In this document: positions 1-64,000 of the stretch, one piece after another
Numbering within the stretch: the stretch's first letter is position 1
How the letters are laid out: each line of letters starts with the position of its first letter
Source of the DNA: Minutocellus sp. GHC0000111
Lineage: Eukaryota
Direction of reading: 5' to 3'
Length of the DNA: 64,000 bases
NCBI GenBank assembly: GCA_977018835.1
Contig: OZ361256.1
Location: 6,820,001 to 6,884,000 of the forward strand
Translations under genes and position numbers: made by a program
Notes under the pieces: generated by a model
Told to the model about the DNA's origin: nothing
Database searches by the model: none
Seen by the model: the letters and a program-made list of their open reading frames with translations, nothing else

Positions 1-1356
1 TGCAACTCCAAGAAAAGACAGCTTCGTCGAAAAATTCATAATGTTGGTGGCCAGCACCTCCCGTACCAGCTGCCGTAGCCTCCCTCCAGCCTTGAAATCA
101 GGCATTGTCATTGGATATAATTTGTCTGCAAACCGACCCAAAAGAGCCATGTCGTCAGGCAAAGTGCTGATGGCAATGAGCCGAGGAGGACGGTGGGACT
201 TCCGAGGAGAGGGATGGCCAGCAAGAGACCTCATTGGCACATGTTGCATCGCCCGCCGAGATAGCACGTAGTGCCTGGTGTTATCAGCAGGAGCGTGGCC
301 TGATCGTGCCGTGAGCTCTGGATGATTCACCGACGGATCTTCGTGAAGGTGGGTAGTGCCGCCGTATCGCATGCTTCGACCAGATATGCTGTCCCGTATT
401 GAATCCGGCAGATCATCTCGCAAGGTTTCGGTGAGGGTCTTGGAAGTCCAGGAATCGCTTCGAACCTGGCACATCGGTACAACAAAGGCCTGGAGAAAAC
501 CTATATTGCCAGAGGAGTTGCAGGTACGAGAGAGGCCACCATCGACGCTCCAGTGGTCACCAAGGGCATCAAATACACAAGTCTCCCACCGGTCATAATC
601 TGTACAGAAGGTAGTCGGCCTGGTCGTGCCATTCTTCAAGTCCTTCCAGTCAGCAGCAGCACAATTACCGACGGGATCATATGTCATGCCCTGGTAGTTG
701 AGATATTTCACCTCCCCGGACCGGCCATCGGCGGCATATGTCAAGTTGAGAGCAAGGCGTCGCTGGTGCTTGTCGCCGAGCTTGCTGGTTTTCAGTAGCT
801 TGCGATTGATGGTGACCATGTCTGGAACATCGTCGGCAAATGGACTGGTGCTGACACCGTCGTGTCCTTCAATAACACCAGCATCGGGGTTGAGGCGAAC
901 GATGCCGATCTTGCCGGGTACTTCGTCGACACCAGATGTGCCACGGACGCTGTCTCTCTCCAGCTTCTTGACGAGCGCGCCCTTGGAGAGGGTGAACCAG
1001 GTCTCGTCGGTCCAGTCGACGTGGCGGCCGAACCGGTCCTTCAGGTACTCCTTGATGAGGCCGAAGCCGTTGCCGACGCCGTCAGCCTTGAGGAGCTTGT
1101 CCCGGTTGTTCATGTACCTCGGAGGGTTCGTCGACATGTACTCGGCCCAAGAGCACATAATTGATTCGATGTCGCCGGGCGATGCGACGTCTTCGGGCGT
1201 CAAGTCGTCGACAAAGGGAAGACCGATATGCTGAAGATATGCATTGAATCGGGTCTTGTACGATGATAACTCGGGTGGTGCCCTTGGGACTGCCGTGCGG
1301 CGAAGGCCGGCGGTGGCGTTCGTGGCGGCGGTAGCAGCAGTAGTAGCGGCGGCCAT
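1..1356 (-). CDS. Tyrosine recombinase (Crypton-like); open off the left edge of the window
   Basis: My translation from the ATG at 1356 gives 452 uninterrupted codons (MAAATTAA...). Catalytic residues sit at lambda-Int/Cre-like spacing: TYAADGR212SGEV, K241 (WKDLKN), R327-S-M-R330-YGGTT (HxxR box with R in place of H), SGH354 and Y363. It is absent from the ORF track because there is no stop inside the window. Confidence 0.8.
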   Translation of the reverse strand, partial: MAAATTAATAATNATAGLRRTAVPRAPPELSSYKTRFNAYLQHIGLPFVDDLTPEDVASPGDIESIMCSWAEYMSTNPPRYMNNRDKLLKADGVGNGFGLIKEYLKDRFGRHVDWTDETWFTLSKGALVKKLERDSVRGTSGVDEVPGKIGIVRLNPDAGVIEGHDGVSTSPFADDVPDMVTINRKLLKTSKLGDKHQRRLALNLTYAADGRSGEVKYLNYQGMTYDPVGNCAAADWKDLKNGTTRPTTFCTDYDRWETCVFDALGDHWSVDGGLSRTCNSSGNIGFLQAFVVPMCQVRSDSWTSKTLTETLRDDLPDSIRDSISGRSMRYGGTTHLHEDPSVNHPELTARSGHAPADNTRHYVLSRRAMQHVPMRSLAGHPSPRKSHRPPRLIAISTLPDDMALLGRFADKLYPMTMPDFKAGGRLRQLVREVLATNIMNFSTKLSFLGVA

Positions 1357-1718
1357 GGTGTCAAAAGACTTCTGTTTTTTATTTTGGCTCGCAGCCAAGA
1401 TGCGCTTTCAGTTGGTGCTTGGCATCGCGGGGAAAATCTTGAAGTCTTCTCGCAGCAAACATGCGAGCCAAACTTTACCCAGGAATCCCCCCGAAACACC
1501 CGGGTAAAGTTCGGAAGAAAGGCGCAAAAATGACAGAACGACGGAAAGACGTTCGTACTGGGAGTGCATTCCTCGGAAGTGGCGAGCGCCATTCTCGTGG
1601 AAAGCGGAACACCATGGCCATGCAGCTACTTGTACGTTTCATCTAACAATGAAATTTCATTCAATTCTTTCATTTTTTCAGTGCAACGAATTAATTAAAT
1701 CACATTCGATCAACTAAA

Positions 1719-3440
1719 ATGGTAGACCCAAAATCTCAGTCCCCCAGCCGTGTGTCTACACGAGCTTCTGTGCCGCTGCTCTGCCGCCGCCGCCCCGCTG
1801 CTGGCAGTGGTGGTGGTGGTGGTGGTGGTGGTGGTAAGCCAGCTGCCAAGAAGGCAAAGGTGACCAGCAGCAAACCAACTAGCCCTCCTCAGGGCAAGAA
1901 GAGGGCTGTCGAGGTCAATCTAAGCTCTGACATTGCTGCTTCTGCTGATGCCGTTTTGTCACCCCACACTGCTGAGAGAAGAAAGTTGCTGCCCCTGCTG
2001 CTGCTGTCCCCAGTGTTTCTGGTGCTTCCACCTTGAGCAAGAAGGACCTTGCTCTAAAGATTGCTCTTGAAAATGGTGTGGCTAGAAGCAGTTTCAGCCA
2101 ACATGACATTTGCATGTTTGCCACAGGAATGAAAATTCCCACCGCGGTGCTGCATGTGACACCACCAGCAACCCTGGTGGTCGCGTCTTCAGTGTTGTTG
2201 ATGCCCCGTGCAAGAGGTTTGCTGTTGATGCCTGCTATGACATGGTTCATGCATTGGCTACTGCCTTTGCTCTGGAGGCTTATGCAGGGGGGTCCCCTGA
2301 CTGGGGCAGTGTGGCCGTTGTTGTCCACGACAGCATGACTGATGCCCTGAAGGCAGTCCACGACTCTGGTGCTAGCACCTTTGTCCCCTGCATTGGCAAG
2401 GAAGAAGTCATTGCGAAAACTGCTCCAGAGCCATCAACACCTAAGGCCAGTGGCATTGCTGGTGCTGCTAAGACTAGCGAGGGGAAGGCTTCCTCCCCTT
2501 CTGCTCACTCTGGTTCTGCTGCTGCTGCTGGAAGGGGCGGTGGCACTGCGCAGTCCCCATCAGTCTCTCCGTCAAAGCACCTCAATCTGGATGACTTGGA
2601 CCTCAAGGTTGACAAGAAAACGCTTCAGAAGTTCAAAAGTGCTAAGAGTGCTGGTCCTGTCAAGTGGAAGCTTTCCTTCCATCTTTCTGTCATTGTGAAA
2701 AGACATCTGGCAGAGCCAAGGTTGTGGGGACCTTCACTCTCACTGACAGGCACACGGGAACCCCTACTGTGCTTTTAAGAGCGATGCTGTCATTGACACT
2801 CTTCAGGCACTCATTGAGGTCCCTCCCCTTGATGCACTGACTGACTTTGCCAAGAGTCTTTCTGAGGTTGCCATGCGTGACATTCCCAACGGGGCTGACG
2901 TTGGCAAGGTTTCCTTCTCAACAAAGAAGACGGGTTCAGCCTTTCCAGTTAATGCCACCATGTTCTCTCTTGACCTGTGTCTGAAAAGATCCGCCCCCCT
3001 GAGGAAGAAGTTGTCAGTCTAGTGCAGATGGTCCACCATGAAGTGGTTGGTTCAAAGATTTTCATGGACACGTGCACTGACAATTGCGTCAATGGGGGTG
3101 TCGCTGGGAGAACCTCTTTGGGAGAAATGCCCCCCCAGAAACACACTCCATCTGGCAAATCCTCAAGAACTGTGATCTTGACGTTGTCAACCCTTCTCCC
3201 TTGGACACCACCCTCATGGACAAGGAAATTCTGGTGGCAATGGCATACCTGACTTCTGGTGTTCCTCCTCATGAGTGGGCTGCTGATCCTCTCTTGAGCA
3301 AGGTGGCTGGCCTACAACGAAGAAGGTCAAGTCCCTGCAGGTGTGTTCAAGCAGGAAGACTGATCAGTGGTTTGTCTTGCACCTACATGAGTTCGTTTGC
3401 ATTCTGTTGTTTTCTGCTGCGCTGCATTAATCTGTCTTGA
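1719..3440 (+). pseudogene. Decayed gene of unknown function, divergent from the recombinase
   Basis: Successive frameshifted ORFs (1719-2036, 2110-2778, 3084-3440) with a Gly/Ala/Lys-rich N-terminus. Visibly depleted in TpA and CpG. Confidence 0.55.
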
Positions 3441-3620
3441 AAATTAAAAAAAGGGCATTGATCCAAGCAAGTCAAAATCATCAAAAACTTCGAGAAAAAA
3501 CAAAAACATCAAAAAAAATACAAAAAAAACTCAAAAAATAAAAAAATTCACAAAAAAGCTCAAATCAAAATTTGCATCAACAAAATTAATCAAACTACAT
3601 AGAGATCAAACCAAAGCCCA
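3441..3620. repeat. A-rich low-complexity tract
   Basis: Repeated runs such as caaaaacatcaaaaaaaatacaaaaaaaac. Confidence 0.7.
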
Positions 3621-4258
3621 AACTTTCATTTTCACTGACTGATTGATTTCGCGCAATTACCCGAATTAACCAACTGGTTTGTCTATAACTGTTTTTTGCC
3701 CAACAACTTTCATCTGTCTTTTTTTACATCCAGACCTTGCAGCTCAAGCAGCAGAAACAACTGTCCTCGACAGAATGAACTTGCACTGGCCCATGTTGTC
3801 ATCTCTTGAGAGCCAGGTGGTTAGCAGTGACCCTGAAACCCTGCACCTTCCTCACCTAGACAGTGGAATGATTACACCCTTTGCATTGTGCAGCTCAGCC
3901 AATTTGATGGAGGGTCAGTCAGTCTCAATTGGTGGGGATGATCAGGAGGCGAATCTGTGGGTTTAGGGCTCTGGAAGTGACTCCAAGTGCCAGTTTAGAC
4001 AACAAGGGCAAGGTGGTGGTGAAAGGAGAGCCCCTCATCACTGACCCCCCATGTGGTGTGTGCACCTAAAGTTTATCCCGCTTGATGTTCCGATGAAGTC
4101 ATTTCAGGTGTCACTTGTGCCGCCAGAAACACTGACAATGGCAAGTCTGTCTGCCGCAGTGAGGCGAGGCCTGTCAAGAGGCACTGCTAAAATGAGGTCA
4201 AAAACCACCCTTAGGTCACCCTGCAAGGTGTGGATCAAGACTGACTGATCTCCAGGCT

Positions 4259-5193
4259 GTGCTCAAGCCCATGTGGGACATTGATGTCATAATTCCTCGT
4301 CACGTCACGTACGAAGGCCTAGTCCCTTTTGGGAAAGAGAAAGAACTCCAGCCATTTTACAGGTGTCGGACACCGCCATGCGTGCTGAAATTGGAAGTTT
4401 CACGAGAACTCAAAGGTGTCAATCTGTGGGGGATCATTGAGGAAGCTGCTTACAAGGAAATTGAGGGTGAGCTCAAAGACGACTGGGACGAGGACTGTTG
4501 GTACATTGGTTCCCTTTTCCGCGGCAACCATTACGACATTGATGTTCCCTTGCATTGCTTGGGCATGCATGACGGTTGCACAATCCATGTGGTGAACCAG
4601 AAGAACCACAAATGGGTGATATTCATCAAGTGTCCTGATGGGTCTGTTACCCAAACCTGTGTCTACATTAATGACACTGCCAAGTCTCTTCACAAAATGA
4701 TTGTCACCCTGGTGTCAGAAAAATTGCCGATGCCTGCAAGTGAAATGTACACATCGTACAGTTCAAAGCTCCTCGAGTACTCCAATGCAAAAGTTTGGCA
4801 ATTAGGCATGCACAATGGGTCCACCGTCACTGTCAACGTTCGTCTTCGCGGTGGCATTTGCGTGCCTTACTCCGGCAACCTAAAGAGGAAGAAAAACCAG
4901 GTAATTTGTAATGTGAACCACTAATATGCATCATCAAGCACTAATTCCATGATAGTGTCCAATGCCATTGTCCCGGAATTGCGTCGCCTCAACCAATTAC
5001 TCACCTGAACAAATGTGATGCCGATTTACAACTGTGTTCCTTTTAGGTGTCAAAAAGCGAAAAGAGGCGACTACAAAACATCAGGAGTGCCAGGAAGCGG
5101 ACTGCCGAGAGAGAAAAGCTTCCTAGGATAGACATGAAGCCTCCCTACCACGACCGTCTCAGGGACTACGACGCTCTTCATGTCCAAAAATAA
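4259..5193 (+). CDS. Ubiquitin-like domain protein with internal LRGG and a basic C-terminal extension (probable intron 4901-5046); start uncertain
   Basis: Beta-grasp pattern IFIKCPDGS...LGMHNGSTVTVNVRLRGG. GTAATT donor at 4901 and TTTTAG acceptor at 5046 keep frame to TAA at 5191-5193. Confidence 0.6.
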
Positions 5194-5577
5194 TCTACAT
5201 CATAGTGTAATTTCTTGTCCTTTAGTATTTTCAACATTCCCAACACGACAATAATATTTGTGTCTGTGCTGCCAAAAAGTTCCGAGCACCGGTGTCATTT
5301 AGTGGTGAGCGTAGTGCTCGTAGCACCGCCCCCAATGGCAGCAGCAGCAGCAATTCCTCGCCTGTACTGTTGTTACAAAATGGTCTATGTCTAGATTCCG
5401 CCCTACAGTTTGCTAACAAACTGATATACCAAAGTGAATTGGTAGCGGGCCAACAGAATAAAGTAAATTCATTCTGAGGCTTCGTTTCTCCAGTTGGTCT
5501 GAGTTTCCCTATCAAATCGAATACGTGTGTAATGCTACTATTCGCAACAATATTGGTAACACATTGTCGGCCTTTTT

Positions 5578-6528
5578 TTGCGCTACCTCCTGTTGGAAGA
5601 TTTCTGTATGCTTATCGAGAAGCTTAGCTCCGACAAGGGGAAGCAATGCCTCTTGCCACTTTGCGATGGTATTACCGGGGCCGATAATGACGTTCTCGAG
5701 ACCACAGCACCTTCGACCGAGCCATCTTCCGAGCCTTCCACCCAACCTTCATTGCAGCCTAGTGTTTTGCCCTCGGCAGTACCCAGCGTAGCACCCAGTC
5801 CGGCCTCCAGTGCCTCTCCCAGTTCGCCACCTTCCACCGAGTATTCCAACGGCGTTGCGGAGATTCGGTACGAGGCTGCTATCAAGGTAGACGGCCTTGA
5901 CGTCTCCACCATCCCCACGAGCCCTTGCGCAGCGTTGACCAAATTGCTAACGGTTTTGACTTATTCCATCAGCCGATTCCTTCCAGAAGACACCACGGTA
6001 CAGATCACAAGCATCGGTGGTGTCCCCGTGGCTGATATCGGAACCGAAGCTGTCAGCAGACCCACCACAACGACTAGCACTTCCGACGGCCGTATCCGCC
6101 GCTACCGACTGCTCGAGGCCGATACCGGAGTGGAAATTGAATTTGAGGTTGTTTCTACAGTCGAATGCGACGATGTGGAATGCACCGATGTCGACGAGAG
6201 TTCCAACCAAGCATACGAAACGATGACTCAGGACATGATCCAGGCTGTTGATTCGGGTGATCTCACTAGGACCCTACAAGAGGAGGCCGCAGCCGCCGAT
6301 GTGGTGGCATTGGCATCGATCACCATCGATTCATTCGAGGCGGAAGAACCAACAATCACCATCACCGAGGGTAGCGACGACGACTCGGGCGCTGGCTCTC
6401 TTCGCGTCCTTACTGCGGCCGCCATGTCTGTTTTTGTCGTTATGGTCGGTTTTGCCCTGTTCGTTGGAAAACATACAACTGGATCCGCCCCTGCTTTCTC
6501 GATTCGATCTCGTCTTTGTTCTGCTTGA
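5578..6528 (+). CDS. Diatom-type surface/membrane-anchored protein with PS-x-PS repeats (5' part probably in upstream exons or lost)
   Basis: APSTEPSSEPSTQPSLQPSVLPSAVPS repeats, an acidic domain, and a C-terminal hydrophobic segment (VLTAAAMSVFVVMVGFALFV). Confidence 0.6.
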   Translation: MRYLLLEDFCMLIEKLSSDKGKQCLLPLCDGITGADNDVLETTAPSTEPSSEPSTQPSLQPSVLPSAVPSVAPSPASSASPSSPPSTEYSNGVAEIRYEAAIKVDGLDVSTIPTSPCAALTKLLTVLTYSISRFLPEDTTVQITSIGGVPVADIGTEAVSRPTTTTSTSDGRIRRYRLLEADTGVEIEFEVVSTVECDDVECTDVDESSNQAYETMTQDMIQAVDSGDLTRTLQEEAAAADVVALASITIDSFEAEEPTITITEGSDDDSGAGSLRVLTAAAMSVFVVMVGFALFVGKHTTGSAPAFSIRSRLCSA

Positions 6529-7309
6529 CAGAGCCAACGCCGACCAGGACCAGCTGGTGTCATCCAAGGTGATGGACCTGTACCGGGCACCAATGTCCAC
6601 CAACGAGGACGCAACTCCTGCCGGACCCCAGCCGGCCGCCGCGAGGACGGGAACTGCGGAGGAGGCCGTCGAGCAATGCCTCTCGGATCTCGGCGACGAT
6701 GGCCCAGTTCCGATGCGGCTCCGGCTGCCGTGGGTTGCTGAGACACAAAAGGAGTCCCTACCGGCAGGTCTGCTCAGGGACTACATTGCCTACGCTCGAC
6801 AGTACTGCAACCCGAAACTAACACAAGGAGCAGCTGAGATTCTTCATTCGCACTATACGTCTCTCCGAAATCCAACGCATCGGCACAGCGCAGATAGCTC
6901 GCCAATTGCCACAACTCGTCAACTCGAAGCTCTGATTCGCCTCTCCCAAGCCAGGGCGAAATCCTGCCTCAGAGATTATGTCCTCAAGGAAGACGCGGAG
7001 GACGTATTGGAGCTGGCGCTCGAATCGATGAGGCAGGTGACGGTCGACGGGGGCAGTGCATCTACCGCCGTGAGCGGCAATCAGGATCCGAACAAGAAGA
7101 AAGCTCGGAATGCGAAGATGCTGTTCACAGAGGAATTGAGGAAGACTGCGCGCCAAAGGGTGGGAGGGAAGGTGTACGAAGCCGACTTGTACGAGGCAGC
7201 CGCGAGGGCAGGAGTCGACGTCAGTGTAAGGGTCATGGACCTTGTCGAGGATCTCAGACAAGACAGCAAGATCATCAAACACGCCGACAAGGGGTACTCG
7301 TTCCTCTAG
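6460..7309 (+). pseudogene. C-terminal fragment of an MCM helicase (MCM8-like)
   Basis: ENIQLDPPLLSRFDLVFVLLD (arginine finger), LRDYIAYARQYCNPKL, TTRQLEALIRLSQARAK and a winged-helix-like tail. No Walker A/B upstream in this frame. The MCM8 assignment is by eye. Confidence 0.75.
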
Positions 7310-8013
7310 ATTCGATTTTTTTTTGCCAGCACCGGTAGAAGTGTGTAGCACTACTAAGGAGGTTGAATCCAAGAAGGTAAAGTTATGGGTGGACATGCTC
7401 TCCTAACATTGCCATCTCTCCATTGATCGACCCTCAGATGACAATTTGATAAACGTTTACATGCACGTAGATTCTACTTACTACTAGTACCATTGATACC
7501 AATGGTGTGCGCCTACCGGTACCTTAGACCTAGTTTAAACTGCACAGTATTCTGAGATTGGCTCAAACATCTGATTGTTCTTTATACTTTGATTGACTCA
7601 AATGCTTTAATTCTTAAACTTTTTTTGTTAAACTTGGCACATTGTAACCGAATTGCATGACAGTACCCACCCAGCCCCATGACAAGCGGGTTTATTTTTA
7701 AACCAGCAACTTCTCAAATACTACTTCAATCTTTAAACTCTGCCCAGAAGAAGGCCAAATAGATCTACTTTAAGTTTTAAAGTGCACTATTTTTTTCCGT
7801 TACGGAATCTTCATCTTGGAAAGATCTGCATACAACATTAATTTTTAATATTCGAGCCGAATGACCGATGATTCAAATATGCATCTCTCTCTCTCTCTCG
7901 GTCATCACAAAGTGCAATTGCTATTCCTGTCGCAATTGCATACAACCCAACATTCTAAGGTCAACAGAATGCTTCAATTGATGGGATTCATTTATTCAAT
8001 CACAACAATAAAT

Positions 8014-8940
8014 TTACATGTAATATAGATATAGAGGCTCACAGCACCCATGCCTCTTCATCAACCACTTCTTTTTCTCCTCCTCCTCCTCCCTCTCTAA
8101 TTCCTTCCCGAACTCTTCCACCATGCGCTCATGTCTTCTCGCTTCACGCGCCTTCTCTCTCATCGCCCGTCTCCTTCCCTTTTGCTTCCGCATCATCGCC
8201 CTGCCCTCAATGGTAGTTGGAACATATGCCTCTCGCTTCTTCACCCTCTTGTTCTTCCTCGCCGGACGAGAGGGCACATTGAGAATGGGCAGACGTAATC
8301 GCAGCTCGGGCTCATCATCCGATCCGCTGCTGTACCCATCGTCGAATCTGCCGCGGGCGTGGTTCCTGCTGGGTCCGATGTCGAGATTGCCGTCCATCCC
8401 ATCCTCGATGGGCATCATTGCTGGTGACGGAGGGAGCCCTCTCACATTGCCAGCTTCGTAATCATGATGCCCTTGCCGGAGGCGTCTCCTTTGTGGAAGA
8501 GGTTCATTGGAATCATCGTCACGGCCAAAGATTTCGGTATTCTCCCTGGCCAGGGGCAGGCCATCGTCCCCGTCGTCTTCTTCAATAACAACGGCACTGA
8601 TATTGTGTCGCCGACGACCATGCGTCTCGTTGACCCGCCTCGGTCGATGGTGTTGCCGGCCCTTCGTGTTGTTGATGGCGTGAACCCGGTGATCAGACGG
8701 ATGACGCCTGGCCTGTTCTCTGGGGTTGCCGGCAACCTTCCTGGACGCTTCGATGCATCGAAGAGCCTCGCTGACAACTTCTTTGGGGTGAGGATGCGCA
8801 TTGACGCGGGCCAGCAGATCCGGATCCGTCTCGGGTACGAAGGACAGTTCGTCACAGTCCGAGTCCGGCGTGACGATCGGCGCACACTCCTCGTCCGTGA
8901 AACTCGACGTGACTTCCATGAGATTCGAATTGACTTCCAT
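8014..8940 (-). CDS. Hypothetical low-complexity, charged protein
   Basis: 308-aa ORF with a coiled-coil-like basic/acidic C-terminus; no recognisable domain. Confidence 0.45.
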   Translation of the reverse strand: MEVNSNLMEVTSSFTDEECAPIVTPDSDCDELSFVPETDPDLLARVNAHPHPKEVVSEALRCIEASRKVAGNPREQARRHPSDHRVHAINNTKGRQHHRPRRVNETHGRRRHNISAVVIEEDDGDDGLPLARENTEIFGRDDDSNEPLPQRRRLRQGHHDYEAGNVRGLPPSPAMMPIEDGMDGNLDIGPSRNHARGRFDDGYSSGSDDEPELRLRLPILNVPSRPARKNKRVKKREAYVPTTIEGRAMMRKQKGRRRAMREKAREARRHERMVEEFGKELEREEEEEKKKWLMKRHGCCEPLYLYYM

Positions 8941-8982
8941 GAATGGCTAATGATGCCTATGAGCAACCCAAAAGCCAAACAA

Positions 8983-10616
8983 TGAAATATAACGACAGCA
9001 GCATGTGCATTTCTAAATGTTCCCATTCCTTGCCTCTTCCTATCCTCCGCTCCTCACTCCATGCTGAGCGGAATCTCGATATCCGACCAAAGCCTCGAGC
9101 TCCTCAAGAACGATGGAGACTTGCTCGAGCCGATCCCATGCGAGAGCGAAAGCAACCAGGAAATGGGTTGCTCGCCGTCGACGACGCCAAGATTTCCAAC
9201 ATTCTTGGCGACGACGCCGACTCACAGCATCACCACCTGATCGTCGACCGGCTTAAGGTAAGGCAATTCAAGCGCATGCCACAGCACGAAACCAATCCAT
9301 CCCAGGGAAAATGGTCACTCATTCCTAACTCTCTCTCTCTCCCTCTCTCCCAAAAATGATTGCACACCCATACACTCGTACTCTCCGCAGGTCCTTCTCG
9401 AACAAGAAAGTGGCACACATGCCGTCTCCAATTACATGCTAGATGCCACCGAGTGCAGCGGTTTGATCCCCGTCGATCCGAGTCTTCGCAGTCAAACAGT
9501 AGAGTTCATGCATGCCTACATCGACGAGTACAACATGCTCAACCAGGGCAAGTACATGTATCGTCGAGCCGCTTCTGTTGCAATGTCATACCTCGACAGA
9601 CTCCTATCAAACGAGACGCCAGGAGCCATTATCCTGCTGCTTCAGGACAAGCGCAGGTATTGGCTGGCTGCAACGGCCTGCCTCTACATCGCGCTCGAGG
9701 TCAACATCCTAGCCTCGGAGGTGTACGATTCCTTTCTGTGCTCCTTTCTGGGCGGATCGTTCCTGAGCGACATCAACCGAGAGAAATTCCGCGTTCTGCA
9801 TGCGTTAGAGTGGCGTCTCAACGGTCCCGTTGCGAACGACTACGTCGGCCTCTTTCTAGAATTTGTCCAAGGCAACAAAATGGACGCCGATGCAATATTC
9901 TGCGTCAATCCCAGCCAACGGGCCGACGAGGACACCAACGAATGGCGCTCCAGGTTGCAGTACGGATGGAAGAAGAGGAGGAGACCCAGCAATGCTCCGA
10001 GATTGCACAGAAGGCTCACGAACAGATCGAGCTGTTTTTGGCTGACCATCTTCTCATCGACATGAAACCGTCTGTTATTGCCATGGTGGCCCTAAGGACT
10101 GCCGTAGAAGAAGCAAGTAACTCGACCGACTCCTTAGACATGTGGGGAGGTGCTGTGACGTGCTTTGGTATTCTTAGCGGCATTGATCTGAGATCGGATC
10201 AACTTTCCTTCGTCCAGAAGCGCCTCGGCGAGATGAAGCTGACCCGACCAAGAGAGACAAGAATCAGGCTCAATGGGACAGTGACGCGCATCACTCTGCA
10301 GGCAGATGGCAAGCGCAAAACCGAGCTTGATGTCACCAGCAGTACCTTTGGCACTGTCCCCGAGCCAGTCGGTGACAAAAACAGGAAGAAGAAGAAGAAG
10401 AAGGACAAGGAGAAGGAGAAGAGGAAGAAAGAGAGGCCAACGAAGCGCCGGCATGCTGGCATGCAAACAGGAGGCCGTATCTCCCAGCACCGTCTCCATC
10501 CTCGCGAGGATCAGCGGTGGGCTGACATGACCGACGAGTTTGGATACGACGGAAGCCGCCCATTTCTTCCGTGGATGGAGCTGCCGAGTGACAACTACGT
10601 ATGTGGATATGGATAG
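8983..10616 (+). CDS. Diatom-specific-type cyclin, possibly disrupted (intron 9258-9390; frame change near 9900-9990)
   Basis: The splice joins RLK to VLLEQESG...NYML. Cyclin-box-like RSQTVEFMHAYID, AMSYLDRLLS, LAATACLYIALE and VLHALEWRLNGP. The second repeat (ELFLADHLLIDMKPSVIAMVAL) lies in another frame. Start uncertain. Confidence 0.7.
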
Positions 10617-11277
10617 GCCTTCGATTTGCCGTACTTGAACCGAGAGCTAGACAAGATCGGCCTTAAGTATCCCAATTCCGATTGGCAGAGGATGCTACGA
10701 CGGAACGGATGTGACGACGATCACCCTAGCCCAAGAGGAGCTAGACAAAGGTTTGATCTGCTGAAGAAGCTTAGATGGGCTGAGAAGAAGGCTGTCGACG
10801 GCGCAATTTGAATCCACAAAGCTCAGCCTTGCTGCATGCACAACCGAATTCTACGTAGCATATGTAAACATTTACACGTAATTGATGTATTTATGCTTGA
10901 TGTACGTAACATGATGCCAACTTCTGCAACCTATCTGCCGTAGCTAGCAATATCTCGGTGCTGCCTGAGCTGGCTGGGCCAACGACAAATGTTTGTGGTG
11001 CTTCTGTCTACCGATAGTGGAGAGGGACATGTTGACCATTGCAATTTGTATTACATGTATTAGGTTGTCAACCACAGACTGGAACTCATCTTGTTGTCTT
11101 TCTACATGCGTCGGGATAATGTAGAGTGCAACATGCTCTTGAGAAGAAAAAGGGCTGTCTCGATGCTTGTTTCTTGCCTGTTGCTGCAAGTGCAGCAAGT
11201 TCATTCGACAGGCAGCTGCAGCTCTCACGCGTCGAGGGCACATTCCAGTGGCGTTCCGGTTGCACCGCAGCAGCACA

Positions 11278-12328
11278 CTAAACATGAATATGGCTCACCG
11301 GCGAGAACCTGCTGCAACTTCCGAACAACTTTCTCTCCGCCTTGATGTAGCAGCTCTTGCAGACACTTGCGGTGCTCACCGATGTGAAGCGGTAGGCATC
11401 ACGAGAGAGGTCATCCCGGGCCATCGAAACGAGGGAGTCCGGGTCAGCCCTGACAAGCTCCGATCGGGGATGGGCCGCCGGCCCATAGAGTCCATATAGA
11501 TAGATGCCTAGCGTGCCTCCCGACACAACCTCGACGATCTCACGGTCAGACGGCAGCACCAATCGGGGAGGGGACACAGGGTGGGCCGTGGGGCCGGATC
11601 CGACCACTGGGACCGGCTTTGGCGCCGCTCGGGAGCAATACAAGGCGCCGCAGGTGCCGCAACGGATCGTCGGCAGGCGCCGGGCGAAGAGCAGGCGCAG
11701 CCTGTTGCTCGCCAGGACCGCGAGGCGGGACTCCCAGAGGATCTCGTAGTACTGACCGCCGTCGATACAGGCCGTGATGGTGGCAACTGCCGTATCTACA
11801 AAGTCCTTGTAGGGCCGGTACGTAGCCCTGTTCACAAGGGTGACCCGCTCCATCATCCTCACGAGCTCCGGCTGGCCTGGATGATTGGCGAATGTGAATT
11901 CGTCATCACCAGCAGCGAGCTCATATTCGAAACAGCGGAGACGGTGGTGAGGAGGAAGGTCGAAGTACGAAGCAGCCATGAACAACAGGTCGGAAGGAAG
12001 CCCGGTGGCGGCAAGGACAGTATCCACGAGAATGTACATCGCCGCGCGGTAGATGCCGTAGATGGCGTTGTCGGCGACAACTCTGCCGCTGCTCCAGAAA
12101 TCCTCGGCGCTGACGGTGGTGGAAAGTAGGGAGGGTCGTGTCAAGGGCATCATGCGTTCTGCCATCTTCAACAGTGCCAGCACGACGAGGTTCGGGTGGT
12201 GCGGGACGCTGCGGAGGCCGTTCATCGCCTCCGGCATCCACTTCGCTCCGAGAAGGATGCGCATTGGTTGCCGTTGACGGCTTGGCGGAGGCTGCCTTGG
12301 GCGTCTTCATCCCGTACCACCGTTTCAA
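11278..12328 (-). CDS. Hypothetical protein with CxxC pairs; start uncertain or frameshifted
   Basis: 328-aa ORF 11278-12264 with CGTC and CKSC; an overlapping frame begins further upstream (to 12328). Confidence 0.4.
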
Positions 12329-13188
12329 TGCGACTTACTTCGTTCGGTCCGACGATCGGTTGAGTGAGGCGAGGATGGCTCCCGCCGATCCACCCAGAAA
12401 ATGAACCACCACGGAATCATTCTGGTTATCCGCCGTTCGTCAATCCTCGTTCTCATTCTTATTTTTCGCGCAAGGTGAGGAAAAAGAAACACCGAACGCA
12501 TTCATACTGTACGTGCACTTTGTGCCAGCCAGCAGACACGTTTTAGTAACCGTTCTCCGGACGCAGCGCTTTCCTTCGCAGCCAAAGCCTTCTGCGCACA
12601 GCAAAAGCATATCTTTGAACGCCCCTCGCATAAGTGGAGATTGGTTTCATTCATCGAGCGAGGGCAGCGAGGGCAGCTACCTGGTAGGACCTAGCTAGGC
12701 CTAGCTAGTAGTAGTTTTCCTACCTAGGTAGCTAGCTACGTAGCTCTACTACTACGTACCTAGTACCTAGGTAGGACCCTCCGGCGCGAAAAACCCGGGT
12801 TTTTGGGGGGGTCGTTTCGGCGAAGAGTTTCCGTTAGTAGGACTAACTTCCACGCGTTGACGCGAAACAAGATGTGTCGATAACTCAGGAAATATCAGGA
12901 ATTGAGATTTCGCGATGCCCAGCGATGGTTTCTCGCATCATGTGCTATCATGTGTCCAAATTTCAGCTTCAGAGCTCCATTTTTTTGAAAAGTCGTTTCG
13001 CCGCATTTTTCCCCGAGTTGTTCGTGCGTCCGGGTCGTAGGAATTCCTACTACGCGCTACCAAGTCCCTTGCGCGCGCTACGTAGCTCAGTCTGCTCAGT
13101 ATTTGCTCGGCGACGCTCGCTGTCTGACCGTCGCTGCCCCCTTTTAACCTTTCCCTTTTTCCCCTTCCCTTCGCGGCCCTTTTGTACC

Positions 13189-16172
13189 ATGGCAACGCAA
13201 GAACAAAAGCAGTGCAGCGCCAATAAAGAGCGGGCAATAATTTGCGTCTGGAATTGGAAAGTATCGGAGTCGTCCGGCGGAACAGACCTCGTCTCGGAAC
13301 TCCTCTCAACCGTCAAATCGTCGACCAACCACGTGAAATATTCGTTCGATGCCGTCACTGCCTGCGTGGTTGACAGATGGGGTGGAAAGACAACAGTAAT
13401 CCTCACCGGCGAGAATGCGATGCGCGCTGCCATCCGTCTCGTCTCCCTCCCATCCCATAGTGCGTTCCACCCCTGGAGCAATATCTCCGAGCACAATCGG
13501 GACTGGATATGCCCACGGATCTCGTGCCTGGATTGCAAACCGAACATTGGCGCGGCGGCAACCTGCCAAAATTGCGGTGGCGCCAGGCCTGATAATTTGC
13601 GGCACAGTTTGCAAATATGGGAGGAACAGACGGATGACCTTGTGACAGAATCGGGGGAACATCACGACGCAGAAGTCGGTGGAGATGAAAGTGAGACTAT
13701 CGATAGAAGGCAGCCGCTGAAATCCACCGGTCATTACTCAGGACCGGCCACCAAGAGGACACGCGTCGATGCTGTGCACATAGGATCGAACGCCGACGTT
13801 GGAGGTGCTTTGGCCCACCCCAACGCGGACAAAGAGAAGAGTCGGCTGACGGTATGGGGCTTCGTGCCTACCGGGGATCTGGTCGGCTCCATCCAATCAC
13901 TGTCGGCATCCCGTGCCCATTTCAACGGAAGGGTCTTGTTGGTCGACCAATACCACTCCAAAAGAGCCGTGGTCGTCCTTTCCGGTCGAAATGCCCACCG
14001 AGCGGCCCTCCTGCTGACCAATCTACCGGACGGTCCCAACCAACAATGCCCATGGCATGACATCAGCGAGCACCACCGTGAGTGGTATTGCCCTCGCATG
14101 TCGTGCATTGAAATTGAGATCGATCGGCCCAATATCGACACCAGCGGCGGGAAGAATCGTTCCGCTGCCCTGTGCCGGGGGTGCGGTTGCGCCAGACCCA
14201 AGAGTCTACTGGAATACTCGCGAATTTGGGAACGGGACGTTGCCAGAGGGATCGAAGAGGATCGGGCGTCCGAGCAGAAGCTGGGCAAGAATTTGGCCAG
14301 CGATGCCGCCGGTCGTAGCGGCATCGTCGGCGTCATGGCCAGGATGGCATCCCACAGCGCTGCGGCCTCGACTGGATCCCGCGGCACTGCTTCCGGAGAC
14401 CTACCCGCTGTTCATGTTACTAGTAGTACCTCGGCCTCCAGCTCCAAGACAGAGTTCGCCGCCTGGAGCAGAGCCCAGGCTGCGGCGGGAATGCAAAACC
14501 CGGTCGGTGATTCCCTATTGTCATCCTCCAGATTCTTTCTCAACCACGCCAAGGCCGATCTCACCTGCCTCCTTCCATCCGCGCCGAGAAGACGGATATG
14601 GGCCTTCGACACCAACCCGAACAGCGGTGCCAAGGGTTGGATATGGTCCGACTGCGTCGATACTTTCGTTGAGGTGTATCTTGAGCTTGACCCAACACAG
14701 CGGCACGCGTACGAGGTAGTCCCACCCAATGTTCCGTGCCGGATGGTCTATGATCTCGACATGTACATCGGGGGTGGCATCAACGCCGGCAGAGACGACG
14801 AGCAAATGGCGGCGGCCATCAGTGAGTGCAAATAGCTGGGAAACCGGAGACTTATGTGGTCCTGTATCGCTGGAGGTTCCTAACCATCCTCTCACACACA
14901 CAAAAAAACTCTCTCTTTATCACTCCCCCCCCCTCCTTGTTCCTCCTTCCTCCTTCCTCCTTCCATCTCTCTCTCCCTCTAGTCGAGACAACCCATCGCG
15001 TCATCAAGGCCAACTGGAAAGGTGCAGTTGGCGGCCCGCGATTCGAGAACGAGATCCTGGTCGCTCATGGACCTACCAAACGGTCCTACCACATCGTGGT
15101 CAAAATGTATGATGATACCACAGGCAAGGAGGTACTCCTCCGGAACTTCAATACTTGCAAGATTATAGCTAACATTGTCACTGACGCTCTTGGTACGTCA
15201 GTACTGGTCGATCGAAAGCCCGGGCACGGCGGCAAAGCCAACCCTGATGCCGCATCGTTCATAGATCTCGCCATTTACACCAAGGACCGCCCTTTCCGTT
15301 TGGTGTTCTCCAGCAAGATTACGAGTCCCAATCGACCGTTCGTGAATGGTGCGGCCAAGAACAATCGAGTCGACAAGACCGTCGTCATGGAAACCCTCGT
15401 AGTCCCTCCCGATACCAGGAAGTTGCAGGCAATTGACATCACAAACCCGAAGCTATCTCAAATACTGGTCTCGGCACCAAACAGAACCCATCCAGAGCTA
15501 GATGATACCAAAAGGGGTGACAATCTTGCCCATCAGACGAGCAGGGTGACTGCTCCTCAATTTCCCAAGTCGCGGGTGGTTTCCAACAATGCATGTAGTG
15601 CTGCTTTGGAGGGAGGCGGCAATCCGATGGCCGAGCCAAGGGGTCTTTCAATCGGAGCTAATTTGTCCAAAAACGCCCGGCCATTGCTTGGAGATCACGG
15701 AAGCACCGGAACAAATATCAATGCGACGAACAGCGCTCAGGACGAGCGCCCGCTCCTTGATTACGGGAAGGGGTGCGTGGCTAAGAAAGCGCTAGGCCAA
15801 TCAATCCCCCTTCCGTTCAAGACCCTCATTCCATGGGTGAGCCGACTTGCCGGGGATTTACCCGACGCCAAGAGAGATGGCCTGGCCATCCGAGCTGCAC
15901 ACTACGAGCACTCCGAGGACGAGGCTTACGTTCACTTTACAATCCGACGGGAATATGCCGCCTTCTGCCACTGCGTCGGTCGGCCCCATGCCGAGCAAAA
16001 CGTCATGATCACCATTGATTTGCTCGCCGGGGTTGCATATCAGCGCTGCTGGGATAGAAACTGCAAGGATGCAACCACCAAGGGAAGTGCCAGACATGTC
16101 TTGTCATGCCATTCTCCTCCGGGAGCTCTGCCCTCCAGAGACGCACTCAGTGAATTTAACTCGACACCTTAG
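13189..16172 (+). CDS. PRIMPOL: PrimPol-family primase-polymerase (AEP + UL52-type Zn finger) with a duplicated N-terminal module; exons 13189-14821 and 14983-16172
   Basis: RHAYEVVPPNVPCRMVYDLD (motif A), KRSYHIV (SxH), FIDLAIYTKDRPFRLVFSSK (motif C), Zn finger FCHCVGRPH...YQRCWDRNC. The GTGAGT...CTAG intron preserves frame. Confidence 0.85.
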
Positions 16173-16885
16173 AAGTTGCCTAATTCCAGCGACTGCAATG
16201 GCAACACGAATTAGAATCGACACCACTCACAATGCGTGCAGCACACGTGCACCTAGTGTGACATAAATGGTGAATACATGTAGTTGCTACAACATCAAGT
16301 TTAGTTTACTTGCGAACTTGCTTGTTCCCTGGGAGGAAGACAAGTAAACAGCAAGATAGCAAGTTGACAATCGAGGGACCGAGTTTAAGAATTAAAGTTT
16401 AAGAATCTAGATGTACACACAGACACGCGTGCTTTGGAACACCAGCCACAATGTTACATAATTGAGTTGATAGATCTACACACATGCTCCGTAGTAGGCT
16501 CTAATAATTGTTGATGTGTTGTTGACCTATTCGACCTCGACAATCTCATTCTGCACAAACTCTTTTCCGAAATGCTTTTCAGCTCCTACATGTACCTAGG
16601 TAGGATTCCTAGGTGTAGGAGTTCCTACCGGTAGATCTAGTGATCATCCTGCCAACAGAGTGAGTCAGCCAAACCGCGCCGCCGTTCCTAGCTAGATCTA
16701 CGTATTGGTCAATACCGATACTATTAGTACCACTGCCACTTCGTACGACGAAGCAGACGAATCGAAGCATGAATCGAATCGGTACATGTAGCAGTAGACT
16801 CTTCTACGTACGTAGTAGTAGTACGTAATAACGACTGTACCTACGTACGTAGCTACGTAGTTATGAATAACGCAGATGAGCGAGG

Positions 16886-17111
16886 GATCGCGATTAGGCC
16901 TTTGGCGATAGGGGGCGCAACCAGGGGCCGGAAGGGGGCGCGCCCCCGGGGGGCGCCCCCCACGCGTTGTAACTACTAACAAATTAGCCATAGATACCCA
17001 TGACCCAGATATTGTCACTAACTAACACCGTGTTGACCTCAGGCTGAGCTGACAGAGCAGTTTGGGGGGCGCGCCCCCGAGCCCCCTATCGCCAAAGGCC
17101 TAATCGCGATC
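16886..17111. repeat. 226-bp element bounded by perfect 31-bp inverted repeats (MITE-like or cruciform)
   Basis: gatcgcgattaggcctttggcgatagggggc (16886-16916) is the reverse complement of 17081-17111. Internal gggggcgcgccccc palindromes occur near both arms. Confidence 0.85.
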
Positions 17112-17235
17112 GCGAGATCGCGAGAGCCCAAAAATGCAAAAACAGAATAAGAACGCATGCGCATAGGCGAGGCAGCAGGAATGGAGCAGGAATGGATCGC
17201 CGACGCCACATTGCCGCTGAGTACTACGAAGCTAC

Positions 17236-18459
17236 GTGGCACCACGCCACGCCACAGAACCAATGAGAATCATCAACCGATTCTGTTGCTCTGGCTGCGG
17301 TAACATGCGATACGTGGACCTGGGAAAGTCCCGCTGCCTGACCGGAAACACATTTGGATACGCAGTGGGAAGCTCCCCATCCAAGATCGGCGACGAGATG
17401 TTGGGGGTGTTCTGCGAGATCTGTCAGGGTCTCACGAGCTGTGGATCCAGCTGTGCAGCGATAGAGCCATGCAGTACTTGCAGCATCTGGCGTTGTGATT
17501 CCTGTGCTATGCGATGCCCATGCGCGACGCTGAGCCACGACGATTTTGCGTCGTGCATCCACAAGGCAGCGAATGAGATCTCGGACAGAGGTCTAGAGGG
17601 ACTCGAGGATTCTCCGGCCTTCAAAAAAGGAAACAACAGCCTCCCTAGACTTGAAGTCAAAAATGGATGCGGTCGTTCCCAGTGCATGGCCATGTATGGA
17701 CGAACGCTGACGAGGCCTTTTCACGACGTGATGACGTTTGTCCAGCGCCGCCACCCCCAAGTGTCGGTTTTCGTGGATATCGGATCCGGCCTGGGGATCC
17801 AGGCCATGCAGGCGGCAGCGTGCTTTGGCATGAATTCCCGCGGGGTTGAGATAATGAGGGAGAGAAGCTCTCAAGCGAACAAGTTGTTCCAACACTTCGT
17901 GGAACTGCTTGACCTGGACATGCAGGAAAAGATGGCGCACGTTTCCTTGACGTGGGATGACTTTACCCGAGCGGCAGGACCAAGCGGAGACCAAGAATTG
18001 CTTTCTTTTTTGCTCGGAGGAACCGACAATGCAAAAGGTACGTCTGCTCCCTCCTTGATATTCTGCAACAATGCTGAGGACGTTTTTGGTCCCAGAAGCA
18101 GAAAAATTGGCCACAGGTCGCTGGACCAGCAGTTGGCAGAACTGCTGTGTTGAGCGTCAGCCGGAACGTGCCTCCTAACGGTGAATGACGTATGCCCATA
18201 CCTTGGCGGCGACGAGAGTTGGTACAGCAAGGAGAAAATCATCACGTCTTCCGCCGCCGTATCATGGACGACAAACCCCGTTACTCTACACCTTGTGAAA
18301 AAGAAAGACGAGGCGTGGGTTTGCTCGTGCCGTCACGTCAACCCACTCATCGACGATTTCACTGGCAGTGTGGTGCACCGCTGTTCTAAATGCCAGGTGG
18401 TGCCACTGCCGATGCGAACCAGATCGGCTGCTTGTGAGATTGCATCGACAAAGGTTTGA
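17236..18459 (+). pseudogene. DOT1-like histone H3K79 methyltransferase with an in-frame TGA at 18151-18153
   Basis: YGR, FVDIGSGLGIQAMQAA (SAM motif I), SRGVEIM and LIFCNNAEDVFG; Cys-rich N- and C-termini. ORF 18181-18459 continues in the same frame after the stop. Confidence 0.7.
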
Positions 18460-18989
18460 AAAAGAATTTTAGAATTTGGCATCCACACCTGCATAAAAAT
18501 AAACAAAAAATGGTCCATGTACTCTAGTAAATACTGCAAGCTTGTTGCTGCCTCTGGGAAGATGACGAACGGCTCGGGATGACCCTACAACCTCAATCGA
18601 GAGACGATTTCAAGACGAAGAAGGCGACGCGTTCTAAAATCACGGCATTACTAGAACCGCAAGACAAAGGTTGTTCGGTTTTCGTCAGGGGGGTAGTAGC
18701 ACTAGAATTTTGAGAGAATCGCTATCAAAGGTGCCGGAACAGTTTTTCCAAATTGACAGCCTTGATTTTAACGTCGCCGACGGGCACCACAACCACTACA
18801 AATGGCACTGTGCGTTGCATAGCTGTAACGAGTAGATCAATGCGGATATTGTGATGTCTTTACTTTTATTCTACGACCTGTGCATGGTGGATATTTGACA
18901 CCGATGTCTGCCAAGATGCCATTCGACATGCTAGCTAGCTAGTAAGTTTACTGACGTAGATTACATTTATTGCACAAAAGGCGGACTCC

Positions 18990-20399
18990 TCAGGCTCGGA
19001 TGTTCCGCAACATGTCCTTTGCATTTTCAAGTTGCTCCGTGTCCAGAAATCCGCCCTCCTTTGCACTGAGATCAACGGCCTTCTTCAGCCAATACTTGGC
19101 CCAGGGCCAGTCCAAGCGCAGTCCATGCTTCCCCTCGAAATAATACATACCAAAGAAGAAACAGCCGCAATCGGACTGCAAAGCCGCGGCAGCGGCGACC
19201 AGCGTAATGCCTTTCGCTTCATTCTTCGTCGTTCCATTCCCCTCCGCGATGGCATTTCCAGCGTAGGCCATGCCGTGGCCGTCCATCCTTTCCGCGGCCA
19301 TGCTGAACCAGCGGAAGGCCGTCTTCGCGTCCTTCCTTGACTCCAGAAAGGAAAAGATACCTGCTCCATATCCCTTGCCAAGCATGCACATTGCCTCGGA
19401 ATCGTTGTTGCGGAGGGCGCACAATTCCAGGTCGCATGCGGCGGCCTTGTCCTTCCAGTACTCCGCTTGCCTTGGACAAGGCTCAAGGCCATGCATGCCA
19501 GTCTTGTACCAGGTGGCCAGCAACCTCATGGCGCCTACATCCTTCTCTCCGGCCCTCTTTTTGAGGCTGGCCACCTGGTTCTGCAGTTGATACCGATCGG
19601 CAACATCGCGACCGAAGGCGCCGCTCTGGACCATGTACCGGATGATATTTCGAACGACGATCGCGTCGGTCAGTTTGTTCCCCATTGGGAGATTCGTCTT
19701 GGGTGATCGCAGGATGCGATTGGTGCCAGACGATCGCACGTGCTCGAAATATTTCTGAATGGACTCCCGCTCGTATTGAAAGCCATCCTCGGCAGTGACG
19801 GGGTCCACCAGAAGTTCGTGAGATATGGGACACTTGACCTCCTCGGAAATGGCAGTTCCGAGCGTCCGAAGCTGCGGATCATCCGAAGCCGCAAACACGC
19901 TCTCTCGACCACCTGGCATCATTTCGCCGGCGCCTCGTTTCGGTGCTCTCGACGATGGGAGGCCAGAAGTGGTGCCGGTGGCTGCATTGCCCTCGCTAAC
20001 ATTGCTCCCTCCCTCCCCGCCAACACCCGCGGAGTTTGCGTCGAGGCCATTGGGGTTGCCGATGATCCGCCCGTATCGGACGATCACATCTACATCCAGA
20101 AGGATGACGACGGTGCGGCTCTGAATCAGATTGGCCATGTAGTCCTTCACCCGGATTACGTCGTGTTCTGCCAACATTCTCGTCTCTATCAGATGGTTCA
20201 TCTGTGCGGCTGCCAAACCCTGAACGAGGTTCTCTCCGTCCGACAGCACAAGTCGACACCGAGTGGTTCGGTTCACTACATCGCTGCTGGCAGACAACTT
20301 GATAATACGGACAACTTGGACAACGACGAAGACCGATTCGCTACTGATTTCTTCCGTTAGGGTCTGCGCCGCGCCTCTCGTCAAGGAGGGGACTTCCAT
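18990..20399 (-). CDS. Fusion: RPA1 N-terminal OB-fold + U-box + Sel1-like repeats
   Basis: SLTRGA...VVQVVRIIKL...RCRLVLSDGENLVQGLAAAQMNHL (RPA70N-like); CPISHELLVDPVTAEDGFQYERESI...SPKTNLPM (U-box); AMCMLGKGYGAG...AFRWFSMAAE (Sel1). Confidence 0.8.
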   Translation of the reverse strand: MEVPSLTRGAAQTLTEEISSESVFVVVQVVRIIKLSASSDVVNRTTRCRLVLSDGENLVQGLAAAQMNHLIETRMLAEHDVIRVKDYMANLIQSRTVVILLDVDVIVRYGRIIGNPNGLDANSAGVGGEGGSNVSEGNAATGTTSGLPSSRAPKRGAGEMMPGGRESVFAASDDPQLRTLGTAISEEVKCPISHELLVDPVTAEDGFQYERESIQKYFEHVRSSGTNRILRSPKTNLPMGNKLTDAIVVRNIIRYMVQSGAFGRDVADRYQLQNQVASLKKRAGEKDVGAMRLLATWYKTGMHGLEPCPRQAEYWKDKAAACDLELCALRNNDSEAMCMLGKGYGAGIFSFLESRKDAKTAFRWFSMAAERMDGHGMAYAGNAIAEGNGTTKNEAKGITLVAAAAALQSDCGCFFFGMYYFEGKHGLRLDWPWAKYWLKKAVDLSAKEGGFLDTEQLENAKDMLRNIRA

Positions 20400-21008
20400 G
20401 GCGACGAGAGGGCACACGGCAGCACTCAGATGAAAAGAAGCCACCAAATTATGATTCGATTCTGCGTGCGTGTGAGCAGGAATTCCCTGCCAGAACAACT
20501 CGACTGGGTCGTCTTTATACTGCAAAATGGAACGAGCAACCCTTTCTTCTTATTGTCTTCGGACCCCCCCCCCCCCCCCCCGGCCCCGCAACCCGCAACC
20601 CGCAACAAGGAATGAGAACGAACAGTCGTAATCTGCAGAGCCGCCTGTGCCGTCCAGCGTCCAGCCGTCCCGCGCGCCACCGCTCATCACGCACCCGCCC
20701 GCCCAACCGTGTTCCCAGTTTCGAAGTTCAACAATGCGTCATCAGGAAAGCGGCGTGACGCGCGCCTGGGTGGCGTGGCACATTCTAATATTCTACTACT
20801 AGTACGTACCAAGGTAGTACCTAGGTATTCTCATTCGATCATTCTTCGCCATGTCGATCGGGAGAAACATGCTACGTAGCATGGAATATGGAATACGAAC
20901 GCCAGAACGCCAGATTGCGGCCATGCCCTTTACCGAGCACACACAATCGGCGGTAGAGCAATTTGCTCAAAGCAATGTTGTTGGAACGCAACCAAGCGCA
21001 AAGGACCA

Positions 21009-24000
21009 ATGGACGACACTTCGGTCACAGACGCTGGCAATGGCGGAGATCGTCGCGCCTCGTTAACCCACAGAGACCTCGGTACCCCGACCCAAGTCGG
21101 CGAACGATTCCTACGCATCTTTCTCGATTCGCCGCACTATCATCGGGCTCTGATGGAATTGCTCCAGGCAGATCCCAGCCTGGCCAAGGACTTTTCGCTG
21201 GAGATCGACATGACCGAACTGAGTCAACGGGATCCCGAGCTGGGCATCGTGCTTCTGCGGTGTCCCTCGACGTTGCTTCGCCTGCTGGAGGACGTCATCG
21301 TAGAAGCGCAGAATGCAGTAAAATCGAAGGCGGAGAGCCAGATGCTCAGCGATCTGGCACCACAGCCACACCCAATGAACCTCACCGTCAAGGGCGAAAA
21401 GGGAAGTCGGTCCGGCGATGCTGCTAATATCACCCCCAACCGCATCCACGCTCGTCTCACCCATCTCCCGCCCCACCCCACCCACTGCAAACCGTCAATC
21501 TCTCGTCTCAACGCCACTGACACCAACAAGATCATCCAGATAGCCGGCACCGTCACCAGGACCTCGGGCGTGTGCATGTACGAATCCGCACGCTCGTACC
21601 AATGCTGCGATCAGAAGAGTGGATGCGGCGGCGCCACCAAATTCAGAATATACGCGGACATGCAACAACACAACAACGCGCTGCCGAAGCCCACCATGTG
21701 TCCCGGTCAGGATTCCGACGGCAACCCATGCGGAAGCAACAAATTTGTCGAGTTGGAGGACATGTCGGTCCACACCGATTACCAAGAAATCAAGATCCAG
21801 GAGAGCAGAGGCCAGAGCGGCGGGAGCAGGACCGGATCTGCTCCTCGTAGCCTGCTCGTCAAGTGCCAGCACGATCTTGTCAATCGATGCCAACCCGGTG
21901 ACGAGGTCGTGGTGGTCGGCACCCTGATCAGCCAATGGCAGCCCTTGGTCGCCGGCCAAGGCGGGGACGCGGGCGTGGCACTCGACGCGAATTCCATCCG
22001 CGTCGTCAATGCCGAGGACAGCCCCAGAAAGGCTCACCCCATTGCCGCACGGAACAAGACATGCCGATCAGTTTGTCCTCGGCTGTACGGGATGAGCACG
22101 ATAAAGCTGGCTCTGTTGGTCACACTCATTGGTGGTGCTGCCCAGGATAATACTGCCATTCACGATAGATCCACCGAATCGGAGGATGATGGCTCGTCCA
22201 ACACCATTCTGGGAGAGGCAGACGACGCCACCGGCACGGACAACAGACCGAAGCAGTTCAAGACCTCCTTCCATACCCTACACAAAGATCGGCGCAAGTC
22301 CAAATCGGTCCAGACCCGACGGAGGGACCAATCCCACATGTTGCTGGTTGGTGAGTTCTGCTTTTTTTTTTTGCCAAAACTCATTTCGTTAGCTCTTAGC
22401 TATTGTATTAGCCATTGCATTTGCATCATCCATGATTTTGACACCTTGAGACTTACAATAAACCACCCATACATCTCTAACCCTTTCCTTCTCTCTCTCT
22501 CCCTCTCTCTCCCACCTACCCGTACATGTATATACTTTCTCCGCCCCCTCCATTCCCTCTCGACTGCTCCCTGCACTTATCTCACACCAAAGGTGATCCG
22601 GGCACCGGTAAATCTCAGTTTCTGCGCTTCGCCGCAGCGCTGTGCCCCCGAAGCGTAATGACGACCGGCACCGGTACCACCTCGGCTGGTCTTACCTGTG
22701 CCGCCGTACGGGAGGGCAACCAAGGAGAATATCAGTTGGAGGCGGGGGCCCTGGTCCTTGCCGACAAGGGCGTTTGCTGCATCGACGAATTTGGCTGCAT
22801 CCGATCAGAGGAGCGCACGGCAATTCACGAGGCAATGGAGCAACAGACGTTGTCGGTCGCCAAGGCCGGCATCGTTGCCAAATTGAACTGTCGAGCCACG
22901 GTGATCGCCGTCACAAACGCCAAAGGAGGCCTCTACGATCACGGCAAGACCCTCACGGAGAACACTGGGATCGAATCCCCACTGATGTCTCGCTTCGATC
23001 TGGTGTTTCGTCTGGTCGACGAAGGCGACTCGATACGGGATGAGAAGGTGGCAACCTTCCTGCTAAACAAGGCCATCGTGGGACCTTCCTGCCATTCTTC
23101 TACCCCTAATGGCACGACCGAATCAACCCAAGGGGATTACTGGTCGATGGAGAAGCTCCGCATCTACATCGCCACGGTCCAGTCTCGATTCCGCCCAGCA
23201 GTGAACAACGAAGCTGTGAAACTCCTCAAGGCGCACTACCAAGCCTGCCGAGCAAGCATGTCTCAGACTACCTCAATAACGGTGCGCTTCCTGGAGTCGC
23301 TCATTCGATTGTCACAGGCTCACGCCCGGCTCATGTATCGCAGTCAGGTCACCCTTCACGATGCCGCCGCCGCAATTCTGCTCATGGAGTGCAGCGCCGG
23401 CTGCCTAGACGGCATCGAGCAAAGTCGGGCTCCTTTCACCACCGATGATGACTATCGGCCCCTCTACAGAGACCCCATGGTCACTATTTTTCCCGATGAC
23501 GACGTGGCGGATATTGAATTTCTATGCGACGAGTACATACTGCTTGACCGATATGACATGGTATTTCGTCTATCAGAAGAGGAACGCGAAACTGCGGCGG
23601 CACATCTCCGGAAGCATCGACGCAGTCCCGGCGATCAAGATAGACCTAATCCCAACGAAGTCGACGAGAACAACAACGTAAGAGTACAAGACGACGACAC
23701 TGAAGATGGCAATGGTGGAGGGGGCGCTAACCAAGATGGAGGCGGTCTTGCCACCGGCGGCGAGGGGAATAGGAGAAATACCACTCGAGGAGCACACCGA
23801 AATGCAGGCCACCAAGACAAATCACTTGTGCGTGGACGATCAGCAACTATCAGCGAATATGCCTATGGAAATTTTATTCAGCCATCGGCAACCACCACCC
23901 AATGCCCACCCACCGGTATCGAGCGGACTGAATTGACGGCACAGAGACCGATAGCTCGGCCTCGAGGCAACGCTAGTCAACGTATTTGCAACACAGGTCA

Positions 24001-24172
24001 AGGCATCTGTCCAGAACCGAATTCCCCTAACCCTTCCTCCTTCCCCTGGACAAGTCCACCGCCACACCGATTACCCGCGTCAGACGAAATAGTAGGTTTT
24101 GCCAAGCCACCATGGACTCCACACAGCAACATCAATGAGAGTCCTAAGCGCAGGAGGCGCACGGCCGACTGA
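21009..24172 (+). CDS. MCM9: MCM9-like helicase; exons 21009-22350 and 22593-24172
   Basis: N-terminal Zn/OB region (YQEIKIQE, CQPGDEV). The splice builds Walker A LLVGDPGTGKSQ. Also TSAGLTCA, LEAGALVLADKGVCCIDEF, SRFD and TVRFLESLIRLSQAHARLM, with a long disordered tail. IDEF and the tail favour MCM9. Confidence 0.85.
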
Positions 24173-24395
24173 CCTGCACAACTACGTAACTTTAGACACT
24201 CTTTTATTACACACAGCTCCCCTCCACTACATTTGTCCATACAATGCAGTTCGAAAGGCCACTTGATGCATTGGTCGCCACCGAAATACTAAAATATAAA
24301 ACTCTAATGACTGTTAAAAATGTGTACATCCTTGTGTAACAAACTCGAAGAAAAGAAGAAGGTTTGGAAACAAATCAATCGTGCGAAGCGTGCCT

Positions 24396-25049
24396 TCAGC
24401 TCAAATTTGCAGTGATGACGAGATGCTCGGTCTCCAACATCAACCCGTTAATCATGGGGTCCTCGTGGTGGAAGCCGCCGCGGCCGTACGAGCGACTATC
24501 CTCTGCGTACCAATCTTCGAGGAGGTCGGGAAGGTAACCCGCCTTCTTGAGTGCCTTCAGCACGCGGACGAGCTTCTTGGAAAACGTGTTGCCGGTCCGA
24601 GGTTCCGGCCGATTGAACACATCCCGGCACGTCTTCTTTGTTGCCTCTGTCAACTCCCGCCGAATAACAGCTTCATCCTCGTCCTTGTCGACGTAGCAGA
24701 AGAGGACGCCGCGCCTCCATCCGTCGAGGAGGACGCTGGCAGCAAACGTGTACAGGATAGAATCTTCCATCTCCTTGTCTGTTGTCAGACGCAGGTCGCC
24801 CGCAATATCGAAGGAGAGAAAGTATGCAAAGCAGCAGGTAAGTTTATTCGCAATCCATATGGTTCCATTTGATAAATGCAGATTTGGATCACGCAAGAGC
24901 TGGTCGACCCGACGGAGCTGATAGGGAACGGCGTGGCACTCCATTTCATCGTCGATCTCATCTGGCTCGGGAACAATAAAGTTGGCAAAGGTGTCTGGGA
25001 TGGGGAAAGAGAGGAGGAGGTGGATTGCGCTGACAGCAAAGTGCATCAT
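24396..25049 (-). CDS. Hypothetical protein
   Basis: 217-aa ORF; no recognisable motif; may contain an intron. Confidence 0.4.
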   Translation of the reverse strand: MMHFAVSAIHLLLSFPIPDTFANFIVPEPDEIDDEMECHAVPYQLRRVDQLLRDPNLHLSNGTIWIANKLTCCFAYFLSFDIAGDLRLTTDKEMEDSILYTFAASVLLDGWRRGVLFCYVDKDEDEAVIRRELTEATKKTCRDVFNRPEPRTGNTFSKKLVRVLKALKKAGYLPDLLEDWYAEDSRSYGRGGFHHEDPMINGLMLETEHLVITANLS

Positions 25050-25343
25050 GAGTGGTTAGTTGTCGTCGTTTTGTGAGCTTACTAGAGTACAACTACGGAA
25101 TTTTCTTGTAAACCGAGAAAGCCTTTTCCATCGTACCAATCGGGTATGTATGTCTTGACAACAAACATTTCACTTTGGATATCTAGGACACCCGGATTCG
25201 ATTCCTACTTTCGGGTCGCACGAGGAACGAAGACGAGGACGTGATTAGGAATTCATCTCTGTGACTTTCCCTCCTCATAAAGTTGACTTCATAAACAACC
25301 GCCTTCCAACGGCTGCATTATTTGACAAAACTTCAAGATCAAC

Positions 25344-25676
25344 ATGAAAATCAGAAGCTCTGAACTGATGAGGATCCAGGTGCTGGAGGGAGTGATAAGA
25401 GAGCGAAACAAGGACATCGACGAGCTTCGTGCCCTAGTAAACAACCAAAAAGAAATGATCTACAATCAGGGTGAACTTATCGAGTTGATCGAAAGCCAGC
25501 ACGAAACGCTCACTAACATTGAGCGCAACAACGATGAACTGATCAAGAACCAAGATAAAATTATCAAGCGCCAAGGTGAATTCATCGAGAAGGTCATGGA
25601 ACGCATCGGAGGAAGTCACACTATGCGCACGGACTTGATGAACATCAACAAGGCGCATGTGGTTACTGATGGATAG
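25344..25676 (+). CDS. Small coiled-coil hypothetical protein
   Basis: Heptad-like repeats (NQKEMIYNQGELIELIESQ...NQDKIIKRQGEFIE). Confidence 0.45.
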   Translation: MKIRSSELMRIQVLEGVIRERNKDIDELRALVNNQKEMIYNQGELIELIESQHETLTNIERNNDELIKNQDKIIKRQGEFIEKVMERIGGSHTMRTDLMNINKAHVVTDG

Positions 25677-25819
25677 GGAACACCACATCTTTGTCCCCTG
25701 AAAATACACTTGTTGTCTCACCGTGTGCGCATTACATGCACATGCATGCATGCATGTGTGCATGTCGCTTGGCATGTCGTTACAACCTCAATTAAACATA
25801 AAACACAAATATATGTACA

Positions 25820-26760
25820 TTGTTTAACCGCGATGATGCCATCAGAGCTACAAAACTTATCGTCTCCCATTTCAAGCGATTCGGCCTGACAGTACATACC
25901 GGTAGTAGATCCCTCGGAGAAGGCTCCAAGACAGAAGCCCTGTACATCCCGCCACCTAGGAAGGAATCGCACACCAAGGAGGAGCTACTGGTAGCAACTG
26001 GAGACATTGTTATCGACGACGACCGACACATATCGTACACCGATGAATTCGGCAGCCTGCTTGAGAAGCAACTGAACGATATTGTTGATATAAATGCCAG
26101 AATCAAGCAAGCCAAAGGCCAATTCCAAGCGATGAGAGATAATGTCTTCACCAACCAAGGATATACCACTACCCGAGCGACTACGATACTACAATGCCCT
26201 CGCCGATGACACAGTTCTATGGGGATGCGAAAGCTGGGCGCACAAACCATCACTGATCAAAAAGCTAGAGTCCATGCATCACAACTGCCTCCGTCAAATC
26301 ATTGGGTACAACTTCTACCGGGACGGTAAAGTCACAAACGAAGAAATTAGAGCTGAAGCTCTTAGTGCCTATACGATGGAAACCAATCTAGAACTAAGGA
26401 GATGCAGATGGCTAGAGAAGATTGCAAACATGGGAGAAAACAGACTGCCTAGCTAGAAAATTATTTGGAGCCTTCTGCCATGGAAAATCTAGACGACGCG
26501 GCAAAGCCAAAGTCACAATTCGACATGGATGCCGTGACACTCTAGAGAAAGTAGGCTTCGGATCTAGAGCAAACGACCTAAGTGAATGGATACCAGCTGC
26601 CAGAGATCCAGTTCTACGGGTTGAAATAGTGGAGTATCGACTAGGATTAGACGACGATTTCTGATACTATTTTCGGTTGCTACAGCGGATTTTACATTTA
26701 GAGATTAGGGAACTCAAGCCCAATAACCTAGGCGAGTACTCATCATCATCATCATCATCA
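25820..26760 (+). mobile_element. 5'-truncated, frameshifted non-LTR retrotransposon (RTE-like), copy 1
   Basis: RT C-terminal/thumb motifs FGLTVH...SKTEA, DINARIKQA, VLWGCESW, HHNCLRQI and RRCRWL; ends in a (CAT)n tail at about 26741-26760. Confidence 0.8.
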
Positions 26761-26902
26761 CATGGCCGGCATCACTCCTGGAGTCGTCAGCAAACCAGAT
26801 GTTGATGTGAGTGTGTTGCCAGTGCCATTGTCACCTACATGTACACTACCAACACACAAATTGTACCAATCACGGCGATTGGAGTAGAATGGGATCTCGA
26901 GA

Positions 26903-27646
26903 TTAGAAGGCGATGCCATCCTGAAAGGTCTTAATCTTGTATTCTTGCCACTTGGTCTCGGCCGACATTTCACGCTCCACCGACGACAGCACTCGTTGAA
27001 TGACATCCTCTTCGACCTCTCCCTCACGGCAACCCAACTCGGCTTCCTTCTCCAGCATTTCTTCCGTCGGCGCATCGGATACGGGAATGGGGGGCCCATT
27101 GTTCATTGCGATATTGTGCTCGGCTTCTACTTTGCTCACCAGGCCAAAGAACTCGGATCTATGGCGCAGCATCATCTTTGTCATCTCCTTTTCATGGATA
27201 TTCATGAGAGCAATCAGCCGGCTATTTGGAGACTCGATCAATGTGCGAGCAGCCTCGTCATCGCCACCACGACCCTGCTCTTTGGAGCGCCTTACAGTCG
27301 CGCTTCTGATGCCCTCGGTCACTTCTCGAGCGGTGCCACCGACGAGGACGTCGGTGCTTACACTGCGGGTGGTGGCACCAGTGGCACCATCGCTACCATC
27401 ACGATGATCGACTTGGGCGCCTCCCACCTTCTCGACTTCCATGACAAGCCGTCTCGGGCTGTATCCAAGGGGATAGGACTCATTTATGAGCCATCTGCAA
27501 TACTTTAGACAGTCGGTTATGGCCCTTCGCTCGGTGCGCAGTTCCTTGAACGCTTTCATTGCGCGAAGACGATCCTGCTTGGTCACCGCCACCACCGATG
27601 GCTGGATACATGTAGACCTATCGCCACGAGCAGGAGCAAGAGGCAT
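26903..27646 (-). CDS. Hypothetical protein, copy 1
   Basis: 247-aa ORF; no recognisable domain. Confidence 0.4.
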   Translation of the reverse strand: MPLAPARGDRSTCIQPSVVAVTKQDRLRAMKAFKELRTERRAITDCLKYCRWLINESYPLGYSPRRLVMEVEKVGGAQVDHRDGSDGATGATTRSVSTDVLVGGTAREVTEGIRSATVRRSKEQGRGGDDEAARTLIESPNSRLIALMNIHEKEMTKMMLRHRSEFFGLVSKVEAEHNIAMNNGPPIPVSDAPTEEMLEKEAELGCREGEVEEDVIQRVLSSVEREMSAETKWQEYKIKTFQDGIAF

Positions 27647-27851
27647 TCTGCGGTACGGATTAGTGACGGGTCAATGCTCCTAGCTAATATTGATAATATA
27701 TGCTCAACAACTGCGCTGCTCGATTTAGGAGAAACAAGTTCCTGCTGGATGCTTCTGCACTCTGGCTCATTACGAACTCGTATGAACGAGCGGAAAGACA
27801 CCAGGTGACGAGGAAAGCGGAAATTAAACATAAAACACAAATATATGTACA

Positions 27852-28792
27852 TTGTTTAACCGCGATGATGCCATCAGAGCTACAAAACTTATCGTCTCCC
27901 ATTTCAAGCGATTCGGCCTGACAGTACATACCGGTAGTAGATCCCTCGGAGAAGGCTCCAAGACAGAAGCCCTGTACATCCCGCCACCTAGGAAGGAATC
28001 GCACACCAAGGAGGAGCTACTGGTAGCAACTGGAGACATTGTTATCGACGACGACCGACACATATCGTACACCGATGAATTCGGCAGCCTGCTTGAGAAG
28101 CAACTGAACGATATTGTTGATATAAATGCCAGAATCAAGCAAGCCAAAGGCCAATTCCAAGCGATGAGAGATAATGTCTTCACCAACCAAGGATATACCA
28201 CTACCCGAGCGACTACGATACTACAATGCCCTCGCCGATGACACAGTTCTATGGGGATGCGAAAGCTGGGCGCACAAACCATCACTGATCAAAAAGCTAG
28301 AGTCCATGCATCACAACTGCCTCCGTCAAATCATTGGGTACAACTTCTACCGGGACGGTAAAGTCACAAACGAAGAAATTAGAGCTGAAGCTCTTAGTGC
28401 CTATACGATGGAAACCAATCTAGAACTAAGGAGATGCAGATGGCTAGAGAAGATTGCAAACATGGGAGAAAACAGACTGCCTAGCTAGAAAATTATTTGG
28501 AGCCTTCTGCCATGGAAAATCTAGACGACGCGGCAAAGCCAAAGTCACAATTCGACATGGATGCCGTGACACTCTAGAGAAAGTAGGCTTCGGATCTAGA
28601 GCAAACGACCTAAGTGAATGGATACCAGCTGCCAGAGATCCAGTTCTACGGGTTGAAATAGTGGAGTATCGACTAGGATTAGACGACGATTTCTGATACT
28701 ATTTTCGGTTGCTACAGCGGATTTTACATTTAGAGATTAGGGAACTCAAGCCCAATAACCTAGGCGAGTACTCATCATCATCATCATCATCA
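27852..28792 (+). mobile_element. Same non-LTR remnant, copy 2
   Basis: Same ORFs as copy 1 at +2032. Confidence 0.8.
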
Positions 28793-28934
28793 CATGGCCG
28801 GCATCACTCCTGGAGTCGTCAGCAAACCAGATGTTGATGTGAGTGTGTTGCCAGTGCCATTGTCACCTACATGTACACTACCAACACACAAATTGTACCA
28901 ATCACGGCGATTGGAGTAGAATGGGATCTCGAGA

Positions 28935-29678
28935 TTAGAAGGCGATGCCATCCTGAAAGGTCTTAATCTTGTATTCTTGCCACTTGGTCTCGGCCGACAT
29001 TTCACGCTCCACCGACGACAGCACTCGTTGAATGACATCCTCTTCGACCTCTCCCTCACGGCAACCCAACTCGGCTTCCTTCTCCAGCATTTCTTCCGTC
29101 GGCGCATCGGATACGGGAATGGGGGGCCCATTGTTCATTGCGATATTGTGCTCGGCTTCTACTTTGCTCACCAGGCCAAAGAACTCGGATCTATGGCGCA
29201 GCATCATCTTTGTCATCTCCTTTTCATGGATATTCATGAGAGCAATCAGCCGGCTATTTGGAGACTCGATCAATGTGCGAGCAGCCTCGTCATCGCCACC
29301 ACGACCCTGCTCTTTGGAGCGCCTTACAGTCGCGCTTCTGATGCCCTCGGTCACTTCTCGAGCGGTGCCACCGACGAGGACGTCGGTGCTTACACTGCGG
29401 GTGGTGGCACCAGTGGCACCATCGCTACCATCACGATGATCGACTTGGGCGCCTCCCACCTTCTCGACTTCCATGACAAGCCGTCTCGGGCTGTATCCAA
29501 GGGGATAGGACTCATTTATGAGCCATCTGCAATACTTTAGACAGTCGGTTATGGCCCTTCGCTCGGTGCGCAGTTCCTTGAACGCTTTCATTGCGCGAAG
29601 ACGATCCTGCTTGGTCACCGCCACCACCGATGGCTGGATACATGTAGACCTATCGCCACGAGCAGGAGCAAGAGGCAT
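28935..29678 (-). CDS. Hypothetical protein, copy 2
   Basis: Identical translation to 26903-27646. Confidence 0.4.
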   Translation of the reverse strand: MPLAPARGDRSTCIQPSVVAVTKQDRLRAMKAFKELRTERRAITDCLKYCRWLINESYPLGYSPRRLVMEVEKVGGAQVDHRDGSDGATGATTRSVSTDVLVGGTAREVTEGIRSATVRRSKEQGRGGDDEAARTLIESPNSRLIALMNIHEKEMTKMMLRHRSEFFGLVSKVEAEHNIAMNNGPPIPVSDAPTEEMLEKEAELGCREGEVEEDVIQRVLSSVEREMSAETKWQEYKIKTFQDGIAF

Positions 29679-29967
29679 TCTGCGGTACGGATTAGTGACG
29701 GGTCAATGCTCCTAGCTAATATTGATAATATATGCTCAACAACTGCGCTGCTCGATTTAGGAGAAACAAGTTCCTGCTGGATGCTTCTGCACTCTGGCTC
29801 ATTACGAACTCGTATGAACGAGCGGAAAGACACCAGGTGACGAGGAAAGCGGAAAAGGCCGCTCTCTCAAAAAAGGAATAGGAACGGCGCTTTCACACCA
29901 ACAAGTCAATTCCCAGCGCTTTGCATGAGTCATTGAATCGTCTCATACTTTTCACCAACATTCTACC

Positions 29968-30636
29968 ATGCCATTTTTCCTCTCATTCCACAGAGAGCAC
30001 ACTAGCAGAGGCGGAGGCCTCATACTGAGATGCCACGCTCGGGTCGTGTACACCCAAACCGATGCGGTCAATTTGGTCCAGAGCGACCGCGAAAGCTGCG
30101 TTGACACACTCACACGGGTGCTCGTCCCGGTCCCGTCTTACTTGCTGGATGTCGCCATACACGCCTATGCGTGTGTGGAGATAGAGGCGAACGCTATCGA
30201 CCCTGTCAATCTGACCATCGGTCGCTGGCTCGCCAGGCACATGGCAGACATCGTCGAGGAAAACAAATTCGATCGGGACAGAGATTCCATACATGATTTT
30301 CTTTTCATGCGATATGTCAACGACTGTCTCGATCGGGTGATCAGCCTCAACTACCCTAACCATCCTTCTTATCTCAACGAACGCACCAGAAGTGAAGCAA
30401 GCAATGTCATCATCACCCGGGCAAACACGCAATCGAAGCCCTCATTCCGCGAAAAGATTCACGCGGTCCAAGTCGAGACCCTCGTATTCGTCAACAGCCT
30501 CAATCTCGACAGCTCGAAGAGCGCCCTGCAAATATACCACGAGGTTTTCAAAATGAAGCATTGCGAGTGCCCTCGATATCCGCCACGAATCATCTTCTTC
30601 GACGAGAACGACGACGAAGAACAAAGGAGACTCTAA
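29968..30636 (+). CDS. Hypothetical protein
   Basis: 222-aa ORF starting at ATG with protein-like composition. Confidence 0.45.
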   Translation: MPFFLSFHREHTSRGGGLILRCHARVVYTQTDAVNLVQSDRESCVDTLTRVLVPVPSYLLDVAIHAYACVEIEANAIDPVNLTIGRWLARHMADIVEENKFDRDRDSIHDFLFMRYVNDCLDRVISLNYPNHPSYLNERTRSEASNVIITRANTQSKPSFREKIHAVQVETLVFVNSLNLDSSKSALQIYHEVFKMKHCECPRYPPRIIFFDENDDEEQRRL

Positions 30637-31792
30637 ACCGCCACACTTCACAGCCGCCAAATTAAATCCATCGACAATTAAAGCGGTAAATTACCCAGGC
30701 CTGATTATAGACCATGTGTGCGCACATGGCTGCTCTGGCTAGCTACATGTACGTAGAAGGGCCTTCTCCACACGTACTAATTGATAGAGTTGTCGCCAAA
30801 TTGTATGTTAACCTTATGTTCTACATTCAAATCGAAACAAATTTGCGTAGACACAAAGTAAACCAACCGAATGCCAAAAAGGGTTCCTTTTACAGGCAAT
30901 TCCCCCCGCCTGAAATTAGATTCTATGTGTGGGTGTACATGAACATGTGCTATTGCTTGGCCCGTCGTCACCTTGCTCTGACAAGGGAACACCAAGGAGA
31001 ATCTTCAATTCATGGCGCGGCCTTCCCCTGCCTTACATACATGTACGGTGTGTTGTTATGTGTACAGAAGATTGATACCGATATATGTAATATCTACGCG
31101 TTTATCGGATTGTCATCTTGAATGAATGAAGAGATAAGATCAAAAAGGTCCGGGGCAATCAACCGTGCAATTTTCGTCTTTCTAGATAGACATGTAGAAT
31201 AGATAGATAGATAGATAGGCATATTTTACTTACACATGAACTACTATATCTATTAAATAGATCCATGCAGTTGTAGACTTTCAACACATGATGTAACTAC
31301 CGAAGCTGCGTAGGACAGAACAGAACACGAATTCAAATAAATGACGGCGGAAACGACCAACGGGACACCTACCGAGAGCCTAACGCTTGCGCTTGGATGC
31401 TCGATTCTTTGATCCAACAACTGGAGGTAGAGGCGGCGCTATCGCATGCATCTCGGCATACTGGATTTCGGTATAGACACCCATGGAGTCCAGTATATTA
31501 CTCTGAACGCCACCCTCGAACTTAATATCAAGCAGCTCACCGCGGCGACGAGAAGCAGGCCACACCTTCTTTATCTCGCCCCACCCAGGCCTGCAATAAT
31601 GAAACAGCACCAAGAAGGCAAATCAGATGACGAGAGGAAATGCACACCCACAGACAAATGCATTTACTCCAATCTATACCAATCATAAATGACAGCGACG
31701 ACAGAATATCTGATAAAAGAAATTGCACACATAGCCATCCCGACGGAAGCGGAGAGATGTGGGAAGCGATGACAATCACCAATACAGCTTAC

Positions 31793-32905
31793 TTACTTTT
31801 CACCATCAACATATACACGGGCACCGACCACCTTCTCCGTCGACCAGGCACGCGAAGAAGGGAGATGCGCTGGCTTGGTACCTCGTTGCTGTCGAGCATC
31901 CCCGTCATCAATCAGCTCCGCTTTCGTGCTGTTGCTTCGCACAGGAGTGACAGCGTCCGCAAACGAAACAGGAATTTCCGTTGCCGGGCTAGTGATTTGT
32001 GCTACACCGGATGAAAGGGAAGCCGTGCCAGCAGTGGCTACTTCCGCTGACTTTTCGACAGGACCATCGACTTTGCCGGGAGAGCTTTCAAGGACCACGC
32101 CATCGCCGGCACCGCCAAGTCCTCCTATAGCTGCTGCTTCATCGACGGCGGCAGCAGTGGCACCGGTGTTGGCAGAGGGCAATTCGTCGTCACTGTAGAG
32201 ATACCTGATGTTGTAAAGGGCGCGGTACCTGCTCTTGCTGCCCGTGACGGCAGTGGGGGAGGTGACATCAATGAATTCACCGACACGCTCATCGCTATCC
32301 TTGGCTGACAACACGTGAGGAGTTGGGCCCGTGTATTGGAATGCATCTGCCCACTCCTTTCGCGATTTATCGCCTTCCGCAACGCGCTTTTCCTCGGAAG
32401 CCAGATATTCCGCCAGGATGGAATTGAGCTCCCTGACGGCTCCGTCGGAACTTTCAACAACCATCAGCATGGACTCCTGCTGTGGAGGTGGTCCACTTCC
32501 TTCCGCAGAAGCTCTGCCGGGAACAGTGCTTCCGATGATAGACGGTACGTCGACGCGCCAAACGGTCATCATTTGCACCGGTTGATACGGCTCCTGCGCC
32601 GGTCCTCCTTCGGGCGCGGGGACTGCCAAATGCGAGGAGGGCACAAGGCTGACCGCTTTCGTCATCCTGTGAACGACACGGACGAAGGGAGCATATCGAC
32701 CCTGAACAAAGGTGTCATACGTCTGCCTAAGGGTTCCAGGGCGCGGCCCTCTCGCCTTTGACTTTCTCGTGGAGGAGTTGCACGATTTCTTCTTTACGGC
32801 ACCACCACCGGCAAAACTGCCGACATCACCGGGAGAAGGACCGGCTGCAGATGAAGTTGTACCGGTGGGAGATGGCGTGTCGTCCATCACTGCAACTTGC
32901 GACAA
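31793..32905 (-). CDS. Hypothetical protein
   Basis: 370-aa ORF; low-complexity ends around a globular-looking core. The true start or splicing is unclear. Confidence 0.45.
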   Translation of the reverse strand: MSQVAVMDDTPSPTGTTSSAAGPSPGDVGSFAGGGAVKKKSCNSSTRKSKARGPRPGTLRQTYDTFVQGRYAPFVRVVHRMTKAVSLVPSSHLAVPAPEGGPAQEPYQPVQMMTVWRVDVPSIIGSTVPGRASAEGSGPPPQQESMLMVVESSDGAVRELNSILAEYLASEEKRVAEGDKSRKEWADAFQYTGPTPHVLSAKDSDERVGEFIDVTSPTAVTGSKSRYRALYNIRYLYSDDELPSANTGATAAAVDEAAAIGGLGGAGDGVVLESSPGKVDGPVEKSAEVATAGTASLSSGVAQITSPATEIPVSFADAVTPVRSNSTKAELIDDGDARQQRGTKPAHLPSSRAWSTEKVVGARVYVDGEK

Positions 32906-33295
32906 CGCCTTGCGCGGTCAGACAAATCTTGCGTTTTGATGTGTCTAATGAAACCCACCACCGACTTGAAATGAATAAGCAACATTCACTACATCGAAGA
33001 GTAACTCGTTCCATTTTAGTTCGGTGCTGATTGGCTGACCTTCCACGTTCTCAATTATTTCGATACCATGCTTCTAGCTACGTAGCCACGTACCTAGGTA
33101 ATAGTAGTACCTAGGTACAGTAGCATTCAGCCATTCGCATTCCGAGGTAGATTCGTCATCGATACTCCTCTCTTGAAATATTATGAAATTTTCCCGAAAA
33201 CAATCATTTAAGGGAGTGACAAGAGAACCGAAGATGAATCGAATCATTCGACTCATTTCACAACAAAGCAGTTTGCGATTGCGTCACACAAGTAC

Positions 33296-33922
33296 CTAGG
33301 TACGTTGGTGTTCCTCCATGCGGTGGACAGCCGAACGACCATGTGCTTCAAGCCTTCCCATGGCCGCGGGGCCTTCACCGCTTAGGTGACACACCGTCAT
33401 CAACCACCGCATCGACATTATGCTGCTCTCAAGGCACGACGATCGTGCGGAGTAACTTGGATCCAGCGCGCGGCGGTCGCGGTGCACCCTGGCCAGCCAT
33501 TCCACTTTCTTCGAGAGGGTACCACCGTTTGCGATCATCAGCATGCGATTAAAATCAAACTCATGCATAATACCCTTGGCCTCGCCAAGACTCTGCGGAA
33601 GCGACCACGGGCCTATTTCGTCTCCGCTACTCTGGGGGATCTGGCCACGCGCTGCCTTCATGGCGAGGAAGGAGGAGAGCAAAGCCCGAATCACGTGCTG
33701 ATCTTGGTAGAACTGTCGGTCGTTGTACAACTCCGCGGCAACTGGTTGATAAACGACCGGAATCTCGCGAACGATGCACCCAGGGCCGAAAGACGACAGG
33801 CCGCCGGGAATCTCCTTATTTTGCACAACCACATACGAAGAGTCTGGGTCACCCTCGAAGTACACAGCGAAATATCGAAGTTCGCATTTGCCCCCACCTC
33901 GCAAGACGTTGGTCGGTTCCAT
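33296..33922 (-). CDS. Hypothetical protein with N-terminal LRGG
   Basis: 208-aa ORF beginning MEPTNVLRGGGK. Confidence 0.4.
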   Translation of the reverse strand: MEPTNVLRGGGKCELRYFAVYFEGDPDSSYVVVQNKEIPGGLSSFGPGCIVREIPVVYQPVAAELYNDRQFYQDQHVIRALLSSFLAMKAARGQIPQSSGDEIGPWSLPQSLGEAKGIMHEFDFNRMLMIANGGTLSKKVEWLARVHRDRRALDPSYSARSSCLESSIMSMRWLMTVCHLSGEGPAAMGRLEAHGRSAVHRMEEHQRT

Positions 33923-34938
33923 TCTTCCCTAATTTGCTTCTTCCCTCTCTCTCTCTCACACACACACACGAGTCCCTTGGAAGATATACCAGCCGGACAA
34001 AAAGAGAAGGTCCGTATCGCGTATTGCAACAAGACGACAATGTGTATCGTATCCAATAAATTCAGGAGATGTCAATGATGTCGGCCTTTTGTTGAGTGGC
34101 GATTCTGAAGACAAATAAACGGGGCCTCGCCGTCCGATCCGTTCCCATTCTTTCTCTCTTTCGATGGCTTATTCCCAGTTCTGACTTTTGACACAAAAGT
34201 GATTCCAATTTCGACCTGAGACCATTTCTCTCTGGAACCACAATTGTAGTCGTCCGACAAGAAATTTCTACCGCGCGCATATATCGTGCTGAAGGCGGGG
34301 TGGTGGTGAACATTTCAAAAATGCTTGCGGCCCGCAAACATCCCAACGGGGGTGCTCCTGTCCCCTGTGACCTTGACTCCCCCAGGGCGGAACCCAAAGC
34401 GAATACCAAGAGATCTGGCGAGATGTGCATGTAGTGACACACGAAGGTGCATGTAAGCCAGACTCGTCTTCTTTCTCATGCCCGTATGCACTTTGGTAGT
34501 CTAATAGAACAGAATAGAATGTACTGACCGAAGACTTGTTTGATGATTTCACTTGGGGTGTTGTTGAAGGAAGCGAATCGAGGAAACCTAAGCAATTCAA
34601 ATGAATGTGTTGAGACAATTTCGAGCAAAATCTAGTCAGATAAATAACATCAGTTATCACGTTCTCTTCATCATCGTTCATCTCGCCTGCTGACTGTTGA
34701 CCCCTCTGGTCTGTCGGCGTTGGGCATGTCATGCTCACTGGAAGACTAACTTCATCCGTCTCATCTGTTGACTCAAACAAACCGATTAGAGAACAAATAA
34801 TACGGATGACCAGTACGTGCCATTCATCACCTGCTGTATTCCAACATATTTTCATCCCCCAAGGTCCAAGGCCTGTTTCCACTCCTTCTGTTTCCCGATC
34901 AGCTCCAAGTCGTGGTATTTGCCACCCCCACCTGCAAC

Positions 34939-35810
34939 ATGGATCTGGTCCAAATCCCCTCCATCCTTTGTCGCATCGCCACCGCTTTCGAGGCCAGACT
35001 TCGCATGGGGGTGAACGGAATGCATCTCGTCCACTACTTCGTCAGCATGCTGGTGAGCAACCCCAATCACAAGTATGGCAGGGAGCGCCTATTCCAGGAG
35101 CTTTTCCCGGAGGCGAATCACTCTCTGGTTCGGTACGATCTGGGCGCCGAAACCGCGTCGCATCTCTGTCGTCCGGCGTCGTACTATACCAACCGCATGT
35201 CCGGGAAGGTCTTGACGACGACGAGGATCGAGCTCGACGCCCTGAGGTGCACCCACCCCCAACGGCACTATGGCCTCCTCGACGAGATCGTCGAGCCCCA
35301 CGTTGGCAGCATCCACTGGAGGCTGGAGAATCCCGGCGGCGTTCCGCTGCTTTGCTTGGATCGCGACTATGTTCTCGCCCACGACGGCAACGGAGACAGA
35401 GCGTCTCTTCCGATGTCGGTGTACGAGAATCTCCTCGGCATTCGCGTCCATTCAACGACCAACATCGGGGAGTACTCTGCGCGCATATGACCCATTTTCG
35501 TGATCACCAACACAGCCTTTACCACATCAAACACCTTCTCCTCAGCCTCCATCCCGAGATGTCGTACTACGGATTGCATTGCAACAAAGCCCGATTCGTG
35601 GACAAGATGCCCAAGGAGCTGGCCGAGGAAAAGCTCAACTCGACGGAATTTATGTTCTCGTTCTTCAGAGGTCACGACTACGATTTCTACGAAGGCATCC
35701 TGGAGATGGTCGATTCCATCCCACCCCCTTCGATGCCCCAGGACTTGCGGGAATATTTTCCGCACCGAGTCGGGACCGGTGGCACTGATCAACAGTTGCG
35801 GCAACTGTGA
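34939..35810 (+). CDS. Hypothetical protein, probably two exons
   Basis: Frame MDLVQIPSIL... to about 35470, then a second frame (MSYYGLHCNK...) to 35810; splice sites not firmly resolved. Confidence 0.35.
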
Positions 35811-35924
35811 TGCTCCACCATGTTACTTTGCTAACATCACCAATGAGCAGCTGCCAATGAATAAAAATAAACAAGTGTTGAGACCATTGTTGAGACTGCT
35901 AAAAAAACAGAGAGAAGCCGAAAG

Positions 35925-36006
35925 CGACACCGGTAGGATTCGAACCTACGCATCACAAGGATATTCGATTTCTAGTCGAACGCCTTAACCGCTCGGCCAC
36001 GGTGTC
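35925..36006 (-). tRNA. tRNA-Ser(AGA)
   Basis: Reverse complement GACACCGTGGCCGAGCGGTTAAGGCGTTCGACTAGAAATCGAA...GGTTCGAATCCTACCGGTGTCG. It has a 7-bp acceptor stem, A and B boxes, AGA anticodon, long variable arm, G discriminator and a downstream oligo-T. Confidence 0.95.
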
Positions 36007-36290
36007 TTCTCGTCTTCACAACGTGGAGTTCCGTCAAAAAATATATAATCTAAGCGGCACTACTGGTACTGCCGCTCATGCGGGTACTACCGATGCATCT
36101 ACAATCGGCACTTCTTTGGTTGGTAATACCACTAAGGACAACACCGAGGGTAACGATGATGATATAAATGCATTGCTCAAAGAAATAGAGGAGGAAGATG
36201 AGGAGGATGAAGAATCCGGAACAAATATAGGATCCACTACACAAGCATAAGATAGATCTATGTTCGTGCCTACCCTGTGGCTCATAAATA

Positions 36291-36850
36291 TATATGTTAG
36301 TCCCAAAATGCGCACTGTCCCAGTTCGCGAACTGGGATCCCAGTTTGCGAACTGGGATTTATTTATCCCAGTTTGGAAACTGGGATCACAGGCACAATCT
36401 CAGTTTGCAAACTGGGATCGATCGAGAAATAATGAATATTTTGCAAGGATGATATCGCCTTCGCTTCTCCTCGCTTCATTTTTTAATTTGCAAATTCAAG
36501 ATGTGATGCACAGTGCAACTTGTATTGTAGATAGATCTACCAGTACATGTACAAAATAGTCGTTGTGCATGAGCCAACACCGGCGCGGCAGTGACCATTC
36601 TGGCACTTGCCGAGAACACCAGTTTCCAAACTGGTATTTATTATTGTTCCAGTTCGCGAACTCGTCTGGTTCCCATATTCGGATTAGCTTATTTATCTCA
36701 GTTTACATTCTGGTAGTATCAGTGCGCAAACTGGGATCCTAGTTTGGGAACTGGGGCCCAGTGCGCAAACTGGGATAAATGAATCTCAGTTCGCAAACTG
36801 GGATCCCAGTTCGCGAACTGGGACAGTGCGCATTTTGGGACTAACATATA
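36291..36850. mobile_element. Non-autonomous TIR element (MITE), 560 bp
   Basis: tatatgttagtcccaaaatgcgcactgtcccagttcgcgaactggg... is mirrored at the right end (about 64 bp perfect, about 95 bp imperfect). TA/TATA ends; many internal cccagttNgcNaactggg palindromes. Confidence 0.9.
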
Positions 36851-36877
36851 GATCTAGCAGAGGTCAAATTTTATAAT

Positions 36878-37720
36878 CTAGCTGTCAAGGTCCCAATATT
36901 GATCGTTCCTATTCTTTTTGTGGACTGGTTGGAAGTAGTCACCGGATTTCCTCTTCGCCCCACCACTGTTGGCTTTCGAATTCACCCGAAACAAGTGGGT
37001 GTCAATTGCAGAATTCGACTTTGCACTGGCCTGGCGGCACGCATCGATAGTGGGATTTACATTTCCAGAGCGAAACATAGAAAAATGATGCTCACAAACA
37101 TCAGATCCGCTCCTTTGCTGATACATGACCCGAGACTTGTCCTCTTTGAGGTAGGTGAGGGCTACTCCAACGATGCCAAATATTGTCCAGCAAAGGTCCT
37201 CAAACGTCTCCTTCGTAATAAATTGATCGGTAAATCCGCCACATTCGACTCTCCACTCCTCAAGATACACCGCCGTATCAAGTAGCTCTCGGACGTGCTT
37301 GTGCGAAGGAGCGTCGATGGGTTCGCACCCCTTGTGTCGACTTCCGTTCATTCGGGTGCAATTTACAATATCAATAAACCGATCCATCTTTTCAAGGAGC
37401 TCGGCAAGAGGAGCATAAAGATCTTTGCCGCCGATGCCGGGCTTCTCACAGTTATCGTTGATAATTTCGATGGAATCCAAGCTAGTAATTTGGACGGAAA
37501 GGGGGACATTGAGACGAGAATAGGAATCTTTGAGGAAGTGCTGAATTCGCTTCCGGTACTTTCGCAAACTCCCAGTAGTGATGAGGTTGTCGCCGCTAGC
37601 TTCCCAGCATCTTCGGATCATTTGCAGGCTCAGCTTCTTCCCATTCTTTCGTAGATTTCGAGAGTTATTCTTCCAACCAGATTTTTCGAGGGTATTCACC
37701 AGCTTCTTGATGCAGTGAGC
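36878..37720 (-). pseudogene. 5'-truncated P-element/THAP9-like transposase
   Basis: AHCIKKLVNTL (remnant of the DxxH-LxK region) and QQRSGSDVCEHHFSMFRSGNVNPT (QDxxExxF...R...NP catalytic-Glu region). Confidence 0.6.
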
Positions 37721-38317
37721 CGAGACCAGGGCACGGACAACACTGAAGACGGCGTCAACGTTGGCTGAGGTGATGTCAGATCATCGCCGGGGACGGACGA
37801 CTGCACCGGACGAAGATGAGGGACAACAACGGCGGGCCGCCGGAGGCTTGGGCATGAGAAGATACGGAGGGCGGCGAAGAGCCAGATTTCAAGAATTCGG
37901 CAAAAATACTTCCGATCAAATAGGAACGACCGCCGCGGTGATTTGGTATCGAAGAAAGGTGGAACCGTCAGGGATCGAGGACCGTGATATCAAATTCGAC
38001 CTCCATGGTCTCATGGTTGGGTCCTACTTTGGCGGGTTGGGAAACCGGCACAAGTTTTTCTGCGCGTAGCGTCTGGTACAAAGTGAATGTACACTACCAA
38101 CGTATTTTGGGATTCGTTCGACTAAAATGTACGAGGTTCTTTAAAAAAGAGCTCGCAAAATCCGAGGTCATCGTCGCGGCCGTTTCCCAACCCGTTGCTT
38201 CGCATGCTGTCAGCCAACGCAACAAGCAACAAGCATGATGATGAAGCATGACAGCACACGGCGGCACACGACGACCGCCCCCACGCCACAACCATCACAT
38301 CATGCCCCACCCCCACC

Positions 38318-39220
38318 ATGACCACGACCACCACTTACCAGCACATTGTCGTCTCAAGGCCAGATGACAGTCCCGGTGTTGCGGTGGTGTCGCTCAACCG
38401 ACCCAGAAAGCGTAACGCGATCAACTCAAAAATGTGGAAGGAAGTCGGGCACGTCTTCTCGGAGGTGACCTATTCCTCCGACGACATTCGATGCATTGCC
38501 CTTGTGGGCAGTGGCAATGCCTTCTGTGCTGGCATCGACCTTTCCGATCCATCGTTTGGCTTAATGGACGCTGGAAGTGCTGATGTGGACGATGGTGACG
38601 AGGAAAATGGCAATAGCAGTAGCAACGATGTCGCACGGAAGGCATTTCGCTTTCGACCCCAGATACTGGAGATGCAGAGGGCATTTACGGCTTTGGAGGC
38701 CTGTCCTGTCCCGGTGGTTGCCATCATCCAGGGATTTTGCATTGGTGGAGGTGTCGACTTGATAACTGCAGCCGATGTGCGCATATGTTCGCCCAATGCC
38801 GTGTTCAGCGTCAGGGAGGCGCGATTGGGGTTGGCTGCTGACGTTGGGACTCTGCAGAGGCTGCCGAAGATTGTGGGTCACAACTCACGAATACGGGAGC
38901 TTGTTTTCACGGGTGAAGATTTTGGATCGACCGAGGCAGCTCGGATTGGTCTGGTGAGCAGAATATCCACGTCAAATGAATCACTGGTACGAGAGGGCTT
39001 GGACATTGCCCGACGCATCGCCTCCAACTCTCCCGTCGCAGTTCGTGGAAGCAAATTGTCTTTGAATTATTCTCGAGACCATTCTGTCGCCGATGGCCTT
39101 GAGCTCATCGCTACTCATAACGCTGCTGCTCTCATCACAGACGACCTAATGAATTCTTTCGCTGGCAAGGATGGAGATCCGACTCGATTTTCGCCCATGG
39201 GCCCTTCCTCGCGCTTGTAA
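38318..39220 (+). CDS. ECH1: Peroxisomal delta(3,5)-delta(2,4)-dienoyl-CoA isomerase (crotonase family)
   Basis: LNRPRKRNA, AFCAGIDL, GFCIGGGVDLITAADVR, GLAADVGTLQRLP; C-terminal PTS1 SRL. Confidence 0.9.
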   Translation: MTTTTTYQHIVVSRPDDSPGVAVVSLNRPRKRNAINSKMWKEVGHVFSEVTYSSDDIRCIALVGSGNAFCAGIDLSDPSFGLMDAGSADVDDGDEENGNSSSNDVARKAFRFRPQILEMQRAFTALEACPVPVVAIIQGFCIGGGVDLITAADVRICSPNAVFSVREARLGLAADVGTLQRLPKIVGHNSRIRELVFTGEDFGSTEAARIGLVSRISTSNESLVREGLDIARRIASNSPVAVRGSKLSLNYSRDHSVADGLELIATHNAAALITDDLMNSFAGKDGDPTRFSPMGPSSRL

Positions 39221-39350
39221 AACATTCTTTTAGCGATAATCCTTTGATACTTGAAGCAAGGATATTTCATACACACGTATATCTCTAGTTATCGTGCTTT
39301 GCATTTACGCCAACTCATTATAATTAAGAAAATTGAAGACATTCTTTAGT

Positions 39351-41417
39351 TCAAATACCGAGCCCAGCAAGTTCTTCTCGTAGCTTCTCCTCGCTGTCAA
39401 TCTTGGCCTTTTGATCGTCGTTCAAGCTACCAGCATCCTTTGTCTTCAATTCGTCGATCTGTTTCAGTAGCTTCTTGATCTTCTTTGCTCGCTTTTCAGG
39501 ATCAGCGGGCGCGGCGCTCTTGGCGGCTTCTTCCTCCGCCTTTTTCTTGGCCTCCTCCTCGGCCTTGAGCCGCTCGGCTTCGGCGGCACGCTCCTTGGCC
39601 TGACGTTGCCGTTCCCTCCGAAGGGCGTTCTTGGATTTGCCGGCGGGCTCTTCTGCGGCCATGCCAACGGGTGCCTTCTTTTTACTAGCCGCGCCGGACA
39701 TTCCTGGCACACCGGACTTGACCTTCACTGCTCCCGAGGTGTTGCCCTCTCGCTCCTTCCGCATGCGCTCGGCAAGGCTCATACCACCACCGGCACGTCG
39801 AGCGGCGGGAGGGACGTATCGACCAGCAGGAGGAACATACGCACCGGCAGGAGCACCTGCTGGCTTGGACGCAGCCGCGGCACCACCTTCCGCGTCAGCA
39901 GATTCTCCTGCCGGTCTCTTTCGTGGCGGGGTCTGCGGTCGATCTGGATACACTCCGTCCGGCGCAGGGACGAATTCTGCGGCCAGGAGCTGATCAGGCA
40001 TGAAGACGTCGTTGTTCCAGCTCAAGAGCGAGGAATCGCCCGTCACCTCCAGGCCATTGTACTTGTACAACCGAACGCCGTTATCGACATTCATCCGAGG
40101 TGTGGTGGTACTGACCAGAAAGTAACGAGAAGAGGGACTCCAACCATATCCCACAGCGCAGGAGGCGGTATTTCCAGTTGTTCCTAGAACAGCACCAGTC
40201 GACGGATTGTACTGAGGAATTTTCTTCAGCTTGTTCCGATCCCAAAAGTCCATACCGCCCGCAAGGTTTCCAAAGCCACCAAGGGCGAGGAAGCGTCCGT
40301 GTTCGCTCCAAATGATGGTGTTGCGATGGGCATTGCCAAAGAGGAAGGTCGGCTCGGCACTGCTGCCATTGTGGAGGGAAGACATGGCGGGCATCTTACC
40401 ACTGATGACAGCGAATGTCGGAGGTTTGGAGGCATTGGGCATCCAACCCACTTCAACGACGGGGCCACTGCCATTTCCAGGGAGAGGGACGTTGGTGGCC
40501 TCCCCTTCGCCCTTGCCACGGCCGTCGTCACCAGTGACCAGAAAGAGATTGCTGGATCCGTAGTAGGATTCTCCAGAAGCATCGACCGTTGTATGCGTAA
40601 GGATGAGGGCCGAATCACCGCGAGGACTCCACTTGACCGTGCACTCTTCGGCCTGGTAGAACGATTTGCTCGCGGGTGCCGTGCCACTGCCGGCGTTCTC
40701 GGCACCGAGCTTGTCCGGATAACGCAGAAGTGCGATACGAGCTGGCTTTCCCTTGGTTTCCGGCACGAAGGTGCTGAGCAGATACTTGCCCGGCGGTGGC
40801 GATGTGGGACACTCCACTGAGCACTTGGACGGCAGATCAAAGCTGCTAATGCCGCTGCATCGGATCTTGCTGCTGTATCGAACCTCGTCCTTGCCAAAGC
40901 CATGACCGTCGTAGACATGCAATTCGTTCGTCACCATGTGGAGGGCAAACTTCTCGTCGTGAGTCCACTTGACCGCCGGCCACGATTCTCGCTTGAGATT
41001 CTTGAGCAAAAATCCATGCAGGTACTTGCCATCGGCCGCAGACCAAATTTTGAGGTTGGGCGGAGGCGCCTCTCCGTCGGCGGATGGCTTGGCCGCACGT
41101 TCCCACGTGACGATGTAGCTGCCATTGGTCGAATGGGTGAGCATCTGCACCCCTTCGCTGTTCGCGAGGAAGGCAACGTCCGAGGTTGGCGCGGGGGACT
41201 TGAGGTCGCACCTAATCACGCCGACGGAGGGCTTGTGGATAAGAACGCTCGACCCATCAGGATTGAAGCTGTGGAGGGTGGTGAGACCAGACGCAAGAGA
41301 GATGCCACTTGGGTTGGACGGAGTTGGGGGCACCGAGTGCAGCTGAACGCCCTTCTTGCTGCGAAAGAGGATCTGGCAAGGCGGATCTGACGCCTTTTTA
41401 GCATCGTCGCCGCTCAT
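39351..41417 (-). CDS. EIF2A: Eukaryotic translation initiation factor 2A
   Basis: SKSFYQAE, VDASGESYYG, GGFGNLAG.MDFWD, TTTPRMNVDNG, AYVPP and a C-terminal KKIKKLLKQIDELK coiled coil. Confidence 0.95.
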   Translation of the reverse strand: MSGDDAKKASDPPCQILFRSKKGVQLHSVPPTPSNPSGISLASGLTTLHSFNPDGSSVLIHKPSVGVIRCDLKSPAPTSDVAFLANSEGVQMLTHSTNGSYIVTWERAAKPSADGEAPPPNLKIWSAADGKYLHGFLLKNLKRESWPAVKWTHDEKFALHMVTNELHVYDGHGFGKDEVRYSSKIRCSGISSFDLPSKCSVECPTSPPPGKYLLSTFVPETKGKPARIALLRYPDKLGAENAGSGTAPASKSFYQAEECTVKWSPRGDSALILTHTTVDASGESYYGSSNLFLVTGDDGRGKGEGEATNVPLPGNGSGPVVEVGWMPNASKPPTFAVISGKMPAMSSLHNGSSAEPTFLFGNAHRNTIIWSEHGRFLALGGFGNLAGGMDFWDRNKLKKIPQYNPSTGAVLGTTGNTASCAVGYGWSPSSRYFLVSTTTPRMNVDNGVRLYKYNGLEVTGDSSLLSWNNDVFMPDQLLAAEFVPAPDGVYPDRPQTPPRKRPAGESADAEGGAAAASKPAGAPAGAYVPPAGRYVPPAARRAGGGMSLAERMRKEREGNTSGAVKVKSGVPGMSGAASKKKAPVGMAAEEPAGKSKNALRRERQRQAKERAAEAERLKAEEEAKKKAEEEAAKSAAPADPEKRAKKIKKLLKQIDELKTKDAGSLNDDQKAKIDSEEKLREELAGLGI

Positions 41418-41878
41418 TGTTGCCAAATTGGTACTGGTATTGTATGGAGGCAGTGATCGGACGATATTTGTGGGTACCACACGGTGGGGATGAGCTGGCG
41501 ACGGGGTTAGCAGCAGGCACTAAAACTGCATTCCTGTAGTGCCCAGTTTTTCTGCTGACCACCACCTTCGCCTCCTCTCGTCTCAACTGACCAAGCCACA
41601 ACCATCTGCGATTGCTGCCGTTGCAATTGCTAAGTCAGCTTACAGTACCGGCTCCCAGAGCCTGTCTCTCTCTCTCTCTCTCAGTAGTTAGTTAGTTTTA
41701 GCATTAGGTTGGTGCTACTCTACGAGTTCGTAATTGTTATTGGCCGACGACACACCACACCACCACACTGCTGTTAGTCCAGAGACCGCAGTCGACTCCG
41801 GAGTCAAACGGCCACGGCTCAGCTCCGTTGATAGTGCACGTAGATCCGACACCAGTCTCTACGACGGCAGAACAGTGC

Positions 41879-43307
41879 ATGGCCGAACCAGATCGACCGG
41901 AACTGGATCACGTGTTGTTCGGAGTGGCAAGAGACTTCATCGTCCGAGGAGACTCTCCTGACCTTCCACAAGGCTGGGACAGACTCAGACGTCAGATTCG
42001 GCCCGGGCGCAGAAGTTTCTTCACAGCCAGGGCGTCTTCCGAGAGACTGACCACAGACGCACTGGATTGGTGGAAAAGTTTTGCCGAGGGCCGAATCGAC
42101 GTTACCGAGTACCTCACCGATCTCGTCGAGCGCGCCACAGGCTACCTCCCATCGAGAGCCACGGGGCACCAGCCATCCCCAGCAGCAGCCGTTTCACACC
42201 TTACTCCAGTAGCGCACGGTCTGGTCGCCGAGTACCTCGAGCAACAAGCCTTCTTGGTGTCACCGGACTGGCCCACGTACCTCGTCAACATCTGGCTGAT
42301 AGCCACGCGCCTTGCTTACCGAGCCTGAGATCCGCCGGGCACACGAGACGGCAACTGAGTTGGACCTGAGCAGTGCACTGTGCCGACTACCACGGGCAGA
42401 CGGAGGCGTCGTGGTTCAACAGTATCGGGGGCGAAGGTGTCCGGAGGCATCGGTAGCAGCAGCGCGGCAACACCATTGCATCTGGCCCCAGCTCTGCCGG
42501 CTCACGCAGTGCATCCTCCACCACCAGGCCGACCGAAAAGAAAGACGGCGCATCGCGGCCAGAGAGGGCAGACCTCTAGAGCCGACACCGTGCGCTTGCA
42601 TAGGTTCACGGGGGAGCGAGCTTCCACCAACGCTGCCGCTCACTTATTTCGAGTGGGAGGTAAGGTCACTCTTCTACCCACGTGACGCACACGACCGAAC
42701 CGAGCGGGCTGGCGTCAGTGTGGCATTGGAGCGAGGAGATCTCATCGGCCCTTTCGCCCTGATCACCCAGTTCCCGCTGGATTCGCCGCACCCGTTCCAG
42801 AGACGGCAGCACCTACGACCGGACCAACTCACTGAAGCTATCATCAACTGGGACAGTGGATTCGAGAGCCTCACCAGCGCTCGACTCCGACACACTCGGC
42901 CTGACAGCAATCCTCTTGGACACCGAGTGGAGGTCAACCCGTACGAATGCTGGGGAAGGCTGGCAGACCTAACGGCGTCCCCCTCACACCGCTGGGTAGG
43001 CACCTGCCATCGAGTCTATCCGAGGTGGCTAGACGATGCGGCCGATCCAAATCGCTGGGAGGGTGCCCACTACCGCGTCTGGCCAAGAGCATCAATTCAC
43101 CGGCGCCCCGACGATCTCGAGGCACCTGTCCGCCTGCGAGATATCACCGCCGATATTTTGGTATCAGAGCCACCGCGTCAGGCATTCAACATCCTTCTAT
43201 CCGCCTTTGGAGAGCCCGACATCGCCGACCGCATCCTCACCCTCACGGCCGATCTGAACCACATCCAGCGCCGAGAGGACCGACGCCGAAGGCGACAGGC
43301 AAGGTGA
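41879..43307 (+). pseudogene. Frameshifted orphan ORF at the 5' end of the DIRS-like element
   Basis: ORFs 41828-42328 and 42312-43307 abut, with a frame change near 42320. Confidence 0.4.
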
Positions 43308-43323
43308 TCGAGCATTGATCACC

Positions 43324-45350
43324 ATGGCTTCATCTTTCAACACCTGGAAGTCAGTCCTACTGGCACAAGAGATGCCGGCCGGGGCCGACGCCGCCGTAGC
43401 TCGAGATTTCCAGAGATTCCTCGCCGACAACGTCTGTGAAACCGACCCCACGGCCGCTGTGGTCCAGAGCCATGCCCGAGCGATCCAGCAGCAAATCCGC
43501 GACGCCGAGGGTTTGTCCATGCTGGCCCACCATCCAGAAGGGAAAGTCGTGGTGATTCACCATGCCGTGGCTCAGGGAGGCACCACCATGCAGCCCGACC
43601 TCAGGTTGGGTGGGCTCCTCGGGATCGACGATGTAGCCCCGGCAACGTCGTTGGCCCAACCTAGCCTCTTGCGGCACAAGGAGGTCCTAGCCCCATCGGT
43701 GGAAGCCATGCTGGGGGCACACCGTCAGAAGCAGCCCTAACCGGTCTCACCCAGGAAGGCTCCAACACCCGCCACTGGAGTGCCTCCACGAAGTTTAAGT
43801 CCCTTGTGCTGCTGCCACCTTCGATTCTGCAGAATGTTCTGGAAGAGCACGAGGCATCGCCTTGGGCCATCCTGTCCGCCGGCAGCGACGACGCATCAGA
43901 CAGCGGTGACGACGAGGGTCATGGCGCAGCAGGTCTTCGCTCCAATGAGGCTGTTCAACACGTCGTCAAGTGGCTGTGGTTCGTCGCCACGTCCGAGCAA
44001 GGTGACATCCCGGCCGTCAGCTTGCACCCAACGTAGGACCCGGCTCTCAAGACACACGCCCGTGAGATGCACGCTCGGCACATCACTGGCGCCAGTGGCG
44101 ACGGACCACCAGCCGGTGGCGCCCCGACCGACTCTGCAGTCACCACCGCGGCCAACGCCATGACTAGGGCCGCGTCCGAAGCATCCTCCCTCACCGGCGC
44201 AGTCATGGCCTACACTGACAAGGTCGACAAGAAGCACTCGATGAATGGCGCCATCCTCAAGGCCTGTGCCGCTTTCTGCCGGGTCTCGACCGAGCATGAC
44301 GATGATGTAGCAGCGATCGACTCGAATCTTCCCGAAGGATTGAAAGCACTGCTGGAAGAGTCAAACCTCACGCAAGCAGCCGTCGGCCTCGAGCTGCATG
44401 TAAAGGGCAAGACCGGAGTCAGGACATCTCTCCAGGGCCTCACCACTTACGTCCGCCTCTTTGGCTTCGGGAAGAGCGACAAGAAAATCTACGATGGCTT
44501 CTCTGTCTTCGCCTTTAGCCCGGTAAACTCCAGCAGCAGCAATGCGCCCCTGTGCCTCGCCGCCTCTCAAAAGAAAGGACATGCCTCGACTCAGGTGAAG
44601 GCTCTTCTGAAGCAGAGCTACCGGTCCCCAACCGAGCACGACGGTGCCAAACGTCACATCTCGGCCTTCGGCGCTGGCGTTTCCTTCCTTGCCGGAGAGG
44701 ACTCCGAGCCCGCTCGCTACGTCGCCAGGGTCCTCAGTCACATGAAGACACACGAGGACCAGTGCCGCGACATCTCCGAGAGCCATGGCGAGAAGTTCTG
44801 GCTGGCGATGTTCCACAATGTCGACGCCTCCATCCATGCATTCTGGAAAGCTTGTCTCCGTTCCCCCGACGACGCTGGCAACGACCTCTCTTGCTTCTCA
44901 ATGGCCGACGAGTCCAAAAAGACAATGAAGACTCAGAATCCTTTCGTCTATCCCAGCCACATCAAGCTCGTCCAATCGGCTGACGCTCCCACCCCTTCCT
45001 CGGATTCCGACTCCGACAAATCAGAGCCAAGAACCAGTCCGAAAAAGAAGCAAAAGACGGGCGGCGCCAGCGGCAGAGCCCACCAGCACGAACACTTCGT
45101 CACGTTCGACATCAACCCCGGCAACTTTGCAAAACGGCATGGCAATAAATCCGAGCCCTATGAGGACAGACCTGAAATTAATGGCTGTAAATTCTGCCCT
45201 CCATTCATCCTGATGGGTGTCTGCGGCGCCGGATCCTCGTGTGAGCTCAAGAAGTCCCATGTCAAGAGGCCTCTTAAGGCATCGGAGAGAGGACCCGTCG
45301 AGCAGCACGTCGAGAAATGCGATCGGAAGTACGAGGAGGCGGAGGAATGA
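43324..45350 (+). pseudogene. gag-like ORF1 of the DIRS-like element
   Basis: Broken ORFs 43315-43740, 43806-44036 and 44067-45350; terminal CPPFILMGVCGAGSSCELKKSH (CCCH-type). Confidence 0.6.
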
Positions 45351-46213
45351 CGGATCGGGTGGGCACGGAGGCGTGGCCCACCCTCGGAGGATGCTGGAGA
45401 AACATTTTGGCCAGCCGGCCGAGCTCGTCCCTCCAAGCGCCGTCGAGTGCAGCCAGACACGTCGGCGTCGATCCGCCCCGGTGGCTCCAGCCGCCCAAGG
45501 TTGTCCGGCACCCCAAAATCCGGCGTGTGCGGTCGCAACGACATCAGCAACCAATCCAGGCTCTCCGGTGCCCCTAATGCCGGAGCAGAAGGCCGAGGCG
45601 TTAGCAGTGACCTTCGGTCGGGTCCTGGTCCCCCTAACACCAGCGGTGATGCCTCTGCGCCGACAACAGCATCTCAGGCTCTGGCTCCAGCACCACTAAC
45701 GCTGGCGGTGCGGAAGCCACCGACAACCTCTTCGACCGGCTAGGCCAGCGAGAGAAGGATCTCCTAGGTAAGCAGCCCCAACCCGAAGCACAGTCCCCCC
45801 CTGGTTCCCCTACGCACAGCAAGGAAGCAGAACCGACACGCCAAAATGGTGAGTGAGACCAACAGGTGAAGAAACACCTACAACAAACGGGGCAGCCCAG
45901 CGCCCACAATGGGCCCACCACGGTCGGACAGACCCGCATGCTCGTGAACGTGCAGCATGCACATGTCTCACCTTTTTCTCGCCTTGTGCAATTCCACGTG
46001 GGAACTAGAGCCCATCTTCGATGTTTCCACCTTGGCACAGCACGTCCGACGAGCAGTCGAGTCCCCGTCGGCCACACCGAAGCCCACGGAGTTCAGATTT
46101 GAGCTCTTGACGGAGGCCGCCGGAGTCTTCTGGAGCCGATTCTTGGCCGGCACCCGCTGTGGCCCCGCTTCCGCTCCATTCTCGACAGTGGATCCGACTG
46201 GGCCCTCGATCCG

Positions 46214-47960
46214 GTGAGCGACGAAAGCAGACTGGACAGCGTGACAAAGAACATCGGCCGAGGCAACCACAAATCGGCCAGGGATAGGCCGGAGGCACTC
46301 AAGGACCAAGTTCTCGACGACGTGACCCGCTGTTTCGCCCTCCCTCTGCCAGCAAAGGTCGCGCCCCTCATTCCTGGAGCGGAGGTGGCTCCGATGGGTT
46401 TGGCAGCACAGAACACGATCAGCGAGGTCATGCCCAAGGACCGCCTGACTCACGACCAATCCTTCGAGATCGGCACCGCACGGTCCGTCAACAACAGAGC
46501 ACGCATGGAGGACCACCAGCCAGTGGTGTTCGGCCATGCCCTCCGGCGAGTGATCCACTGCATCGTAGACGCCCGTCACAAGCATCCCCGCACTTCCATC
46601 CTCCTGCAGAAGGTCGATTTCAAGGCTGCGTGTCGCCGGGCCCACTTGGCTCCCAGCACGGCCGTCAAAACGATCACCACCCTGGATGGCATTGCCCTCA
46701 TGTCCCTCCGGCTGACTTTCGGCGGCCGCCCTTGCCCGAGCGAATGGTGCAACATGTCCGAATCGGCGGCCGACCTGGCCAGGGCCCTCCTGCAATGCTC
46801 GGACTGGGACCCGTCAGAGCTCCATGGCCCCCAGCAGAAGCACTTGGGTCGCCCCAAGGTGGAGGGCGACGATGTGCCGTTCGCGCCGGCCCTGGACATG
46901 ATCGCAACCCTTCCCGACAACAAGGATGGCATCGTCGAGCCGCACGTCAATGACCTCATCGCCGCAGCCCCTGACCTGGGCGACAACAAGGATCGGATGT
47001 CCGCTGCCACCCTCCTCGCCATCCACGCGCTTGGCCGACCGGTGTCCGATAGCGAGCCACTGCCCAGAGATGACCTTGCCTCCATCAAGAAGCTGCTCGC
47101 CGAGGGGACGCCTTCCGAAGTGCTGTGTCTCTTGGGGTGGGATGCTGATGCCCGGCGGCTCCTGCTGAGGCTCCCTTGGAGCAAGTGCCTGGCCTGGCGC
47201 GATGACGTGCTTCGGCTCCTCAGAGCCCGCGGCGCCACCAGATCAGAGCTGGACACCTTGGTCGGAAGGCTAAACCACGTCGGACACATCATTCCAGCCG
47301 CACGACACTTCCTCAGCCGCCTTCGGGATCGGCTCTGGAAGGCCCGCCGCCACGGCCGCCAACGGTTCGACTCTGAGGATGCAGAAGACCTCAACCCATG
47401 GCTCCGCTTCCTCCGAAGGGCCTGGGGCACGAGTGCATGAGTGACGAATGCGAGCACGGCATCGGCGGATGGTCCTCGTCCGGCAGAGCGTGGAGATTTG
47501 CCCTCCCCGAGGAGCTGTGGGGCCGGTTCACCCTCAATTGCCTGGAGTTCCTCGCCGCCGTCATCGGCCCATGGATCGACCACATCGAGGGCAACCTGCC
47601 AACCCTCTCCTGCGTGCTGTCGGGGACCGACAGCACCACGGCCGAGGGATGGCTCAGGAAGTCGAACTTTGTGTCTCACGGCGAGAAGGATGCCGACGTA
47701 GCGGCCAAGCTGGCCACGGCGCGGAAGCTAGCCGACACACTCATCGAGACCAACACCATGCTGTGCTCACAGTGGTTCCAGGGGAAGCGCAATCCGGAGG
47801 CCGACTCTCTTTCTCGTGACACCGATCTCTCTGATGCTGACCTCACGAAATTGCTTCTGTCATCTCCCGAATGTCAGCTTCCCTCAAATTTCAGGATTGC
47901 ACCACTACCCAACGAGATTGCTTCCTGGATTGTCTCGCAGGCGAGGACGCTGCCCGTCAG
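46214..47960 (+). pseudogene. Reverse transcriptase + RNase H (inactivated)
   Basis: RLTHDQSF, KVDFKAACRR, LRLTFGGRPCP, HVND at the YxDD position (46943-46954) and LGW. RNase H motifs NCLEFLA, TDSTTA and GKRNPEADSLSR follow a frameshift near 47430. Confidence 0.85.
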
Positions 47961-48645
47961 GAAGCAGTCACAACGGCCACTGCCGAGAAGCACGCTCTCG
48001 CGTGGAGCCGCTGGACTGAGTTCCTGCAGCTCATCGGGACCGGGGACGACGTCTTCCTCGACAAGGCATCACCCCGAGACCGAACAGTCATTCTCGGCGC
48101 CTTTGCCCACGCCGTCCGACAGGCCAGCTTTTCGGGGCCAAAGCTTTCGCGACTGGCTGCGTCGACGGTCCGAGACACCGTCTCATGTGCATGCTCGTCC
48201 TTCCGGCACAACCAGCGCAGGGACCCAGGGAAAGACGACATTGGCCAGCCTTCATTCCTTCTGCAGCGGCAGTTCCGAGGACACAGCCAGTCCGACCCGG
48301 CCGAGCGGCCGGAGAAGGCGATCACCTGCCGGCTCCTCCGAGAGATCGCCTCCGTCAGGGAAACGGAAGAGGACCGTGCAGTCGGGCAACTAGCCGTCGG
48401 CGCCTTCTTCTTCGCGATGAGGTCTTGCGAATGCTCCAGAGTCAGCGGTGAGCGCAGGACCAAGCTGCTCCGCCTCCGCAACATCCAGTTCTACCGCGGC
48501 TGACGGCGCATGTGTCACAACGACCGGTCCCTCCTCTCAGCAGACTCTGTCTCCGTCACCTTTGAGTTCCAGAAGAACGACGAGCGTGACGTCACGATTA
48601 CGCAACACTACACCCACGACGCCACCCTCTGCCCAGTTCGAGCTT
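47871..48645 (+). pseudogene. Tyrosine recombinase of the DIRS-like element (in-frame stop at 48501-48503; C-terminal catalytic half missing)
   Basis: GAFFFAMRSCEC (first catalytic Arg), then VTFEFQKNDE...LCPVRA; no HxxR or Tyr region follows. Confidence 0.8.
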
Positions 48646-48650
48646 CCCAC

Positions 48651-48792
48651 CCTGGTTTTGGTTGCTGGTGGTGCCTCGCTGGACCAACGGTGCTCCTAAA
48701 TCGTTGGCAAAACGTGTCACCCTTGCCCTTGCCGTTGCGAGGTCTAGATGTGCTCCCCCATTGTGTGTCAAAACGTCTACCGGCCCATTTGC
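48651..48792. repeat. 142-bp dispersed direct repeat, copy A
   Basis: Matches 58256-58397, differing at four sites by my alignment. Confidence 0.9.
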
Positions 48793-48799
48793 TGGCTGT

Positions 48800-49482
48800 T
48801 TTGTCTCCGAATTCCAACCATCCGTCCCCAACATCGGCCGCTTCTACATGTGTTGCCAGACGATTCAGAACCCCCGGCTCTGCGTCAGCCTCACTGACGT
48901 AACCTCCGTGGGGGGACAAAATGCAGCTCTTTGCCCCCGACGATTCGAATCCATGCGACGTCGAAGCCACCCTGAACCGATGCAGTTGGGGGTGTTGTGG
49001 CAGGGCCAACCTTCCACTTTGTCTCAACTCGCTCGACGCGAGTGCTGCCCTTGTTGGTGGTTGTGGGATCTTCAGCATTGCTCTCATTGTTTGCTTCGGA
49101 GAGAGGTGCCGTCGCCGTGTGACATGCGATGGAAATGAAAAGCTGCCGGGTGAGCGAATCACCTACCACCTATCATGAGAATTCATTTTGGCTGTCTTTC
49201 GTGGTGGTCTAGACCAACGGCGGCGTTGTCGTTACTGGAATGCATGCCTGTTCCGCCAAAGATGGTGGAGAAAAGCAGCAAGCAGTGTGTGATCGGGAGT
49301 TCTTCGGGCACATCCAATGCTTGCTTACCATGGTAGTAGGCTAGGAATTTCCTACTACGTAGTATGCCGTGCAAATGCGAGGAAAGAGTGGCGAGGCAGG
49401 TGGCTGAATGAAGATCTTTCCTGGCCCGCGGCACAAGCAACAAGATCGTCGCTGTGGCCCTTTTGGGGGTCATTTTGGCCAT
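48800..49482 (-). pseudogene. Fragment of a GDSL/PC-esterase (TBL-like) gene
   Basis: VGDSLTRQLFISIAC motif; upstream fragments are in broken frames. Confidence 0.45.
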
Positions 49483-49673
49483 CGTGGCGTCTTCGTGTGA
49501 AAGTCTTTTTCTGCCTTTTTTTTACCGGTAGCAAAATGGGGGGTCATTGGCGTCGGGCTATTGGCGTCCGGAACTACGAGTATGCTGGCAATGAATAGCT
49601 GGCCCGGCACAAACCGTACCATACTACGCAGTAGCAAGCCCAAATACAAACTTCGTTATTTGCATATATCGCA

Positions 49674-51065
49674 ATGGCCCGAAAAATTCCACGCCGTCCA
49701 CGCTCGGGACGTACTAGTACCAGGTCTGCTACTACCGGTGCCAACAGTCCGACCAGTAGCCACCGCTCTTCCGCCCGCATCCGCACGTCTGTGATCGGTG
49801 CATTTGCCCTCGCTGGCGTGTTCCTCCTTGCGGCTGATCAGATTCCTGGAAGTCACAGGGATGGGCTCTTTGGCAAAGCTTTGCGGAAGACCAATGCGCC
49901 CAGTAGACGCTTGTCGGTGAATGACTACGAAAAAGTTCTCCACAGAGCGCTTGCATCTACTAGTACCGGCGAGATGTCAAAGGAAGACTTGGACCACGAG
50001 AAGATAGCCCGCCGCGCTCTTGCGGAAGCGTCCTCTTCTTCCTCCTCCCCCTCCTCCCGGTCTCTGACCTCCGACAATGTCAATTACGACATCATCAAGG
50101 AGGCCCTGAAAATTCGCGATGCTGACAACGATGACAAAGTTCCCTTTGATTTTGTAATGCAGGCTACGGTTGGAATGATTCCAATGATCAAGTCATGGAT
50201 ATGCAACACCGCGACCATGGATGGAGTACATTCGAATACCCTCCTCATCGTGGACGAAGCAGGCAAGAAGCTCTTGGATGATTTCGAACCTGCCAAGGAT
50301 ATGCACATTGTCCTGGATTCCCTCCCCAAGGAGATGCACGGGTCGTGGGATTTCGGCACCCTTGGATATTGGCTAGCGACTCAGAATCGTTTTCACACCA
50401 TTCTGGACATGATTGCCCTGGGCAAAGTGCCCGTGATGATCATTGAGCCGGATGCCGTGTGGACAGAGAATCCACTCGACGACCCGGCCATCACCGATAG
50501 CGACGCGGATATGGTCGGCTTCACCGACGGTGATGAAGGCGTCGGTGGCATAGGATTTGGCTTTTTGCGCATGAATCCAACGGATCCCGTCATCAGCTTG
50601 CTCAACATGGCGGGCGAATCTGTGGATAGCACCCTGAAGGCAGCCACGAAAAAAGGTAAAGATGAACCGAGCTTCTTTGTTGGAAAGATCACGGGAGAAC
50701 AAGACTTCTTCTCCAGACTGGTCTGGTCCTTCAAAAGCGAACATCCCGAAGTGAAGCTAATGGACATGCTGCCAGGGTGCCGCTATCCCTCCGGTACGTG
50801 GTACATGAAGCCAAAGGCAGATAATGCAAAATGTCGTGAGAAGGATCTAGGACCGATGGTGGTTCTGCAGAACAACTGGATTATAGGCAATGAAGCCAAG
50901 ATGACCCGATCGAAGGATTGGGGCCATTGGTTCTTGGCTGAAGGGGAAGATCGGTGCTTACGAACGGATTTGACAGTAGCGAGGCATAGCGTCGAGAGCG
51001 GTTCCAAACCAGAGCCAAAAGAACTCCTTGAGGCTATCGAAGTGATTGAGGTGGCAGAAGAGTAA
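49674..51065 (+). CDS. Nucleotide-diphospho-sugar transferase (GT77-like), type II membrane protein
   Basis: N-terminal TM (VIGAFALAGVFLLA); IEPDAVWTENP, GFLRMNPT, EQ and LQNNWIIGNEAK...WGHWFL. Confidence 0.8.
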   Translation: MARKIPRRPRSGRTSTRSATTGANSPTSSHRSSARIRTSVIGAFALAGVFLLAADQIPGSHRDGLFGKALRKTNAPSRRLSVNDYEKVLHRALASTSTGEMSKEDLDHEKIARRALAEASSSSSSPSSRSLTSDNVNYDIIKEALKIRDADNDDKVPFDFVMQATVGMIPMIKSWICNTATMDGVHSNTLLIVDEAGKKLLDDFEPAKDMHIVLDSLPKEMHGSWDFGTLGYWLATQNRFHTILDMIALGKVPVMIIEPDAVWTENPLDDPAITDSDADMVGFTDGDEGVGGIGFGFLRMNPTDPVISLLNMAGESVDSTLKAATKKGKDEPSFFVGKITGEQDFFSRLVWSFKSEHPEVKLMDMLPGCRYPSGTWYMKPKADNAKCREKDLGPMVVLQNNWIIGNEAKMTRSKDWGHWFLAEGEDRCLRTDLTVARHSVESGSKPEPKELLEAIEVIEVAEE

Positions 51066-51221
51066 AGTCGATATTCTAAAAAAATAGTAACTACATATTT
51101 CAACTTGCTTTTGGATATACCTTGGCCATTTGCATCGCATTCGACTGACTTTGTTCTTTTAAGATTCGAATATATATACGGTCGTGGCGACAAGACCATT
51201 CATATCTACACCGCCGGGAGA

Positions 51222-51743
51222 CTAGTTTGTCGAAGCCGCCTTGTTGATTTGGTCATTGATAATCTCCTTCTTCTCCTCGTCATCTGACACGGCGGCATCC
51301 TCCTTAGCTGCGGCAAGCTTCTCCTCGTCATCTGAAACGGCGGAATCCTCCTTAGCTGCGGCAAGCTTCTCCTCGTCATCGCTCAAATCGTCGCTGTTCT
51401 TACCAGCTTTCTTCCGGGCCGCCGTATCTTCACTACCATTGTCGTTTTTGTCAATTTGGTTGCCATCTTCATCCTCTTCATCACCGCTGACATCTTTGGC
51501 CTTGGCGAATTCAGCCACCCCATCTTTGCTTTCAGCGGCGCCTTCTGATTCATCCTTGTCTTCTTCGCTATCAATTTTATTCCCGTCGCTATTGGCGTCC
51601 TCATCCGCATCATCGCTGGCAATGACGTTCTTTTTCTTAGCAGTCAGCCACCACCACCACCACCAGCAGCGTCCGGTTGGCGGTTTTCGATCTAATGTTG
51701 ACCGGTTGATCAGTGGGATCATGCGCCATACGAGAGTAGACAC
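51222..51743 (-). other. Acidic low-complexity ORF with 48-bp tandem repeats (SDDEEKLAAAKED)
   Basis: About 2.3 repeat units at roughly 51270-51382; start unclear. Confidence 0.4.
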
Positions 51744-51927
51744 CCAAATCGTCCGCGGACGTCCAAAAGGTCTACGATCAGTGCTTTCGATTTGAGTCCA
51801 ATTCCGTCATCAAGAATCGAGCGGGAAGAAAATAAGGACCTCACAAACCACGTTATACAGCAAAAATAATCTCGCCGGGAAGGTTTTGAGGATGACCCGC
51901 TTTGAATTTGCAACAGGCCGTAATTGT

Positions 51928-52095
51928 GGAAAACGTGGCCTAATTGAGACTGCAGATGCGGACCCGGACCGACCTTATAGTGGAGGTCTACTACGTCATG
52001 CAATAAATCTTAGAGCACAAGCGGCAATGACGTTCGTAATTGGGTGGGAAAACGTGGCCTAATTGAGACAGCAGATGCGGACCCGGACCGACCTT
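51928..52095. repeat. 49-bp direct repeat pair (51928-51976 and 52047-52095)
   Basis: ggaaaacgtggcctaattgagac[t/a]gcagatgcggacccggaccgacctt occurs twice with one mismatch. Confidence 0.9.
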
Positions 52096-52694
52096 CAAGT
52101 GCACAAGCAAGGCAGCGGCCGCAGCGGGAATGACTTTTCCCGCGGAAATCAAGCCTCTGACCCGCCACGGCGTCATCACACAAGAGGCGACAGCGTGCAC
52201 GGCGTGCACAGCAACACCGCACAATAACAGGTTTAGCCTCGCACAACAGCGGCGGCCGCATGCCGCATGTGTTGTAATATCTATCGTCGTCTAAATTGCT
52301 ATGTTCCGGACGGATCATAGCGTGCCATGCACACATGCATACATGCGGACAATAATAAGTAGGCCTTCAGTAGGCCTTCTTTGTCTGATGCACTACACTA
52401 CGTCGTCAGAGTGACTATCAGCCCGTCTTTTTACATGCGTCCCACCAGGCCGCCAACATTTTGCTAGTACCAACCAACATTGATCGTCACAATCTTCACC
52501 AGTGAGACATAACATTGACGAAAAGCACCTGCGTGCCTGCAGCTCCATCGAAGACCCACCGCGAGCTCACCTCAACCCCTCTCTCCATCTCTCCTCCTCT
52601 TTGGCATTGTTGATTGGCAGGCAGGGAAACTGTACGTATCTACCCACCGGCATCTTCTGCTGCTTTCGCCTCCAACCAAAACAACACGATAACG

Positions 52695-53575
52695 ATGGAC
52701 CGTCGTTCGAGCGCACCACCGGCGAGCCTGTCCACAAACCTCAAGGCAGTCCGATTCAGCGGCCAGTCAGACGGAGGAGATGGCATCCAATCCACGAAGA
52801 GAACGTCATTCAAGGACACTACTACCATTCGCTGGATCAAGTCTCTTGGCGAAATGTCCAAGGAGGAGAAGTCGCTACTTTGGTATACGGTAAGTCGTGA
52901 GAAGATGGTGAAGGGAAGAAACAGCCCACATCAAGAGCACCAACCCTCGCAGGCACTGTCGGCCAAGACGTCATCTGCGCCAGCGTTGATTAAATAATTA
53001 TTTGCTTGCACTAGCTTACATCTTGAGTCCCTGCTTACATTTGGCGTTATATGTTTCCTCATGTTTCTCACAATGCTCTGTTGCATCTTCGTGCTACGTC
53101 CACCTCATTGCTACATGTACCCCTACGCACATATACTTTTGAACAGCCCGATGACCTCAATAATATTCGCAAGGACACGAGGAAAACGGTCAAGGCCCAT
53201 CGAAGGCTGGTAGCATCGCTCCCTGCCGACGACCTATTGTCTGAAGACTCCCAGCAGCCAATGCCCCGTCGCTTCTCCGAGGGCGATGCCGATGACGTCG
53301 AGATGTGTATCCGTGGCCTCGAGCATCTCACCTGCAAGAGTACACTCCTCTCCCTCGTCAAGGAGAAGTCGCCAGTCGTTCAGGCCGTCCTCTCGCTTCA
53401 TCGTAACCGCCAGCCTCCTCCCATGGAACTGGCCGAAGTCGTCGATCGTCCAGCTACGACTGAGGCAAGGCTCAAAAGCATCCTGCTGGCCATGCGCTAC
53501 TCGGCTCTGACCCGTGTTGCTTCCGAAAGGGCCCAACGTGCCGCCGGGGACGACGAAGCCGAGGCCTACGACTAG
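52695..53575 (+). CDS. Diatom-type protein of unknown function (VRF...WY...CxRGLE family); intron 52890-53146
   Basis: KAVRFS, EEKSLLWYT spliced to PDDLNNIR, MCIRGLE and A..RA..DE pattern; canonical GTAAGT...CAG intron in phase 0. Confidence 0.7.
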
Positions 53576-53892
53576 AGCTAGACTAGCTAGCTGCTATCTA
53601 GAGCACCATGCAAGTATTGCTGTCGGCGCAGGTTCAAACACCAATCTGTGCGCGCCTTTGATCTCACTCGCACGATGTAGTAACTTAATTATATAAAGGG
53701 AAGTCCACACAAACGATGGATAGATAGAAAGAAAGGATGTCGATCTCAAATGCTTTTCTTGTCTTGTACCTAGCTAGCCAGGTAGGTATGTCACGAGTCT
53801 AGCTCTCGAGCAGACATCAACTGTATTACAAATATTATTAGACATGACACAAGGGCATCTACGATCTACCAGTATACATATTATCATTAAAA

Positions 53893-56800
53893 TTAAGAGG
53901 ACGAGCCCTTCCGGCTCTGCTCGGCAGAATACAGAGCGATGTTGACCGGTTGGTCTGTTGGATCGTACACACCCAGATCGTCCAAAAGGTCGACGACCCA
54001 CTGGCACTTCTTCATGCCCTGATTCGTCTTGACTCGATAGTCCACCCGGCGGCTCATGAACACCAACGCCTGGTCTCTTCCGGCACGGCCAAACAGTCCC
54101 TTGCCGGAGTTGATGTCGCCGTCGGCACCGACCAGCATGGTTCTTAGCGAATCCGGCGGGGTCATGTACAACGTCAACAGCTCTCGAAGGTTGTCCCAGT
54201 GTGAATGGTCTCGACCAGCAAGCATGGCTACGGATCGGAGGGCTTCGACGTCTCGAGACAAGATGACAGCTCCAACGGTCGATACGTAGTAATGCTGGAG
54301 CAATCGAGCCACAAGAATGTCGTATAGTCTCATGGAAAGGGCAGTCCAGAATGCAGATAGCGATTCGGACGTGAGGGCTGCCTGAGTATGGACAAACTGC
54401 GCTTGAAGGCAGTAGGTCAGCGACTTGACGGCGGGGCTGTTGGTGGCGTCCAAAGCCGATCCGGTCGGGACGGCGTAGGGGCCGCTACCCTTTCCTGTTA
54501 CCGAATGCAGAAGACGTGATCCACCGGTTGCAAGCATACTCTCCCCACCAGCAACGAGGATCCACTGGATGTGAACGCTGAGAGTATCCAACGCTCGAAG
54601 GATGGCCGCCTCGCCTCGTTCCTCAAGCTCTTGGAAGAATCGGACTCGTCGTTCCTTGGCTTGGGTGAGGCAGGTATTGCTGCGAGTTCCGACGAGAGTT
54701 TCGAATACTCGGACACTACCTGTGCGTTGTTCGGCCCATAGTTCACGGTCGAAGGCCTTGGCGGCGGAGTGGATCCGCTCAATGCCCACCCAGAACGATC
54801 CGTCGACGCCAAGATCATGAGGAGGCGAGTCTTCCTTGAAGGGTAGATTCGGTGGCTGAGAGGGCGCGCTTGGTTTGAGCATTTCTTCCAAGCTCTCAAT
54901 GATGGGGAACAGATATGCCTGGCCGTAGAAGGTGCACATCTGGGAGTAGATGGCGGTGATGACTCTCGCCGTTGCATCGGCATCTCCACCGGTGCCTCCC
55001 TGAGAGCCGCCAAACATGAGCCGCGCACGGGCCAAGGAGTCCGTGGCATTGATGAGGGGCTGGCGCAGCACAGATTGCTTAAGGGGTCCGTTGAGCAAGG
55101 TGGCAAGCCCCGACTACTTCAGGCCGTTCTTGTCAAGAGGAACGAGAGGAGCCTGATATACGCCGGGACCGGAACCACCCGCTCTGCCAGCTGCACTGAT
55201 CAAAGGATCAGCAGCCATTCGAATTGGCTGAGAAAGTCGAGCACCGATATTGTCAAGGTTGGCACAGCATTCGTGGTGGAGCATTCGAAGTTCCAGGTTG
55301 AGATATCCTCGGCGGTGGCCTTCACTCAAGGCGATCTCTTGAGTGGACAAGAATTGAACCAACGACGACACTGCTCGTTGGTGGGCGGCAAGGCTGATGA
55401 GATTGCACAAGAGGAGAGTAAATGATGAGGTTTCGATATGAGGTGCGAATGAGAACAACTAATACGCCGTGCAAGCTGAAGCGGCCAATAGCCGTCAAAA
55501 CAAAAGCAAAACCCTCGCCAATGTACCACGCATGCACTTACGATTCTCCCTCTGAATTCTTCTGGGGGACGAGATGCTCCCTGGCGGCATCCTTGAGCAA
55601 TGTGAAGAGAACGGCGGCCTTTTCGTGGACCACCACGAACGTATCCAGCTTCTTGGCACCGGCGTCCACCCCACCTCGGCGGTCGATGGTGGCCAAAACG
55701 TCGTCGATGCGGGCCTGCAAACCGTTGCGCGGGTCGCTGATGACCCGCTGGAGCAGCGCCCGGGCCACCCGCAGGGGCACCGCGTCCATCTGGGAGGTGT
55801 CGTACGTGCCGCCCCCGACGGACGTCGACGGGGCCGACGACGAGAAGACGTGGGCGATGAGCTGGAATTCCGCCGTGCACACCTCGCAGACCCGATGGAA
55901 CAGCGTCGACAGCTGGCTCCGGGTGGCGTCCATGTCCAAATCTTGGTCGTCGTATTCGTCGTCGGTGGCAGCAGCACCACCCCCACCCCCGTCCGCCGAC
56001 CTGGGCGGTTTCCGATTCCGTTTGCCGCTGCTGGCAATGAATTCGGGAAACCGGGAGAACACCACCATCTGCACGTACCGCTTGTGGAGCGACCGGCCGT
56101 TGTCAAAATACGTCAACGCTTCCGCCAGCTCCCGCAAGGCGACCCAATCCAACCGTCCGGTCCGTCCGGCCGCCTCCGGGGTGGCAAAGTCGTACGTTCC
56201 CCCGCGGGTGTAGATGCCCGAGAACGAACTGAGCAACCGCGACTCCAGCGCCTCCGATGTCCGCTGGATGAGACCGCTGGTCAGCTCGAACCGTCGGATG
56301 GACTGCTTGTCCACGAGCGCCCCCGAGGGGGTCGATCCGCGCTGCTTCACCACGGTTCGCAGCATCTTGAGGGCCCTGGCGGCCTCCAAGCTGCTTTCGG
56401 GTTGGGTGTACAGCGGATCCATTCTGCCGGCACTGCTGGGGATGACCCCGCGCACTTCCTCGTCGACTCGAATTTCCTCTCCCGAAGTTTCCTCCAGCTC
56501 GGCCAAATTCTCCATGGTCCACCACCTCCGAATGAGCACGGCGGCACTCTCGCACTGCCGTCGCTTGGCCTCGGCCATCTCGAGCTGCTGCCCAATCTTG
56601 AGGGCCGCCCGGCCGTTGGTCCGAAATTGCTCCTCGATGGCCTCGGCCGATTGGACCGCCCGACGGGCCAATATGGAATGGGCCTCGAGGCGAATGTGGT
56701 AGGCGTCTTCGGCCTCGGCGGCGTCCTCGGTGGAGTACCGGACGGCGAGGGAGGTTTCCTCCACGAGGGCCGTGCACATCTGCGCCGCCTGGGACAGGGC

Positions 56801-57493
56801 CTCGGACAGCTCCTCCTCGCCGGTGCAGTTCTCGCACAGCTTTTCCAGCAGGGTGAGGAGGTCGATCTGCGGACCGCTGCCTGTTTGGGTGGTGGCGCTG
56901 CTGGTACCAGCGTTGGTACTGGCATTGCCATTGTTGTCGGCTCCTCCAGCTACTGCAGTCATTGCCCCAGCCTCGCCCTCCCCACTGCCGCCGCCCTGCC
57001 ACACGTACAATTCCAACGCCCGCCCCCACCTCTCGAGCCGCTCCTGCAGCACCTCCCCCTGGGTCATGTCGCGCCGGCTGGGTCCCCGGTCGAGCATCCG
57101 CAGAATCGCCTCGGCCTCGTCCTGCAGCCGTCCCCTCTCGTCCTGCACTTGGGATCGGCGTTCCAGCCGCTCGGCCACCAGGGGATCGGTGGCGGGATGA
57201 TACGTGGATATGGCCGCGGGGTCGCTGGTCAGGACGGCCCGGATCCGCGCGGAGTGGAGGTGGACGTCGGCGTCGGCGGCCCGCAGGAGCTGGGGGAGGG
57301 TGGCCGCCGCGGCGTCGAGGTGGCGGAGGTGCTCCAGGATGGGTTCGGCCGAGAAGGGATCGGACAAATAGGGCTCGGGGATGGCGGGGGAGATGACGGG
57401 AGGTCCGGTGCGGGAGCCCGGCCCGCCCTCGGAGATGGAGGCGAGGGCACTTCCACCGCCGGCGCCGTACGAGGTGGCCTCCAAGTCCTCCAT
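53893..57493 (-). CDS. SEC10: Exocyst component Sec10-like; exons 57493-55542 and 55393-53893; in-frame TAG at 55114-55116
   Basis: N-terminal coiled coil with ALKIGQQLE; EFQLIAHVF; C-terminal HYYVSTVGAVILSRDVEALR...LRELLTLY. Confidence 0.7.
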
Positions 57494-58255
57494 GGTTTAG
57501 CTATCAATAGGTATCCCTGTTCAATACATGTACACAAGACGTGCGTGTTGGGTTTTCGTCGAGCAAGTGGATCTGCAGTGGCTAGCGATCCGCTGCAGCA
57601 AAGAGGTATCCCGGTGCCCACGGGCCGCGGCTGCTAATCAGAAGCAATAATAAGCGGCAGAGCGATCGGCGGCAGGCAGGATCCGCGTGACCGTGTCGTG
57701 TCGTCATGGTTGCGTTGAGGAACGGGGCGGGTAACCTGGTCCCGTGGCGGGATCAATTATTTATGAGCAGGCAGGAGATTCCCCGAAATTTCAAAAATGA
57801 AATTTTGGCCCCCTGAATTCTATAAAAAATGAAAATTCCGAAGCAATCGGCATCATCCTGGATGCGGGCATCAGCTTCTTTGCCAAAGCAATCAATTGAC
57901 GTGATCATCGTTCTCTTCCACGAAATAGAACTCCCTTTTTTGGTCAGACCAGGGAACGAACCGAAAGAAGAGCAAAAGCGAACGGAGCAGCGCATCTCTC
58001 TCCCTCTCTCTCTCTTCACACACGTCTGCCCACCACCACCAAGCAAAAGCGGAAGAACAAAAAACATCAAGCCACCACCGCATCGTATTTCCGCCCTTGG
58101 ATTTGTGCCTATATCCTCAACACATTGTGGGCGGCGACTGGATCACATTGCCCGTCAGGAGTATCGAAATGCTGTGTGGGAGCAGTGACATGTGCCACCT
58201 TTGTTCTTCTTGCGCTTGTGAATTCACTCCTCCTTTTTCCTTCCTTCCCACCCTG

Positions 58256-58397
58256 CCTGGTTTTGGTTGCTGGTGGCACCTCGCTGGACCAACGGTGCTC
58301 CTAAATCGTTGGCAAAACGTGTCACCCTTGCCCTTGCCGATGCGAGGTCTAGATGTACTCCCCCATTGTGTGTCAAAACGTCTGCCGGCCCATTTGC
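58256..58397. repeat. 142-bp dispersed direct repeat, copy B
   Basis: Matches 48651-48792. Confidence 0.9.
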
Positions 58398-58855
58398 GGA
58401 CGCTGTGCTAGTGGCACTCTGGGAGCCGCCCACCTCTGCTTCAAAACTTTGACTCGTTAGCACTCTATTTTCACACAATTTTCTCGCCTTTCCGTCGTCC
58501 CTTTTGCCAGCTGCGGTCTCGTTTTCGTCTTGCCACAATGCCGATCGACGACGACCGCCGCTCGCCGCTCTCGCCGCTCTTCAACGCCATCTCGTGTTGG
58601 ATACCACGAACCGCACATCTTTGCGGATATTTATACTGCACCAGCGCCGGAGGGACGCATTATCGCACATTTCCATCGCCAATACCGCCATAGTTTGCGA
58701 CGCATACCCTACGTATCTTTTTTGAGACGAATCTCCACGATACCTTCATCTTCAATACCAACAACTCAATCTTGATCGGAACGCAAATTCCAGTACCAAG
58801 ATACAACAACAAACCCAAAAACAAACACATATCTCAACCAATCAGTTCAGCAAAC

Positions 58856-61522
58856 ATGGCGGAGAAGAAGGACACCGCCAGCAACGGGGATGCCAAATCC
58901 GGAGGCGGCAACGCCTGGTTCTCCCGCTCCCTCGCCTCCCAGAAGGGCGGCGGCGGCGCCGGCGCTCCCCCACCGGGCATGAAGGCAACTGCCGGCGGCA
59001 CCCCCACCCCCAAGGCGACCGCCCGGGCCACCGCCACCGCCTCGTCCGCCGCCACGTCGGCCGCCCACACGGCCCTCCTCCGCGACCGCTTCCTGTCCCT
59101 CACCGTCGCCCTCCTCGGGCAGACCGTCACCGTCCGGCAGACCGACGGCACCACCTTCGAGGGCGTGCTGCACACCTTTACGCCCTTCCGCTCCACCGGC
59201 AAGAGCGGCAAGTCGACCAAGCCCGAACGAAACAACGTCTACGTGATCAAGGCCGCCCGCATCGTGGAGGGCGATAAGACCAAGTTTGAAAATGGCAGCA
59301 CGGTGGTCGTACCGTCGTCCAAGGTGGCCTACATCTTGGCCAAGAGCGTGCCCAATTCGTCGACGGGGATCGGGGGTGCCGAGGAGCCCGGCGCCGGTGG
59401 TGGAGCGGGAGCAGGCGGGGGGTTCCGGACCGACACCGACATTTCCCGCACGGGGGCCGGCAAGGACCGCGATCTGGTCGCCGCCGGCAGCGACTGGACC
59501 GCCGCCCCCACGTCCGGGCCAGGTGGCGCCGGTGGGGCCCTCGAACCCGCCGGAGGGGGCGGGGGGGCCTTTACGGGGGCCGGTCCCGTCGCCGCGGCCG
59601 CCCGGCAGGGGGGCCGGCCCGCCGGCGGGGGGAGCAGCAGCAGCCGGGCCGACGCCCTCCTGGGCGGGCGGGGGTCGCGCTCGGCCCCCACCAGCGGGAA
59701 TGCGCCCCACCTCACTGGCCTGTCTGAAAAAGAAACCATCGGCAAGTGGGATCAGTTCGCCGCCAACGAGCAATTGTTCAACGTCAAGGCCACGTACGAT
59801 GAGAATTTGTACACCACCGCGCTGGACAAGAGCGGGGTGTCGGCCCAGAAGCAGCGGGAGGCGGCCCGGCTGGCCAGGGAGATCGAGGGGCAGACCACCG
59901 GCAACGTCCACCTGGCCGAGGAGCGGGGGCAGAAGTTGCAGGGCGACTACGAGGATTTGGACGAGGAAGATAAGTACAGCGGCGTGCTGACCAGCGGGGG
60001 CAAGGTCCGGGCGGCCTTGGCCAAGGTCAAGGTATCGGAGGATGGCGGTGACGGTGGCGAGGGAGCTGCCAATAAAGAGGAGGGAGAGAAGGGTGCGGGT
60101 GCACCGGCCGCCAAGGCCAAGATGTCGTGGGCGGCCGCCGCGGGAGCCGGCAAGGGACCCGCCGCTGCTCCGCCCCAGGCGGCGGCCCCGGCCAAGAAGA
60201 ACGAGGAAACCAAGAAGGAGACTCCTGCGCCTGCCGCTGCCGCGGCCAAGGCGGACGAGCCCAAGAAGGAGGAAGATAAGAAGAAGGAGGAAGCTCCCAA
60301 GAAGGAGGCTGCCAAGAAGGACGATGCCGCTGCTGCCGACGACAAGAAGGATGGCGAAGAGCCCAAGAAGGCCGCCAGCAAGCCCCTGTCGAAGCTCAGC
60401 GCCACGGCCAAGGAATTCACGTTCAATCCTGGGGCCAAGACGTTCACTCCCGGTGGCGGGATGGGCGGTGGTGGCGGAGGTGGAGCACCTGCCGGTGGTA
60501 TGGGCGGTGGTGGTGGTCCGCCGATGCCAATGCCCGGACAGCCCGTGTACATGCAGCATCCGCAAGGTGAGATATCACATTTCTCTGATTGGACATGTTG
60601 CCTCGTCCCTTGATTTTCCCTCCCAATATTTGTTTCAATAACTTGTCCTCACATGAATGTTTTTGATTTTCCATTTCCTTCCAAATATTATATCGTTCAC
60701 TTTTCTTCAGGAGCTCCCATGGGCAACCCACAATACGCCATGGCCATGGGCCGGTACCCAGGGGCCCCCATGCCCTACGGTGGTGCCATGCCCCAGATGC
60801 CGCAGCACATGCAAGTGCCCGGCGGACCAGGAGGCCCACCCCCGCCACCTCCTCAGCAAGGCGGTCCGCCTCCTCAGCCCAACCAAACCCCACCGCCACC
60901 CCAAGGCCAGCAACCGCCGGCAGATCAACCAGCCGACGGCGACAAGAAGGACGACGACGGCCAATCCTCCCAGCAAGAGGGCGACGTCAAGGACGGCGAC
61001 GAGGCTCAGCAGCACCAACAACAACCGCCGCCGCAACCGCAGCAACCACAACAGCCACAGCAGTTCCCTGGAGCTCCCTATCCGTACGGTGCAGCGCCGT
61101 TCCCTCACGGAATGCCGCAGCAGATGGGCGGATATCCACCCCAGATGGTAGTGCCCGGTGCTCCCTATCAGCCCGGACCGTATGGAGTGCCTCAGGTCCA
61201 TGGTGGTATGGTCCCCGGTGGACAATACGGTGGCCCATACCCCGGCCCGCCACAGGGTCCTGGTGGATACAATCCCAACTACGGCGGCGGTCCGATGGAC
61301 GGCGGTCGAGGCGGTGGCCGCGGAGGTGGAAGAGGACGCGGCGGCGGCCGAGGCCGTGGTGGAGGTCGGAACAACAACAAACGCCAGGGCAGTGGCCGGT
61401 GGCAGGATCGGCAACAAGGGCAGGGATATCAAGGGCACGGTGGGCAGCATCAGAATCAAAAACCGCCACCGCCAGCCCAGGGTGACCAACAAGGAGCTGC
61501 TGACAAACCCAGCGGCGAGTAG
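58856..61522 (+). CDS. ATXN2: Ataxin-2/Pbp1-like RNA-binding protein; exons 58856-60566 and 60711-61522
   Basis: Lsm (LLGQTVTVRQTDGTTFEGVL), FRTDTDIS, LsmAD (WDQFAANEQLFNVKATYDENLYTT...HLAEERGQ...DEEDKYSGV), PAM2 (KLSATAKEFTFNPGAKTFTP) and a P/Q/G-rich tail with RGG. Confidence 0.9.
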
Positions 61523-61670
61523 ATTGTGATAATGAAATACTAGTGAGACGAAGTGGTCAACCATTTTTCAGAATTGTTTAAGAGTAACCCTGACCCGACC
61601 TTGATGGGAGTTTTTTTTTTAAACATCCGCGCAATGTGCGTACCAACAGAACTATTATCGCATCTATAAC

Positions 61671-62570
61671 TCAGCACTTCATTTCGATTACTAAGTCTTC
61701 GGCCTGAGTATGTTTTTCTCTCTCCTCACTCTTGACCTTTTTCTGAGCCTCATGACAAAGCCGATAAGCCTTATTCAGATATTCCTTGCTGATAAACTCT
61801 TCTCCGGGAATCTTGCTTTCGGCATTGAAAATATATGTCAATTTATCGAGGGACAACTGGTTGCCAGCCTCGGCTGCAATTTTCCAATGGTGGATTGCTA
61901 CTTCGTGGTTGCCTTTCCCGTATTCCGAAGAACCGAGATAATGCCGAGAAATAATATCTCCTCGCAGTGCACCGACTCGGTACAGTAAAAGGGTCCTTTC
62001 TTTATCAACAGAAACTCCAACGCCTCTTTTATAACTCACCGAAAGAAAACCACATGCCCGTGCATTACCAAGTTCGGCAGCACGAATCCAACAATCAACC
62101 CCCCTCAGGATATCTCTCTTCACAACTTTATGCTTGATACCAGATACTGGGTTCGAAGGTGTCTCGCCCGATTCAAAATACATCCCTAGTAAACACCATG
62201 CCAAGGGATCGTCTTTCTTTGCTCTTGTTTCGAGCTGTCGCACGCACTCCTCACCAGACTGCGGCTCTACTTCTCGGCAAAAGGGACACACCTGTTCCGT
62301 TTGCTTATCGACGAATTTCTGGCTTTCTCCCATACAACCCTCACAAATTGCCTTTCCACAGCATGCCTTATAGTCTACCTGCGTGCTGATGCGCGAAAGG
62401 GGTACAAGACAGATGGGGCAGTCCTCAGTTGGTGGGAGCGGGGCGAACAGGTCGGCACCCTCGAGTTCCTTCTCGAGCTTCACCACGAGTGCATCCAGAC
62501 GCTTGCCGATCTCCTTTGGCGTTAGCTTCTTCGGCCTGCCGGCCTGCGCCTTCTTGCCCTTCTTGCCCAT
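61671..62570 (-). CDS. RING-finger + Sel1-repeat protein
   Basis: EDCPICLVP...ACCGKAICEGC...CPFCR followed by Sel1-like repeats (HWKIAAEAG). Confidence 0.85.
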   Translation of the reverse strand: MGKKGKKAQAGRPKKLTPKEIGKRLDALVVKLEKELEGADLFAPLPPTEDCPICLVPLSRISTQVDYKACCGKAICEGCMGESQKFVDKQTEQVCPFCREVEPQSGEECVRQLETRAKKDDPLAWCLLGMYFESGETPSNPVSGIKHKVVKRDILRGVDCWIRAAELGNARACGFLSVSYKRGVGVSVDKERTLLLYRVGALRGDIISRHYLGSSEYGKGNHEVAIHHWKIAAEAGNQLSLDKLTYIFNAESKIPGEEFISKEYLNKAYRLCHEAQKKVKSEEREKHTQAEDLVIEMKC

Positions 62571-62862
62571 CGTAATGCTGGGATAACGGCGAAATGCAGC
62601 TCTTCGGTGCCGATTACTGGCTGGCTGGGGCCGAGAGTACTCGAATCGACTCGACTCCTCGCCTCGACTCTACGAATTCATGAATTCATGGCGTGGCCAC
62701 GGTGGCGCGCGGCGTGTGGCCGGCGTGGCTCGTAAAAAGATACCCGGAGGCCGACTTTTGAACGAAATGCTGATGAGAAAATAAAAAATCAAGATACGGT
62801 GTGCCGAATTATAAATTGAGAGTGCAAGAGTACCACGAAGAAGCAGGACATACGAAACCGCG

Positions 62863-63729
62863 ATGGGTAAGAAAGGCAAGAAAGCGCAGGCCGGCAAGCC
62901 GAAGAAACTCACGCCAAAGGATGTCGGGAAGCGGCTCGATGCCTTGGTGAAGAAACTCGGGGTGGAGCTTAAGGGTGCCGACCTATTTGCTCCACCTACA
63001 CCAGAAACGGAGGATTGCCCCATCTGCCTTGTTCCTTTCTCGCGTGCCAACATGGGCCACGTCGCATTTTGGGCCTGCTGTGGGAAGAAAGTTTGTATTG
63101 GTTGCAATGGCGAAAAGGATGCCTTTCTTGAACCAGGCAGCGACCCATTGTGCCCGTTTTGTAGGACACCTTTGGCGAGCTCAAAGCAGTGGCTTGGTCA
63201 GATGGAGGCAAGAGCCGCCAAAAATGATGCATACGCTTTGTACAATTTAGGAAGCGTTTTCCTGATGGGCACTCATCATCAGCCCAAGGACGAGCTCAGA
63301 GCACTGTGGTATTACACCCAGGCTACCGAGCTCGGCTCAGCGGGAGCGTGCGGAAGTATTTCATACTGTTATCAGAGCGGTAAAGGAGTGAGTGTGAATC
63401 TCGAGAGATCCATGTTCTTCCTTGGAGCAGCTGCATTCAAGGGGAATCTTGATTGTCGACACAACCTTGGCCGCTACAAGTATTCCTTACTTGGTAACCA
63501 CGAGAGCGCAATCCGCCATTGGAAGATTTCAGCCGAAGCTGGTATGCAGCGGTCCTTAGATGAACTCACGAATATTTTCAAAGCAGACGGCCAACTTCCT
63601 GGCAAAGAGCATATCGGTCAGCAGCTCCTCGATGAGGTGTCTCGAGCATGCCAGCAGGCCCAAGAGCGAGTCAAGAGTGAGGAGAGGGAGAAGCACAAGG
63701 GAGATGAAATTGTTTTCAAATACATGTAA
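62863..63729 (+). CDS. RING-finger + Sel1-repeat protein (divergent paralogue)
   Basis: Same architecture and a near-identical MGKKGKKAQAG.PKKLTPK N-terminus. Confidence 0.85.
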   Translation: MGKKGKKAQAGKPKKLTPKDVGKRLDALVKKLGVELKGADLFAPPTPETEDCPICLVPFSRANMGHVAFWACCGKKVCIGCNGEKDAFLEPGSDPLCPFCRTPLASSKQWLGQMEARAAKNDAYALYNLGSVFLMGTHHQPKDELRALWYYTQATELGSAGACGSISYCYQSGKGVSVNLERSMFFLGAAAFKGNLDCRHNLGRYKYSLLGNHESAIRHWKISAEAGMQRSLDELTNIFKADGQLPGKEHIGQQLLDEVSRACQQAQERVKSEEREKHKGDEIVFKYM

Positions 63730-64000
63730 GGGGTCTCCAGTGTCGGTGTCACTTCTAATTACCGCAGACTGATGCCCGCAACTATTTTACAAAAAAGGAA
63801 GCGGCTAGAGTAGCGGAGGAAGCCAAGTCTCATTTTGAGACTGGCCGATGTTCCGAGGGAGATGGATTCTCTGCTCGTCATTCGAGTAGAGAGTATGGGT
63901 ACTATGAGCAATTCCGAGGTTACAGGAGCGGCCCTGAGTATCATTACGAATAAGAAAGACGAAGGTTTTGCGGCGAATTGCCTTGACTCTATTGATCTTG

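Follow-up and report, generated by a model that had tools for sequence, protein, structure and literature searches.

The locus analysed here raises the question whether a tyrosine recombinase (YR) gene mobilizes the DNA beside it as a giant cargo element. The window, a stretch of 64,000 nucleotides from a genome that is likely that of a diatom, begins with a YR gene and continues with genes for replication, repair and cell-cycle functions. In the original prediction, positions 1-37800 were regarded as one Starship-like unit. The sequencing runs compared with the window were X1, X5, X6, X8 and X15. Contig depth, which is a proxy for copy number and not copy number itself, separated at least three copy-number classes in this interval, so that it could not be kept as one unit. 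The reading favoured here, to which we assign about an even chance, is that a high-copy YR gene, likely a stand-alone Crypton-like transposon whose copies share upstream sequence only to about position 1531, lies beside a single-copy block of about 30 kb that is likely dispensable and was likely deleted in some lineages; MCM9, PrimPol and a truncated MCM8 are located in this block (Table 1).

Table 1. Coordinates, strand and main attributes of features in the window.
Feature	Position	Strand	Remarks
YR ORF, N-terminal 452 of 786 aa, running off left edge	1-1356	-	High-copy; likely Crypton-like transposon
CAAAAAT, upstream end of YR element and left copy of 7-bp direct repeat	1525-1531	+	End of P0019 match; joint 1529->5192
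Medium-copy (~5-6x) segment, CpG- and TpA-depleted, with ubiquitin-like ORF (4271-4924)	1532-5191		Separate from block
Short high-copy repeat	5340-5510		Bin depth 1041 in X1, 947 in X15; several loose ends
Duplicated piece of membrane/surface-protein gene, fused to MCM8 fragment	5560-6468	+	Label from sequence features; no Pfam hit
MCM8 3' fragment, ~280 aa	6465-7309	+	MCM_lid and last 40 positions of MCM (Pfam); best named matches MCM8
Single-copy block, likely presence/absence-polymorphic	6465-37000 (about 6.5-37 kb)		Right edge ~36 to 38 kb by depth; left edge approximate
Orphan ORF	8014-8940	-	No family
Cyclin-like gene, two frames meeting near 9.95 kb (frameshift or small intron)	9436-10616	+	Cyclin_N, E 1.4e-4
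Orphan ORF, Cys-rich	11278-12264	-	No family; single-sequence predicted fold unusable (pLDDT 34)
PrimPol-like gene, 940 aa, two exons, intron 14822-14982	13189-16172	+	RNA contig; UL52 zinc finger
DOT1-like gene	17263-18459	+	Pfam; RNA contig in X8
RPA70N-U-box-Sel1 fusion	18990-20399	-	Pfam
MCM9, intact, one GT-AG intron (~22350-22592)	21009-24172	+	Spliced in X6
Exact 2032-bp tandem duplication	25790-29855		X1 depth 0 on one copy, ~99 on other
Two orphan ORFs	31793-33922	-	Alleles (98-99.6%) on other Mb-scale contig; RNA contigs in X6
tRNA-Ser(AGA)	35924-36006	-	No duplicated piece elsewhere in window
MITE, 100-bp terminal inverted repeats	36285-36856		Polymorphic insertion; skipped part begins TA
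P-element/THAP9-like transposase, 3' part	36878-37780	-	RNA contig in X6

The YR gene had been described as intact; its ORF is real and retains the catalytic residues, but only the N-terminal part lies in the window. Structure comparison indicated a Cre-like fold, with Cre as the top match (E 3.7e-4) and further matches to Flp and Ndc10. The catalytic set comprised R212, K241, R330, H354 (the H/W position) and Y363; among 63 aligned YR sequences, R212, K241 and Y363 were invariant and R330 was nearly so. The C-terminal part consisted of a coiled coil and a helical domain, and a YR profile compared with the sequences of solved structures matched only coiled coils. DUF3435 was absent from all five YR sequences (E<=1) and 50 relatives (E<=0.01) searched, and GCR1_C, DUF3504 and integrase Pfam families gave no match in 55 family members. 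Clustering at 90% identity grouped 72 proteins; the 15 of these that were listed were located on contigs of 0.5-3.3 Mb, and one sequence was identical on 10 contigs. Fifteen copies compared with P0010 differed from it by 1-10 substitutions.

Intact catalytic residues and dispersed near-identical copies are traits of Cryptons, which are also small, lack a reverse transcriptase and have direct repeats of 4-6 bp but no terminal inverted repeat at their two ends; of the YR element analysed here, one end lies in the window. As far as the available text of PMC3212892 describes CryptonS and CryptonF, they share with the window YR a single large YR with a Cre/Flp/Ndc10-like fold, multiple copies and a stramenopile host, as well as a short direct repeat, without a terminal inverted repeat, at the end visible here. 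According to the same text, CryptonS termini are mostly TATGG, whereas the visible end of the window YR is CAAAAAT and TATGG is absent from 1515-1545; CryptonF has a GCR1_C domain that the window YR and its relatives lack. The YR is most likely a Crypton-like transposon, and its family (333 relatives) is likely an unclassified Crypton-like family that apparently was recently active.

Depth and junctions placed the YR apart from the block. YR depth in X1 was 3660-4010, and the ratio of YR to block contig depth was 38.6 in X1 (range ~35-39) and 95 in X5. Sequence upstream of YR copy P0019 matched the window only back to ~1533. A contig joint, 1529->5192 (depth 64 in X1, its shorter side 26 letters long), skipped the adjoining medium-copy segment, which is flanked by a 7-bp direct repeat, its second CAAAAAT lying at 5185-5191 with a loose contig end at 5191; another joint, 1539->5341, was left unused because one side held only 21 letters. 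Other copies of the skipped segment extended ~2.8 kb further. The ubiquitin-like gene assigned to the cargo was present as an ORF (below the Pfam curated cut-off), but within this separate ~6x repeat and outside the single-copy block. The YR element sits in a pile of repeats. The difference in depth, the end of upstream identity, the joint and the lack of DUF3435 all argued against the YR as captain of the 36 kb to its right; it is likely a transposon separate from the block and not carrying it, and the DNA that it would cut out and reinsert via the short direct repeats would be limited to its own element. Positions 1-667, which encode the catalytic half of the YR, had a depth of 4 in X15, like the block, a result that linkage to the block would also give.

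A comparison with Starships, based on the portion of PMC11162782 available, led to the same separation. In both cases a YR is found close to a large block of accessory genes, and there is presence/absence variation. Starship captains carry DUF3435 and lie at the 5' end pointing into the cargo, whereas the window YR lacks this domain, reads leftwards, out of the window, with its upstream end (~1531) facing the block, and is ~39 times deeper than the block; end repeats of the block were not found. A Starship-analogous element in a diatom was not supported by domain content, YR orientation and depth. What stood of the predicted cargo block was a distinct accessory segment, recognized by depth; what fell was its movement by the YR.

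Most of the predicted gene content of the block was recovered. The MCM8-like helicase was indeed MCM8, but only its last ~280 aa (AAA end, lid and C-terminus), without N-terminal domain, OB domain and Walker motifs. Its junction with the membrane-gene piece lay at ~6465-6468: contigs in X1 and X5 started exactly at 6465, and variant contigs of the membrane-gene piece (depth ~1.7x) ended at ~6468. A second MCM8 3' copy (99.2%) was present on another Mb-scale contig; the depth of 0 of the fragment in X15 was treated as a hole and not as evidence. PrimPol was intact, spliced (an X8 RNA contig joined 14821 to 14983) and of diatom type, with human PrimPol as the top match (E 0.048); exon 2 matched no sequence of a solved structure. 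Its N-terminal extension of ~370 aa with two Cys4 repeats had no relative or family in the protein atlas or Pfam. The C-terminus stopped soon after the zinc finger and showed no clear acidic tail, the motif expected for binding of PrimPol to RPA70N. MCM9 was likewise intact, spliced in two exons and of diatom type. The RPA70N fusion was confirmed, with 94%-identical copies on other contigs, as were the cyclin-like gene (below the Pfam curated cut-off) and the orphan ORFs and nested repeats. The DOT1-like gene was present but carried an in-frame stop (18151-18153), beyond which the frame continued as an ORF of 101 aa. The 2032-bp tandem duplication is likely an assembly artefact or private to the assembly.

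The right boundary and the tRNA-Ser gene agreed closely with the prediction, depth changing between ~36 and 38 kb and the housekeeping genes ECH and eIF2A following from 38.3 kb (Pfam). The MITE at this edge showed an empty-site joint (36290->36847) in X1, X5 and X15 and a bin depth of 7,500-12,500 in X1. The P-element-like call is a lead, with an atlas score of 0.95 and TNP-like families on 14-70% of members.

The depth of the block relative to ECH and eIF2A was 0.91 in X1, 0.49 in X5 and 0.055 in X15, based on 31 of 38 block bins (seven repeat or empty bins dropped) and four housekeeping bins. X15 block contigs measured 0.8-2.6 kb at depth 4.5-7.3. Divergence in X15 was 3.0% for block pieces (n=8) and 3.1% for housekeeping pieces (n=2), the near-equality that vertical descent predicts. 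If X15 also contained a deep homolog diverged by 3%, this would share 31-mers with block contigs, since none of 5000 simulations lacked them. The block is thus likely absent from most cells of this related sample. Contigs of X1, X5 and X15, compared in stretches of at most 20 kb, contained no join across an empty block site.

Descent of the block genes was examined through MCM9. In a midpoint-rooted FastTree tree of exon 1 (71 rows: the window sequence and those 70 of 119 hits that were named or had at least 340 residues aligned), MCM9 branched among relatives that included named diatom MCM9s, as sister to P0038 (SH-like 97), whose cluster was split at the same intron position. Branches near the window sequence were long. 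MCM8 and MCM9 relatives at 60-95% were not found, though 10 of the 14 eIF2A relatives compared fell at 91-93%; the search was bounded by length and word size, which makes this suggestive only. Exact look-ups found 10 of 20 query proteins absent from the collection. A diverged second MCM9 or PrimPol may lie elsewhere in the genome; in the available part of PMC4647503, MCM8 and MCM9 are single entries in six diatoms. GC3 was 0.55-0.75 in the block and 0.51-0.83 to its right. Cluster size was rejected as a measure of accessory status (eIF2A 46 members, the ECH control 2, block genes 1-4). As evidence against itself, the original prediction had named a stand-alone Crypton and conserved synteny of the cargo: the YR is likely such a transposon, but MCM8-MCM9-PrimPol linkage was found at none of 22 other MCM9 loci, judged on short flanks (at least 10 kb at 7 of the 22).

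We infer a segment that is likely inherited vertically and polymorphic for presence and absence; it would group repair and meiosis genes that are dispensable under some conditions, and would carry the lineage's own MCM9 rather than a captured second copy. Deletion is the likeliest mechanism of its loss. MCM8/9 and PrimPol serve mainly in meiosis and damage tolerance, so that clonal cells could lose the repeat-bordered block by ectopic recombination; the loss could then spread through nearly a whole population by loss of heterozygosity or clonal sorting. The accumulation of orphans, gene fragments and transposons in the block would follow from relaxed selection. In clonal diatom cultures, deletions of 30.9 kb and 156.9 kb arose within 30 days (bioRxiv 2020.11.08.373134, available part). 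The somatic deletions, duplications and loss of heterozygosity described there resemble the present case in that copy-number changes of ~31 kb arise fast and could be mediated by repeats; they differ in that the window block is almost missing from one sample rather than reduced to half, and in that it brings together repair genes with linked functions. MCM8, MCM9 and PrimPol lie within 18 kb, which deletion leaves unexplained.

An unlikely alternative is that the block is ordinary core single-copy DNA, gene-poor and repeat-rich, and that the depth steps reflect the kind of library (X15 would be RNA with some DNA background), the mixing of samples, filtering or a duplication of the right-hand region. 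The near-unity ratio in X1, the presence of spliced MCM9 and PrimPol in RNA runs of other studies, and the location of the block and the eIF2A/ECH proteins on one contig of 1,017,951 bp are consistent with it, as is the failure of cluster size to part block from core. The library type of X15 is unrecorded and only four of nine repeat bins scaled with housekeeping depth as in X1; the membrane-gene piece in X5 (17-18x) fits equally a diploid block with extra copies of the right-hand region. However, low-depth coverage in X15 included intergenic DNA and the MCM9 intron, without a splice joint, and a contig of 4.9 kb near 37 kb reached depth 47 in that run; the position of the step was also about the same in X5 as in X15. 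Contamination of X15 with X1-like material is unlikely, because the repeat at 41504 had a depth of 26,073 in X1 and 0 in X15.

It is rather doubtful that host repair genes were gathered here into a true giant cargo element or genomic island that moves or excises whole, driven by a mobilizer outside the window, in trans, or by the P-element-like transposase. The improbable clustering of MCM8, MCM9, PrimPol and the RPA70N fusion, seen at no other MCM9 locus, the chimeric genes (membrane piece-MCM8, RPA70N-U-box-Sel1, extended PrimPol), the low-copy state in X15 shared by YR 1-667, and the tRNA gene and transposase at the right edge point in this direction. Against it, the YR points away with its end facing the block, block and core were equally diverged in X15, and no second MCM9 at 46% to 100% identity occurred among 120 listed of 136 matches. 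As the prediction had stated, terminal repeats and att sites were not found in the window: the repeats listed and self-BLAST included no direct or inverted repeat of at least 20 nt at the block ends, shorter ones requiring exact ends, and the longest word shared with the tRNA gene was 12 nt and lay outside the block (none of at least 13 nt in the window). Block depth never exceeded that of the housekeeping genes in X1, X5 or X15, which, with MCM8 reduced to a fragment, also argued against the proposed self-replicating element or episome. Large viruses, too, are known to have cyclin, U-box, Sel1 and primase-like genes. Endogenous giant and polinton-like viruses with YR integrases resemble the locus in placing a YR in a stramenopile genome (PMC13236599, available part; PMC12220804), but the block has spliceosomal introns and host-like GC3, and no capsid, PolB or packaging ATPase was found by Pfam or, among 15 proteins compared, by PHROGs; the original prediction had already noted the lack of the first two. 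Three queries found no relatives in viral contigs, and a scan of prokaryote genomes was also empty.

It is improbable that the block marks one end of a longer segment, be it sex-linked, mating-type or part of a supernumerary chromosome, in which meiotic genes stay linked and which occurs in 2, 1 or 0 copies: ratios near 1, 0.5 and ~0, upregulation of MCM8/9 in diatom meiosis (PMC4647503, available part), the cyclin- and DOT1-like genes, a block that may extend left of the window, and a homologous 1,715,937-bp contig with alleles of ECH and two orphans yet without any member of the clusters of MCM9 exon 1, PrimPol exon 1 and the RPA fusion would fit, but X1 has the block at about diploid level, no mating-type gene or diverged gametologs were found, and the absences on that contig could reflect assembly collapse of a homozygous stretch.

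On present evidence, Starships are not extended beyond fungi; the YR marks a large, apparently unclassified, recently active Crypton-like family. Literature searches, which left most subscription journals and supplements outside their reach, found no description of such a diatom block. A bolder and unlikely interpretation is a diatom accessory island in which a repair/meiosis module (MCM8-MCM9, PrimPol and an RPA70N-fused ubiquitin ligase) is gained, excised or lost whole and segregates in natural populations at 2, 1 or ~0 copies; it would be a non-fungal eukaryotic cargo island and may decide a strain's capacity for sex. MCM8 and MCM9 were repeatedly lost together (PMC2667178, available part). 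If strains do differ by the MCM9/MCM8/PrimPol block, this co-loss known across eukaryotes would become visible within a species, and carriers and non-carriers would allow tests of sex, mitotic recombination and damage tolerance.

The N-terminal part of a tyrosine recombinase (YR) at the left edge of the window matched no Pfam or PHROG family, and its predicted model (pLDDT 82) resembled Cre, Flp, lambda integrase, and Ndc10. R212, K241, and Y363 were unchanged across 63 relatives, from 333 found. YR is high-copy: its family had 72 members at 90% identity, and its contig depth relative to the single-copy segment on its right (the block) was 38.6x in sequencing run X1 and 95x in run X5. Sequence upstream of a second YR copy agreed with the window only as far as ~1533, and one contig joined 1529 to 5192. 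The skipped 3.66-kb segment was flanked by CAAAAAT, formed an ~5-6x repeat itself, and carried a ubiquitin-like ORF. The upstream limit and the joint indicated that the end of the YR element faces the block, with the gene directed away. Starship captains, as described in PMC11162782, bear DUF3435 and occupy the 5' end, whereas DUF3435 was absent from YR and the relatives searched, and YR reads away from the block. The original prediction, in which YR was the captain of 36 kb of cargo, conflicts with its excess depth, the direction of its element end, and the missing DUF3435; YR does not serve as captain for the block to its right. In its action YR resembles Crypton recombinases as outlined in PMC3212892 and PMC13465315, but only one element end lies inside the window. 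YR likely belongs to an unclassified Crypton-like family.

In X1, depth from ~6.5 to ~34 kb was 76-131, against 94-123 in the housekeeping genes. The resulting ratio, for which contig depth served as a proxy and not as copy number, was 0.91 over 31 of 38 bins (7 repeat or empty bins dropped); it was 0.49 in X5 and 0.055 in X15, a run under a different organism label. Depth in X15 exceeded 10 in just 3 of the 31 block bins. X15 looks like a DNA run, since its contigs extended over intergenic DNA and the intron of MCM9 and contained no splice joint; its type is not on record, however, and only 4 of 9 repeat bins scaled as in X1. Its block contigs were 0.8-2.6 kb long at a depth of 4.5-7.3; in a simulation that assumed 31-mer graph assembly, such contigs would not arise if the run also held a closely related sequence at high depth. 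Divergence in X15 was 3.0% for block pieces and 3.1% for housekeeping pieces. Low-depth X15 pieces extended to 35.7-36.9 kb, placing the right edge of the block near the predicted boundary. Additional copies of the region to the right would account for the step in X5 as well, and no contig across an empty site was found among those of the runs. That the block is ordinary core DNA with misleading depth is unlikely, although it leads the alternatives. The tandem duplication and a 31-base gap were unmatched in X1, and single-base indels were unmatched in X1 and X5; around 25219-29855, the window assembly has private variants or errors.

Six-frame ORFs and Pfam searches bore out the predicted gene set: 1-37.8 kb contained MCM9, PrimPol-like, RPA70N-U-box-Sel1, DOT1-like, cyclin-like, and ubiquitin-like ORFs with many orphans, followed by the housekeeping genes ECH and eIF2A. 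MCM9 and the PrimPol-like gene each had one intron, spliced out in RNA contigs, and the spliced PrimPol frame was open over 940 aa. Against solved structures, its first motif matched human PrimPol best, albeit weakly (E 0.048). Its N-terminal extension had no Pfam or atlas match; its repeats presumably resemble RanBP2-type zinc fingers. Of the two predicted MCM helicases, MCM9 was confirmed, but of MCM8 there were just the ~280 C-terminal aa, joined at ~6465-6468 to a duplicated piece of a membrane-protein gene, which rules out an MCM8-MCM9 helicase being encoded in the window. For proteins that bind RPA70N, the RPA70N-U-box-Sel1 fusion might be a decoy E3 ligase.

Coordinates of features in the window
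Feature	Position	Observation
YR ORF	1-1356 (-)	N-terminal part
Left repeat	1532-5191	CpG o/e 0.44, TpA 0.34, both depleted
Short ~4x repeats	12700-13040, 16886-17111, 34454-34832	one with perfect 31-bp inverted ends
PrimPol N-terminal extension	13189-14300	two repeats, each ending W-x-C...C...C-x2-C
RPA70N-U-box-Sel1	18990-20399	94%-identical copies on other contigs
Gap/indel sites near duplication	25219, 25447, 25701	
Tandem duplication	25790-29855	
tRNA-Ser	35924-36006	
Putative retroelement	41500-48800	gag-, RT-, RNase H-, YR-like ORFs (by inspection)
TpA-poor stretch	46000-48500	TpA o/e 0.12, CpG normal
147-bp repeat	48646-48792, 58251-58397	95% identity
Related RING-Sel1 genes	61671-63729	head-to-head pair; DNA 68-74% identical over aligned stretches

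Named relatives of MCM9 and MCM8 were diatom proteins, and block GC3 was host-like. Among 120 matches listed, MCM9 exon 1 had no relative between 46% and 100% identity. In a tree, MCM9 grouped as sister of P0038, a relative whose cluster has an intron split at the same position and whose locus has large ORFs nearby that, by inspection, resemble ordinary housekeeping genes. Other block genes had no match at 22 other MCM9 loci, although only 7 of these are 10 kb or longer. On another organism's contig, a second MCM lid-like piece (L007:18428-18661) lay ~6 kb downstream of MCM9. Public proteins placed the block genes, ECH, and eIF2A on one 1,017,951-bp contig, and a second MCM8 3' ORF on a 1,573,675-bp contig; a 1,715,937-bp contig carried no more than alleles of ECH and of two orphans. 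X1 and X5 contigs started exactly at 6465, suggesting that MCM8 also occurs behind another upstream sequence, which may be that of the intact gene. Searches of window repeats, self-comparison, viral relatives, and PHROGs brought up neither an att site nor viral genes, and no end repeats of 20 nt or more; with YR not a captain, the predicted Starship-like, self-replicating element is not supported. Next among the alternatives is an island that moves by means of a mobiliser that was not seen; this is doubtful. No paper on a comparable diatom block was listed in literature searches.

The left edge of the block could not be placed because 1-6.5 kb is repeated DNA throughout. Other copies of the left repeat run on past 5191, and their continuation opens with TATGG, as the termini of most CryptonS elements are reported to do; this may be a chance resemblance. 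The ORFs at 41500-48800 had no Pfam match and, judged from sequence, likely represent a DIRS/Ngaro-type retroelement, with a very high-copy left end (depth 26,073 at 41504 in X1). Two of its ORFs (445 and 338 aa) lack tyrosine. The extreme TpA depletion points to a process that targets repeats and mutates TpA to CpA/TpG, opposite in direction to fungal RIP. The 147-bp repeat is possibly a solo end of this retroelement.

We give roughly even chances to the most likely model, in which YR would mobilise only its own element. The block would be native to the lineage, inherited vertically and conditionally dispensable, and its loss would have come about through repeat-mediated deletion and subsequent LOH or clonal sorting. 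The ~4x repeats within the block are candidate ectopic-recombination substrates. The model leaves the clustering of block genes unexplained. A sex-linked or supernumerary segment is the least probable alternative. Earlier reports describe ~31-kb deletions appearing in diatom clones inside a month (bioRxiv 2020.11.08.373134), repeated co-loss of MCM8/9 (PMC2667178), and action of MCM8/9 in diatom meiosis (PMC4647503). The interval is likely an accessory repair/meiosis block adjoining the Crypton-like family.

Follow-up and report, generated by a model that had tools for sequence, protein, structure and literature searches.

The question raised by this locus is how the open reading frames (ORFs) of a mobile element came to be almost without tyrosine. 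The initial annotation of the 64,000-nt stretch of Minutocellus sp. GHC0000111 analysed here (the window) described a zone at 45350–48600 in which TpA had been converted to CpA and TpG on both strands, with CTA and TAG spared. A host DNA mutator directed against transposons is the likely cause, similar to one described in a distantly related alga in a 2026 preprint.

A broken Ngaro-like retrotransposon

Judged from its sequence, the region holds a Ngaro-like tyrosine-recombinase retrotransposon (DIRS order) of a cymatosiroid diatom, broken and truncated at its 3' end. It lies on the plus strand, as do all of its parts below, at 41597–48792, both ends being approximate. Contigs of sister copies stack from about 41500–41700 to 48645 in 4/4 sequencing runs, and one contig connects 48792 to 41597, as expected of a split-repeat junction; no full set of repeats is present in the window copy. 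The 5' part of the element (41699–43162) is weakly depleted, with 7 RTAY kept and a TpA observed/expected ratio (o/e) of 0.65. TA at 41850, 42522 and 42592 was lost in the window copy and retained in most sister copies.

A putative gag-like ORF1 follows at 43324–45350, so assigned from its position and from a C-terminal CCCH zinc finger in the distant homolog P0224 (E 3e-4). Its reading frame shifts near 43718 and meets a stop at 44034, but is uninterrupted in sister copies P0202 and P0211. The ORF contains most of the scored Tyr sites. The reverse transcriptase (RT) region, 45963–47440, carries a ~103-nt deletion at 46122. It was identified by a fold search with the intact homolog P0017, whose predicted structure (pLDDT 83) matches the MMLV, foamy and Ty3 RTs with E of 2e-11 to 4e-9. 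The RNase H region, labelled from position and motifs, spans 47428–47970 and is separated from RT in the window copy by a short deletion at 47422–47428, with loose contig ends at 47422/47428; in sister copies P0056 and P0079 the two are continuous. The N-terminal part of the tyrosine recombinase (YR) occupies 47841–48645. Its catalytic C-terminus is absent, and sister copies run on beyond 48645, where the YR of the window copy stops. There are 996 YR relatives at E up to 0.001, the full-length ones having HSxRSG and RWxSDxFLRY motifs and a weak Phage_integrase match (best E 0.0013). Pfam at E 0.1 gave no family for the element ORFs apart from an irrelevant NapD match and none for the RT homologs, and sequence searches against solved structures gave no useful match.

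A 150-nt repeat at 48643–48792, with a second copy (94% identical) at 58244–58397, is likely the element's own terminal repeat. Three of the four substitution events between the pair are at TpA or are TG/CA swaps. The idea that this repeat belonged to a second family was dropped; a contig links it to the 5' end of the element. Ngaro elements have split direct repeats arranged A1-ORFs-B1A2B2 and, to our knowledge, no methyltransferase domain. The ORF order gag, RT-RNase H, YR on one strand is the Ngaro arrangement, RT being placed by the fold of its homolog, YR by homolog motifs and the weak Pfam match, and gag by position. The Ngaro of Cafeteria burkhardae (PMC8547959) has the same order on one strand, a length of 6–7 kb and a GC-rich sequence; unlike it, the present sequence family so far matches diatom and unnamed records, and its split direct repeats are hinted at by the one joining contig.

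Loss of TpA in the window

Recounting gave the reported 9 TpA in 46201–48500, each preceded by C or followed by G and none in an [AGT]TA[ACT] (DTAH) context, with a TpA o/e of 0.12 and CpG still abundant at an o/e of 0.92. The probability of all nine survivors being non-DTAH, given the host DTAH share of 0.587, is 3.5e-4. DTAH is absent from the whole of 45770–48598 (2.8 kb, unstranded), in which the 12 remaining TpA are all CTA or TAG; the second-longest DTAH-free gap in the window is 634 nt. GC content alone is insufficient to explain this, as the initial annotation had argued from the GTAC and ATAC sites retained in the Sec10 region. In the host DNA, 57 overlapping windows of the same length with GC 0.59–0.67 hold 27–60 DTAH each, and the chance of finding zero where 27 are expected is P = 2e-12. 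The loss is thus real, but its extent is wider than first drawn. The full zone of RTAY loss is 43163–49362 (unstranded), with 1 RTAY (45330) in 6.2 kb as against 11.3 per kb in the host DNA of the window, and it extends ~570 nt beyond the apparent 3' end of the element. Within this one 64-kb window the loss is limited to mobile DNA and host genes are normal.

The consequence for the proteins is as originally stated. The 408-aa RT ORF and the 331-aa RNase H ORF contain no Tyr and the YR ORF contains one. YxDD has become HVND (CAC, 46943) and KxAY has become KAAC (TGT, 46631) in RT, while RNase H has LCSQW (TGC, 47764) and YR has RSCEC (TGC, 48432).

Elsewhere in the window, a perfect (100%-identical) 2034-nt tandem duplication, possibly of very recent origin or produced by the assembly, retains 66 RTAY, and a YR-like ORF retains its TpA. 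Thus not all repeats or mobile-looking genes are affected. A block at 1851–4200, in which no RT was seen, has a survivor pattern similar to that of the element (1 RTAY and 13 YTAR in 1851–3430), although this is unpolarised. The ORF at 1–1356 gave a single-sequence structure model with pLDDT 35, too poor for a fold search.

Direction, independence and context of the changes in sister copies

Scans for sister-copy DNA confirmed none of 103 pattern matches in metagenome contigs and none of 3 in viral contigs, and for this reason the copy tallies rest on protein records (36 RT and 21 gag), in which synonymous sites are invisible. The conserved Tyr sites are split between His and Cys in these records. 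In RT no Tyr was found at 46631 (23 Cys, 3 His), 46943 (21 His, 7 Cys), 47186 (11 His, 8 Cys) or 47285 (10 His, 7 Cys). Arg occupies no cell at Tyr-type columns, transversions there are almost absent, and the codons for lysine and asparagine remain intact. At least eight CA/TG doublet swaps occur in the 40 of 111 rows listed, in DNA and RNA runs alike; four lower-share runs gave thin pieces only (depth about 2–10) carrying the same swaps.

The ancestral tyrosines, originally assumed from family consensus, were borne out by more distant sequences. Tyr is present at 46631 in 32/34 distant homolog rows and at 48432 in 115/129 rows; distant homologs at 46943 have Tyr in 23 cases and Phe in 12; and the 47764 motif is LYSQW in P0010, LFSQW in P0009 and LHSQW in sister copy P0007. 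The relative P0203, 88% identical, has Ile at 2/2 Ile-type sites and keeps Tyr at 16/16 gag Tyr-type sites in range, which indicates that the ancestral base pair was TA and not CG. An origin from TA fits 25/28 RT columns with a second allele in at least two copies. Private amino-acid differences amount to 0.6–0.7%: the family spread recently, from a source that still had its TA sites intact.

Sites within the copies behave as if struck separately. Four gametes were found for 120/128 RT site pairs, with 3/128 linked at p<0.05, and for 16/25 gag pairs, with 1 linked at p<0.05. Both TG and CA products occur in 24/25 RT copies and in 16/18 gag copies. The unlinked sites and the presence of both products per copy suggest that the copies were probably mutated one by one, at the DNA level and once inserted, though recombination among copies could likewise remove linkage between sites. 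The spread of slow-site loss between 12 copies was of borderline significance (permutation p 0.06) and uncorrelated with background divergence (rho 0.25, p 0.43), which lends no support to a clock-like exposure.

Variation between copies clusters at TA sites. With this result and the Tyr residues kept by the 88%-identical relative, neither of the two refuting outcomes named in the initial annotation came about, but the dependence on the flanking bases required the proposed target to be redrawn. RTAY was retained in 4/300 copy-sites (4/219 when the 5/20 RTAY sites polarised solely by a two-way split are excluded), TTAY/RTAA in 23/53 and CTAY/RTAG in 69/112, the slow classes resting on 8 and 3 sites; RTAY differs from CTAY/RTAG with Fisher p 3e-43 on copy-site cells. 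Column 46556, where the outgroups read His, is left out of these counts. The DTAH target of the initial annotation therefore holds for RTAY but not for TTA/TAA, which are slow too, and CTA/TAG are slower rather than immune, 38% of their copy-sites having been converted. RTAY products were slightly skewed, 129 TG to 167 CA (p 0.03 if cells are independent). Estimated from a modest set of sites, the rate per strand falls from RTAY (~2.1) through TTAY (0.64), CTAY (0.41), RTAA (0.19) and RTAG (0.08) to YTAR (~0.02). Other adenines in the same copies have a rate of 0.0036, so that RTAY lies ~600-fold above them, a relative rate and not one per generation. Conversions prefer the TAY strand (36:7 and 23:7), the TAG strand being slowest (7 vs 36). 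A>G following A, C or G amounted to 26 events in 7305 site-copies, of which A>G after A (9/1248, 5/9 from two columns) is the top class and A>G after G accounts for 5 in 3296. The flank ranks mirror each other, R>T>C before TA and Y>A>G after it; recognition of a duplex step, or of thymine, would explain this just as well.

A candidate mutator and its alternatives

The copies and the window counts together support conversion of TA to both CA and TG, on both strands, at the DNA level and limited to the mobile element. With high confidence, we take the element to have expanded recently with TA intact and its sites to have been resolved, unlinked, to TG or CA by an action on chromosomal double-stranded DNA. 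The whole explanation, including the enzyme, is favoured on balance: a candidate host deaminase of TadA/ADAT type would convert the A of TpA to inosine, producing dense loss at several hundred times background, probably copy by copy and after insertion. The A of either strand would be struck once, and with the site then no longer TpA the change would stop there, leaving TG or CA, as seen at unlinked sites of single copies. The mutator would be directed at silenced or foreign chromatin, since adjoining host genes retain their sites, and would kill the element, since its preferred targets include the Tyr codons of YxDD and of further conserved motifs.

A precedent exists in Bigelowiella natans (Mettrop et al., bioRxiv 10.64898/2026.01.13.699255), in which integrated NCLDV and virophage DNA undergoes TpA-to-TpG/CpA hypermutation. 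In mutation-accumulation lines the hypermutations were all at TpA, ~1000-fold, and arose de novo during vegetative growth in some of the lines; RT and DDE domains were enriched in TpA-depleted genes, and a hypothetical ADAT2-like deaminase was proposed. Its main text gives no flank rule and does not mention diatoms, stramenopiles, thymine or 5hmU. Both cases show A:T to G:C at TpA only, giving TpG and CpA, confined to foreign or mobile DNA, at about three orders above background in B. natans and, as a relative measure, ~600-fold here. However, B. natans is a rhizarian, and its changes are de novo, far from saturation and in single-copy virus, whereas the diatom pattern was read from saturated copies of a high-copy retrotransposon. 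No report of such hypermutation in diatoms was found in the literature searched.

A deaminase is also suggested by TadA-derived editors, which convert A to G with a 5' T and, in the part of the source available, are most active at TAY (PMC10879117); activity rises with C after and falls with A after, according to sections of PMC8989541. The excerpts, however, show no preference for the purine two bases upstream seen in the diatom. The natural TadA/ADAT substrate is tRNA, and the engineered editors are far less TA-strict, favouring TA by tens of percent within the editing window (PMC8989541, in part), which counts against a deaminase where the preference is several-hundred-fold. The agent is predicted to be a tRNA-deaminase-like protein acting on exposed single strands.

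The best surviving alternative, which we consider unlikely, is the same kind of element-targeted process at the DNA level, with the lesion on thymine. A TET/JBP-type dioxygenase would oxidise the T of R-T-A to 5-hydroxymethyluracil (5hmU) and then to 5-formyluracil, which would pair with G and be read as T-to-C, giving products identical to those of A deamination. Ionised 5-formyluracil does pair with G in this way (PMC11071213, in part), and, seen from T, the strongest flank effect is that of the immediate 5' neighbour, a purine. Dinoflagellates, also SAR, make 5hmU by TET/JBP homologs from the T of A:T, enriched in repeats and transposons and with a reported preference for the T of TA and TC in Crypthecodinium, according to the accessible text of PMC11572971. 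However, TC sites are unconverted here (the A>G after G class above), 5hmU of Breviolum shows no sequence preference, and that accessible text describes 5hmU as a silencing mark and not a mutator, mentions no comparable T-to-C run-down despite 12–68% 5hmU, and, in its main part, does not mention diatoms.

Error-prone repair synthesis focused on heterochromatic repeats, with polymerase-eta-like WA-to-WG errors, is improbable. Polymerase eta prefers A-to-G following T or A, and A>G after A is the top non-TA class; but TA exceeds AA ~300-fold per strand, and the near absence of transversions at Tyr columns and the intact lysine and asparagine codons are not those of such errors. Editing during retrotransposition is also hard to credit: RNA A-to-I change would give TG, deamination of single-stranded cDNA would give CA, and copies would arrive already mutated. 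This would account for the independence of copies; DIRS elements amplify via linear single-stranded cDNA (PMC7192593, in the part seen), and all polarised data come from one retroelement family. It would, however, require two steps, each close to saturation, that obey one flank rule on opposite strands, whereas the TAY strand is struck whichever strand that is, B. natans shows the same change de novo in integrated DNA viruses, and the block at 1851–4200 has the same survivor pattern. ADAR prefers G 3' of the edited A, yet TAG is slowest, and the one-strand polarity of ADAR-type editing was not found.

Very little credence can be given to decay of methylated CpG, to GC-biased conversion, to a bias in codons or composition, or to selection against TA: a CG origin, likewise giving CA or TG, fits 22/28 variable RT columns if outgroups are ignored, and CpG C>T (16 events/3077) is about five- to sixfold more frequent than other C>T changes in the copies, so that some methylation decay is likely present, but outgroups and surviving copies read Tyr or Ile and never Arg, P0203 contradicts it, CpG is not depleted (o/e 0.9; 115 persist in the same RT segment), GC-matched host windows keep their DTAH, conversion should homogenise sites and not split them, and selection cannot favour losing the YxDD tyrosine.

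Transposon mutation by C-to-T is established in fungi. Repeat-induced point mutation (RIP; Neurospora and other Pezizomycotina, by RID/DNMT4) changes C to T at CpA, creating TpA. The diatom element resembles it in dense dinucleotide-specific transitions on both strands of repeats and in the destruction of transposon genes, but direction and chemistry are reversed, TpA being lost. RIP is triggered by duplication and takes place before meiosis, in the sexual cycle. The element does exist in many copies; the tandem duplicate of the window, which may be recent or artefactual, keeps its RTAY. A RID-related DNMT4 of unknown function is encoded in 31/60 diatom species (PMC9998398, in part). We tentatively suggest, with the balance somewhat against it, that a genome-defence pathway of ancient SAR origin is common to diatoms and chlorarachniophytes, in which a natural, highly TpA-specific DNA adenine deaminase (or thymine-oxidising mutator) would be guided to silenced mobile DNA and erase TpA to saturation with an RTAY fingerprint. 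Such a pathway might, equally tentatively, mirror RIP and provide an A-to-G DNA editor of natural origin, which if true would be relevant to base editing.

The A:T-to-G:C counterpart has so far rested on one preprint and one rhizarian; the present case extends it to diatoms and high-copy retrotransposons, with copy-by-copy saturation, and the ranked flanks provide a yardstick for candidate enzymes. Erasure of TpA would help to account for GC-rich, tyrosine-poor repeats in diatom assemblies. It also distorts the dating of transposons and the consensus sequences built from them; in this family the majority consensus is itself dead.

Loss of TpA in the window copy

The loss of TpA from the broken retrotransposon is real, strong and well polarised. 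The initial annotation had counted nine TpA in 46201-48500, none in a [AGT]TA[ACT] (DTAH) context, and these counts were borne out on recount, as were its four codons at expected Tyr positions and its counts of Tyr. The observed/expected ratio there is 0.12 for TpA and 0.92 for CpG. The run without DTAH covers 45770-48598, the next longest DTAH gap in the 64 kb being 634 nt, and each of 57/57 overlapping host windows of equal length (GC 0.59-0.67) contains 27-60 DTAH. A hypermutated stretch is indeed present but its extent had been drawn too narrowly: 43163-49362 holds a single RTAY (R, purine; Y, pyrimidine), compared with 11.3 per kb for host DNA. The intensity of loss is uneven along the element; seven RTAY survive in its 5' 1.5 kb, and TA is retained in most sister copies (other members of the family) at 41850, 42592 and 45579. 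RTAY loss also extends ∼570 nt beyond the apparent end of the element, over 48793-49362, either by spreading or because another repeat lies there.

Direction, context and independence of the changes

Sister-copy tallies rest on protein records rather than genomic DNA. The RT search gave 47 matches, ten of them close, and further records came from a cluster look-up (15/31 members of the largest cluster). Four of the 43 close RT records were set aside, namely one distant sequence, two duplicates from a contig already represented, and the ORF of the window copy itself; dropping three more without RT-frame columns left 36. The gag set comprised 21 records (15/57 members of the largest cluster). 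Both sets are spread over many contigs, though some records may be alleles or fragments of one copy. Private amino-acid differences are few, amounting to 66 among 8974 RT cells and to 0.6% in gag, which indicates that the family is young.

A second allele in at least two copies was found at 28 RT columns, and a TA origin fits 25 of them. At four conserved RT Tyr sites no Tyr is left: 46631 (23 Cys, 3 His), 46943 (21 His, 7 Cys), 47186 (11 His, 8 Cys) and 47285 (10 His, 7 Cys). Contigs from four sequencing runs gave eight CA/TG doublet swaps relative to the window copy among the best 40 of 111 rows. Decay of ancestral CpG could also split a site into CA and TG, and 22 of the 28 variable RT columns are compatible with it when outgroups are left aside. 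It fits poorly, however, once the outgroup residues are allowed to decide. Distant RT homologs have Tyr at 46631 in 32/34 rows and Tyr or Phe at 46943 in 35/35, Tyr stands at 48432 in 115/129 YR rows, and Tyr occupies 16/16 of the Tyr-type sites spanned by P0203, a gag relative of 88% identity. Arg occurs in no copy at any Tyr-type column and the RT segment still holds 115 CpG. The ancestral doublet at the split sites was thus TA, not CpG.

Context rates were scored at Tyr and ATA-Ile sites, where both products and survival show. RTAY was retained in 4/300 copy-sites (20 sites), or 4/219 for the 15 sites polarised externally, TTAY/RTAA in 23/53 (three sites) and CTAY/RTAG in 69/112 (eight sites, 46556 excluded). 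In the mixed classes 23/30 and 36/43 of the changes were on the TAY strand. YTAR was scored at ten sites that survive in the window copy, a set biased toward slow sites, and changed there in 2/129 visible opportunities. Adenines outside TA gave 26 events per 7305 site-copies and CpG decay 16 per 3077; by these tallies, and within one set of copies, the RTAY rate is ∼600-fold that of other adenines and ∼400-fold that of CpG decay. TAYY was tentatively preferred over TAYR (11/13 untied sites, p 0.02). The DTAH rule of the initial annotation, said to spare CTA and TAG, is therefore approximate: CTA/TAG sites change slowly rather than being protected, since TA has gone from sister copies at 46285, 47050 and 47907, and TTA/TAA are slow too.

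Among 128 testable pairs of RT sites four gametes were present in 120, and three pairs gave p<0.05, which is below chance expectation. Both products, CA and TG, were found within the same copy in 24/25 RT copies, a tally using five sites of which one, 46997, lacks outgroup polarity. Gag was in agreement, with smaller numbers (four gametes in 16/25 pairs, one significant; both products in 16/18 copies). The simplest reading is that each inserted copy was mutated separately, with hits falling on either strand. Linkage between sites could also have been erased by recombination among copies, but this leaves unexplained the near-confinement of shared variation to TA sites.

Candidate mechanisms and known systems

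Within the window the process is TpA-specific, acts on two strands in the A:T-to-G:C direction, is near saturation and is confined to the element. It behaves like one reported in Bigelowiella natans, where two regions of integrated viral DNA acquired 231 de novo mutations that were nearly all A:T to G:C at TpA, ∼1000-fold over background, RT and DDE domains were enriched in TpA-poor genes and ADAT2 was the candidate enzyme (Mettrop et al., bioRxiv 10.64898/2026.01.13.699255). The main text of that preprint, in the portion available, mentions neither diatoms nor flanking bases. The literature searched, with subscription papers mostly outside its coverage, yielded no report of TpA or RIP-like mutation in diatoms, and Phaeodactylum mutation-accumulation lines are described as having the usual GC-to-AT bias (PMC6604790). 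New relative to this one preprint are the host phylum, the high-copy retrotransposon target, the saturation and the ranked flank rule.

A host enzyme probably acts on chromosomal DNA at silenced or foreign sequence and, given that Tyr codons are prime targets, would disable the element. Adenine deamination by a TadA/ADAT-type protein is the candidate chemistry that fits best. TadA-derived editors are reported to be most active at TAY (PMC10879117) and to prefer T before A (PMC8989541), though this preference is far looser than the TpA rule in the element. Oxidation of thymine, rather than deamination of adenine, is a real rival. In dinoflagellates, TET/JBP homologs are reported to place 5hmU on repeats; a preference for TA/TC was described in one species and no sequence preference in another, and 5fU is read as C (PMC11572971, PMC11071213). 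Editing during retrotransposition and polymerase-eta-type errors both fit poorly. RIP was ruled out as the identity of the process since it runs in the reverse direction. DNMT4, a RID relative whose function is unknown, is encoded by many diatoms though not by Phaeodactylum (PMC9998398); this is a lead on the targeting of the mutator, not evidence.

Element structure and other sequences in the window

The eIF2A gene adjoining the element has relatives in diatoms, the nearest named (80% identical) carrying the taxid of Extubocellulus spinifer, Cymatosiraceae. The element (∼41597-48792, + strand) encodes a gag-like ORF, RT-RNase H and a tyrosine recombinase (YR), in that order. Its RT was not recognised by Pfam, and in a fold search the predicted structure of an intact 42%-identical homolog resembled MMLV, foamy and Ty3 RT. 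Full-length YR relatives carry HSxRSG and RWxSDxFLRY motifs with a weak Phage_integrase match; in the window copy, which is broken by deletions, the YR C-terminus is absent. The element is Ngaro-like by comparison with features taken from PMC8547959, split repeats being hinted at by a single contig linking 48792 to 41597. The 150-nt repeat at its 3' end (48643-48792) recurs alone at 58244-58397, directly upstream of an Ataxin-2-like gene; this solo copy differs from the other mostly at TpA sites and retains one GTAC. Over 42000-43250 the summed contig depth in sequencing run X6 is ∼10x that over pol and more TpA is retained, the excess depth hinting at a shorter non-autonomous derivative.

Among 151 YR sequences, P0270 (a 36%-identical relative on a 5-kb contig) has 402 residues without Tyr and Cys in place of the catalytic Tyr, and another relative, P0288, has His there; most YR relatives have normal Tyr content (median 2.3%). 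The block at 1851-4200 is depleted of CpG (o/e 0.22-0.28) as well as TpA (o/e 0.22-0.29, with YTAR predominating among the sites that survive) and looks like an older repeat struck by the TpA process and a CpG process. Its 1851-3430 portion has one RTAY, 13 YTAR and CpG o/e 0.28, the direction being unpolarised in this single copy. An ORF at the end of the block (4196-4921) has a weak ubiquitin-like match (E 6e-4).

The generality of TpA loss is weakened by two sequences that retain TpA. One is a 100% identical head-to-tail duplication of 2034 nt (25790-29855) with 66 RTAY, either an assembly artefact or very recent and, if real, a handy negative control; its ORFs are short, and one of them looks by eye like the tail of a non-LTR RT. 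The other is an open 450-aa ORF (1-1407, - strand), oriented head to head against the block at 1851-4200, with TpA and CpG intact, no Pfam match and tyrosine-recombinase-like motifs by eye (perhaps Crypton-like). Two MITE-like inverted-repeat elements lie at 36285-36856 (100-nt arms at 93%, TpA retained) and 16886-17111 (31-nt arms at 100%). The window also contains two MCM helicase loci (6239-7306 and 20880-24169), a primase-like ORF with a Herpes_UL52 match (14826-16169), a DOT1-like methyltransferase (17221-18150) and a diverged inverted pair of Sel1-repeat genes (61674-63726).
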